DNA of 64,000 bases from Torpedo marmorata (taxonomy: Eukaryota): positions 16,368,001 to 16,432,000 of the forward strand of contig OZ360234.1 in the NCBI GenBank assembly GCA_977017645.1, written 5' to 3'. Every line of letters begins with the position of its first letter. Position 1 is the first letter of the stretch. The notes under the pieces were generated by a model. The model saw only the letters and a list, made by a program, of their open reading frames with translations. It searched no databases and was not told the DNA's origin. Positions 1 through 64,000 of this stretch are shown here, piece after piece. Made by a program: the position numbers and the translations under genes.

Positions 1-268
1 TGCTGCCTGACTCAGAGTTCCTCCAGCAGTTTGCTTTCTCCACTTGCATAGATTTAGGTGCAGCAGCCAATGATGAGATTTCAATTAAATTAAAAATTTC
101 AAAACCCATCAACTAAAATCATCTCTGCAGTCAGAGCAGGGAAAAGAGCAAGCTAAATCTGATGAAGTCACAGGGATTGCATTATGGAACTAGTTAGAGA
201 TTATGGATTGCATTAGAGATCTAGTTGCACAATTTGCACCACTTCCTGATTGACAGTTTGGAGAGGTG

Positions 269-560
269 CCCAATCATCCAACCAGTTTTCTCGTTTCAGC
301 ATAGAATTCTGAGAATATGGACTGCCACAACAGCATCATGGCAGCTGCTTGAGAATGTTGCTGCAGTCATGTAATCTTTCAGTAATTTCACATTAGCTGG
401 GTAATCCCACGTTGCAACTTCCTGAAGCTGATGAACACTCCTGGCACATCAAAAGGTGCCTCAGGCTGCCCTGCAACTGTGGAAGGCCAGCCAGAGCCAC
501 AAACTCAAGCATTTGGTCATTCTGATAGCCCTCATCAGAAACAAGGTGAAACTCTTGCTG
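269..560 (-). mobile_element. Highly decayed PIF/Harbinger (HARBI1-like) transposase remnant
   Basis: Across frameshifts the minus strand reads FVALAGLPQLQG ... APFDVPGVFI ... QL ... FSSSCHDA ... WQS ... GWMIG. The order matches the Harbinger nuclease motifs AGFPxVxG / PGVFINRK / FPGSxHD / GWLLGD. Confidence 0.5.
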
Positions 561-1669
561 TTGTGTGGTAGTAAATGGAAAGTCAGTGAAAAGGTTGTGC
601 ATTAATAAGCTACAAGGAAGCAAACTGCTCCCATGTAAACCACCGCCCGGCTCCATCCACATGCTAAGCTACATCAGTCATTGTGCATATTAGATGGCCA
701 CTTAGTTACAAGCAACACCTGGTGCTACAACCTTCAGGAAATAACCTTTCCTAAAATGAGAATGAGCATCCCAATAAAAAGTTTTAAATTGTGAATGTAT
801 TTGATGGAGCATATATAGAACATATGTATCCATTTAATTTGGGACTATCAATATGTTGGACTGTAAATATATGAAGACTCAAATCCACAGGGATTCAGAA
901 TAATCTTTTGTACCCAAAGAGAGAATATGGAACACTTTAATTAGCAGAGTCGAGATGAATAGTATAGTTGCAGTTTTGCCGAATGGTAGAAACTTTATGA
1001 TTTAGATCACAAAAAACAAATAACCAACGGAAGGCAGCTGAGCCACTGGCCAAGAGTTAAGTTGCAGAGAGGGTAAAATTTTCTGGAACTAACTTTTAAG
1101 ACAAATGTGATACGAACCAATGAGATAACTAGTTTGAAAAGTTCTGTAGGTTTCAGATATAGCAGAAATAAGAATTGTCCAGTGAAAATAATGAGTCTTG
1201 GTCATATACGTAGTTGGGAGCACTAATCTAAGGGTAAATGGCAATTAAATTTTACAGGGATCCAACAAATTATGTATACCAAAGCCATTGCTCAATCCTG
1301 CTTACCTTAAAACTAGCAAAACAAAAAAAATAATCTACTCAGGAATGTCTGTGATATTGAAGCTGCCTGGAATCACAACATGCAACCAATCCATATCATA
1401 ACAGACCAGCAAGATTAATGACAGACATTGATTTATAAACTACTAGCCATCAGGTTCTCACTCATACAAGCAACCAGTGAAGGATAATGCAATAGGGGCA
1501 CCCATCACTTCCATATTTGTTGCTAAATCTGTAAATCAGTGTTCTACACTTCCTGTAGACAGTAAATTTTGACAAAAATGTATGCCCAGGAGAAAATTAA
1601 GAGCCAACATGGATTTGAACATAGGAAAGTGTTGCATGAACTGGATAAAAATTTTTTGAAGAACTAACA

Positions 1670-2290
1670 GAGGGTGGGCATGTTATTTCATATGGATTTT
1701 TGTAAAGCTTTGGATAAGGTCCCACATGGTGGTATGGAAGGTTAGAACTAGTCAACTGGATTAAAAAATTGGCTCAGTGATAGGAGTCAGAGTAGCTAGA
1801 GAACAGTTTTCAGACATGTGTGTATGGACAGTGGAGTTATGTTTGTGAAGCCACACGGAATATTTGTGCATTTTTGGTCACCAAGCAAAAGGAAGGATAT
1901 TTATAAAAGTTGCAAAGAGCACAGAGATGTCAGGATTAGCGAGGTTGAGTTATCTGAAAAAAAGAGAAAAAACTAGGACATTTTTCTTAGCATGCAAGAA
2001 GTTGAGAGGTGATTTTATTGGGGTCTCTAAAATCATAAAGACCATTGATAAGGTAAATAGTGACCGTGTTTACCAGAGTGGAGAACCAAGAAGAGAGGAC
2101 ATAACGATAAGCTGAGGGTGGGATTTAGAAAAGACAGATTTTTCACTCAGAGAGTGTTAGGCTGCCAAAGTGGTGGAGGAAGGTACCTTAGCTTCCTCTT
2201 TAGACACTTTGATAACCACTTCGACAGGAGGGGATTGGAAGGGTATGGGCCAAATGCAGGCAAATGGAACTAAAGAAAGAGGGCACATTT
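1670..2290 (+). mobile_element. Old CR1 LINE 3' fragment
   Basis: MDFCKALDKVPHG at about 1691, KLRGDFIGVSKIIK, and the CR1-type 3' end GGGTATGGGCCAAATGCAGGCAAATGGAACTA; many deletions. Confidence 0.7.
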
Positions 2291-2389
2291 CTTCAGCTGG
2301 ACCCATTTCCATGTTTGAGGTCTCAGTGGACTTTTCCCCGCAGTTGAAATCAGAAAAGGAAGTTTTGCAAAGCACTGCAGAACTGGATA

Positions 2390-4098
2390 CAGGTGCTCCC
2401 CTACTTACGATTGTCCGACTTATGATTTTTTGAAGTTACAATGGTTCGAATCCGTACTTTCAATTTCAAATTCTGATCTGTTCCCGTGCTTGAGATATGC
2501 AGTACGCTACTCTCTCGCGATGCTGGGCGGTGGCAGCATCGCGCGAGAGTATCGTACAGCATACCCTCTCGCGATGCTGACTCAACCACGCTCGCAGTCT
2601 CTGTAGTGATCACGCGGACGAGTGCACTGTAAACAACCCATCATGTCTACTAAACGCCCATGCGTGTCTCCTGCTTCTGGTGAGAAGAAAAATAGGAATG
2701 CAATTACTCTGGAGACAAAACTCAAGATACTTGCTCAGCATGAAGGCAGCAAGCCGGTAATGGCTATAGCACGTGAGGACTTTCGCAATCGACTATCTCG
2801 ACCATCTTAAAGAATAAGAGACGAATCAGTGATGCAGTGAAATCGTCAGCATCGGTGAATTCCACTATCATCACAAAGAGCTGGGCCAATTGATGATATG
2901 GAAAGATTATGTGGATGGAAGATCAAATACAAAAGCGGATACAACCGCTTAGCCTACTGATGATACAGGCTAAGTCTTTTCGATACACTTAAAGAGCGTG
3001 CTGATGATCCTACGTATACGCAAACGTTTACAGCAAGTCATGGGTGGTTCCAACGCTTTAAAAGGCGTCATAATTTTCATAATGTGAAGGTTAGCGGTGA
3101 GGCAGCAAGTGCCGATACTGAAGCTGCCGAAGCTTTTAAGGAAGAGCTGCATAGGATAATTGTTGATGAAAAATATTTGCCAGAACAAATATTTAATGTT
3201 GATGAAACGGGCTTGTTCTGGAAGCGTTTGTCGGATTCTGCTGTTGATGAAATACATAACAAGATATTAATACTTGGGAAAAAGCTAGAATTGGAAATGG
3301 ATAAAGAGGACATTCAAGACCTTGTTGGCATTGAGGCTGAAGAGCTTTCCAATGAGGAGCTGATCGAACTGGAGGAAGCAAGAAATAAAGAAACCGAGGC
3401 AGAGGAAGCAGAAGTTATACCCGAGACACCAATAAAGTTCACAGCAAAGAAACTGGCTGAGGCTCTATCAATAGTGGCGTACGGATGTTAGAAGAAATGG
3501 ACGTCAATTACGAGAGATTTGGAGGAGCTGACAGCAGATACAGGATGCTCTTGCTTGCTACAGAGAAATTTACAATGAAAAGAAGAAACAATCTGTCCAG
3601 TCAAAAATTGATATCTTCCTGAAGAAGACTATGCTTGTTAAACCATCAACAAGTGTCGATGACGCAGTGCCTTCAACAGTGTCGATGACGCAGTGCCTTC
3701 AACAGTGTCGATGACGCAGTGCCTTCAACAGTGTCGATGCCGCAGTGCCTTCAACAGTGTCGATGCCGCAGTGCCTTCAACAGTGTCGATGCCGCAGTGC
3801 CTTCAACAGTGTCGATGACGCAGTGCGTTCTACGAGCTGTTCTCGAGCATCATCAGAGGAGAGTGAAATTGATGACCCTGTTGCTTTAGCATCCCCATCA
3901 TCCAGCAATTAATTTTAGTTCAATGCTTTAAACATTCTTCATGCCCAGTGTGCTTTCAGCGGTGTACGTTAATGGTTTTTTCAGTGTGGAATAAAGGTAT
4001 TCAAAATTTAATTATAAAAAATGGTAGGTGCGGTATTCTTTTTCGACTTACGATGGGTTTGCCGGAACGTAACCCCATCGTAAGTTGAGGAGCACCTG
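2390..4098 (+). mobile_element. pogo/Tigger DNA transposon, internally deleted
   Basis: TA target duplications; 22-bp TIRs CAGGTGCTCCCCTACTTACGAT / CAGGTGCTCCTCAACTTACGAT. CENP-B-type HTH remnants (ITLETKLKIL, FTASHGWFQRFKRR) and QIFNVDETGLFWKR, after which most of the DDE core is missing. Confidence 0.92.
3646..3826 (+). repeat. 26-bp minisatellite, about 7 copies, inside the pogo element
   Basis: Unit TCAACAGTGTCGATG(A/C)CGCAGTGCCT head-to-tail with no spacers. Confidence 0.95.
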
Positions 4099-6889
4099 TA
4101 TAAAAATTCATCCTTAACTTTTCTGCTCCACTAACATTTTCTTTTGATGATGGATGTTTTCTCAAATGAGTATATTATTGATGCAGAATAGCCAGTAGTT
4201 CTACATTTAAGTGCAGGTGAGCTTTGAGTCACACACAAGACTGTGCAAGTCTCAGCCTTACTGGCCAAACTCTGCTACGGATTTCCTAGTTCTGGACTGT
4301 GAATGGTCTATCCATGAAATCAAAGTGGAGGAACAGGAATTTCCAAAGATTCCCTTGCATTCAAAAGCAAAGGCAGCGAGCACATTCAAGAAATTCTGGA
4401 ATTTTTCTGTTGGAAATAATTTACAGTTACATGGAACCTGCTTAAAAACACAAATGGTACAATTTGCAGCATAGGAAATATACTGGAAGAAATGGAATTA
4501 CAAGTATGGTATACAGTACTTCATGCATCAGCAACTCGACAATAACGGTCACTGATAAAATATTTCATTATCCAATTTATACAGATGGTAATGTGCAATG
4601 CATTGTCACTAAATTGAGGTGCATCAATTCATGTTCACCTGACTTATGATTCAATGCTATAGTTCCCACCTTCTGCTTCCTTTATGCTGCAATTGTGAAT
4701 CTTCAGCTTTTGCCAAACATACAGACCATGTCTTCTTTGCCTCAACATTTGCAGAAGCAAATACAATTTGCAGCAGGGCACAGATGTGTTCCCCACTGGG
4801 TGTGATTTCATCCCCTTAATTGTTCTGCAATGGCCAGTTATTTTAAATGCCTTAACTCTAAATCCTGAAGCAGGACATTCATTCCTATATGAAACATTCA
4901 TACCCTATCAGCTTTCACCCAAACAAATGAGCTGACCCAAGAAAATCAGTCTATCTATTGGGACACTCCCAAACATCATCTTCACACAGGCTACTACTGC
5001 AAGATTTTTCATTTGAGAGAAGCTACTCAGTAAATTTCACATGTTATATTCTTCACAATTTTCCAAATATAAATGGTTGAGTTGAATATGCATGCAGGGA
5101 ATCAGCACCAAAAAGAAAAAAATGACCTAAACAATAAAATATGACTTGGGAATATGGTGATCTACAGGGTATGATGCAACATAGCACACAGTATAACACA
5201 ATGTGAGAAATTAAATTGTTTAATTACATGGTACTTTAATAGTTCTGTTAAAAGTTTAAATCTGCACTCAACTTTGCTTTTGCAATGTCACATATACCAA
5301 TCTCCATCTTACCGTGGCTTTCTTAAAAATCAAAATTAGATAACAGATGAAATAATCAGCATTAAGTAATGCATTTATTAGAATACCTTTTATATGTCAG
5401 AATTACCCAATGCATTTGCCACATTATTTTCAATTATTGCAGGTATATTATATATAGTCGATGATTTGGATGCAACTATGTGCCACCATGAGCAAGTAAG
5501 ATAGACAAGTAACATTTTGACACGTAACAAATTATTAACCCAAATACGATGAGACTCGCCTTTTGGCAGTATCACTAATTTTATTCACAAACAGGTATGT
5601 CTATGAATTTAACACCTTGAGCAAACAGTAGCACATCAGAAATGACTGGTTGATGGTCATTTCATAATCCTCCATCTAATTTTGATATTTTAGAAAAACA
5701 GGCAGGATAGAGTAAAAAATAAGATAAGCATGTGATGCAGCAAAAGTAATGAAAAGGATTATAGAGATTTCTACAATTACAGTGGAAAGCCATGGGTAGA
5801 GAAAGCATACAAAGATGATAGAATCACATCTAGAGTTTATTCACTGGGTTGTTAGTGAGATATGGCAGAAGATTATTTATATTGTGGCAAAGCACAAGAA
5901 TGTCCCACCTTACAACAGTTCTGTGAGAACAAAGTACCAAAAGTTGCAGCATACTGGGTTTCAATGGTAGGGAGGCAATGTTGAACTTGCGTCATTCTCA
6001 TATTAACTCAACCTGGAGCCAGTTTTGAATATAAATTACACTTACGACACTGCAATTATTAATTCTGTAATGTTGCTGTATATATGTTTACAATTAGAAT
6101 CAATATTTGACTGTTTTATAAAATTGAAGCAGAGAAAATAACATTGAAAAATGTAATTTATCACAAAGCTCTTCCCATCCAATGCATCCATGAATATCTT
6201 TAGTAGTGCATGAACTGTGCCACTTTCAAAGAAATAACTTTGATTCATTAAGCTTCTTTCTCAACCCCAAGATGCCCAAGGAGCACATTTGCAGTCACTA
6301 GTGTTAGAGACAAGAAGATGATATTCAAGTGTGGTTCATAAGGAGAGGAAATTAACAGACATTTCTGGAATGTTAACCGAGGGATAAATATTGGCCAGCA
6401 CGTTGATGTCCAGAAACACTGTTTAGTACCTAAACCAAAGACAGAACCTCTAATCATGAATAACATGTTCAATACTAAAATGTCATTCTAGATTAAAAGG
6501 GTACTCAGATGCATGACCTTCTGAATCAAAAGACAGAGTGCTATCGAAATAGTTCTACCTTGATGTAAAATGAAGGTATTATGGTGAGCAAATTTAATCA
6601 TGACTAAGTATTCCTTTATATTGGTGATCTTTATATTGAAGACCAAACATTTTAGATGCTAATGAAAAAAATGCTAAAAGTTCAAACTGATCTTGTCAAA
6701 AATATGTACAAATTCTAACTCAGGACTTAGTTATTTTCTAATATTTTTCATTCCTTAGATGTGTACGCTTCTGACCTGATTAATTTTGACTTGCTCCATT
6801 TGCTTTTAGCTATGTGCACAAACCAGATGTAGCATAGAAAAAGTCATGAAATTGATATAGGAAGTGTTGCATTTTACACGTACAGTGCA

Positions 6890-7545
6890 AAAGCGGGATC
6901 CTACTGCCTGGTCATTACACCGACACCCCCTTACAGGTTTAACAGCCTGTAAACAGGGCCGTTTAAAAACATTGGCGAAACCATGGAGGTCAATGCCGAA
7001 GATTGCAGCACCCACGCTTAGCAGACCGGACCATGAAGGTTGCAGACTCCTGGGGTGCAGCTGACACCAGAGCAGATCAACCTGCCAAAAATGAGAAGCC
7101 TGGGATGAGAGCTCACTGGGTAAGCAACCACAGCAGCAGAATAGCAAGGAGCTCTGCGGCTAAAGGACTTCACACCAGGGTGCGAATGTTTGCAAAGACT
7201 GGCTCGTGGAAACCAAGTATTGGGACTGGGAATGGCAAGTAGGGGTTCCAATGGGGCTCAGGTGTCAACAACTTCAGTCCAGAACGAGTGGTCAAGGAGC
7301 GTGACTTGGATGCGTGGTGCACAGATTCACTGCTGGAACAACAGGAGGCCATGTGACTACGGACGTTACGGAAACACAAGAGGCAGTGGAGGTGGTGGTG
7401 GGGGGATCCACAGACACTCGATGTTTGAGGGGACTCTTAATTCTTTTTCTGTTCTCCTTGGGGGCACCGCAATAGTGTCAATTTTGCCGTCAAACACGGT
7501 TGTGTATTTATGTAGACAAATAAGGTATCTTGAATCTTAAAATCT
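6890..7545 (+). mobile_element. Probable non-autonomous retroposon of unassigned family
   Basis: GC-richer block ending AAATAAGGTATCTTGAATCTTAAAATCT, a short tandem tail resembling L2/Rex-type 3' ends. The 5' boundary is uncertain. Confidence 0.4.
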
Positions 7546-8229
7546 CACCAAAAACAGTGTGCACCATGAGCTGGATTTCTTTTAAAATGGGTGTGCAGAG
7601 ACCGCACACCTTATGTGAGCAATGATTTTCAATTTAATTGATGCACTCCAAAACCAGTACACAAGGACCAGAATAACAGCCTCCAGAAATTTAGGGCACC
7701 CAACTGCAGAGCATTTTATCTAATTAGTACTACTTGATCTGCAATTCCAAATTCATAGCTTTGCAGTGGTATCTGGTAAAAAAAAGATTTCTTGCAAGAA
7801 GGTGTTTACATGATCTAGCAGCTGGCCAGGCCGTTACCTCAGGTGTGCACACATCCACAGTAGAGTAGCAGTTATTGCTCAGGAAGTAGGACAATTAGGT
7901 TGCAGCTCCTCTTCATTTCTTGGTGTCGTACGACGTACACAAAGGGACTTTAGTACTACAGGTAGAACTTAATAGGATCACCAGCTTAGACATGGATTAT
8001 ATCAATAAGACACTGATTATATCAATAAAACAGTAAAAAAAAAACCAAAAACATTGGGAATGCTACTGAGAAAATACATATTTCAAAAACCATTGGGATA
8101 GCCTTTGGTACTCCTCAGTAGCAGGATGATGATATGCAACAAATAGGACCCCGACATTGTTTGGACAACTCAGAATAGACAGCAGTTTAAAGTTGGAGAC
8201 TAAATATATTGACAGATTTATAGTCGATT

Positions 8230-9782
8230 TTTTAAGGATTTAAATTTAATTATTAGGAAATTTTTGTGGAAAGTTGGTTAGAGTAGGTATGGAGAAATTA
8301 ACCTGGGATTATGAAATGGGTGGTTTACAATTTCCTAATTTTCAAAATTATTATAAAGCAGCTCAATTAAAATTTATTAATGAAATGTTTGATTTAGGAA
8401 AATCTTCTGCTTGGATTAGAATAGAATTAAATAATATAGGAGAAGATTTGAAAGAAGAGGTTATTTATAAATGGGATTCTAAATTATTATTAAGAGGAGA
8501 TAAGAACTCCCCTATTTTAAGGCATTTGTTAGAAATATGGAATAAACTGGATCAGGAGATAGGAGGGAAAGGGTTAATTTCTTGTAAAATGCCTTTTTAT
8601 CAAAATAAACTTATCCCATTTACTATTGCTAATCAATTGTTTAAAATTTGGTTTCAAAAAGGGATTAAAAAAGTAAGTGACTGTTTTGAAGCTGGTAAAT
8701 TTATTACTTTTCAAAGAATGAAAGAGTAGTTTAATGTATTAACCAATACACTCTTTGCTTATTATCAAATAAGAGCATTTTTGGTTGAAAAGTTAGGGCA
8801 TAGTTTAATCTTACCGAGACAAAGTGAATTGGAGTTACTAGTTATTAATGGGGGTATAAATAACTATTTCTCAAATGTATAGATTGTTACAGAAAAAAAT
8901 GCTAAAACCAGGAATTCATAGATCAAGATTAAAATGGGAATTAGATCTGAATGTAACAATAGATGAGGAACATTGGAAAGAAATATGTAAACAATGTATG
9001 ATGAAGATTATTAATGTTAGATACAGGTTAGTGCAATATAATTTTTTGCATCAGTTATATTTAACTCCAAAGAAACTTTAAAAATTTAATCCGACATTAT
9101 CAGGTTTATGTTTTAGATGTAATAAAGAGGAAGGTTCTTTTGTACATTCTACGTGGTTTTGTCCAAAGATATATGATTTTTGGTTGAAAGTTAAAAAGTT
9201 TTTAGATAAAGTATTGAGAATTACACTCCCAATGGATCCTAGGATATTTTTGTTTGGAAATATTAAAAGAATTAGTAATAAAATGAGATTAAATATGTAC
9301 CAAATAGAATTTTTGCGAATTGCTTTAGCTGTTTCAAAGAAATGCATTGCTATTACATGGAAATCTGATGTAGATTTAGGGTTAGAAACATGGCATGCAG
9401 AACTTCGTTCATGCATACCACTTGAAAAAATTACCGGTACTTATAATTTACGTAATAAATATCATTTCTTTTTGAAGGTATGGAGCCCATATACAAAAAC
9501 TGTGGGTTTAAGGATTTGAAGATCTCTTGATATCGGGTCTGACTGGCAAACCTGTGTTCCACAATAAAATTAATTTATAGTTGTTTCTTTTAGAATGACA
9601 TTCTCCACACTCTATTCTTTTTTCTTTCTTTTTTAGTAGAGTAGAGGGGGTGGTTGGGTTAGGGAGGGAGGGGGAGGGTGAAAATATATCACATGTATTT
9701 TGAAAATTTTGTATTTTATAAACATGTATTATTGTGTGATTTAAAATTTTAAATAAACTATTAAAAAAAATAAAATAAAAAA
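8230..9782 (+). mobile_element. 5'-truncated L1-clade LINE (ORF2 C-terminus, 3' UTR, poly-A)
   Basis: MGGLQFPNFQNYYKAAQL, YRLVQYNFLHQLYLTP, CCHC region, G-rich UTR and A tail. 16-bp TSD AGATTTA(T/C)AGTCGATT at 8214-8229 and 9783-9798. Confidence 0.93.
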
Positions 9783-11754
9783 AGATTTACAGTCGATTAA
9801 CATGAATGACAGATATACTTCGACATACTCACTAGGATGTCCCATACTGTATTCAGTGGACAATTACGGTAGCCACCAAAGCTGCTTTCGTTAGACCTAA
9901 AGCTGTGAAGGAAATCAAATACAAATCGATGAAAGTTGAGGGGGGGGGGGCAGGAAGAAAAAGAGCATGAGGAAAAATAATGTGTGGTGGTGGGTCGGGG
10001 GAGAGAGAACCCATGAGGGGAAAAGGGGGCAAATATCATTAAAAAAAGGTTTCCATTATAATTCTAAGAATGTTATTTGAGGGAATACTCTACCAGAGGG
10101 GAAAAAAAGAATTTTGCATTTAAAGGACATCAGTTGCTTCAAGCACAACGAAGGCGAACAACCAATTTGCCTACACTGACTTTCGCTGTGACATTTTCTG
10201 AAATAAATATTCAAATTTGATTCAATGACAATTCAAGTTATTGACATCCTTTATGGTTTAACCTTCACCAGAAAAAAGTGTGCACTCCTCTACAGAAAAA
10301 AATTCAATTAATTGATTGATTCTTGAATGGATAAACAGGGATTTTATTTACGTAAAACAAAGCGAAATATTAAATGTGAGAAGAACAAATGAAAATGGAA
10401 GTTAAAAAATGAAAAGAAATGCCAATGTTCTAATTTGGCCAAACACCGATATCTGAAATTTCAATGACTGATTTCTTATATTTTGGCATAATGTGTATAG
10501 TTTCGCTTCTTGACTAAAAGTATCTTGATTTCAGTTAAAATTATTTTCATCATAATCAACTTCATTCAGTAAGAACAAAGGAATTTATCAATTGATGGCT
10601 ATTTGAATGAAAAATAGTTTGGCTACTAGTTTTTATAAAAGCATCACCAGTTACATTTTTACAATCATTAATGCATGATATACAAAATCAAAAACACTTC
10701 AAAAAATTATCTTCTGCCAGACACATTTTCTATTATTGAAAATGGGTATCTTAGTGCTCAAGGTATTTAACGAGCATGATGTGGAATATATAGTACTGGA
10801 ACTGTTATGGTTAAATTTATCATAAATTCTCATTTCAAAAGAAGAATATGGCTTCATTCAGCAGCTATGGAAAAGAAATGATCAATGATAGGATAAACCA
10901 ACATACTATGGGGCTATTTCATTGCCTAAGTTTTTTTTCAAGTCAGGTTATTCACAATAAAATACAATACCAAACGTGCTTCCTGTCGCCAAAGTTTGGA
11001 TACTTTGATCCTTTTTCAAACTGCAGAGGGTACATTTTGTCCAATGCACAAATCAGTACAAGCAAAATGTAACGTGTAATAATTAACATGCAGATATATT
11101 TGCATCACCCTTATAGAGCATTATCTGAAAGGATGCCCTGGATTTTAGGGAACAATATTTATCAAGTCAATGGGATGTATACGAAACATTGTTCCACCAT
11201 GATTCATGGAATAATGGCAATATATTGGGCATTCATATGGAATTGGTTAATGATCAAAACGAAAGTGAGATGTGGATATTTTATAGCTGACAAACTATTG
11301 GGCTTCAGCCATTTACATAAATGAATACACTACTGTTCTTTCAGTCACTGTTAATACAAATAAGGTGGGAAATTGCAATAACATGAAATCCTGCAAGGAA
11401 TTTACAGGTTGATTAAGTGAAATGTGAGAGAATAAAGTGCATAAAGAGTATAAAATCTAAGATGATCCATTTTGGTAGAATTAAAAAGCGTATTATTTTA
11501 ATATTGAGACACCAATGAATTCTAATGCTCAGAACATTTTTGATGTCAGCATTCAAGAAACATTTAGAATGCAAGTACAGCAAGTAGTTAGGAAGGAAAG
11601 TGGAACATTGGTGTTTCTTACAGGAATGAAATACAAAGTTAGAATAACCTTGTTGTACTGAGAACGCACCTGGAATATTGTACACAATGTTGGTCTCCAG
11701 CTTCCAAAGGTATAATCACCATGGAAGTAGTGAAGAATGCTCTCTAGATTGATG

Positions 11755-12842
11755 TGAAACACGAATGTCTGCAGACGCTGTGATTGTAGTAAAAACACAA
11801 ATGCTGGAGGAAATCAACATGTCTCGCAGCATCCAATAGGAGATAAAGATGTACAATCGATGTTTCAGGCCAGAGCCCTTCTTCAAGGTTTGAGTAAAAA
11901 GCAGGCAGGCGCCTGAATTAAAAGAAAGGACAGGGGGAGGAGTACAGACCAACAGACAAAATGTGTTAATTGGATTTGGATAGGACAGGAGGGAGGAATG
12001 GTAAGAATTGATTGGGGAATGGGGGAGGAGGTTGATGGCTCTGTGAATGCAGAGCTGGGGGAAAGACAAAGGGAAGAGAAACAGAGCTAGAGGAAAGGGG
12101 ACCTAGTGAAAGATGGTGTGGGGGCGGGGGGCGGCTGGCTAACAGAGAAGTGGATGTTAATGCCATCCAATTTGAGGGTGCTCAGACGGAATACGAGGTG
12201 TTGTTTCTCCAATTTGCAGTTGGTCTCAGTCTGGCAGTGCACGAGACCGTGGACATACATGTCGGCAAGGGATTGGGCGGAGAATTTCAATGGGTGGCCA
12301 CTGGAAGATCCCCATTATTGCAGCAGACAAAGCAGAGTTGCTCAACAAAGTGATCTGCCGGTCTGCATCCAGTCTCCCTGAAGTAGAGCACCAGATGCAT
12401 CATACAGTGCTCCTGTTGTGGTCTCCTCTACATCCAAGAGAACACCACCTCAGATTCTGTCTGGGCATCCTCCAACTGGATGGCATTAACATCGACCTCC
12501 AGTTCCCGTTAGCCCCCACCCCATCGACCACCATTTCTCCTTTCCTCTAGCTCTGTCTCTCCCTCTCTTCCGTCTCCTTTCCCCCAGCCCTGCATTCAGT
12601 CAACTCTACCCCCCCCCCAATCAACTCTCACCTTTCCTCTCTTGTCCTCCGAAACAGATCCAATTAACAACTTTTATCTGCTGATCTGTGCTCCTCCCCA
12701 TGCCCTTTCTTTTAATTCAGGCACCTGCTTGCTTTTTACTCAGACCTTGAAGAAGGGCTCAGGTCTGAAATGTAGGTTGCAATATCTTTACCTCCTATGG
12801 ATGCTACGAGACCTGCTGAGTTCCTCCAGCATTTGTTTTTAC
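11755..12842. mobile_element. Penelope-like element remnant with inverted arms
   Basis: GIY-YIG C-terminal remnant (KLEKQHLVFRLSTLKLDGINI) on both strands, diverged inverted arms and decayed hammerhead motifs. 17-bp TSD with 3 mismatches at 11738-11754 and 12843-12859. Confidence 0.8.
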
Positions 12843-13950
12843 TGCTCTTTTGATTGGTGCCTGGGATGCAAGAAACACATTGTGAAGAGATTAGGCACAA
12901 TGAATGGTACTTAGAAGAAATTGCAATCTTATTTAACTAATATTTTCAGGACACTTTACAAGGTGGGTTCCACGATGATGTTTCTTCTGGAATCACTGAG
13001 CAGGCAATTTCTTTACTCAGATGATTCTGAATCTTTAGAATCATCTACTCCAGAGTTATGGATACTGAATCATTGTAAATTAATAGCAATGATAGATCTT
13101 TGGTCTATAAAGTCATCGATGAGTTCAGCCATGATCCAAATGACAACAGGTTCAAAGGTTACTCCTACTTCTCTATCTTCAATTTCTACAAAATAAAACC
13201 ACAAAGGAAATGCTTAAAAGCCTTACCTGTTATCAACTATTTGTCTTAACTATCCATTAAATGTGACAAAGGAGAGACATTGTGGGAACATAAAATTGCC
13301 TGAACTAGCACTAGTAACCTTTCACTCCGATGTCACTGGCCATCACCTGCAAGAAATGTAAGCATGTAACACTGGAAAAATTCACTTCCACAGAGTAGGT
13401 GCTTTACATGTTGCCCATTACAAATACCTGATCCAAGAATGTTCGCCGTTGACAAGGGTACCTAACATACAAAGCACTAATTCCACAATATCACTCTTAA
13501 CATTTAATGTATGATGCTTTTACATCAACGCACCAGATATCATAATTTTGCACACCTAATTATTACCATTTGTTTTCATATCAAAACAAGGGAGCACGAT
13601 TTCTTATATCAAGTATACACATTGCAAAGATGGATCCTTAAGAGAAAAATTACAAAATAAAGTTTGAATAAAAATGTAATGTTTATGCAAATATCATAAA
13701 CTGCAGCAAAAAAATACCCAGCTTTGCTATTTAAATATGCAATGTAAAATTCAGTGCAATGGACCACATTTGAAATGTTAAAATTTTACTGAAAAATAAC
13801 CAGAAATAACCGGCACCTTTAAACATGAAGAGCCCCTCATTAGTTTATTGTTCTTAGTGAAAGCATCTTTTTGGCTAGTCAAAATACTACCTACTTGAAT
13901 CTAAAAAATGGAGGTCATGTAAACCTTTTCTCAAGGATTGCATCCCATTT

Positions 13951-14721
13951 AAGTATGACTAAGATTATTAATGTCAGATATAGACTAGTGCAATATAATT
14001 TTTTCCATCAATTATATTTAACACCTAAAAAATTAAAATTTAATCCGACACTAACTGGTTTACGTTTTAGATGTAACAGAGAGGAAGGTTCTTTTATACA
14101 TTCTACATGGCTTTGTCCAAAGATATATGATTTTTGGTTGAAAGTTAAAAAGTTTTTAGATAAAGTATTAAGAATTATACTCCCAAGGGATCCTATGATA
14201 TTTTTATTTGGAAATATTAAAAGAATTAGTACCAAGCTGAAATTAAATATGTATCAAATAGAATTTTTGCGAATTGCTTTAGCTGTTTCAAAGAAATGTA
14301 TTGCTATTACTTGGAAATCTGATGTAGATTTAGGGTTAGAAAGGTGGCATGCAGAACTTCGTTCATGTATACCACTTGAAAAAATTACCGCACTTACAAT
14401 TTACGTAATAAATATCATTTATTTTTGAAAACATGGAGTCCATATATAAAAACAGTTGGTTTAAGGATTTGAAGATCTCTGGATATCAGATCTGACTGGT
14501 GATCCTATTTTCCACAATAAAATTAGTTTATAGTTCTTTTTTTTTTCAGATTGACATTCTCCTTATATCTTTTTCTTTCTTTATTTTCTATTTTATAGAT
14601 TAGTAGGGGTGGGAGGGAGGCTGGGGGGGGGGGAGAAAATATATCACATGTATTTTGATAATTTTGCATTTTGTAGTGTATTGTGTGATTTAAAATTTTA
14701 AATAAAATATTTTTTTTAAAA
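13951..14721 (+). mobile_element. 5'-truncated L1, same family as 8230-9782
   Basis: Near-identical ORF2 C-terminus; perfect 18-bp TSD AAGGATTGCATCCCATTT at 13933-13950 and 14722-14739. Confidence 0.93.
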
Positions 14722-14789
14722 AAGGATTGCATCCCATTTTCTTTGTTAGTTTCTAAATACCATGACAATTCAAATAACTGCCAACCCCT

Positions 14790-14936
14790 TTACAGCACCA
14801 GCAATCGGGACCAGGGGTTTGAATCCTGTGCTGTCTGTAAGGTGTTTGTATGTTCTCCCCGTGTCTGCGTGGGTTTTCCCCGGGGGCTCTGGTTTCCTCC
14901 CACCGTTCAAAAAAATGTGCCGGGGGGGGGGGCAGG
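14790..14936 (+). mobile_element. V-SINE-like tRNA-derived SINE, 5' part (3' part at 17648-17730), split by a hAT insertion
   Basis: B-box-like GGTTTGAATCC and central GTTCTCCCCGTGTCTGCGTGGGTTTTCC...GGTTTCCTCCCAC; collinear with uninterrupted copies at 27496 and 30311. Confidence 0.85.
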
Positions 14937-17647
14937 CAAGGCCGCCAATTGGGCGGATTTCGTGCCCAACCGGGTTAGTTTCGGAGCGCGGCTGCTGGTT
15001 TTGGGCTACCTTTAAGGGTGTGCGCGGTTTTTCGGGTGGAACTCCATGATGAAATTATGACGTCTCTGACAAATCATTTGAGTCAATAAAAGTGAACAGT
15101 GCAATTGCAAATTTTAATGAAACGTTAATTGTTAATTAAACAATCAAACAAATTTTGGCGATCTTGAGTGCCGATTTCTATTATAGCGCAAAGCTTGTAC
15201 TCCCTTTAAAGGTATGTTTGAAAACATTTTGGGGTCATCCATAATTTATCAGCCATTAGTAGTTTATCATAAAATGTGTTCAAAATGCAGTAAAGCACCC
15301 TCCCGTCGCCCTGTCTGCTTTTGTCATTATTTGGTCGTACCCTCCCCACCCCTGCTGTCTTTTGCATCCATAGGCCACGGCAAAATCCATCAGTCGTTTA
15401 TTTAGGCCCGTAGCTAAATGTAGGCTATAACCCTATTTAACAGAGTATTTTTTGAGTTTCAAATTAATCTATCCACTCGTTAGTTAACCTTAACTATTTA
15501 TTCCTTTAGCAGGGTGTACCCTCATGGGTAAGTGGTCAAAACACGAGAAGCGTTATTGTGAATCCTGGGAGAGAAGCCAATTTAAGGAATGGATCCAGAA
15601 AGTGTCAGGCGATGCTACAAAATACTGCTGATGCCAAATTCGTGTCGATAGGAGCAACTTGATATCGCACAGCTCAACTGAAATGCAGCACCGTTTTCCA
15701 GCATGAGAAATCTTTTTGATATGGATTGTCATCAAAAAATAGTTGATAATAGCATTAAACCTTCTGAACTGAAATTAGCTGCGCACGTTGCTTGCCATTC
15801 AAGTATATCAACAGTAGATCATCTGAGGGAATTAGTTCAAAGTATATTTGGGAAAGACTTGGCAGTCCATCGTACAAAATGCACTTCTTTGATTAAACAT
15901 GTTCTCAGTCCATCGATTCAGGAAGATTTATTGCAGGATTTAAATGACACACCACACTCGCTTATCATTGACGAAAGCACCGATATAACAACAGAGAAAC
16001 AACTCTGCATCATGGTTCGTTTCTACAGTTCTAGGATGTGTAAAGTTGTGACAACTTTTCTGGGTATAATTTTAGTGGAGGCTGGAACAGCCGAGGCTAT
16101 TTTTACTGCATTAATGAAATTCCTGAATGATAAGAAACTGTCAAGTGATAAGTGCAGAGGTCTTGCATCAGATGGGTGTAATACAATGTCCGGCAATACA
16201 AGTCGTCATAACAAAGTTCCGAGATACATCCAACAGTTGTTCACATCAAGTGTATTTGCCATTCTATACAGCTATGTTCATCATATACTCTTAAAATTAT
16301 GCCTCGCAATGTAGAATTTATGGAGTCTGAAACATACAACTGGTTCTCTCATAGTACTGTTTGCCAAAATTAGTATAGAAGTATCTATTCGTGCATAAAT
16401 GTTGGCGAAGAGCAACTGAAGATTTTGAAGTTGTCTGATACAAGATGGCTTTCAATTGCACCATGCGTTCAACGCATTTTGGACCAGTATGAAGAACTAA
16501 AGCTTCACTTTCAACTAGTAAAAGATACAGAAAGGAATTACAACGCAGAGCTGCTGTTTCAGATGTACTGTGCACCGGAAAACAAGCTGTATCTGGTATT
16601 TATACAGCCTATGCTAAATCAACTGTCCAGAGTGAACAAACTGTTCGAGCTTGAAAAAGGTAGTTCAATTAAATTGGTTGAAGAACTTATGGGCTTGTAT
16701 CGCACCATTATGGAACGGGTGATGCGACCAGCTACTGTTAATACATGGACAGTGGTACTAGCTTACGATATCAACAATCAAGCCAATCATCTTCCAATTG
16801 GTGCAGTTAATTTCGGGATCAAATTTCATGTTATGCTAGCAGACATGAATATGGAATGCTGTCCAGTAGCAGAGGATATTAAGATGTCGGATTATCTCAT
16901 TGAGTTATTGAACCAGATGCAGAAAAGACTTCCATCAAATGTCCAGCTGTTGGAATCTTTAGCTGATTTGAGCCCGTCCATCGTTCTCAGTTCGAAAAGA
17001 CTGCCTTTGTCTAAGCTCTCGTTTTTGTCACAGTTTACTAGAAAAAACCTTGGGCTGTTAGAACAACAGTGGAACAAACTTCATTTAATGTCATGGTCAA
17101 ACATAGAAGACTTGAATGTTGAACAATTCTGGATCGATGTCATCAACCATACGGATGCAGCAGGTGAACATGCCTTATATGAAATAGGTAATTTCGCGTT
17201 ATCACTCTTGGCACTGCCTTTCAGCGATGCGGCCGTTGAAAGAACTTTCTCTCAGATGAACCTTATCAAAACAAAACTGAGAAACAGAAAGCAACAAGAA
17301 CTGCTGGAGGCAATATTAAAGATTCGTGGGTGTATGTCCAGAAACAATTTCTGCTTAACAGTTTCGAGCCAACACCACCTATGCTGAGCCGTTTTACATC
17401 AGATATGTACAAATGTTACGACAATAATGAACACAACTTAGATTTCTCGATTTTTCTAGCCTTGTTTAAGACTTTTTTTTTATATCCAGTTATTATACGC
17501 AGGATTATTTTTGTCAATTTGTCTGCATGTAATGCAGGACTTTGTAGAGAATCTTCCATAATTAATTGAATCTTGAAATTTCAATTTTGGGCTATATTTT
17601 ATGACTGGTTGTGCTAATAAAAAAAATTTTGACATCTGGCAACACTG
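14937..17647 (+). mobile_element. hAT DNA transposon, near full-length, frameshifted transposase (about 15524-17440)
   Basis: SLIIDESTD, GLASDG, HIKCICHS (CxxH), LSDTRWLS and hATC motif LALPFSDAAVERTFSQMNLIKTKLRNR. Right TIR CAGTGTTGCCA, degenerate left TIR CAAGGCCGCCA; imperfect 8-bp TSD GGGGCAGG / GGTGTAAG. Confidence 0.9.
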
Positions 17648-17730
17648 GGTGTAAGTCAATCGGGTGTATTTGGGTGGCACGGGCTCGTGGGCCAAAATGG
17701 CCTGTTACCGTGCTGTATGTCTAAATTTAA
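17648..17730 (+). mobile_element. V-SINE-like element, 3' part
   Basis: GGCACGGGCTCGTGGGCCAAAATGGCCTGTTACCGTGCTGTATGTCTAAATTT, matching the tail of the other copies. Confidence 0.85.
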
Positions 17731-20700
17731 ATATTTTCAATGAGTAAATTGTCAGATACATGGATTAGTAATCCACAAATGTGTGTTTCAGCCCTCCTTG
17801 GGAGAATTTAAATAAATCTGAAATAGAGTTATGGGGCCACAAAACAATCAGATTGATTTAGTTTGTTAATACCAACCTGGTTGGCCAATGCAGTTAGGGA
17901 AAAAAATCCCTCCTCGCCTTGTCTGGCTTGCATGCGACTTTAGATATAACCAATGATATTGTGTTATCTGCCTTAGAAACGATTTGGCAAACCACTCTGT
18001 TCCAGAATCAATGAGGAAGACAACAAATAAAGTCTGACTGCGGATATCCTGAAATTCGACGGCCAGGGGACATCAACCAAGTAATGTGAAAGCTTATTTT
18101 AGTTTTAGGTTACTAATTTGTTTCACTGAATGCAAGTCCTCTTGCAATATTTTGTATAATGAAACGCAAGAAAATTCACCAGCTTCTATTTTCAATATAA
18201 TGATTAGGTGTATCATGGTACAAGACATCTCAAAATTAAACAAATTAAATGAAAAAGTTACAAAAAAGCTTGTTTGTTTAAATAATTGTTGCAAAGTAGA
18301 GAATTAATGTCAAAATAAATTTCTGGAATATTAGTTCTTGAAGGAAAGTGCAGTGTTGTTAATGAAGAACATCACTTAATATTGACAATGATTTTCTCCA
18401 CATATAAAGTGTACTTGTGGCTTGCTCCCTTCATTTTCCTTGATTCTTGCACCTTGTTTCTCACTCGAGGTCTGAAATTGCAAAACAAAAGTCTTCCCGG
18501 AAAGTTAATTTGTTTTGTTTGCTTGTTAACTGGTATTTTAGTAGCTTAACTATTCATCCATAAATCTGCCCCCACCCCAGCACTAAATTGGCAAAAGCTC
18601 AGGCTGAGTAAATGGAGATACACAAATCCTATGCTGTGAGGTGTGAAAAAATGAAGTCATGTTCAGAAGACAATTATATTGGTCAGTTTGGGTATAAGTA
18701 TTGAATAGAGAAAGAAAAATAATCATAGATCCCCAAAACATTATTGAAATGGTGGAGTATGACAAAAAAGTATTCAGTGATAGGTCAAAATATATTAATA
18801 TAATGAAACAAAATGAAACCAAAATATTCACAAAATAAACTCACCTTTTCAAAAGAATATTGGAATGAATTTAATGTATTCTGTACCTACTCAATCACCC
18901 ACCACAGGAAATTCCACATGCTGGAATAAGAAACAAGCTTCTCCTCTTGTAGCTGAAAATCACATTGAAATATCCACAAAATAAAAATAAACTAATACAA
19001 ATAAGGTAGTAGGTTGATGATTAAAATAAATACCTTATATTAAGAATTTACTCACATTTCAACATTTATGCAGATAGAAAAAGACCAGCTAATTTGTCAA
19101 ATAGACTAGAGAATGAAATAGGACAGATGGTTAAGTTTTTAAATTTTGTTGCAAGGGTACAAAATGGAAGAGAGATAAATGGGGGGGGGGGGAGAGGAAC
19201 CAATCAGGAAAGAAATAAGAGCAACCAAAGTAAAGAACAAAAAATTAACTTCACAGAAGATCAAACTCAGCTCAGAGTTAAATGGGGTAATATTGTTGCA
19301 GCCTGAATTAATCAAAAAGAACATAGGAATAAATTTTAAAAGTGTACACATATTCTGGAAAGAAATGCAGGAAGAGTAATCAATGTTTATTTGTTGGCAG
19401 AGGTCAAGTATACAAGCAGGATAGGAAGGGTTTAATTTACAGCTCTATCTTGGGTTCAAAAATGTAGCGTACAATGTAAAAATTCTTCACAGAGTATATA
19501 TGTGAGAAATATATATACCGGTAGTAGTCAAATTATAATGAAGTCAATAAAAAGCAATCATACATTCAGAGACAAAATAGCTCCAAATGGAAATGGTAGG
19601 AGCATCATGTTCTACAAGTTCAAAACTGTGTTGCAATCCTGGGTACATTCAAAGAAAAAAAAAACAACAGACAAATTTTGGGAATATCAGTATATTAGAT
19701 GTTATTATATATTCGATTAAGTAATGCTGCAGAAATTTTAGTACCTACTTGATAAAGCAGCCAGGCCACAGCTTAATGTGTTTTCCAAGACATTGCTGGA
19801 TGATTGCAAATTAATGCTCTTTAGAATGTTTACAGATTTACAGAATGCAAAAGTATGCTTTGCAGAGTTGAAATGTGGAAGTCTATTAATTCATTGGCAT
19901 GTTCAGTACATTAAAATACTTTGTGTTAGAAATCTTTATCTGCTCTGATAAACACTGGAATCGATGTTAACACAGAATACTTCCCAATTTTATTAGGAGG
20001 CGTGCACTCTGGTTTACCGTTCGCCCCCTCCACTGGCAGCCAGGAAATTAACTGACAAAAATATTCTGTACAAGATGTTACACGTTTTGTTTTCTTTTAC
20101 CGTGCAGTTTTCTAAATCGTGAATAGACAAAACCCATCTCCATAATGTTAGATAATGCTTCTTTTTATTTAAAAAAAATCAGTAGTTGCAGCATAATGAA
20201 AAGCACTAGTTTATGTTGTAAGAGCATTGCTCAGGATTCACTTATTCTTGGAAAAGTGTGAAATAGCAAAATGGTTAATAACAATCTTACACTGCATCTT
20301 TGATATAGTATTTTACATCAGCCAGCAGCTGGTCCCATTTACTCATGGGTTTATGTACTCAACACTGCACAACCATTGGACACAAGCACCCAGCTGAAAA
20401 GACATCACAAAATCAGCATTGGGCTGTCAGCTGGAGCAACATTTGAGGCCTGCTTATCAAGAACTAATGCAAGCATACTCCCATAGTTATACAACATTTA
20501 CAGCAAAGAGATTTGATGTTGAACTTGCCATCTGAATCTATTCATAATAGTGGTGCTCCATCCTTTCTTATTAGTTGAGATAATGTTTTTAGTTATATTA
20601 TACAAATTATGATGATCACTTCGGTGCAACCAAGTTTGATTCATTTTCATTGTTGAAAGTGTAATTATATTAAAATATCAAATGTTTAATATTTTAATAT

Positions 20701-21509
20701 ATTTTAATATTTACTATGAAAATAAATTCTGGAGTTTGGGAATTTCACTTTAAGGGCAAAACTCATTCTCATCCCAAATACCCCAAAATATAGGACAAAA
20801 TACTGCAATTTTTGTAAATATAAAACAGATGTTAATATGGTCAGATAGTATCTGTGAAGGAAAAAGTGTCAAGATTTCAGATTGCCTTCAATGACATTTA
20901 CCTGATGAATCATTCGAAAAAGTTTGAAGTTTCTTTTTACCGATGCTATTTGATTCACAGTATCTCGACAATTTAACTTTAAGCTAAAAATGTCTGATCA
21001 CCCATCTTATAATATATTGTGCACAATTACAGGTTCCAATAAAATGCAGTTTAAAACTAAATGAAAACTTTAACTGATAAAGGCACATTACAATTATTAC
21101 AGGCTTCAAATTGGTAGAACATCTCACAATCAAAAACCTATTATACAGCCCTCAAGCTCTAAACAATGGGCAAGAAAAATAGTAATGACGACAAAACTAG
21201 TTTATAATTGTTTCAGGTGTTGAATATCATTACTGCAGTGCTTGCTGATAGATTAATCATTAAATATATCTAACCTGTAGCTCATAAAAAATATTCAAGA
21301 GGAGACAAAAAATATCAGTATTGTTTCACTTGTTTTTCTTCTCCACAACTTGTTCATTGCTGAAGGTTTTGCAAAGGGCAACAGAAGTAGAGAATATCCA
21401 GATCCCTGCTGGCCACGTGAGTAAAATAACAAATGTGTGTTTATGAAATCAAATGTCACAAGTTAGAAGTACATAGTAGAAAATCAGGAGGAAAAATTAA
21501 AATGACACT

Positions 21510-21790
21510 GTGGTACAGCTTCGTGTCTCACAGCTCCAGTGACAGAAATTCAGATCTGATCTCCACTGCTGGGTGGAGTTCACACGTTTCCCATGACCCA
21601 GCTGCTCCAGTTTCTTACACATCCCAGACATGACAGTTGATAGATTAATTGCTCATTGTAAATCTCCCCTTGTGTAGGTGAGAGGGGCACAGTTAAGGGT
21701 AATGTGGGAGAATTTAGTGCAAATAGGTGCTCGATGGTCAGTGCAGATTCTTAGGCTGAAAGTGCCTGTTTCACGCTGCATTAATGTATC
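21510..21790 (+). mobile_element. Old, diverged V-SINE-like element
   Basis: CTCACAGCTCCAGTGAC head, GGAGTTCACACGTTTCCCATGACC core and GCCTGTTTCACGCTG tail. Confidence 0.6.
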
Positions 21791-23669
21791 TCTCAAACGT
21801 GAAAATAGGATATATTGAATAATTTAGGATGAAACTTAACCATACTTGAGATATTTATACTGCACCTTTCATGCTCCAAGGTTCCAGATATTTAATAGCC
21901 AATTAAAATCTTCTGTTGTGTACTTGGTGTTCTTTTTAAGAAATTCAACAGTTAATGAACAAAAGAACATCGCAAAGTGTTCTTTTATGAACCGATTGAT
22001 GACATTGATCAGGATAAACATAGACCAGGACTAAAGGGAAAATGCTCATACTGCAAGTAGTTTCTGACAGCCAGCTAAATAGAGTAACCGTCCAATTAAA
22101 ATTTCATCCAAAAGATGGCAATGACTATGCTCCACTGGTTATAGCTCATGTTAGCCTCAGTTTATGTTCAAGTGCTTGGAGTAGGGTTAAAACCTACAAC
22201 TCTTGGACTCAAATGCAAAGGTACTCAGCTTCTCTTGCTGGCAAGAGAAAAAAATTGCTACTACTGTATTAAAATTAATGACAAAACAATGAAATATTGA
22301 TTAAAGAAAAAAATGAAACTTCACAGGTCAATTTTACATTCTGCCTGTGATAGTTATCTCTGAATACACTCTTAACAAAATAAATCCTTCTGAAATCACT
22401 ATGGTTCTCAGAATAATCCGTTTTCATCCAGGGTAAAGTTAGATAGGAGTCAACATTAGAAATTTACAAATAGTTTAACTAGGCCTATTTGTAACATACA
22501 TAGAAAAAAAAACTCGCAAGAACTCCACTCCTTTCCAGTCGCAGTTCTTTCTGAAAATGTGGCCACCAGTCAAATAATGTGGTGTCACAACTTAATTGAA
22601 AATATTTGCTTTAAGAACATGTTCACTTTTTAAAAATATTCCACAGCAAAATTCTGAGCAGCATGGGAAAATGCACGTGGATGCAGGTAGTGGTGCGCCA
22701 TCTCCCTCTCCCTGCCCTCTATTCTCACTTAAAAATATACTTCTAGAGATTAAACACACATTTTACACTGTTAAGTAATATGCCTTCCAAAAGTAAACAA
22801 GTTTACAATTCTGCATAAGACCCTGGTGAGCAAAATCATAATGCCTAATTCTGACACAAGATTTTAAATCTATTATGCTCAATGTCAAGAGATTTCTTTT
22901 CACGCTTGGAGTTATTTAACCAAACTGACAATAAAATGAATAGCAAGCATATTTGAATGTTAATTTACATACTTAATTTACCTACAGGTAATATTAGACT
23001 GTTTAAAAGGATAAACATTTGAGGTCAAACTCAGCTGGGACCTTTCTTGACCATTGAAAGATGAGGATAATTTTCCACAATCTGCAGTGGTTTCCAGGAG
23101 GTTGCAACTTATCCAACAAATGGAAATAGACATTTCAGTCAGTCAGATCCTCCAATTTCAGTTTTGCATTCATGGTATATTGGAGGCATTTTACAGCAAT
23201 ATCCACATTACACACTTCTCCAAATATTTTCCATGCCATTTCTCCAAAAAAGTTATCCACAGGAATGAACATGTAGTTTGCATTCGAAATACTGTACAAG
23301 TAAAAAACACTTTTTTTTGGGTGAATTTGCACAGAATCACCATCAAATTCTCTGAATCTACTTCAATTTTCTTCAGTCAAACTGAAATCCCTGATAAAAA
23401 CATCTTAAAACATACGCATTTTAAAACAGGACACAGAAGCAGAATTCAGGTTACACCAATTATGCATCTTTCAAGATCATAAAGGCTTCATGACCATTGG
23501 GGTGAACATCATTCTGGAATCTAAAATAGGAAATCAGAAATAGTGAAGAAACTGCTCCTCTGCAGAGTAATTCATTAGCCAGTGATTTTACCAACTACAA
23601 AGGCAAGTAACTACAAAGGCAAGTATGACTAGTTATACTGTAATAAGTTTAATTGTCATACATCGTATA

Positions 23670-24785
23670 TAGCACAGAAATGGACCCACTTGGCCCACCT
23701 CATTTATGCCATTCGTGATGTCTATCTAATCTTATCCACATGAGCCCCACATGCTTCTCAATCTTTCCTTTCCAAAGTCCAAGCACCAGTTAAAAGTTAT
23801 ATCTGCCGCCATCACCACCCCCTGTATGAAAAAACTTGCCCCTCAGGTCTCTGTTAAATTTCTTCCCTCTCTTGAATCTTAAGTCTACTCTCCTGCCCTG
23901 GGGATAAAATATTCTATCTATCCTATCCATGCCCCTCAAATTTTATAATCCTCAATAAAGGCTGCCCATCAGCCTTCTATGCTCCATTGAAAATAAACCC
24001 AGCCCATCCAATCTCTCCTTGTAACTCAAGCAACCTGGTGAATCTCATCTGCACTCTGTGTTGGAAGTCTTACCCTCCCTCTATTGCTACCACATCCTTC
24101 CTGAAGTTCGGCACCAGAACTTGTACACACAACCTCACGTGTAGTCTGATCAATGTTTTGCAGAACTGCAGCACGACATCTCAAGTCTTGTACTCAATGC
24201 CTCAGCCCTTGAAGGTAGGCATACCATGTGCCTTTCTTCCCATCCCATCCAGCTGTGCTGCCACTTATAGGGAGCTATGGACTTGCACCCAAGGTCTCTC
24301 TGTACATCAATGCTGCCAAGATCCCTGTTATTTGCTTTACTTGTTTTACCAGAAGTTTACCTCCCTAACTGCATTACTTCGCATTTGTCTGAGTTAAGTT
24401 GCATCTGCCAACTTTCCACCTGATCAATGTCCTGCTTTATCTTTAAATAAACTTCATTATTTATGACTCCAATTGTGTCGCCTGCAAACTTACTAATCGG
24501 ACCATCTACATTCATATGCAAGACCTTAGTATACATACATTAAAAACAAAAGGTCCCACCACCGACTCCTGTGGTATATCATTTGTTAGATTTTCAGGCA
24601 AAAAAGACTGCACCAGTAACCTCTGTGCATCACTAAGCCAATTTTGGTCTATTGTCAATACGTTTCAGGTATTCCTTGTACCCTAGCTCTGGACTAGCCT
24701 TCCATGTCAAAAGCCTAACTAGCCATGTAAACCATGTCTATTGCTCTGCTTTGATTAATTTTCTTGGTTGCCTCCTCAAAAAACT
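23670..24785 (-). mobile_element. Old CR1 LINE fragment
   Basis: Reverse complement shows decayed CR1 ORF2 C-terminus and 3' end, collinear with the CR1 copy at 33952-35220. Confidence 0.7.
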
Positions 24786-24789
24786 TGCG

Positions 24790-24860
24790 ACACGACCTCC
24801 TGAAGAAGGGTTCAGGCCCAAAATATCAAGTGTTTGTTGCTTTCTATGACTCGCTGAGTC
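24790..24860 (+). mobile_element. Short Penelope-like terminal remnant with decayed hammerhead motif
   Basis: CTGAAGAAGGGTTCAGGCCCAAAATATC...GACTCGCTGAGT resembles the ends of the other Penelope-like copies. Confidence 0.55.
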
Positions 24861-27495
24861 AAAAAATATTGTGGAAATAGTTTAAAAAAAGTTTTAAATT
24901 GGCACCCCTAGTGGTCAGTTCACCAATCCACGCAACACGCAATCTCAAGCAACTGGCAAATTCACTGATCCGGAATCTACCAATCGCCATAAGTGCCAGA
25001 TACCGGGGGTTTTTACTGGAAAAGAGAGATTGAAGTAAAAAAACACTCGAAAAAGAAACAACAGCCCTATTTCGAGACGTAACACGGTTGGAGCATAACA
25101 ATTATATTCGTAGCTTAATTTTGCATGTATTTGCCATAATATAGATTTTTTTGGACATTCAAATATCTTGAAGCTCCTACAGCAAAGGAGCACTGGAGCT
25201 CAAGGATCTACTTAAGATGTTTATGACATAGGAGGAAGACCAATTCTAGAAAGTGAGAAGGCTGAAAGCAATGGTCACGTATGTGTATAGGAGGCGGGCA
25301 GAGGAGAAAGAGAATTCACATCGACTACATTGGAAACCAAAATAAGCATTATCTGTTGGTCTGCTTTGTCCAGTATATTGGCAGTACAACATCTTTCATC
25401 ATATCCATGACTTCAGGCAAAAAACCCAAAAACATACCATAACATGGTGGAACCTGCAAGAAACAACATCCAACACACTATTAATTCACATTTTTATATA
25501 ATGTTATACAATAATATAAATTTTCCCGTGAACCCAGTTTGAAGTGCAGGAACTGGGGTTCCTGTGGTTAGAGTAAGCACAGCAGCCATGGCTGGGGAAA
25601 CAAGAGACCCGAAGGGCAACACTTCTGACAACCAGAGAGTAAATTCTCAAGAGTTTTACAATTATGGAACACCAGCCCCAATTTCATGAAAACAGATTCC
25701 CAATGAGCAAAGAGAAAAATGCTTGCAAAAGGGAAGAATGGAGGAGATGGCTCATACGTTATCAAGATCTTTCAGAAAAGGATTGGAATTCACGTCTGCA
25801 ATGCAGGCATAAAAGGATTATGTTTAAAACTAATTGGGAATATACATATGCAAAGAACCCACCTCGTCCCTTCTTTTTTAATCACCTGCCAATGCTCCTG
25901 ACAGTGTTTCATCCTTGCATCCATCAAGTTCACTTTATTATTCCATTGCTTTGTAACCAAGTTTTGCTTGCCCAATATTCTGCATCCATTCCCCATCACT
26001 TTTGGACTTCCTGGCCAATCATCAGAACTTTCAGTTTTTATATGACAATTTCATCGCATTGCTAACCTCTTTCAGCACCCTCACCAACTCTGCTTCCCCA
26101 ATTCCAGCACCTTGTGCCTTCAGTATTTAATCATCTCATTACACCCACCCCACTATCCAACACCCAGCCACCATTTGGCATCTCTATTGGTTGACCAAGA
26201 ACATGGATTGGGGGCAAAGAAAATAATAATTTCCTTTGGTGGCACAAAAAGCAACACCTTCAATTTACATATCAACATCAGAGATGAAATACTAGCATCT
26301 CAAATGTGGCCAAAAGATGTAAAATGTTGTGATTGTTACTTTCTTCAAAAACAATTCAGGTGTTTGAAAAGGTTGCAGTAAATGCAAAACTGATTTTTAA
26401 TAAGAGCAATAAGATCAGCCTATTTACCATAAATTGGCGATAAGCTGAGATCCAGCAATTTTGTCTTAAGTTTATAGTTTTGTCAAAACTACAAAAATGA
26501 GCAGCGGTGCAGTCTCAACAGAAGATTATCAAATTAACAAACAATTTAGAGGTGAAAAACATGGAAACAAACCAATTTATAAATTCACAAGTTACCAATA
26601 CATAAATCAGTTTTAAAAATGCTCACAATCATTGTGACATCAGGAAAGTTAAGAAATCAGATTTTAAGGATAAAATGTTACACAATCGCATAAAATTAAA
26701 AGTTCACCACAAAGACAGAGCCCAACTTCTATGCCACCTGTTCTACATCTCAAAACAACTTCATACCCAGTTTTCTTAGTTGAGAAGTGCTTCTAAAAAG
26801 GTTAAAAAAAACATTGTCACTAAGAATGAAGTTTAAGTTTGTATATTTAAGAGAAAGTGAGAATTCAGGAGATTTCTTTAAAAAATCAATAAAGATAAAA
26901 TGGCTTGCCAGAGCATTTTTGCTATTATAAATGCAATTTCCTGTAGCAAATTATTCCATCCTAATTAGTCAACAAAGGAATTTCTAACACCAGGCTTTAT
27001 TTTAAGCATTACCACTGGTCACCAGAAGTTCAGATTTATGTCCTATGAGCAATGTTTAACTTAAAATGCTCTAATTTGCTCTCACTGTACATATTCCAGG
27101 GAAAATCGCATTTAAACCCAAACTCTGAACCATCCATTGCACCAAACTACTGGATTAACAAAATACATGATCTAGAATTCATTTCTGGATGATTCATTTA
27201 TTAAAAGCATCAAGTGAGCATCCCAAAGATGGTGGCCAATTCTATGGCTGCCATATTACCCTTGGTGCCTCACCCATTTTAGAACTGTTGTGGATGAAGC
27301 CACCTTGCACATTCCACACCAGGCATCATACTCAAATCCACCTTTGAACCAGTAAATGAAAATTTTAATCACGTCAAATGTGTTTTCTTTTAATTCTTGT
27401 GTGAGCTCAAGATGTCCATCATGTCTTTTGTCTTTTAAAATTACATGAAATTAAAAAAAGTATTTCTAAAGCCATTTCTTTCAGGTATTATTTAA

Positions 27496-27732
27496 TTTAA
27501 TTTAGAGATACAGCACGGTAATAGGCCATTTCGGCCCACAAGCCTGTGCCGCCCAATTATACCCAATTAACCTACAACCCCCAGTACGTTTTTTGAACAG
27601 TGGGAGGAAACCGGAGCCCCCGGGAAAAACCCACACAGACACAGGGAGAACGTACAAACTCCTGACAGGCAGCACAGGATTCGAATCCAATCGCTGGCGC
27701 TGTAACAGCGTTGGGCTAACCGCTACGCTAAC
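27496..27732 (-). mobile_element. V-SINE-like element, full length
   Basis: A-box-like TAGCGTAGCGG, B-box-like GATTCGAATCC, central domain and AT-rich tail. Confidence 0.88.
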
Positions 27733-28036
27733 CCTTTCTGCAAATTCAATGTTTCCAGAAAATTCATTACCATTTCAAAAGCTGATGGAAAAATTTAAAC
27801 TCTGTAATGGTGTTTCAAAGGACATTTCCTGCCCTAATTTTAAAACTGAAAAAATTCTTTACTATTTTGGTGCAACATTAGCTTACATTCCCACTTTGCA
27901 GTTTAATCTCCCTTTTCACTTCCTTCCTCTTTTCCACTTAATTAACCCATTTTACATCTGTGTTAATCTCCAATTATTCTGATAAATTTATATCATGAAG
28001 ATAATCACTCTGTACGTGATGCATTATATTCCTATA

Positions 28037-28822
28037 CAGGCATACCCTGTATAACACGGTAAATACGTTCCAAGCAAGTTCAGTGCTATGGAAAACCACA
28101 CTGTTCAAAGCATTATTACAATGCATTTTAATGTAATACGTTCCAATCCTATAAAAGGGATATATAAAACTGATCTTTATTGGCAATAGATCTTTATTGG
28201 CAATAAGTGAACATCGTTTATTTAAGAAAATATTTGTCTAATGTAGATTTGCGTCAAATTGCCCACATGAGACTTTCACCAAAGTTAGATCGGTACCACC
28301 ACGGGATAGTGCAGGGAGCCCAATCACAGCGGGGACAGCAATAACTTTCAACACAGCCACTTAACTCTCTCTATTCCACAGCTCAGCACCTATATTTCAA
28401 ATATTTTAAACTAGAGTTTTTCAAAGTATTGAGGTGGTTTAAATAAAGGTAAAGGTTCCATTATTGTCACGTAATACTACATTGAGAATGTAACATACAT
28501 GAAATTCTTTAATTTTTGTCTACCGTAAGGCAGACAGAGAGTTGCTACTTTGTCCAGCGCCCCTCACAGAAACCTACAGCACCTGGTGTTCCTAGGCGGT
28601 CTCCCCTCCAAGTATTGACCAGTCCTGTGCCTGCTTAGCTTCCGAGATCGTCAGGGTGGATGGCTGAAGTGGAAGGTGTGTTCCACTTCAATATTCAATT
28701 CCACAAATAGCAACAATAATGAAACTTTAACGTTGCAAATTTCAAACTGCAGGTCAGAAATTTCAAACCGCGTTATATCAAAACCCGCGCTGTTCGAAAC
28801 CGTGTTATACAGGGTATGCCTG
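28037..28822. mobile_element. Tigger1-like non-autonomous element (MITE)
   Basis: Perfect 24-bp TIR CAGGCATACCCTGTATAACACGGT with TA on both sides; no transposase. Confidence 0.9.
28445..28670 (-). mobile_element. 5S rRNA-derived SINE (SINE3-type) nested in the MITE
   Basis: Head CAGCCATCCACCCTGA[deletion]CGATCTCGGAAGCTAAGCAGG...TACTTGGAGGGGAGACCGCCTAGGAACACCAGGTGCTGTAGGTTT matches vertebrate 5S with an internal deletion. About 125-nt body and ACCTTT tandem tail. Confidence 0.85.
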
Positions 28823-30310
28823 TACTTCCTACTTCACAGGTCGACTATTGCCATTATTTTTGTCCAGTTACTTTGGACCAGACCCATTTCTCATTGAAAT
28901 TAGCCTTGTTGTTCACACGCTAATTATTTCTTCCTCTTTGCAGAGCATATAATTTTACATTTTTCCCCCCAAATGTCATTTGTTCCACTTGATTTCTTGG
29001 AACTATAAAGCAATACTTCATTAAATTAAAAAACGGATCTATACAGTCAAAGGTGTATTCCCCACTTTAAACATATGCATTACCTTTAACCACAGATAGA
29101 CTGGTATGGTAAAAAAAAAAAAATCACAGATGAGCAGGTTGCTGGGATACAAATCGTTTCTTCACATCAGCTGGCACACGATTGCAGACAACCTCCTGTA
29201 ACAGTAAATGTACTTCAAGCCATAATAAGTTTATTAATGAAAGATGCAGAAATGAAAAGAATTACACATCCACTAAACTAGATTATTTCACGAAATTGTC
29301 AGTGAAAGATCCTTGATGAAGTAGCAATAAGTAAATCTAGTTCCTGTATTCAGAAAGAAAATGTAGCAAATAACTGGGTTGATGAACATTGGAGATAAAT
29401 TTCTCGATAGCATTCACAGAACGAACGCTAACACAGATATCCCTTTGTTTATAAAGACATAATACAGCTCAAGTCTGGAATAGTTACGGTAAAACTAGAA
29501 TTAAAGCTTGTGAGCATAGATAGCAACCAGTTTAGTTGGATCATCAAAAAAATAAATAGTTTCTCAACTGCTTTATCAAGAATGTGCATAAATTGAGTAA
29601 TAATTTAATAAATGACAGTTTCACAGCTGGTGCAGACCAATATTTATCTGTCTGGGACAGTAAACATCATCATGAGATTGCTTGTCATATAATTTGAAAT
29701 TATGAAACAAGACAACTGTAATGCCATTAAATATGCTCACAACACAAGCTTGTATGGGGTAGCTCATGTTTATAAAATATGATCTTCAGAATGATTTCTA
29801 TCAATTATGTAATATGGTAGATTGTATTCCTCTGTCTAGTCATGTTAGAATAAAGTACAAAAAGAACATAAAAAGACCATCAAAATCCAGGACAAATAAA
29901 GAGCAATTAGCCAGTCTGCCCATAAAAGCACCTGGTCTATGCCTATCAAAATAAGCAAGACAGGATGGTAACTGCATCTCAAAAGCACTGAATTGGCTCC
30001 AGGACATTTTTGACTTCTTAACTGTGAAATATGTTTCATATACATGCTAGTTTTCAACATGCCAGAGTGAAAACAGAATGATCCATGAAGCTAATTTAGA
30101 AGAACTTCAGTGGAAGCATCACAATCCTTTCAGATAAAGGATTTTTTTAAAAAGTAGGAAAACAAATGGCAAGCAAACTTTTTAATTACTATGACACTTC
30201 AGGAATAATCAAATTCTCTCCTGAAGCAAAGTTGGAGATCAAGTCTTGCTACCATGATCATGTTAAAATCAAATTATGAACCATGTGAAACTTTTTTTTT
30301 TTTTTTTAAA

Positions 30311-30550
30311 AGGCGGCATGGTTAGCACAAGCGCTATTACAGTGCCAGCGACCCACGTTCAAATCAGGTGCTGCCTGTAAGGAGTTTGGACATTCTCCTT
30401 GTGTCTACATGGGTTTCCTCCAGGTGCTCAGCTTTCCTCCCACCCTCCAAAAAAAAAGCCATACGGGGGTTGTAGGTGAATTGGGTTGTTTTGGCGACAT
30501 GGGCTCGTGGGCCAGAAAGGCCTGTTACTGTACTGTATGATAAAAAAAAA
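30311..30550 (+). mobile_element. V-SINE-like element
   Basis: GGCGGCATGGTTAGC head, GTTCAAATC B box, central domain and GGCCTGTTACTGTACTGTATG tail. Confidence 0.85.
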
Positions 30551-31394
30551 TTAAAAATTAAAAAGGGCTGTATCAGTAATATTTGAAAAGCAGAATTGAA
30601 GGCTGATCATTTTCATTACAGAAATTGTCAAAAGCAAAGCAACTTTTAACTGCAGGAAAGCAAGGTAAAAACTGGAGGCAAAACATACAGGCAATGTATG
30701 GAGTTCACCTTTCCTGTATATGCATGGATTTCCTTGCATTGAGCCTATTATTACAGGACTGACTTACAAACTTTCTGCAATAATGACTTATTTTAAGTAA
30801 AATCCCACTTGGCTACTTTAAACATTTTCAGGAAACATTCAGGTCTCTCATCCCACTATTATTAAAAAAGTTTTACAAAATTGAAGTGTGTCTAATCTTG
30901 GGTCTCACAAAGAATGGAAAGATGGAAACGGGGTTAAAAGATCCAAATCATCATCAAGTGGATGATGAACATTCAATAAAAAAAAAAATTTTCACAACGT
31001 TAAACACTCACCTTTGAGAATCAAGTCTGGAGAACTATTTAGCGAATTTAGTCATTTAGTTTTGGATGTACCAATCTGCTGACCACCAAATAGCATTTAA
31101 GCTTGGGATACGAAAAAAATAGTGACTAGTTTATCTACAAATCTTGGACAAAAAATGGAAGAACTGAATTTTCTTCTCTCTCTGTGACAACTTCAAAAAG
31201 GAAAAGTCTGGTTTCACCTATAAAGAAATTTAACATATTCCTACCAACTCTCATTACTCACCTAAAATGATCAAAATCAAAAGGCAACAACATTTTCTTC
31301 AAAAATTGAATAAAATGCTGCTCAGAAATGAGCAGCAGTGTTATATATTCGTTTTTTAAAAAAACAACAGGGCTGTAAATGAATACATTACAAT

Positions 31395-32265
31395 AAAGGA
31401 AAGATTGCCGAGAACTTTATTTGCATCTTAAAGCGTGTATTGCAACGTATACCAAGCAACTGTGAACAAACTGGAGGGTATCAAGTTCAAAAAGGTGGGT
31501 TTATATTTGATTTATTTTCCTGCAAGCCAGGCTTTTTTTTTTTCCGGGGACCAGGTGAATTTTAATTCTAATGTCCCATCCCACAAATATAATTGATTCC
31601 TGTTAGATATGGTTGGTAGTTTCAAATATTTCAAGCTTAGACCGACCAAAAACAGAATTCACCATATCCTTCAAAAGCCAACACAGCATGGTATGGTCAA
31701 TGAACCTCAATTCTGCCTATTTCATGAAAATAAGCTTAAGCCCATTCCACATTCCCACAAACTCAAATGCAAACCCACCTATTGCCTATGTTTCTTCCCC
31801 CAACTCCATCTACTATATTTAAAATACTAAACACATCAATACAAAGCCTTCAGCAATACAAAATAAAAACACACAAGCCATTTGAGATTCCAATTTTACT
31901 GTCTGAAATCACTTAAAAAAAAAAAAACCAAAAATCACAAAAGACGAAATTGTTCCAGAAGACCATTTCATTAAAGGTGGTGCTAGAGTAGCTAAACAAA
32001 TATCAAAATAGTAACATCTCAGTGAGACTTTTTTTTTCAAAATTCTCTGCAACTTGTGCATTACATTATGTACATTGTGGATTACTGAAACATATCATGC
32101 ACATTCACTAAATACATCCAACAGGAAGTTAAAAGAATATTTGAAACAGTAAAATACCAAAAAGACCTTGTGTACTAAAGCTCATTACAAATGATACAAT
32201 CTGCAAAGATACTTGAGGCAATTAAGTGGAATGGCTAAAGGCTACTGTATTTTTCAGGTCTGTAT
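31395..32265 (-). other. Putative 3' UTR of the NONO-like gene
   Basis: Repeat-free U-rich sequence between the stop codon and the AATAAA at 31416-31421; the end point is approximate. Confidence 0.55.
31416..31421 (-). terminator. Candidate polyadenylation signal AATAAA
   Basis: AATAAA followed about 20-60 nt later by U/GU-rich sequence (TTTATTGTAATGTATT...TGTTGTTTTTT). A second AATAAA lies at 31511-31516. Confidence 0.5.
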
Positions 32266-32403
32266 TTAGTATCTACGGCGTTTGTTTGCACCAAACTCTC
32301 CAACTTGATTTCCACGGGGAAACCCAGCAGGGCTGCCAACCATCGGTCCGCCCATGTTATTTGCTTGACCATCCATATTTCCAGGAACAAATCGATCATT
32401 AGG
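32266..32403 (-). CDS. NONO: NONO-like terminal coding exon (PNDRFVPGNMDGQANNMGGPMVGSPAGFPRGNQVGEFGANKRRRY*)
   Basis: TAATAG acceptor at 32404-32405, 45 codons then TAA at 32266-32268. C-terminal NKRRRY is the nuclear-localisation tail shared by NONO and PSPC1; GEFGANKRRRY resembles NONO AEFAPNKRRRY. Confidence 0.9.
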   Translation of the reverse strand, partial: PNDRFVPGNMDGQANNMGGPMVGSPAGFPRGNQVGEFGANKRRRY

Positions 32404-32633
32404 CTATTAATTTAGTTTAAAAACGTAGGATTGGACATGAGTGTTCATTGCAAGTCCAACGTAGATTTAACATTAGGCAGGTTGAGAATCCCCCATTGGA
32501 ACGATGAAAGTCAGCAGGGTCCAGAAGTACCGATAAAAAAAGGGAAAGGGGTAATCACATTAGACTTAAGATAATAATAAACTTAGGGAAACATTTCAGC
32601 ACCTCCCACTTTCCATCTGTGCACAGCACTTAC

Positions 32634-32638
32634 CAAAA
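32634..32638 (-). other. Candidate 5-nt micro-exon (TTTTG) in the last intron
   Basis: About 55-nt U-rich AG-free tract, then TTTTATCAG|TTTTG|GTAAGT. No transcript evidence is available here. Confidence 0.45.
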
Positions 32639-33637
32639 CTGATAAAATACACATGTACAAAATGAAATAAAAATAGGAAAACAAAATGAAAGTCAACAAC
32701 TTTCAGACACATCAACAACTGTAGCCCTACAAACACACACACTAAATAGTCAGAAGTTATCACTTTTATAGAATGGTACATGCTCCTACAGTACCCCGAT
32801 AATATAATGAACTACGGTCACAAAATGATGTACACAAAAACTCGCATTTTCATTAGTCAGCGTCTACACAACAACAGATTCCAGGTTTTACTTCTGTTTG
32901 TGCAGTTAATAAATCACTTAACTGGGAGATAAATACCGTACTCCCTTTAGAAGCATGCTCAAAGACCTGGGCTTGAGTGGAAAAGCTCAGTTCTCAAAAA
33001 ACCCAAGAGACAGGGTAGGCCCACATGTGAAATGGTGACAAAGTTAGGAATCAGCTTCTCCAAAGAGGGGAAATATTGGAAAAATAAATACTAAACGTGC
33101 TTGAAGCAAATTATCAAAGCAAACTATTCCACAGGCAAGATGAACTAAAACCTATAAATATGAAACACAATATATGTTAAAGCACAATAAAAAGATTACT
33201 TTCTGTTGTCCACATTCACACAGGGAAAGACAAGTGTATGTCACTTATTCCTTCCCTCTCATAACATTTATCAAATTGCACCACTACAAAATAGATTATG
33301 CCCTCACATCAAGTGTTCAAAAATTTCTATATTTAAAAATCACAGAATGTATTTCTGATCATCTCAAAAATGTTGCAAAGCAATTTCAGCTCTGGTGCCC
33401 TTGCCTGGGAAAGGGTGGGAGAATGAGTAATCAGGTCCAAAAAAAAAATAAAAAATCACATACCCACTCTTTCTATAAAAGATCCATAAAAAGCCAATGC
33501 CAGCATTTGATGCAATTTATGTGTTAGGTCTTTTTTTCATATTAACTATCCAAAACACAAGGCAATGGCTATTTCAGAAAGGAATGAGAAAGGACAGTTG
33601 TGCAGATATACAAAACGAGCAACAGCACAAAAGCTTA

Positions 33638-35326
33638 CCTTGTATACTCGTGTAATCGTCGAATTTTTGGACCAATTATTTTTGGTCAAATTTGGGAGGG
33701 GAGGGTCGACTTTTACACAAGTCAAAACTTTTGACCGCGTTAAGTACCTGCGTCGTTCAAGGCGTTGGGAGTTCAGATGGTGAGTCCGTGTTTGGGGCGT
33801 TGGGAGCTCGGATGGGCCGTGGCGAGGTTCCATGGTCGAGAGCTCCGGTGGGCGGGTGGCCAGGGCCTCGGGAGCTCCAGCGGGTGGGTGGCCAAGGCGA
33901 GGATCCGCGGTCAAGGCGTCAGGAGCTCAGGTGGGCGGGCAATCGGGGCCAAAACAAATCTCATAGTTTTTCGATTAGTTTACTAAGAAGGATGACGAGG
34001 GGAAGGCTGTGGATGTTGTCTATATGGACTTTAGTAAGGCATTTGACAAGGTTCCGCAAAAGAGGCTCGTTAGGAAGGTTCAAGCATTAGGTATTAACGA
34101 CGAAGTAGTGAAATGGATTCAACAATGGTTGGATAGGAGATGCCAAAGTAGTGGTGGAAAATTGTTTGTCAAATTGGAGGCCGGTGACAAGTGGAGTGCC
34201 TCAGGGATCTCAGTACCTCAGGGATCGGTACTGGGTCTATTGTTGTTTGTCATATATATTAATGATCTAGATGATAGGGTGATAAATTGGATTAGTAAGT
34301 ATGCAGATGATACGAAGATTGGTGGTGTTGTGGACAGTGAAGAGGGATATCAAAGCTTGCAGGGGGATATAGGACAGTTAGAAGAGTGGGCGGAAACATG
34401 GCAGATGGAATTTAATACTGATAAATGTGAGGTGCTACATTTTGGTAGGACTAATCAGCAAAGGTCATACATGTTAAATGGAAGACAATTGAGGAGTGCA
34501 GTAGAACAGAGGGATTTAGGAATTCTGGTACATAATTCCCTGAAAGTTGAGTCACACGTAGATAGGGTGGTGAAGAAAGCATTTGGTACGTTGGCCTTCA
34601 TAAATCAGAGTATTGAATACAGGAGTTGGGATGTCATGTTGAAGTTGTATAAGGCATTTGTGAGGCCAAATTTGGAATATTGTGTGCAGTTTTGGTCGCC
34701 GAATTATAGGAAGGATATAAACAGAATAGAGAAGAGTGCAGAGGAGATTTACAAGAATGTTGCCTGGGTTTCTGGGTTTGAGTTACAGGGAAAGGTTGAA
34801 CAGGCTGGGACTTTATTCCCTGGAGCATAGAAGGTTGAGGGGTGATTTGATAGAGGTATTTAAAATTATGAAGGGGACAGATAAGAGTCAACGTGGACAG
34901 GCTTTTTCCATTGAGAGTGGGGAGATTCAAACAAGAGGGCATGGATTGAGATTGAAGGGGGAAAAGTTTAGAGGGAACATGAGGGGGAATTTCTTCACTC
35001 ATTGGGTGGTGGGAGGGTGGAACGAGCTTCCAGCCTTAGATGCAGGTTCGATTTTAATGTTTATGGAAAAGTTGGATAGGTATATGAACGAGAGAGTTGT
35101 GGAGGGTTATGGGCTGGTTGCGGGTCAGTGGGACTAGGTGGGAGAAGGTGTTCGGCATGGACTAGAAGGGACGAACTGGCCTGTTTCTGTGCTGTTAAGT
35201 GTTATATGGTTTATATGGTTAAAAAGGGGGTTGACTTTTACACGGGTCATACGAAAACATGTGATTTTTCAGGTGGGGGGGAGATCGACAATTACACGGT
35301 ATCGACGATTACACAAGTAGATACGG
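33638..35326. mobile_element. CCGTA-ended (Tc2-like) non-autonomous DNA element, interrupted by CR1
   Basis: TA-flanked imperfect 25-bp TIRs CCTTGTATACTCGTGTAATCGTCGA / CCGTATCTACTTGTGTAATCGTCGA; internal GTCGAC-type motifs and GC-rich repeats. Confidence 0.75.
33952..35220 (+). mobile_element. 5'-truncated CR1 LINE (RT domain to 3' end)
   Basis: DVVYMDFSKAFDKV, VPQGSVLG, KYADD, LVRP-like FVRPNLEYCVQFWSP, RLRGDLIEVFKI; frameshifted; TATATGGTT tandem tail. Confidence 0.93.
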
Positions 35327-37754
35327 TAAATCCCAATTGCTACATTATCTCGGTAAGGAAAGTGAGGTTTGGGGCTGTGGGGCAGAGGATAAAATAAAGT
35401 CATCTGCTCAGATTTTTAAAAATAGTGATTGAAATTATAGTTCTACACTAAAAAAGCAAACAATAGTTTCAAAACTTTAAATCCCAAACAAATGCAAATG
35501 CATTGCTTTGTCCTCAATCTTACAACCTCTGGAACATCATCTTCCAAATCAAACAATTTCCACTCATTTTGATGCAGTTTTTGTTGCATTTTGTTGCAAA
35601 CTGTTTACGAGGTCAAAAGTGTAAAAAGACATTGAATGTTATTTTTGGAAGAACATTCTGCAATCTTCCATTTTAAAATTAGAAAACAGTCAGTGAATAT
35701 CAGTATTTTACCATGTTCAACCGTCAGTGGTAAGAAATAAATTGGTATCATCTGCAATGAACAACTTTCAAGGCCAATTGTTTGGAGAGTAGAGATAAGG
35801 TGGGAAAGGGGTAGGATAAATAAGGAGTTTTTATGCACGATTCTGTGTATTGTGGTCATCATTCTAATTGATATTAATGGTCTGGATAAAAGTCATGCCA
35901 AAAAAAATATATCCATAATCTACTCATCGATCCCTGTCAAAATTGCACGTGGTTATGAGCAAAATCTAGATCAACTCTCACTGGCATTTTCCTGAGCCTA
36001 TTCCTACATTAAACCGTCATTCAAGGAACTTAACCAGAGAAAGATAAAACTACAGAAAACTTTTAAACAAAAAAAAAGATTTACGCAATGGTACAAACGC
36101 ACCAGTAAAGTGCATGTTTGAAATCATTCAAATGTACATGATCAAAGGTGTCTTATCAGTAATAAATATAAGTAAAGAATTATTACAAAAGTTGACAATT
36201 AGTGGAAGGGACAATGAAATCCACGAACTGCATTCAGCATTCTTACTTTCATGACCCAACAATTTTTGCTGGCAGACATATTGACTGGTAGTCAATACAT
36301 GCAAAGGATGATTAAATAGCTGTTGAATAACTCATTTTTCCCTTTTCAGTTTACAATTCCATTTCACTGAAAGAATTTACACATAGTTTAATAATTTTCA
36401 GAAATCCTTAAAAATATTTTATCCAGTTGTAGTCATATTGAAACTATGCAACCTAGAAATTATTGGACGCTCGAACTCTTAAAAGTTATTGACATCTGTA
36501 AATATTGACATGGGTTACCACAAGATTGAAAACATAACTATGTCAATAAACTCAGTCGTGAATAAAGAAATAGCTGTCAGAAGGACTAACGATGAATCTG
36601 CAGAAAAGCACTGAGATACTTCTGGCGCACAAACTGCAACATCACTATCAGCACGTGTATTCAGCAGATTTAAATTGTTGCATTACCGGTACATATTTTT
36701 CCATAACAAATAGATTGTCCTCCTGGGTCACGACACGACAGGTTCAAATGAGCAAACATTGGGGGAGCTTTGGTAGTCATAATCAAATTGCAGAGAAAAT
36801 CATAGCCATTTCTGAATGTACCCAAAAGAAACAGTCGCGAAATTCTCTACAGGAATATGAATAATGATCTGCGCTTTGAAAAAGTAATTACCGGTACTTA
36901 AGTGCTACTGGTTCTCAACTTTTTTTTCATACAATGATACAGACCAGTAATTTTAACTTATTTTGGCAACATTATTATATGAAATTTTCGTCAACCTATC
37001 ACTGGCCCATTTTGTGCTGTAAATTTCCATGTATAACTAAGGCAGCAGCCAGTGGGATTAAATTTCACAAAAAGCTGCTGGAAAACATAATTGTGTATTT
37101 AATATACAAATGGTATGTCCTGGAATATGAAGATTTGTGCCCTTGACATGTAAATAGGTAAATATTCAACCCTATTTTTTTCAATAATCTACCCAATACT
37201 ACATTTTTCTAAAACGGATGGAATTCAAGCTACTTGTTACATCATTTAGAAACTACAATTTCAAGAAACTAGCCAGTTTCGGCAAAAATAATCCAGTAAC
37301 TGTAACAAAACTAATCTGTATGTCATAACGGTAACTCACACCACTGAAGACTGTTCTGTAATGCAAGAGTTAAGGATATAGTTAAAAATAATTTTACTAA
37401 ATATATTCAAAAATATTGTTTCACATTTCTGTTGACTGCCCCTCTACACTGTTTGCCAAAATGAGTGAATTTGTTAAGTTTTGGGACACAATTTAAGGAA
37501 TACTAGATTAGTTTGAACTGAAAGCATATTGGCATCTCACCTGAAACACAATTAGTCTGGAACAACAATAATTTGCACCACCTAATCCATTTTAATACCA
37601 CAATTAAAATTTTTCATTAATGGTTTAATTTTTTAACCAGCATCTATGAGATTTGCAGTCATATAATTAGGTTTAGAATTGCTTCCATTCAAAACAGAAA
37701 AATGATTTCCACAGTGGAAAAAAAAACACAAATGCTACTGTGTAAGGTGCAACT

Positions 37755-37893
37755 NNNNNNNNNNNNNNNNNNNNNNNNNNNNNNNNNNNNNNNNNNNNNN
37801 NNNNNNNNNNNNNNNNNNNNNNNNNNNNNNNNNNNNNNNNNNNNNNNNNNNNNNNNNNNNNNNNNNNNNNNNNNNNNNNNNNNNNNNNNNNNN
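37755..37893. other. Assembly gap (139 N)
   Basis: Run of N. Confidence 1.
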
Positions 37894-39952
37894 GTCAACA
37901 AGTTTTGAAAATTTCCATTTATACAAGAGAACTCTGGGAAACAAAACTCTACAATGCCCCTTCGAAGTGACAATAAACAACACAGGTCATTGTATAAATT
38001 GGTACAAATGGACTCAAAAGATATCTTAGAAATTACTGGACAAATGAAATTGAATAATTTGGTTACATGGCTGGCTGAAAAATGGCCTGTTGGGCATCAA
38101 GAGTTTCAAGCTTCTAAAATGTATTTGCAGTTGTTGACACAATGGTGATTTGACACAAACTCCTTGTACCATCAAAAGTAATTTAGGTATCCATGTTCCA
38201 TCATTGCCTTTTATTTCCGTACATAATCTGCATTTACTCACTATGTACATAAACAAATGGTTTGGCACATCCTGTTCAAGAACAGATGGTGGTACTGCTT
38301 ATGGAATGCATGACTCGAGGTTTAGTACACGCTTGCTAATTATGTATTCATCATAGTCAACCTCCTGTGACACTTCAGAGAGTAAAAAACCAAGTGCAAT
38401 TTACACAAGATAGGACTTCACCCCAAAGTCGTATATTCTGCCCATAATTTTTCATTATAAATTCCTATTTCCACATTTAAAATGGAAAATGTAGAAGCTG
38501 AGCACAAATATTCTCATTCCAGTGGAGAAGCTACAATACCTTCACTGGTGGGGGCCATGTAATTTTACCTTCCATTAAGTGATATTTGGAATGTGACATT
38601 TACAGACCTGTCAATAGTATATGCCATTGAAACATATTCCATGTTAAAGATTATGTAGTAACTTGCTTTCCAGACAACTGAGGAGCATTAAACAGTTAAG
38701 TGTGCACAAAATTAGATCAACAGAATACAAAAAATGAATTTCAGAAGTTTCCCAAAAGTATTTTCTTCTGAGGGGTTAAATTTTACTCATTTAAACTCAA
38801 GCCTCTTCCTCAACATTTCCAGAAGTCTGCATTGAAACTTTCCCCTTAGCTTTACTTCGACTTTATTTAAATTCATTCCTATATCTCATGGTCACCATAA
38901 ACCTAGTTTATTCTTTTACTAAACTTCATGTTAATAGTTATGCAGACGTTGGTCCAGTAGGATTCCAGTCATAATTTATCCTGATCTACTCCAGAATGCA
39001 AGTGGATGTAAAGAGGTAAATTGAGAAACCAACTAAGAGCCTGAATATGATCAGGAATATTATTGAACATTAAAAACAAAAAAGCTGCTGAAGAATAACA
39101 TTCAAATCAGTGGTGTCAAAGAGAATTTACATTCCTAGATGGCAACTTGCCGATAAGAAAGTAACTGGGAAGTCAAAAATTTGCAACTTTCACACAGCTG
39201 CCTTGAAACAATGTATTATTAAATTCACCAAAAATCATTCTCATCATTCAATGTAAATATTACTTGAATTTAATGGCTGACTACCTATCACAACGCAAAC
39301 CTAGTACAATGGGGATCAGACGAAAAAGAGTCTTGTGAGAACTTAGAATCTAGAAAGCTTCTACATCTTAGAAGCTATACATTATTTAAACGCGTGCAGT
39401 TCTACTTGTCTTGAATAACTCCACGCCACTTCCAGACATTGGACTAACTCAACAGTCATTGTGCCATATACACAATGAGAAAAATGTTGATAGTGAATAT
39501 AAAATACAATTTACTAAAAATTGTACAATTTTGAAATATTGCCAACAATGGGATTACAAAGACAGATAATCCGTCGCTGCACATTTTAAGGACAAAATGA
39601 AGGCAATACTTTAAAAAGTTTCATTGAGGACATGACTGAATCTAGAAAAGGAAAACAATTTTCTCTTACAACAGGAAAAAGCATCAGTGGACTGACAGTG
39701 AACGTTACAAGTAGACAACATTTATCTTTTTGGAGTATTCAAAGTGCTCTACACCTTGCAGATAGTTAGAACTTCACAAAACCCTCAAACTTATCTGTGT
39801 ACTGTTTGATCTCACTTACATTGTTTTTCCCCACTAGCATGTGAAAGATTAAAACACCCTAAAACTTCAAGTTCATTATTTTTCTTCGGATATTTACAAC
39901 TTTAGTCTAAACATTATGTGTTATTAATATTTTACAATGTTTAATACATTAC

Positions 39953-40080
39953 CAATCCAATGTTGTTTTCTGGCATTTGGTTTCCCAGGCTTCCAGGTGG
40001 ACCTTGAGGTGGTGGTGCATTAGTATTCACAGTGGGTCTGTTCATTCCCATAAGTGGCTGCGGAACTTGGTTTGCAGAGG
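39953..40080 (-). CDS. NONO: NONO-like penultimate coding exon (ASANQVPQPLMGMNRPTVNTNAPPPQGPPGSLGNQMPENNIGL)
   Basis: TACTGAC branch point, TTGTCAG acceptor, TTG|GTAATG donor; 128 nt, phase 1 to 0. P/G/M/N-rich low-complexity tail; MPENNIGL resembles NONO MPDGTLGL. Confidence 0.85.
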
Positions 40081-41399
40081 CTGACAAGTACAGTACGTCA
40101 GTAAAATATTGACTGAATTTGCCATTCATCTAGTTGAGTACTAGCCCAAAAAAACAATAATAAAACCAAATTCTAACTCTTTACAAATGAAGTTTACATT
40201 ATTTTGTTTTGTATAAGCTCTAGTAGTCATTTATATTGCCTTGCTTTTGAAAGCCTTTCTGACAATGTCTCCACACAACTGTGTTTTAGGTTCTTTCACC
40301 AAGTAGTGCAAATATTGCAAAGTTTAAAATTCCATACCTGCTTTAAGATTTGAAAAATCAGCTGCAGTTAGTCCCACTAAAATGAATAGATACAGAAAAC
40401 AAAATTAAAAGGGGTCTAAGCTTTTCGATTTCAAATAAATATTGATCAATTTCATTCATATATTTGAAGGATTTCCACAAACTGCATTACGACAACTGAA
40501 ATTGAAAACTTAAATCATAAAACACAGGGGACGAACATATTTAAGAGCTTCACATTTCATTGTGATTCAACACTGGAGAAAATCCTTAAAGGAATGTTTT
40601 AATAGTAAGACTTCAAATGTCCAACTGATTCTGTGCTCCAGACTAAACTACATATTGATCGAATTTTGGGGATGTTTCAGCTTAGCTATTAGTTTCCATG
40701 AAGATAATTTAATTCAACAGGAAGGAAAGGAAGATATTTTCCTGCGTTCGTAAAACCAACAAAAACTGTCATTCTAATATTCTGCAATGTTCATCAGCAA
40801 ACAGGATGCATAGAACTAAAATTTAAATTCCTAAAATATCCACGTTTTCCTGATTCAGTCGACAGCCTAAGATCCAGTAGGTCATGTGGATCCCCAAAAC
40901 ATTTAATAAGACCATGACCTCAATGCGTAGGAAGAACACAACAGCAAACATAGACTAAGACAATTATTAAAGTTTAGAGAGAACACTACAACATTTAGTA
41001 AATAAATAGAATACAAATGATCTGGTTGCACAATTTATTTAAACACCTTTATTTCATTCTTTCGTGAGGAATGTCACATTTGGAACCCTCAAGGGGTCGA
41101 ATTTAACCTCAAAACATAAACCATTTGCACTAGAGAAAGAAAAGCACATTCTCATTGAACACAAGGTCAAGTACAAACAGCTTTTCACGATCAGAAGAAA
41201 ATAGGTATAATCTTACTTTTAATTAATACATTAACAAACATACAAAATGTGTATTGAAATGATTGTAGCAAATGCATTTCCCTGCAGCAGGGACTGAAAT
41301 CCCGAATTAAAAATATGGATGTGGGAGCTATTTAATTTATTTTATAAAACTTGGTCACTACAGTGAGGAACTACCACAGGCCCTCTAATGAAGGCATTA

Positions 41400-42722
41400 A
41401 GCATTGAGTACTTGGACTTAAATTATTTAGCAAATGGATCCTCACTTCCTTTATCTTTAGATAAATCTATTGATCATCCGGTTAGTTAGGCACACTAAGG
41501 ATATGGGCCCAGTTCAGAAAATATTTTGGATTTTATGGTTTCTCTCTTTCAAGTCCTATTCTATCCAATCATTTCTTCCAACCTTCCTTACACGACTCTG
41601 CATTTCAAGAATGGCATAGAATGGGTATTAAGTGTTTTAAAGATATTTTTGTTGATAACTGCTTTGCATCATTTGAACAACTTTCTGAAAAGTTCAACCT
41701 ACCAAATACCCATTTTTTCAGATATTTGCAAAGACATTTTCTCCACTCTGATACCTAACTTTCCTGGTGTACTTGATACAAACATTATTGATGTGTTTTT
41801 TAATTTACAACCCACTCTTAAAGGTTTAATATCTGTTATTTAAGATGGCAGGTTTAAGACCTGCCCCTCTTGATAAAATTAAATCTGCATGGGAACAGGA
41901 TTTAAGCCTTTCATTGTCAGATGAGGTTTGGGATTTAATCTTTAAATTGGTTAACTCCACATCCCTCTGTGCCCGTCATTGTTTGTTGCAATTTAAAGTT
42001 GTGCATAGGGCTCATATGTCCAAAGCTAAATTATCTCGTTTTTATCCAGATGTAAATTCTTGTTGTGATAAATGTAAGAGATGAGGCCTCTCTTATTCAT
42101 GTTTTGGACGTGCCCTAGCTTCGAAAAATACTGATGGGTTATTTTCCAAACCTTATCCTTAATTTAAATCTTGAACCTAACCCTCTGGTTGCCCTCTTTG
42201 GTACCACTGGAGAGGATGACGTTCGTTTGACTCCAATTAAATCCCAGGTTCTGTCTTTTGCCTCATTTTTAGCCAGACGTGCAATATTACTAAGATGGAG
42301 GGATGCTGCCCCACCCACCCACGCTCAGTGGCTGAGGGATATTATGTCCTGTTTAAATCTAGAAAAGATTCGCTATTCTGTTAGTAACTTAAACATAAGG
42401 TTTCAAAACTTATGGGGACCTTTCCTGAACTACTTTCAGAACCTCTAGTTTTATTATAAAACCTGTCTTCCAACACTATTATATTACTCCAGGTACAAGG
42501 TATACTTTAATTATAGAACTTCGGCTTGGTAACGGGCTCAAGAGATGGGGGAGAAAATGAAAATAATATTCAGGATAAAATTGTAAGATGTTCTGTTACC
42601 TTATAAATTAGACAACTTTGTTGATTTCTTTATATTTGACATCTCTGTTGTGTATTTTACAAATTTTCTGTATATATCTGTTTACTTATGTAAAACTTAA
42701 TAAAAATATTTAGAAAGAAAAA
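41400..42722 (+). mobile_element. 5'-truncated L1, second family
   Basis: SLCARHCLLQFKVVHRAH, CDKC, LARRAILLRW, LEKIRY, AATAAA and A tail; 5' boundary approximate. Confidence 0.88.
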
Positions 42723-42949
42723 AAATGATGTAGCAATGAAGTTAGACTGATAATCAGACCTTAAAGAAAGCCAAAGTTTGTTGTGCAACAGGTTGCTTGC
42801 TGCTCTCATCTTTTTGGAGGCAGATTTACAGGGAGCTTTCTTCGTAGCCCAAGTATGTAATTATAGTGGATAATGCAGATTGTAGATAGTACACACTAAA
42901 GTCCAGGCTATTTAGAACAACTGAAGGGCTGTTACTCAATAAAGTTGCT

Positions 42950-43455
42950 CTCACTGTGATTGCAGGCTTGAACTTGCTGCAGCTAATCATTTCAATTCCT
43001 CACAGCATTCCCACACTGATGCTTTTTCTCAGCCTCTTCCATTGTCAGGGTGAGGCTAAACATAAACCTGAGGAACACATCATATTCCTCCTTGGCAGCC
43101 TTAAACCTAATGGCATGAAGATTGATTTTTCTAATTTTAGGTAACCCCCACCATTTGGTTTCACCGTTTGTCTCTTAACCTACCCGTTTTTATTTTTCTC
43201 TACATCAATGGTCTCTACACCTGTCCCACCTTTCATCTAATACCCTAACACCTTTGGGCCCCTCCTCAGCTCCTTTCCCCCCCTTTGTATACCTACTATC
43301 ACGCATTTAAAAAAAAAAATTTTGATAAAGGGTCCTGACCCAAAACGTTGACCGACTATTTTTACCCATGGATGCTGCCTGACCCTCAAGTTTCTCCAGC
43401 AGCTCATTGTTTGCTCAAAATTTCAGCATCTGCAGTCGTTATGTTTCTCTTTGTC
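42950..43455 (+). mobile_element. Decayed Penelope-like 3' fragment
   Basis: EEHIIFLLGSLKPNGMKIDFS GIY-YIG tail, decayed hammerhead TTGATAAAGGGTCCTGACCCAAAACGTT and terminal TGCTGCCTGACC...CTCCAGCA. Confidence 0.75.
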
Positions 43456-43751
43456 TTGAACAGTTTTGAGCTTGAGTCAATGGAGCTGTACAATCCAGGC
43501 AAGTATATTTCAGCATCTTCCCCAGTTAATGCCTTGTAGATGGGAGAAAGGCTTTATGCTGTCAGGAACAAGTAACTCAACCCTGAATATCAAGCCATTT
43601 CCCTGGTTTTGAAACGCATCGATTCTTTGATCAACGTTGGGGCCAAGAATAGCAGAGGTAGGAGGCAACGTGCAAAGTTGTCTTGGTACGTCCTGTTCAG
43701 AAAAAGTAGAACTAGTCTCATGTGGCCAGCAACCACCCAATCAACAAAGCA
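43116..43751 (+). repeat. 636-bp segment, source copy of a local duplication
   Basis: Appears identical to 47250-47885 at a constant offset of 4134; the ORF translations are identical. Confidence 0.95.
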
Positions 43752-44819
43752 ATGGAAAGTGTCAGCAACAGTGCCAGCATGTGGCACCAGCCCACCAATT
43801 ACCTGCTCACCAATGCCCGGTTTGAGTTTTCCCAGGCAGGACCACTTGACTTCATACATCAAACCTTTGATTCAAAGGAGGAAGAACCAAATGCCAGAGG
43901 TGAAGAAGAACAAGACAACGTTTGATAGTATGTGGCATCCATTGGTAAAATCAATGCCAAAGGGAAAGGACGCCAGTGGTTGAAGCCACAGCTCACAAAA
44001 GAAAATGGTTGATCATTTGCGTGCGTGCAAATAAGCAAGATGCAAGATCCAACCACATTTTTCTGCTTCTTCAATGACCCATTTCAATCAAATGATCAGA
44101 ACAACTCTCATGAAGCTTGACATAAGCAGTTCTGCTTAGGATCAAGAGCATCTGCTTTTTTTTGCTTTTCAATAGCAAATTTGATCTCATTTCATTTATG
44201 GGAAATTTAGATTACATATGTAAAATATTGATACATGTCAGGTATGAATTGGTTTCAGTTGCAATGGGTTTTAATTTTAGATCTAACCAAACTTTTAGGC
44301 TGAAGAGTTTATAGTTTTGATTGGTTAGGACTCAACCATCATTGATTGTCATGTCACCATCTCTACTGTAGAAAAGAAAATGGACTGCAGTGACTCACCC
44401 AAGCTACCCAACAGTATCTGGTGCATGGGAACTTCCTGCACATTTCCTTCCAAGTTGTGCATCCCAGTAGAAATATACCACTGTTCCTTCAACTTCATTC
44501 TCATTCACAATCCTGAACCAGCTTCCAAGAATGCCCAAGTTTTTTCACCAGCAAGTCTGCAGCTGTTCATGAAGGCTGTTCATTACCACCTTCAGGTTAA
44601 TTAGAGATGGGCGATAGACACAACACTTGCAGGTGACGATAAGGCAATGAAGAGTGAATGAGAAAATAAAAAGCCCTGGCCTGAATATTTGGTTCATGTT
44701 ACACACGAGCATCAATTATTTCATTTTCTGGGGTTCTGAATGAAATAAAATACTCTTCAATCATCAAACATCACCACTTCTCGTTGTAAGATGGAAGGAA
44801 GCTTAGTGACGAACGAGCT

Positions 44820-45393
44820 AAGTCCAAAAATCCGGATGCTAGAAATGCGGACACCCAAGAATCTACTTTTCGAAAACTCTCAAACTTTTTAAATTTAGCG
44901 GGCTTTTGTGTGCGTGCATGCGTAAGTGCCACAGATGCACAGCGGCAACAAGCGACCACAAGCAGTGCAGCAGACACAACAGAAGTCGCGGAAATGAATG
45001 AATTAATATTTTTTTTGTACTTTGTATTTTATATGAAAACGTTTCGTTAATAAACTAAAACTAAATAATTAATTTGTATGAAATAACCTGCTTTCATTTG
45101 TATACTCTAATTTTTGGTTACAATGTTCATTTTTAAACATAATTTCAAGCATTACATGCTTTTTGCAGTGAAAAAATGTTTTCTACATTTTTGTCAAGAA
45201 TTGACTTTATTTTTAACTGCTCGTTTTGATAAATGGAACATGCTGAATTTGCTAATGAATAAACTATCAAAATTTACCTATTAATCTCTTCTTTATTCCT
45301 CCTTAAATTTGAATTTTAAAAGTACTGCCCGAGAATCTGGAAAATCTGGACCGACCCAATCCCCGAGCAGTGCGGAATTTTGGACTTCTACTG
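44820..45393. mobile_element. Tigger/pogo-like MITE, left end truncated
   Basis: Right end reverse-complements to CAGTAGAAGTCCAAAATTCCG; left end AAGTCCAAAAATCCG; CpG-richer interior. Confidence 0.55.
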
Positions 45394-45544
45394 AATCGGA
45401 GGAATTCCCGAGGTAAGGTCTTGGGACTACCATGATTAACCACCTTCAATTACCAATATCTTCTTTTGTATATGTTACAACTTCACCAATGAAGTGCTTT
45501 CCCCAGTAGCCCACAACCTTCAAGTTTACAGTACCAGGACATTT

Positions 45545-45815
45545 TCTGACATGCTCACAAAATGTTGCCTTGATCTTTAGACCAAGGCTGTTGAGGTCTG
45601 GAGCCAAGTGAGAAAGTTATTAGTGAGTGACTGTCAACAATATCATCCATTATATTGCTGAGAACTAACAACAGACTCATTGAGCAGTAATTAGCCAGAA
45701 CTGGATTTGTCTTCTGTGGGTGCGACATACCTGGGCAATTTTCCATTGTCGGATCAGTGCCAGTGTTCTTACTGTTCTGGAACAGCTTGACAGGAGGCGC
45801 AGCTAGTCCTGGAAT
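45545..45815 (-). mobile_element. Old CR1/L2-group LINE RT fragment
   Basis: Decayed translation LAAPPVKLFQNS..TG...WKIAQVC...NPVLANYCSMSLL resembles the WK.A.V.P..K....NYRPISL motif. Confidence 0.6.
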
Positions 45816-46374
45816 GCCTCAATAGTAGAGACAGTAAACTCACAGTTAAGAACTGCAGTACTACTATTAGCCAGTCCAAGAAAATTTGCTTTCTCTTAAA
45901 AAGAAATGGTCTTACAAAACCGATTTAAAATCATGAGGTGTCAACATTGTGTGCATGAAACGAAAATAAAAATACTGAATGCACTGAAATATGCTTATAA
46001 AATTATACATACAAAAAGTAAACATTTGAATATTGCAGTTGCAATGACAACTTATGCAAAAATTCAGAAAGTTGATAATGATTAAGACAGGATTTGTTTT
46101 ACAACTTTCGAGTATAATCTTGTAATTCAGCACCTGATGACAATTTCAGTTAATTATGAATATACTCAATATTTAGTTGCACATGAAAGCAATCTTGTAA
46201 ATGGCATGCTGCATATTATTTACCCTTAAGCAATCACCCTTAACACAACTTGTACATATGGTAAGCGTCTCAGAACATCATTCTACTAGAAATTATTCAA
46301 CATTTTACTTTCTACCATGTGTAGTATGTTACAATTAACAATTTTAATTTTTTTTTATATACTTAATTTGATAA

Positions 46375-46720
46375 CGTCTGGCAAAATGGTACTGCTGCCT
46401 CAGTGCCAGAGAACTGACACAGGGAGCTGCCTGCATGGAGTTTGCTCATTCTCTTGTGACCACCTGGGTTTCTATTGTCACAGGAGTGATGTTCCAGTGT
46501 CCCCCCACACAGCTAACACATGCAAGATGGTAGATTAACTAGCTGTTGCAAATTACTCAGAATGAGTGGTAGAATATGGGGTAAAGGGGGGGGGGGGGGG
46601 GAATGGGAATGTGAAAACAGCAACAACAAAAAAAATAGGATGTGCAAATGGGTGAGTGATGATCGGTGTGGACTCTGGACTGAAGGGGCTTATTTTGTGC
46701 TATACATGGTATGTGACTAA
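46375..46720 (+). mobile_element. Old V-SINE-like element
   Basis: GCTGCCTCAG head, TGGAGTTTGCTCATTCTC core and CTGAAGGGGCTTATTTTGTGCTATA tail. Confidence 0.6.
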
Positions 46721-47113
46721 TTCTTCAATCTGATAGCTTCATTATTTTTAGTCACAAGGGGTTCCATAGAATTGATGCCTAAACAGCCATCAACATTGGA
46801 AAAAATGAAAAACACTAAGGATTTTGCTTAATATTTGTAGTCAACAGCAAGCACCATTCCTACACCAGTGTCCCCAAAATCCATGCTATTATTTCACTGT
46901 ATCTACAAATTTCTTCATTTTGTGTACAAAATCTTACATTTTGTGCACAAAATCTTACATTTTGTGCAAGAGAAAAACAGAACAATCAGCATTTTCACCC
47001 AGTTGAAACAGCTATTTTTATTATTTTTTTAATTGAAGTTAAATAACTGGTCAATTTATGCTCCAAGAAAATAATGTTTTAATGACCATTATAAAATGAT
47101 TTTTATGTCTCAC

Positions 47114-47168
47114 CTGGCATGGCCATTCCAGCTCGTTGAGCTATTTCTTCCATCCTCATATTCTCTCT
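47114..47168 (-). CDS. NONO: NONO-like internal coding exon (RENMRMEEIAQRAGMAMP)
   Basis: TTTTTTTTGTAG acceptor and CAG|GTGAGA donor; 55 nt, phase 0 to 1, in frame with both neighbours. Corresponds to the short REQEIRMGQMAMG exon of NONO. Confidence 0.85.
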
Positions 47169-47249
47169 CTACAAAAAAAATGCAGTGAAATCTTAAACCT
47201 GTGCTCTTCTTCCACTTATGAAAATATTTACAATGTTTAGATTGCACAC

Positions 47250-47885
47250 TGAAGATTGATTTTTCTAATTTTAGGTAACCCCCACCATTTGGTTTCACCG
47301 TTTGTCTCTTAACCTACCCGTTTTTATTTTTCTCTACATCAATGGTCTCTACACCTGTCCCACCTTTCATCTAATACCCTAACACCTTTGGGCCCCTCCT
47401 CAGCTCCTTTCCCCCCCTTTGTATACCTACTATCACGCATTTAAAAAAAAAAATTTTGATAAAGGGTCCTGACCCAAAACGTTGACCGACTATTTTTACC
47501 CATGGATGCTGCCTGACCCTCAAGTTTCTCCAGCAGCTCATTGTTTGCTCAAAATTTCAGCATCTGCAGTCGTTATGTTTCTCTTTGTCTTGAACAGTTT
47601 TGAGCTTGAGTCAATGGAGCTGTACAATCCAGGCAAGTATATTTCAGCATCTTCCCCAGTTAATGCCTTGTAGATGGGAGAAAGGCTTTATGCTGTCAGG
47701 AACAAGTAACTCAACCCTGAATATCAAGCCATTTCCCTGGTTTTGAAACGCATCGATTCTTTGATCAACGTTGGGGCCAAGAATAGCAGAGGTAGGAGGC
47801 AACGTGCAAAGTTGTCTTGGTACGTCCTGTTCAGAAAAAGTAGAACTAGTCTCATGTGGCCAGCAACCACCCAATCAACAAAGCA
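47250..47885 (+). repeat. 636-bp duplicate inserted with an 11-bp target duplication
   Basis: Matches 43116-43751; CACTGAAGATT at 47247-47257 and 47884-47894. Confidence 0.93.
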
Positions 47886-49773
47886 CTGAAGATTTCTAAT
47901 TACTCTCCAACGCAGCATGAAGCAGCAAAACCTTAATTATCAGGGCCTTGATGTACATCAAAAAGGAATTCAAATGTCAAAGGTACCAAGGAATGCAGCT
48001 CAGCCAATCACGTGCACTTTCAGCAGGAAGAGGAAATACTGCTTTTCCAATGCTAATGCCCAGAAAAGAATCTTACAAATAGGTCAAACGATGACAACAA
48101 TCTGAAACAAATAGCTGCACATTAATCCAATTCAGAGCACATAACTCACATGCCCACAAAAACCTCACCCCTCCTCAAAAAAAAGTCAATGAGCAAACTA
48201 GCAGTGAAATACACTACAGAACTTAAGAGCCTCTGATTCAATACGTCTTCACAAGCAAATTCGTCTAATGCTACAATTTGCTTTTTTTTTCCTGAATAGC
48301 ATTGACAAGTCCAGAATTTATTGTCTTATAATGCCCTGAAAAAGTTAATGGTAAGCCACCTTTTTCATACATTGCAGTGCCAGTGATGGTTCTCCCATTG
48401 TGCCATTGGACAAGACTTAGATCCAGCAACACTAAAGTACAAATGGTTTCTTTCCAAGTCTGAACACTATTCCACTTGAAAGTAAACCTGCAGGTGACTA
48501 TATTCCCATGCACCTAACATTATTCTTGTCATAGAAGCTACTGGTACAGTTGAGGTATCCAAACTGAATAACTGAAGTGTATTTTATACCAGATGAGGTG
48601 CTGATTTAGCAGGCTGCTTTATTCTGAGCAGTGCCATGCTTCCCAAGTGATGTAATGCTGCATTCATCAAGTACTCCAATACACTAGTCATGTGTCCCTT
48701 GAATATGATGGGGTTTCAGGTGGAAAGTCACTTTTATGTGCTCTTGTGGCCATGTTTGCATGGCTGGTCCATACAAGTTTCCAGTCAATGGCAAGGTTTT
48801 TGTCCATGGGGGATCTCTGCAATGTAACGTCATGAAACATACAGATAGGTGATTAGACACTCCCAAGTGGAAGACCTTTGCAGTATCAATGTTACTTGCA
48901 GCACCGCATCCTCTTGCTGAGGACTTGCAAATAGAATGGAACATTGGGGATGTTCATTGATTATTGCACTTTCTAATCTTGTGATGCAAGTTACAGTGCC
49001 CTCCATAATGTTTGGGACAAAGTCACTTTTTTCCTTTATTTGCCCTTGTGCTCCAGTTTTAAATTTGTATTCAAACAATTCACGTGATTAAAGTGCACAT
49101 TCCAGATTTTATTCAAGGTTATTTGTATACATTTTGGTTGGACCATGTAGAAATTACAGCACTTTTTATACATTGTCCCCTCATTTCAGGGCACAATAAT
49201 ATTTGGGTCATAGCAATGGTATGTATATTAGTCATGTTTCATACTATGCTGAATATCCCTTGCATGCAATGACTGCTTGAAGTATGTGATTCATAGACAT
49301 CACCAGGTGCTGAGTATCTTCTCTGGTGATGCTCTGCCATCTACTGCAGCTATCTTCAGCTCCTGCTTGTTTTAGGGGCTTGTCCCCTCAAATTTCTCTT
49401 CAGCATATGAAAGGGATGCTGAATTGGATTTAGATTGGGTGACTGACTTGGCCATTCAAGAATTTTCCAGTTTTTAAGCTTTGAAAAACTCCTTTGTTGC
49501 TTTAGCAGTATGCTTGGTATCATTGTCTTGCTGTAGGATGAAGCTCCATCCAATGAGTTTGGAGACATTTGCTCTAACTTGAGCAGATAAGTTGTTTCGA
49601 TACACCTCAGAATTCATTGTAACTGCTGATGGCAGTAGCAAAATGAAGATAAATGTGCCAGTACCTGTGGCAGCCATACATGCCCAGCCCTTAACACCCC
49701 CACCACCATGTTTCACAGATGAGGTGGCATGCTTTGGATCTCGTGCAGTTCCATTACACCTCTGCACTTTACT

Positions 49774-52700
49774 TTCTTTTTCAATCTTTTTATTAATCAT
49801 ATTATAGGTAAACAATACATGAGGAGAGTAGTACATAATCAAGAAGAAAAAAAAATCACTATATGACATCATATAATATATTGCATTACACCACAACTAA
49901 CAAATATGTTCTCAACTCCTCAAACTGAAATCTTCCAAAAACCCCACCTTATCTAAAAAAAACTAGACAGCCTATCCTGAGAATTTATTAATAAAATTAA
50001 TCGTCTGGTCTTCACCAAAAAAGAGAAAGAAACTAAAATTAAATATAGTCCGGAAGGGAAAATACTGTAATTATACTAACTAGGTCAGGTGGAAATAATT
50101 TATAAAAGGTCGCCAAGTCTCTTAAAATTTAACAGAAGTATCAAATGTACGACTCCTAACTTTTTCTAAACTTAAACATGACATAATTTGAGAACCATTG
50201 AGTCAAAGTAGGTGGATAAGAATCTTTCCATTTAAATAAAATAGCTCTTCTAGCCAACAATGTAGAAAAGGCTACAACCCGATGTATGGAAGTGGGAACT
50301 CGTCCCACTTCAGAAACTACGGTATAATTCCAAAGAGCTAAAATGGGTTAGGTTGCTAACTAATATCCAGTATAGCTGGCAAAGTCTTAAAAATATCTAT
50401 CCAATACCTCTCCAACATAGGAGATGACCAAAACATGAGTTAGAGAAGCCACTTCTGATTTACATCTATCACAAATAGGACTAACGTTAGAAAAAATACG
50501 GGCCAATTTGTCTTTCGACATATGAGCCCGATGTATCACTTTAAACTGAATCAAAGAATGACGAGCACATATTGAAGAGGTATTAACCAATCCAAAAATA
50601 TTCTCCCATGAATCCTCTGGAAGATGTAACTGAAGTTCCTCTTCCCAGGCCCTTTTAATTTTGTCATTAGAATTTGATTGCAATCTTAATAACTTATTAT
50701 AAATATTACCAATTAAACCTTTATGAGGATTCAAATGAAAAAAAAGTATCAATCAAATCCAGTTGGTACAATGTTGGGAAGTTAGGCAGTAAAGTATTCA
50801 GAAAATTTCTAATTTGGACGTATCTAAAAAAAGTGACAAGTATATTTATTGGATAATTGTTCAAAAGACATTAAGCTACCATCTATAAACAAGTCTGAAA
50901 AAGAGACGATTCCTTTAATCTTCCAAAAAGAGAAGGCTTGATCAATTATAGATGGTTGAAAAAATAATTAAGAGAAATGGCACTAGATAAAATAAAAATT
51001 TTCAAATCAAAGAACTTCTGACATTGAAACAAAATCCGTAATGTGTGTTTATTGGGTTGAAGGTATGCCTACTAATCTTGGAAAGTGTAAATGGAAGAGC
51101 TGCTCCCAATAAAGAGGCTACTAATTAAGAAAGATTATTTGAAGGAAGCAGAAAAATTAGAGGAGATTGAGATTATGGAAAAAGATTTACAGAGAAATAA
51201 ATCAATTCGTAAGAGAAACCGTTTAATGAGGAGGAAGTTACATTATAATTTATTACAAAGTTATAAAACGGAAAAGTTAATTGAGAGAATGAAACAAAGA
51301 TATTATGAATTAGGGGAAAAAGCTCATAAGGTTTTAGCATGGCAATTGAAAAAAGAACAAGTTTCTAAAACTATAAATGCTATAAAGAAAAAAAATACTG
51401 GTGAAATAACTTATAAACCCCAAGAAATAAATGAATCTTTTAAAGATTATTATCAGAATTTATATAGATCCCAGGTTGATCGGGATGATTTGAAAATTAA
51501 TAGATTTTTATCTAGAATTACTTTACCTAAATTAAATATTCAGAATGAAAATTCTTTGGATTTACCTTTTACGATGAGAGAAGTTAATAAAGTTTTATCG
51601 ACGTTGAAAAGTGGTAAATCCCCTGGTGATGATGGATTTTCAGTAGAATTTTATAAGGAATTTAAAGATTTATTAATACCTCCATATATGGAGGTATTGA
51701 ATCAAATTACGGAAACCCATTTATTACCAAAAACTTTTTTGAATGCTATTATTAGTTATACCAAAGAAAGATAGAGATGTATTAAAAACGGAGTCATATA
51801 GACCTATTTCTTTATTAAATGTAGATTATAAAATTATGGCAAAAATTTTGGCTAATAGAATAGCTAAATATTTACCAAATTTGATACATCCAGATCAAGC
51901 TGGCTTTATTAAAAATAGATATTCAAAAGATAATATAGCTAGATTATTAAGTTTAATTAATTTACATAAAAAGAAACAGGATTTACCACTGGTGGTAACG
52001 TTGGATGCAGAAAAGGCTTTTGATAGATTAGAATGGAATTTTTTATTTAAGGTGTTAGAGAAATTTGGTTTTGGGAATATTTTTATAAATTGGATTAAAA
52101 CTATATATAGAGAACCTACAGCTAAAGTAATTACAAATGGACAAATATCGCCAAAATTTCCTTTAACGCGTTCTACGAGACAGGGATGTCCTCTATCACC
52201 AGCTCTATTTGTTTTGGCAATAAAACCTTTAGCTGAATTGATTAGGACAGATCCTAATATAGTAGGGATTAAAGTAGGTATGGAAGAACATAAGATTAGT
52301 TTGTTTGCAGATGATATATTAATATATATGACGAAATCTATTACATCACTTCAACAATTAGCTATCATATTAACAGAATATAGTGAAATATCTGGGTATA
52401 AAATTAATTCAGATAAAAGTGAAATAATGGCTTTATCTCAAGGTGATTATACTAGGTGTAGAGAAGTTACGGAATTTAAGTGGGCAAAAGAAGGAATTAA
52501 ATATTTGGGAGTTAAAGTGGATACAAAATTAGAAAATTTATATAAATTAAATTATATATCTTTATTTACGAAAATAAAGAAAGATTTGGAAAATTGGAAA
52601 GATTTGCCTATAACTTTAATGGGGAGAGTAAATTGTATTAAGATGAATATTTTTCCAAGAATTCAATATCTTTTTCAATCAATTCCTTTTGGAATTCCAA

Positions 52701-54477
52701 TTTTTTTTTTTTTAAAAAGATTTAAAGTTTATTATTAGGAAATGTTTATGGAAAGAGAAGTTAGCAAGAGTGAGTATGGATAAGTTAACATGGAATTATG
52801 AGATGGGAGGATTGCAACTTCCCAATTTTCAATATTATTATAAAGCAGCTCAATTAAAATTTATTAATGAATTTTTTGATTTAACTAAAACTTCTGCCTG
52901 GGTTAATGTAGAATTAAATAATATAGGAGAAAATTATAAAGAGGATATTATTTATAAGTGGAATTCTAAATTATTATTAGTAAAAAAGAAAAATTCACCG
53001 ATTATTAAACATTTGTTGGAAATATGGACACAGGTAGATAAAGAAATAGGTGGGAAAGGATTAATTTCTTTAAATATGCCATTATATCAAAATCCACTTT
53101 TATTATTTACTATGAATAATCAGTTATTGAAAGCATGGTTTCAAAAAGGAATTAAGAATTTTAAAGATTGTTTTGAGGCTGGAAGATTTGTTACGTTTCA
53201 AAGATTGAAGGAAAAATTTAATGTATTAGATAATACATGGTTAGCTTATTATCAAGTTAAAGCTTTTTTGATTGAGAAATTAGGAGAAGATTTGATTGCT
53301 CCAAGACATAATGAGTTAGAATTATTAATAACTAAAGCAAATGTTAATAAGTTTATTTCTCAAATGTATAAATTATTTCAGAGAAAAATGCCTAAAGTAG
53401 GTTACATAAATCAAGATTAAAATGGGAATTAGATTTAAATGTTAATATAGCTGAAAATCACTGGAAAGATTTATGTAAATTAAGTATGACTAAAGTTATT
53501 AATGTTAGATATAGATTAGTACAATATAATTTTTTTCATCAACTATACTTAACACCAAAAAAACGAAAGAAATTTAATCCGACATTGTCGGATTTGTGTT
53601 TTAGATGTAAGAATGAAGTAGGTTCTTTTGTCCATTCTACATGGTTATGTCCAAAAATTCAAGATTTTTGGTTGAAAGTTAAGGATTTTTTAGATAGAGT
53701 TTTTAACGTTATGTTTCCAATGGACCCTATGTTATTTCTATTTGGAGATATTAGAAAATTTAGTATTAGGAATAGATTGAATATGTATCAGGTAGAATTT
53801 TTGCGAATTACTTTAGCTGTCTCAAAAAAATGTATTGCTATTACTTGGAAATCAGATTTAGATTTAAGTTTAGATAGGTGGCATGCAGAACTTCGTTCGT
53901 GTATTCCTTTGGAGAAGATTACTTACAATTTACGCAATAAATATCATTCTTTTTTAAAAATTTGGAGCCATATATGAGTTATGGGTTTAAGGATTTGAAA
54001 TCTCTAGAAATCAGGTCTATTGGCGAGTTTAACCTCCAGGATAAAATTAGTTTTTAGATGGTTCTCTCCTCACTATTAATCTATTTTTCTTTTTCTTTTT
54101 TTACTATGTTTTTTTTTATTATTATTATTCTTTTTTTTAGAATAGTGGGGTTGGGGGGGTTAGGGAAGGGTGGGAGGGGAGGAAATTTATATCACTTGTA
54201 TTTTGGAAACTACGTATTTTGATTTATGTACTGTGAGATTTAAAAATTTAAATAAAATAATTTTAAAAAAAGGCTACTGAATATCTCTGCACAGAATTCA
54301 ATTCCAAATCTACCCAATAAGGGTGTTCAAATTTATCAGAATAGTAGATCCAGAAAATAATATAGCAGATATTAACCTCCCAATAAAAGTCTAAGATTAG
54401 GTAAAGCCATACTACCATCTTTCTTTAATTTCTGCAGATGGAATTTACTCAATCTGGCATTCTTTTTATTCCAAATA
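49774..54477 (-). mobile_element. L1 3' fragment (minus) inside Tc1, split into 49774-51122 and 54271-54477 by another L1
   Basis: SICARHSLIQFKVIHRAH, CDRC, AATAAA at the left end; the reading ...RYSVASLLGAALPF rejoins across the inserted L1. Confidence 0.85.
51123..54270 (+). mobile_element. L1 with most of ORF2 (RT and CCHC), frameshifted, 5'-truncated
   Basis: KSPGDDGF, YRPISLLNVDYKI, LDAEKAFDRLEW, TRQGCPLSP, LFADD, CFRC..GSFVHSTWLC; 8-bp TSD AGGCTACT at 51115-51122 and 54271-54278. Confidence 0.95.
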
Positions 54478-55206
54478 TACTCTTACCATCACTCTGATGC
54501 AGGTTAATCTTGTGGTTTACATTTGGAGTGCAGCCTCTAATTTAATATTTAATTCTGTTCATGAAGTCTTCTGCAGACATCCACACCTGCCTCCTGAAGA
54601 CTGTTTCTGATCTGTCAGACAGGAGTTTGAGGATTTTTCTTTATTATGATGAGAAGTCTTCTGTCATCAGCAGTGGTGGTCTTCCTTGGCCTACAGAGGT
54701 CACCAGCATGCTTTTTCTTCTTAATGATGTTTCAAACAGTTAATTTTGGTAATCCTAAGGTTTGGGTGATGTCTCTTACTGTTTTATTCTTGTTTTTCAG
54801 CCTCAGAATGGTTTCTTTGACTTTCATTGGCCCAACTCTGGTCCTCATGTTGAAAAATGGCAACTATGGAGGTACCAAATGCGATCAAGAGAGCAAGCAT
54901 AGCTCTCTTATGCCCGCACCCATGAAGCAATGAAACATACCCGAATACTCACAAACACCTGTGAAGCCAAATGTCCCAAACGTTATGGTGCCCTGAAATG
55001 GGGGAACTATGTATAAAAAGTGCTGTAATTTCTACATGGTTAAACCAAAATTTGTACAAATAACCTTGAATAAAATCTGGAACGTGCACTTTAATTACAT
55101 GAGAATTATTCAAATACAAATTTTAAAATGTGGAGCACAGAGGCAAATAAAGGAAAAAAGTGTCTTTGTCCCAAACATTATGGAGGACACTGTAGGTCAT
55201 TAATGA

Positions 55207-56279
55207 GTAAACACGAAAATCTGTAGACACCGTGGATGAAGTAAAAAACACAAATGCTGGAGAACTCAGCAGGTCAAACAGTGTCTTTTATGTAGCAAAG
55301 GTAGAAATATATAACCGACGTTTCGGGCTTGAGCCCTTCATCAAAGTATGAGAAAATGCCGGCAGGCGTCCGAACAAAGGAGTGAGGGGGGAAGGGGGGT
55401 GGGAAAGGCAGGAGATGATAGGTGGAGAAAGGAGGGAGGGGACAGCAGCAAAGAGGGGGAGGAGGGATGGCTGGGTGGGTGGAAAAAAAACAGGAAGGAC
55501 AGGTGAGGGGGAGGGGAAGGGAACAACAAGCAGGTTTAGTGGAAAGCAGAAAAGTCAATGTTAATGCCATCTGGCTGGAGAGTGCCGAGACGGAATATGA
55601 GATGTTGTTCCTCCAATTTGCGAGTAGTCTGGGTGGGATAGTACATGAGGCCATGGACACATGTGAGTGTGGGAGTGTGACCCAGAATTGAAATGGTTCA
55701 CTTGTACATCCAGAGGACTTATTTACTGCTCCCTTTGTGGCTTTCTATACATTGGAGAGACCGGTCGTAGATTGCTGAGCACCTCCTCTCCGTCCGCAAC
55801 AACAGCGACCTCCCAGTAGCCAACCATTTCAATTCTGGGTCACACTCCCACACTCACATGTCTGTCCATGGCCTCATGTACTATCCCACCCAGACTACTC
55901 GCAAATTGGAGGAACAACATCTCATATTCCGTCTCGGCACTCTCCAGCCAGATGGCATTAACATTGACTTTTCTGCTTTCCACTAAACCTGCTTGTTGTT
56001 CCCTTCCCCTCCCCCCTCACCTGTCCTTCCTGTTTTTTTTTTCCACCCACCCAGCCATCCCTCCTCCCCCTCTCTGCTGCTGTCCCCTCCCTCCTTTCTC
56101 CACCTATCATCTCCTGCCTTTCCCACCCCCCTTCCCCCTCACTCCTTTGTTTGGACGCCTGCCGGCATTTTCTCATACTTTGATGAAGGGCTCAAGCCCG
56201 AAACGTCGGTTATGTATTTCTACCTTTGCTACATAAAAGACACTGTTTGACCTGCTGAGTTCTCCAGCATTTGTGTTTT
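55207..56279. mobile_element. Young Penelope-like insertion with about 455-bp inverted arms
   Basis: Arms 55244-55698 and 55822-56280 are nearly identical reverse complements and encode a GIY-YIG tail (RKLEEQHLIFRLGTLQPDGINIDFS); spacer holds YIGET. Perfect 14-bp TSD TAGGTCATTAATGA at 55193-55206 and 56280-56293. Confidence 0.88.
56174..56214 (+). ncRNA. Minimal type-I hammerhead ribozyme-like motif (mirror copy at 55311-55350, minus strand)
   Basis: CATACT-TTGATGA-A-GGGC(TCAA)GCCC-GAAAC-GTC-GGTTATG: core, helix II, loopless helix III and imperfect helix I, as described for Penelope elements. The core has U in place of C3. Confidence 0.65.
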
Positions 56280-56641
56280 TAGGTCATTAATGAATTGACT
56301 AATGGTTAGGCCCAAGACACTATCCAAAATAACGATGCCCCAGGACTGATCTCTTCCAACCACAATTCCATGATGCTCATTGATTTCAGTTTAACCAAGG
56401 TGCTTTGATGCGACACTCCGCCAACTGCTCCCTTAATGATAGGGACAGTCATTTTCCCTTGATCTGTGGAATTCAAGCTCTTTGGCCTACATTTGGACTA
56501 AATCTGAGGAGTTCTGGAGCTGAGTAGCAAAATCTAAACTAGACATTGGCGTGCAGGTAACAGTAAATGCTGCTTGATACTGAATTACTGACTGCTTCTA
56601 TCATGTTGCTGATGGAGATAAGACTGCCTGCATAATAATTA

Positions 56642-56838
56642 GTCCTGGACATACAGAGCTCAGTGGTTAGAGCTCAGGGTTTGTCCTGGACATCCATAGC
56701 TCAGTGGTTAGAGCACTGGTCTTGTAAACCAGGGGTTGCAAGTTCATTCCTCGCTGGGGCCTCATTTCTGTGAGGAGCACTGGACAAAGTAGCGGTTAAA
56801 GAATTTCATGTATGTTACATTCTAAATGTAGTATTACA
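56642..56838 (+). mobile_element. tRNA-Thr-headed SINE with partially duplicated head
   Basis: 32-bp imperfect direct repeat at 56642-56673 and 56683-56714; body TTTCTGTGAGGAGCACTGGACAAAGTAGC...TTAAAGAATTTCATGTATGTTACATTCTAAATGTAGTATTAC shared with the 5S-headed SINE. Confidence 0.75.
56690..56762 (+). pseudogene. tRNA-Thr(UGU)-like sequence forming a SINE head
   Basis: TCCATAGCTCAGTGGTTAGAGCACTGGTCTTGTAAACCAGGGGTTGCAAGTTCATTCCTCGCTGGGGCCT: intact D and anticodon arms (TGT), but broken acceptor stem and T-stem mismatch. Confidence 0.8.
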
Positions 56839-57106
56839 GTTTCCATGTGATGGCTCTTCTAATTGTGCTAAACCAATGACTTCCAATACTATTTGTTGAA
56901 CTGGGCTCGATAATAATGATGAGAGTGAGGGATATGCCAGGCCACAATATTAGATTGTAGCTGTGTTTAATTTGACTGTTACTGATGGATCAAAGCACCT
57001 TGTGGATGCCCAGTTTTGAGCAGCTAGATTTGAATGGATATTTTTTAAGTGGAACACAATACAATGGTAGGTATTCCAAGTGTGAAGATCAGACTAATGA
57101 GAAGTA

Positions 57107-57759
57107 CCGTATATTTCATTTTAATGGTTTTATGGTATATCCGGCGTATAAGTCGACCCCAAAAATCTCGATGCCTGAGATGTTGCGCATTGACCGGCGT
57201 ATAAGTCGACCCCCAATTTTCAGGCTGTCTGGGCCTCCCAGCAACAACCCAAAATTTGTTACAACATCCCAATCGCCATGTAACAAAGCTGTAAATTAAG
57301 CAAGTACCGGTAAGTAAAAAAAACAGTAAAAAAACCTGTGCTTCTGGCCGGGAAGATGCAGGTGCGGCGACGTCTTTCTCCCGAGCAGGAGCGGGGAGCT
57401 CGTTCTCCCAGGCAGGAGCGGGGAGCTCGTTCTCCCGGGCAGAAGCGGCGACCTCGTTCTCCCGGGTAGGAGCGGGGAGCTCAGGCTCTACAATTGTAGA
57501 ATGTATGGGTGGTTTATGGCGGCGCCCGGCGGTGGGGAGGTGTCGGGGAGCGGCGGCGCCGGCGGTGGGGAGGCACTTCCAGGGTCGACCTATACGCCGA
57601 ATCGTGTTTTCAGGGGTCGACTTATACGCCGAATCGGCGTGAACTCGATTTTGAGCTGATTTTAAGGTCTCAAAAGTATATCCGGCGTATAAGTCGACCC
57701 CCGTTTTTTGAGACATTTTTGAGGGTTTCAAGGGTCGACTTATACGCCGAAATATACGG
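57107..57759. mobile_element. CCGTA-ended (Tc2-like) MITE
   Basis: TA|CCGTATATTTC ... GAAATATACGG|TA; six copies of CGGCGTATA(A/G)GTCGACC in both orientations; GC-rich ~27-bp tandem units at 57375-57482. Confidence 0.8.
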
Positions 57760-59564
57760 TAATTACTTCTAATAAAGCCATCATGGAGAGATTCACATGC
57801 AAAGGAAGGACAGGAGGTCACGAGGTTTCTCCCTGTTATTGGTTCACACATTACCTGTCACAGACCTAATCTGATAGTCATGATCATCAGGATTAAACCC
57901 ATTCAAATCTGTCATGGTGCTATAAACCACTTGTTCTTCTGTCCAGACTTGTTCAAATTGGAGTACATGAATATTCATCACTTGAAAGATGACAATACAT
58001 GGGAATGAGGAGACTGTTCTCACATTTGCCATGAGACTTTATGGGATCTAAAAATCAGTGCCAGGACTCCAAAGGCAATTCCACCAGTACACCACCTTAT
58101 TGCTACTCCATCCTGCCCTGGGTCAAGAAAGAGGTATATAGAAGTATTGTCATGGCATGTTGTCTGTAATATGCGATTCTGTGAGTACAACCATGTCAGG
58201 ATGTTGTGGGAGGATTTTACAAAGACCATGCTGCGAACTACTTGGCCTGCCTAAATTTACTGCCCAAGTCAGTAACAGATGATCCATGCAGTTTTATTCC
58301 TACTATTTGAATGTAGCAATAATGTTAGTACTTAGTGACTTGCTTGCATTTACTACTCTTTTGAATTAAAGACACCCATAAGCCAAAGAACAATTCTTTT
58401 CCTGACGGAAATTACTGAACCATGTGGTTCCTGACAGAAATTACTGAACCATGTGGCTTCAACAAATCTAAATGACCCACATCATGACTCAAAGCTTAAT
58501 TATGCAATATACTTGAACACTAACCATTTTGAGTCATCATACGTCAAGGATGAAATTGGGCCTGCTTGGATTGCCTTTTTATTTAATTCAGCATCAAACA
58601 GAAAAACACCTCTCTATCACTTCAATTGAAATGGGAAACAGCTAAACCACCCTGAGAGTCAAAACAATGCAGATAATTTCTGTTTTGCTCAGGGGCACCA
58701 ACGCTTGTAGTACAATATTTAAGACCTAAGCAGCGATAGAGCAATACAAAGTAGTTGACAGCTTGTGGAGAACAGTTGATTTTCTTTGTTTATCAAGGAA
58801 TCTTGTCAAAGCAAACTGTTTTGCTTAACAATGGGCAAACCCAGTACAATACCATTTCCATTATATGAGTTACCAACTCAAAATTACTCCTTAAATTACC
58901 AAGATATGACTGAAAGAATATTGGACATTGACATTCAGCATGCAATCTCAAGTTATTTGGAAAACATGGACACTTTAATCTGTTTTTTGGTGGAAAAGAC
59001 AAAGCAGTCTCACTTTCTGATATGCCATTCCCTTCGTTATAGCTCGACCAAAAACGTTGTGCAACACAGATGAAAAACAATGAATTTCAGAGATCCAGTC
59101 CCGATGGTAGTATTCTAAACCTCGATGAAAGGTAAAGACTGCAAAATGGTATTAAATGTTTGTTGAGTAAAGAATATAAGGTACATTTACCTGCAAGGTC
59201 CTTTCCAAGGATGTTAACCCAGGTGGTAAAACATATGCCATTACACTGACACATTTTTGATTAGGTGGTTATTTTTGTAATTATGTCAACTGTCCACAAA
59301 TCACGCACAGGAATGTAATTGGAGATGTAAAACAAAACTTCCTGCTTTCCACCATCCTGAATATCAATCGCTGAGTAAATCAACATATTACACAATTTGC
59401 TGAATAAAATAACTTGTACAGAAAAAAAAATAATGACATTTTATTTCTGAATTTTTTTTTAAGTAACTAAGCATCATCACATTTTGCCTCTGGTACATTA
59501 ACAACATTCCTAATCTATCAATTCACTTTAGCTCACAGGCACACAAGTATCTCAGAATCCTTAC

Positions 59565-59673
59565 ATTTTCAAAGTTTCCTCGGAATCCCTCCTGTTGTCT
59601 TCGCATCATTTCTTCTTTCTCCCGCTGACGCAGCAGTATTTCTTCTTCACGTCTTCTGCGTTCTTCTTCTTGC
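59565..59673 (-). CDS. NONO: DBHS-family protein (NONO/p54nrb-like), internal coding exon, end of coiled-coil; upstream exons not found in the window
   Basis: TTTTTCGTGATTGTAG acceptor and AAT|GTAAGG donor; 109 nt, phase 2 to 0. Translates (R)[36 protein letters not shown], compared with recalled human NONO [32 protein letters not shown]. PSPC1 has RHEEEH here and SFPQ ends KKPRF, so NONO is the best fit. Confidence 0.88.
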
Positions 59674-60314
59674 CTACAATCACGAAAAATCACATTATAC
59701 TTTCCATATTAAATATTCAACAATTTGTATAAAAAACAATTTTTTTCAAAGTGCAAATTTTTAAAGAATTAACCACATTCAAATTCTTTTTCAATGTTTT
59801 TGTATAATCCTTGCCCAATTTCCAATCAAGCATGATATCCTCTGGGTTTTAAAAAATGCTTGTCCTTTGGACAATAAAATTAGGTCTATGCCCATTTCAA
59901 AATCAGCATAAACAAGTATTTAGCTATTTGCTCCAACTTTTTTTCAGCGCATTCAAAAATCACCCTGCCTGCTCTTAAAAATGTATGGGTTTAAATGGTC
60001 AAAATATTTTGACATTTAAAAACTGCATGTTAATAAATATGTTAAACCAATAATTAATTAATTTGATTAAGCCAGAGGTTGGGAAGATGCAAACCATAAA
60101 ACTGAAAAAATTACTGTAGATTCTCCGAGCTGCTTCTGCTGTGGAGGTAGTACCCTTCATGAAGGAATAAAAGTAGATGCTACAATCTGCAAAGGTTGAA
60201 GTCACAATACTTGCCACAATCATGCCATGCCAATTAAGTTTCTGTGTGTCACAAAGGATCAGTTGACTGTTGGATATAACAGAAGTTCCACATGTACACA
60301 AAGGGACAACCGGT

Positions 60315-60610
60315 AGAGCTGGCGCCACACAGCTCCAGCAAACCAGGTTCAATCCTGATCGCTGCTGTCATCCACGTGAAGTTTGCATGTTCTCCATGTG
60401 ACCCTTTGGGTTTCCCCTGGGTGCTCTGGTCTCCTCCCATATCCTAAGTGGGAGGTTGCTACTAAATTGTAGAATTCCTCCAGCACAGAGGTGAATGGAA
60501 GAATCTGGGAGCAGAATAAAAAAAATACTGAATTGGAGTAAATGAATGCTCAGTAGTTGGTGCTGATTCATTAAACTGAAAGACCAATGTTCATACTCTT
60601 TACCTCTATA
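60315..60610 (+). mobile_element. Old V-SINE-like element
   Basis: CACAGCTCCAG..GGTTCAATCC head and AGTTTGCATGTTCTCCATGTGAC..GGGTTTCC core. Confidence 0.65.
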
Positions 60611-61634
60611 ATATTTCAATAGTTGAAAAAACAAAGCATGATTCCATGAGGGCCTTCATATAAATGTTGCACTATTAGATCAGATTTCCTTTAAAGTGAT
60701 ATTTTGAAATTATAACATATCATAACAAATTAGTATTTTGACAGTTGTGAATTCAAAGTTGTAATCTTGTATTGTAATCAGCAGCATAATTGATCATTAT
60801 GACACTCTCCTCCATTGATCTCCATATCCTACGTCTCCAGGAAGACAGACCAAACAAATTAAGATGCTTTAAGATTACGTGTACTTTTTCAAGCTCAAAC
60901 AGAACAGACTTCCCAAACTCACACTTCTGCTGCTCCACATCCCTTCATGCCAACCAAAAAAAACTACCTCATCCCATAGCAAGCCATTCGACTAATCTCA
61001 GAACAATGGATATCTTTTAACCCACATCAGCAGTTGATTCTTAATGCAATCTTCATTCATTCTATACAATATTATTCATCAAATCAAAAACAAGATTCCA
61101 TCCATTCAATTTGTGTAAGTTGACCGTTACAGTCAGAAAGCAAGTCTTGTGAAATATCTTGGGCATTAACTGTATTTTCACTCAAAAAGCGCACATGCAT
61201 ATAATGCACACGCATATAATGCACAGAAAATCATAAATTGTTTAAAAATATTTTCGTATACCGCGCACACGCATATACCGCGCGGGTGCAGTATTCTAAA
61301 TTCCGACTGACAAAAGCAATTTGCATTTAATTGGGACATGAGACAAAACACATTCCATTGTCCCACTATCTGCCATAGTTAATCTCCCGCTATTTACACC
61401 CATTCAACTCCCCCCAGAAGTGTTAATCGCCCATCCTGCAACACATTAACAAGTTTGAGAGGATTCAATTAAATAGATCGAAGACAGGCTTCAGAATTAA
61501 GCAGGATTAATTTGTCATGATTTAAAAAGACTTTCTTTAAAAGAACCATATCTTGTTAAAAAAGTTTGCAATTGAGAAATTTATGGTTTGATTTGATGTA
61601 ATGAGGATGATTAAACTGATGCCATAGGGCAGAA

Positions 61635-61720
61635 TCATTGCCGCTATTACATTCCCACGCTAGCTATAAATTGAGCGCGTTCTTTCATTGCCGCTATTAC
61701 ATTCCCACGCTAGCTATAAA
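61635..61720 (+). repeat. 36-bp perfect direct repeat, two copies, period 50
   Basis: TCATTGCCGCTATTACATTCCCACGCTAGCTATAAA at 61635-61670 and 61685-61720. Confidence 0.9.
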
Positions 61721-61723
61721 AAA

Positions 61724-62205
61724 AATTTAATATTTTATTTAAAAATTTTAATCACTCGATAATACAATTATAAAATGCAAAATTATCAAAATACATGTGA
61801 TATATTTTTACCCCCCCTCCCTCCCTAACCCTCCCACCCCTACTATTCTAAAATAGAAAGAAAAAAAAAGATAAAGTAAAGAGAATGTCAATCTAAAAAA
61901 GAACAACTATAAACTTATTTTATTGTGGAACAAAGGTTCGCCAGTCAGATCTGATATCCAGAGATCTTCAAATCCTTAAACCGACAATTTTTATATATGG
62001 GCTCCATATTTTCAAAAATAAATGATTTATTACGTAAATTATAAGTACCGTAATTTTTTCAAGTGGTATAGCTGAACGAAGTTCTGCATGCCATCTCTCT
62101 AACTCTAAATCTACATCAGACTTCCATGTAATAGCAATGCATTTCTTTGAAACAGCTAAAGCAATTCGCAAAAATTCTATTTGATACATATTTAATCTCA
62201 TCTTA
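61724..62205 (-). mobile_element. Short L1 3' fragment, same family as 8230 and 13951
   Basis: YQIEFLRIALAVSKKCIAITWKSD...LEKIT, G-rich UTR and AATAAA. Confidence 0.9.
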
Positions 62206-62265
62206 ATGCTATTTTTTTTAAATACCAGATAAAAAAAGCAAATTGGGTAAATATGGAGAATATAG

Positions 62266-62335
62266 CATCAACAGGAGCGGGCTGAGCACACAGCCCTGAG
62301 GTGCACCAGTGCTCAACGTGATGGTGACCTCATGA
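62266..62335 (-). mobile_element. Rex1/L2-like RT micro-fragment
   Basis: TITLSTGAPQGCVLSPLLLMLY. Confidence 0.7.
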
Positions 62336-62514
62336 GGAGACATGCAGCAGAAGTGCCCAGCAGCAGAAATAACATTAAATATTGGACTTAAAGTTCTAAA
62401 GCACTTTGTTGGCATGACAGAATTTTGGAAATAACTTCAGTAGTGGAGGTTATATACAGTAAATTTTAACAATCAACAATAAATAATTGTTATTACACAA
62501 GTGTTAGGCGACAA

Positions 62515-64000
62515 TGGAAACGGCAAAAATGTATTTTTCAGGTCTGAACAAGTTTAATGCAGTAGAAACTAGAAAGGTTGGGGGGAGGGAGCAAAATAGT
62601 ACCGAGCAGTAAGGAGAAGGTAAGAACAGAGAAAGTTTGTAGTCAGTGTTTGAATATGGATGAGCAGGTGGTAGAGAAGGTTACTAAAGATAAGGGCAAA
62701 CAGAGATTAAGAAGTGGGAAATCTCTGAAATTCATATATTTTAATGCCAGGAGTATTGTAAAAAAGGTGGATGAGCTGAAGGTGTGGATTGATACTTGGA
62801 AGTATGAGGTGGTAGCCATCAGTGAGACATGGTTGCAGGAGGGATGTGATTGGCAGCTGAATATCCCTGGGTTTTGTTGCTTTAGGTGTGATAGTCGGAG
62901 GAGCAAGAGGAGGTGGTGTTGCATTGCTTGTCAGGGAGAATATTACAGCGGTGCTTAGGCAGGATAGATTAGAGGGCTCGTCCACGGAGGCTATTTGGGT
63001 AGAACTGAGAAGTGGGAAAGGAGAAGTTACACTTGTAGGGGTGTATTATAGACCACTCGGAGGGGACCGAGACCTAGAGGAGCAAATCTGTAGGGAGATA
63101 GTGGATATTTGTGATAAGCACAGGGTTGTGATTGTGGGAGATTTTAATTTTCCACATATAGATTGGGAAACACATTCTGTGAAAGGGCTGGATGGGTTGG
63201 AGTTTGTGAAATGTGTGCAGGATAGTTTTTTACAACAATATGTAGAAGGAGCAGTGTTAGATCTACTGTTGGCAAATGAGATAGGTCAAGTGACGGAGGT
63301 TTGTGTTGGCGAGCACTTCGGGTCCAGTGATCATAATGCCATCAGCTTCAATGTCATTATGGAAAGAGATAAGTCAGGGCCAAGGGTTGAGGTTTTTGAT
63401 TGGGGAAAAGCTAGATTTGAGGAGATGCGAAGGGACTTACAGGGTGTGCATTGGGACCATTTGTTTTATGGGCAGGATGTAGTAGAGATGGAAGTCTTTT
63501 AAAGATCAGATTTTGAGAGTGCAAAGGCTTTATGTTCCTGTTAGGTTAAAAGGAGGGGCAAAAGGTTTGAGAGAGCCGTGGTTTTCGAGGAATATTGGAA
63601 ACTTGGTTCGAAAAAAAAGGGAGGCGTACATTAAGTATAAGAAGCATGGAAAGGAGATGTTTTGAAAAATACATTGAATGTAAAAAGAATCTTAAGAGAG
63701 GAATTAGGAAAGCTAAAAGAAGGTATGAAGAGACTATAGCAAGCAGGGTGAAAATTAATCCAAAAGGTTTTTACAAATACGTTAATGGTAAAAGGAAAGC
63801 GAGGGACAAAATTGGTCCCTTAGAGAATCAGAGCGGAAAACTGTGTGGAGCCTAGAGAAATGGGGGAGATATTGAACAGTTTCTTTTCTTCGGTATTCAC
63901 CAAGGAGAAGGATATTGAGATATGCCAGATAAAAAAAGCAAATTGGGTAAATATGGAGAATATAGGGATTACGAAAGATGTAGTGTTAGGGCTTTTGAGG
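62515..64000 (+). mobile_element. CR1 LINE with APE endonuclease region of ORF2, frameshifted, runs off the window
   Basis: YFNARSI, VVAISETWL, GVYYRP, IVGDFNFPHIDW, VLDLLL, SSDHNAISF, NPKGFYKYV. Confidence 0.93.

Follow-up and report, generated by a model that had tools for sequence, protein, structure and literature searches.

Why do three L1 copies within one stretch of DNA from a cartilaginous fish carry three different short inserts at the same TA dinucleotide? A preliminary description of this stretch (64,000 nucleotides, hereafter the window) had reported the three inserts and an empty version of the site, and all four states were found in the places that it gave. The L1 copies and their sites are listed below, with the inserts read as transposon footprints.

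8228..9769, plus strand: 5'-truncated L1 copy (self-BLAST)
9432..9439, plus strand: TA-CCGG-TA footprint at an L1 ORF2 3' end, 6-nt insert, frame kept
13949..14725, plus strand: 5'-truncated L1 copy (self-BLAST)
14386..14392, plus strand: TA-CCG-(T>C)A footprint at an L1 ORF2 3' end, 5-nt insert
51091..54273, plus strand: L1 copy with a frameshifted ORF2 (RT domain) and 3' UTR (self-BLAST; RVT_1, E 1.3e-44)
53918..53926, plus strand: empty target ATTA^CTTAC, preceded by G, in a member of a more distant L1 subfamily
61720..62235, minus strand: 5'-truncated L1 copy (self-BLAST)
62046..62052, minus strand: TA-CGG-TA footprint at an L1 ORF2 3' end, 5-nt insert

These copies are 3' ends of a single L1 family and are 79-92% identical around the site. 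We take them to belong to the L1 clade from their ORF2 motifs; an RVT_1 domain is present, as are truncated 3' copies ending in AATAAA and an A/T tract. The insert at 14386 ends in CA rather than TA, which requires that a single substitution be postulated. Among 65 unselected homologous alignments, the sites at 9432 and 62046 are each empty in 63, and the footprint at 62046 is one of 98 five-nucleotide footprints genome-wide and the sole one on its 112-Mb contig.

State of the target TA across the genome

An insert is present at the target TA in 349 of the 87,613 matching genomic L1 copies: 188 read CCGG plus TA, and 98 read CCG or CGG plus TA (39 and 59, respectively, by eye). The commonest form, CCGG with its extra TA, is a gain of 6 nt that leaves the reading frame intact. 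The majority state is empty (99.6%), and the L1 consensus thus holds no fixed 5-6 nt insert from which the three variants could have been derived, a possibility raised in the preliminary description.

A transposon end lies at the target TA in at least 160 L1 copies (reading ...ATTA-CCGTA, with the next base not C). Among 30 occupied sites that were fetched, 17 and 12 elements lie in opposite orientations and one belongs to a related family; 14 of the 30 close within 1.5 kb, with lengths of 607-1162 bp, and nine of ten longer occupants close at 1684-2215 bp. The occupants include autonomous and non-autonomous elements of several lengths in both orientations, and the inserts are made of the resident element's own terminal bases. 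Scars appear to be at least as common as residents (349 inserts versus 160 occupied sites, counted with different search anchors), so resident counts understate past activity.

At a control TA 11 nt away, 4 canonical scars were found among 22 inserts, with 61,182 copies empty. The target TA has 286 canonical scars in 87,613 copies and is ~50 times hotter. The earlier suggestion of a strong target that was hit and vacated repeatedly is borne out by the several kinds of element found at this TA in other L1s and by the scatter of states on the L1 tree described below.

Elements occupying the target TA

Some occupants of the target TA encode predicted DD35D transposases of the Passer family (pogo). 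The open reading frame of occupant L126 matches BrkDBD (E 1e-14), HTH_Tnp_Tc5 (E 5.8e-12) and DDE_1 (E 1.9e-28) in Pfam, and 35 residues separate the second D from the third in all three occupants tested (L126, L128 and L129). Occupants of this kind are 1865-2215 bp long, with a 445-aa ORF in L126 and L129, and the occupant TIR, about 26 bp, starts with CCGTATATTTC, with TA on both sides of the element.

According to the accessible text of the Passer papers, DD35D is the defining trait of the family (PMC7386202), and its members are 1.6-4.0 kb long with one ORF of 400-500 aa, target AAGTACTT, leave footprints of 0-4 bp and are biased towards expressed genes (PMC9976928). The likeness to Passer (PMC9976928, PMC7386202) extends to DD35D, BrkDBD with HTH_Tnp_Tc5, short CCGTA TIRs, TA duplication and footprints of up to 4 bp. 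Passer TIRs are shorter than 30-40 bp and start with CCGT. The TIR end CCGTA is found in the supplement of PMC9976928, where the one chondrichthyan entry is 1281 bp long and its TIR is not given. The target here is close to AAGTACTT, but the flank preference is looser, being mainly for A at -3 (88 of the first 100 element ends among the matches listed, a hand count of position -3 only). The description of the inserts as Tc1/mariner-type footprints is supported as far as footprints are concerned, but the transposon behind them appears to be pogo/Passer and not Tc1 or mariner, strictly defined.

Origin of the inserts

Our results suggest that the three L1 inserts are very probably excision scars of a Passer-family transposon (pogo, DD35D), each copy having been hit independently after the L1 had spread. 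The support for these three comes from paralogous L1 copies, in which empty, scarred and occupied sites coexist and the insert equals the terminal bases of the element plus TA, while orthologous comparison concerns a further scar, at 36684.

The target AAT-TA-CTT is available at the L1 3' end in about 88,000 copies, and the scars may have arisen as follows. Passer insertion would duplicate the TA, and excision would leave both flanks with a CCG overhang of 3 nt, a cleavage geometry like that of Tc1/mariner. Joining of all three bases with repair of the central mismatch would yield CCG or CGG, and pairing through the self-complementary CG with a one-base fill on each side would yield CCGG. The order TA, terminal bases, TA is shared with Sleeping Beauty and Tc1/mariner elements. 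Sleeping Beauty scars are 3 nt (CAG or CTG), 5 nt net, and shift the frame. The elements studied here belong to another superfamily branch, and the CG in their ends makes a 4-nt scar possible (6 nt net, frame-preserving), unlike in Sleeping Beauty.

Probable independence of the scars

Following a proposal of the preliminary description, the states were mapped on an L1 tree (78 rows of about 88,000 copies, 430 nt per row). They are scattered, with 40 changes versus a shuffled mean of 41.0, and 78 of 200 shuffles were as low. Empty, scarred and occupied copies are intermixed, no state forms a clade, the three scarred window copies sit in different subclades, and the closest neighbours of the copy scarred at 14386 (L038 and L039) are empty.

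A scarred but in-frame L1 master, CCGGTA being two codons, might instead have spread the 6-nt insert, with the 5-nt forms arising by deletion. CCGGTA is the commonest state (188/349) and keeps the ORF2 frame, as this origin would have it; however, its 19 rows in the tree need 17 changes (shuffled mean 17.3), the insert is absent in relatives at 36684, and the motif is common outside L1 (36,489 sites, the reversed control having 2,981), which makes it unnecessary to invoke selection for the frame in L1. We consider such a master highly improbable.

The other origin offered in the preliminary description, an L1 master that carried a MITE at the target TA, was retrotransposed with it and later lost it copy by copy, can be dismissed almost entirely: no clade shares one element or scar, the L1 subfamily to which the 9.4-kb copy belongs shows no insert in 30 unselected members, the occupants are unlike in length, family and orientation, and although the closest BLAST matches of the 9.4-kb copy are mostly scarred, the query included the scar. 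The sole identical-scar clusters examined, dense ones on contig C3 and at 8.2-8.4 Mb of contig C2, were rejected as segmental duplicates with common flanks (on C3, 9 of 12 fetched copies share flanks at about 96-99%).

Further probable scars and a resident element

36684..36691, plus strand: TA-CCGG-TA footprint in unique intronic DNA
36889..36896, plus strand: candidate TA-CCGG-TA footprint, context AAT...CTT, motif only
50063..50069, plus strand: TA-CTG-TA footprint, in the same second-family L1 as 50318
50318..50324, plus strand: TA-CGG-TA footprint in a second L1 family
57107..57759, no strand assigned: non-autonomous Passer-family element (MITE), 653 bp, TA duplication
29485, 32934, 9865, 19516 and 35322: further candidate footprints

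Beyond the three L1 scars, sequence comparison verified three more probable scars in the window (50318, 50063 and 36684). At 36684 the orthologous site is empty in all three related organisms, whose contigs lack the 6 letters, and each of the two sites in the second L1 family is empty in 29 of 29 other fetched copies. The CTG at 50063 may be either a CpG-decayed CCG or the scar of a CAG-ended element.

The element at 57107-57759 ends CCG...CGG and has the flanks AAG-TA and TA-ATT, which correspond to AAT-TA-CTT of the L1 site read in reverse complement and agree with the context first described for it. Such elements had been announced in the plural for the window, but it is the sole CCG-ended one by the end patterns used (2 ends). 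It is 95.5-95.7% identical to elements occupying the L1 site in L106 and L120. Its left TIR is damaged, and the left and right inverted repeats match over 11 bp only.

Local excess of scars

Three of the four target sites in the window are scarred, versus none of eight in the 200 kb on either side (400 kb in all). At the genome-wide rate of 349/87,613, three of four has p = 2.5e-7 and is not due to chance. With ~0.4% of copies scarred genome-wide, a sequence hotspot alone cannot give three of four, and a local factor is needed; the claim of a "very strong hotspot" holds against the TA 11 nt away but falls short of explaining the window. Motif density in the window, 12.5 per 100 kb, is twice the 6.25 of the flanks. 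The window has an unremarkable CpG content, scarred L1s are not in more unique DNA (p = 0.64), and other scarred L1s show no enrichment around them (4.3-4.6 motifs per 100 kb versus 3.6 at unselected loci and 6.3 in the window flanks).

A NONO-like gene has its 3' half in the window and its first coding exon about 16 kb to the right of it.

32269..59681, minus strand: NONO-like gene 3' exons (59681-59559, 47168-47112, 45815-45723, 40377-40339, 40084-39953)
32403-32269, minus strand: NONO-like last coding exon

The window would be in and just behind an active gene whose chromatin may have attracted Passer; this is our preferred cause of the local excess, though a tentative one. Against the chromatin step, two of the three L1 scars are found 18-23 kb beyond the stop codon, and the bias of Passer in human cells is to the 5' ends of genes in the accessible text of PMC9976928, whereas the 3' half is concerned here. 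No RNA holder is among those listed for 35300-37740, which has no bearing on expression.

It is possible, though we lean against it, that the excess reflects local hopping, in which one lineage made repeated jumps over about 60 kb of a single haplotype and ended as the MITE at 57107. At least six scars lie within 53 kb together with a family member, Sleeping Beauty shows strong local hopping in the frog germline as far as the available text of PMC3271037 goes, and gaps below 700 kb between scarred L1s number 9 versus 3.4 under uniform placement (p = 0.0065, without control for L1 density; contig C3 left out and 3 of 83 positions dropped). However, 9 of 44 scars lie within 50 kb of present elements versus 7.1 at random (12 Mb of contig C1, with low power), the 200-kb flanks on each side are not enriched, the left TIR of the MITE is damaged, and the term is absent from the main text of the Passer paper (PMC9976928).

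The excess might also be the tail of modest regional variation, the window having been picked for it. Motif density is just 2-3.5 times background, and the window was selected on these very sites. Yet the number of 64-kb windows with three scars expected in the whole genome under uniform placement is 0.0007-0.06, depending on the assumed total, the two scars outside the window selection give p = 0.022, and a third was verified by orthology. We regard this explanation as unlikely.

Revertant selection, by which harmful elements near an important gene were lost and haplotypes with a 5-6 nt scar favoured, is a distinctly poor candidate: the window contains a conserved gene and is repeat-poor (0.30 versus 0.29-0.97 in 15 neighbouring 10-kb pieces), and the DNA around occupied L1 sites is richer in repeats than that around scarred sites (p = 0.058), but 0.5-3 kb L1 fragments and the MITE persist in the same introns, and such selection would lift the ratio of scars to elements, not easily the scar rate per site.

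A natural record of probable excision

The process is known; its natural record is new. The Passer papers (PMC9976928, PMC7386202) describe, in the text accessible, assays in human cells, whereas we report a genome-wide record in a natural genome, in which most scars are CCGG. A full-text literature search, weak since it took in few subscription journals, gave no report of Passer footprints arising naturally in L1 or in cartilaginous fish. A single site that was entered and left many times independently, with several footprints and polyphyletic occupants, is described for a Stowaway MITE in intron 4 of Triticeae beta-amylase in the available part of PMC1925063; that case concerns one gene across species, and ours one position in about 88,000 paralogous L1 copies of one genome.

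It is tempting to speculate, with due reserve, that on the order of 30,000 frame-preserving CCGG scars map past germline Passer activity, with the L1s as a reporter library; that the NONO-like locus is genuinely a hot zone, repeatedly visited and vacated, about 24-fold over background in testable repeats; and that the 6-nt scar is a source of recurring two-residue protein insertions. If this is true, high-copy L1s would be built-in reporters of where a natural vertebrate transposon prefers to land, which scars it leaves and how its activity varies by region. Because the most frequent scar is 6 nt long in net terms, an exon that is visited can gain two residues with the frame unbroken. Passer footprints and targets, measured earlier in cultured cells, are readable here in a natural genome, the denominator being tens of thousands of matched sites. 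The local excess near the NONO-like gene, if general, would allow chromatin accessibility in the germline to be read from sequence alone. In phylogenetic work, identical indels of 5-6 nt at TA sites of this sort are prone to homoplasy.

Two other motifs in the window stand apart from these scars. TACCGTA at 28521 was rejected as a scar because it is constitutive in a repeat family, and the TA-CCGG-TA at 57305 lies inside the element at 57107-57759 and is common to other members of its family.

One TA in L1 is found empty, scarred and occupied

A single TA in the 3' end of L1 ORF2 occurs in three states: empty, scarred by a short insert (CCG, CGG or CCGG plus TA), or occupied by a transposon end, and the scar letters are those of the element ends. 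The four variants of this TA named in the preliminary description are all present in the window, where the L1 copies share 79-92% identity around the site. One copy is empty, and three 5'-truncated L1 3' ends carry scars:

9434-9439, plus strand: CCGGTA after ATTA
14388-14392, plus strand: CCGCA after the same ATTA
62046-62050, minus strand: CGGTA after the same ATTA

The CCG...CGG element reported from an L1-like context is likewise found at 57107-57759. The flanks of this MITE, AAG-TA and TA-ATT, are those of the L1 site in reverse complement, and its sequence is 95.5-95.7% identical to two elements occupying L1 sites.

A search of the 6.2-Gb genome for the L1 anchors, allowing 0-12 intervening letters, gave 87,613 sites; inserts 1-14 letters long are present at 349 of the L1 sites. 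CCGG+TA makes up 188 of these 349, and CCG+TA or CGG+TA another 98 (39 and 59, counted by eye); the remaining 63 include, among the first 100 listed, CG+TA, a tandem duplication and variants differing by a single base. In the L1 family as a whole the site is normally empty, so the contrary outcome named in the preliminary description, a fixed consensus insert with no element at the site, is not what the genome shows. Outside L1, the scar motif ANN-TACCGGTA-NNT occurs at 36,489 sites versus 2,981 for the reversed control, and five of the first 50 matches listed are internal to the family of the window MITE.

We propose that the scars arose by independent insertions with TA duplication, followed by excision. 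Tc1/mariner work describes a cleavage geometry with 3-nt overhangs, and the scar spectrum would fit 3-nt CCG overhangs on both flanks. Joining these full-length would give CCG or CGG, while pairing through the central CG and fill-in would give CCGG, which could explain why CCGG is the majority scar. With TA, a 4-nt scar would make the usual net change 6 nt and preserve the frame. A plant MITE is likewise known to have come and gone repeatedly at a single site, leaving several different footprints (PMC1925063); paper searches found no account of natural Passer scars in L1.

The occupant resembles Passer

Genome-wide, 160 L1 sites continue into an element end. Among 30 fetched, 17 occupants lie in one orientation and 12 in the opposite one, and one belongs to a related family; 14 of the 30 close within 1.5 kb, at 607-1162 bp. 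Of ten longer occupants fetched, nine close at 1684-2215 bp, eight contain transposase sequence and one is itself interrupted by L1. D-35-D spacing is present in all three ORFs tested, two of them 445 aa long, and the one ORF scanned matches BrkDBD, HTH_Tnp_Tc5 and DDE_1. Exact element ends number 20,231, indicating a large family, with A at -3 in 88 of the first 100 listed (by eye).

The D-35-D spacing and the domains fit the definition of Passer, a family of pogo cut-and-paste transposons, in PMC7386202 and PMC9976928. The latter paper names AAGTACTT as the target, describes footprints 0-4 bp long and, in cells, finds a bias to expressed genes. Judged by its sequence, in which four listed Passer characters are found, the occupant probably works like Passer.

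Two other loci (L123 and L127) are non-autonomous Passer derivatives. Inside them lies a long, G+C-rich tandem array of 27-bp units that has open frames on several strands; the window MITE carries four of these units at 57358-57492. At a further locus (C2:29442800-29448500, L124), a Passer transposase gene sits in an older L1 and is itself interrupted by another L1, which contains pieces of ORF1 and ORF2; this nesting shows that the activity of the two families overlapped in time.

The site is a sequence hotspot

The preliminary description had offered two readings: a hotspot, or an L1 master carrying a MITE that was copied with it and later excised copy by copy. The L1 tree it called for (78 rows, insert omitted; 31 empty, 33 scarred, 14 occupied) places the three scarred window copies in different subclades and needs 40 state changes; shuffling the labels gives 41.0, and 78 of 200 shuffles need 40 or fewer. 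Canonical scars number 286 in 87,613 at the L1 site versus 4 in about 61,200 at a TA 11 nt downstream, roughly 50-fold, both TAs having A at -3 and T at +3. The L1 site is a real sequence hotspot. Carriage by a master is not borne out by the tree, and none of 30 copies in the subfamily of the 9.4-kb copy, picked regardless of site, has an insert.

BLAST neighbours of the 9.4-kb copy are enriched in scarred copies because the query contained the scar, and where identical scars cluster, they are products of segmental duplication. Such duplication amplified one scarred L1 locus (L201-L209 on C3; L086-L088 at C2:8.19-8.39 Mb) at least 15 times, with flanks 96-99% identical among those compared.

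Scars are in local excess in the window

The genome-wide scar rate of 0.4% is insufficient for three scars in four copies. None of eight L1 sites in 400 kb of flanks is scarred (Fisher p = 0.018), and 0.0007-0.06 windows with three scars are expected in the genome. Further scars and candidates are:

50063 and 50318: two scars in a single L1 from a second family, whose other copies are empty there (29 of 29)
36684: scar, absent from contigs of three of three related organisms
9865, 19516, 29485, 32934, 35322, 36889: candidate scars of the form TA-(CCGG/CCG/CGG)-TA, all having A at -3 or T at +3

Among repeats that can be tested against homologs, 12.7 kb of the window contains 4 scars and 305.6 kb elsewhere also 4, a 24-fold difference (p = 1.6e-4; leaving out the two sites by which the window was chosen, p = 0.022). 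Against this, the plain motif is only twice as dense as in the flanks. Around other scarred L1s we found no motif enrichment; the DNA in which scarred L1s lie is not more unique, nor, on 12 Mb of C1, do scars lie nearer resident elements. Under 700 kb, scarred L1s cluster mildly (9 vs 3.4, L1 density not controlled).

The window holds the 3' exons of a NONO-like gene, whose first and last coding exons lie as follows:

32403-32269, minus strand: last coding exon
about 16 kb beyond the right edge of the window, minus strand: first coding exon

NONO-like proteins of sharks, rays and chimaeras match a neighbouring exon at 100% identity, which marks the host as a cartilaginous fish. The scars at 62046, 50063, 50318 and 36684 and the MITE are intronic, and those at 9432 and 14386 lie 18-23 kb beyond the stop. 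Since Passer is biased to expressed genes in cells, active chromatin is our tentative first choice for the local excess. A trail of local hopping, which is strong for Sleeping Beauty in frog (PMC3271037), is possible, if somewhat less probable. It is unlikely that the window is a selected tail of regional variation, and selection for revertants seems more doubtful still. Overall the observation is real and the process a known one, recorded here in a clean census of a natural genome; the one unusual feature is the local excess.

Other features of the region

A second pogo-type element (2390-4098; CAG...CTG ends, TA flanks), presumably Tigger-like by its ends, carries a decayed transposase (HTH_Tnp_Tc5 match) and an internal 26-bp tandem array; the CTG scar at 50063 may derive from it. 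A decayed hAT-type transposase (DUF4371 and Dimer_Tnp_hAT matches) lies at 15682-17387. Two related elements at 55244-56280 and 11788-12843, which we take to be Penelope-like by sequence, each form a long inverted repeat (460 bp at 98%; 427 bp at 77%).

Adjoining the exon at 47168-47112, the NONO introns contain a 639-bp direct duplication (43116-43754 and 47250-47888; 99.8% identical, 4.1 kb apart), either very recent or an assembly artefact. About 75 kb left of the window lies a minus-strand immunoglobulin V-set exon (L143:4669-5136). The skate protein P0006 has NONO sequence but bears the name of a V-set gene in its annotation; read-through between the two loci, or their joint annotation, may be the reason.
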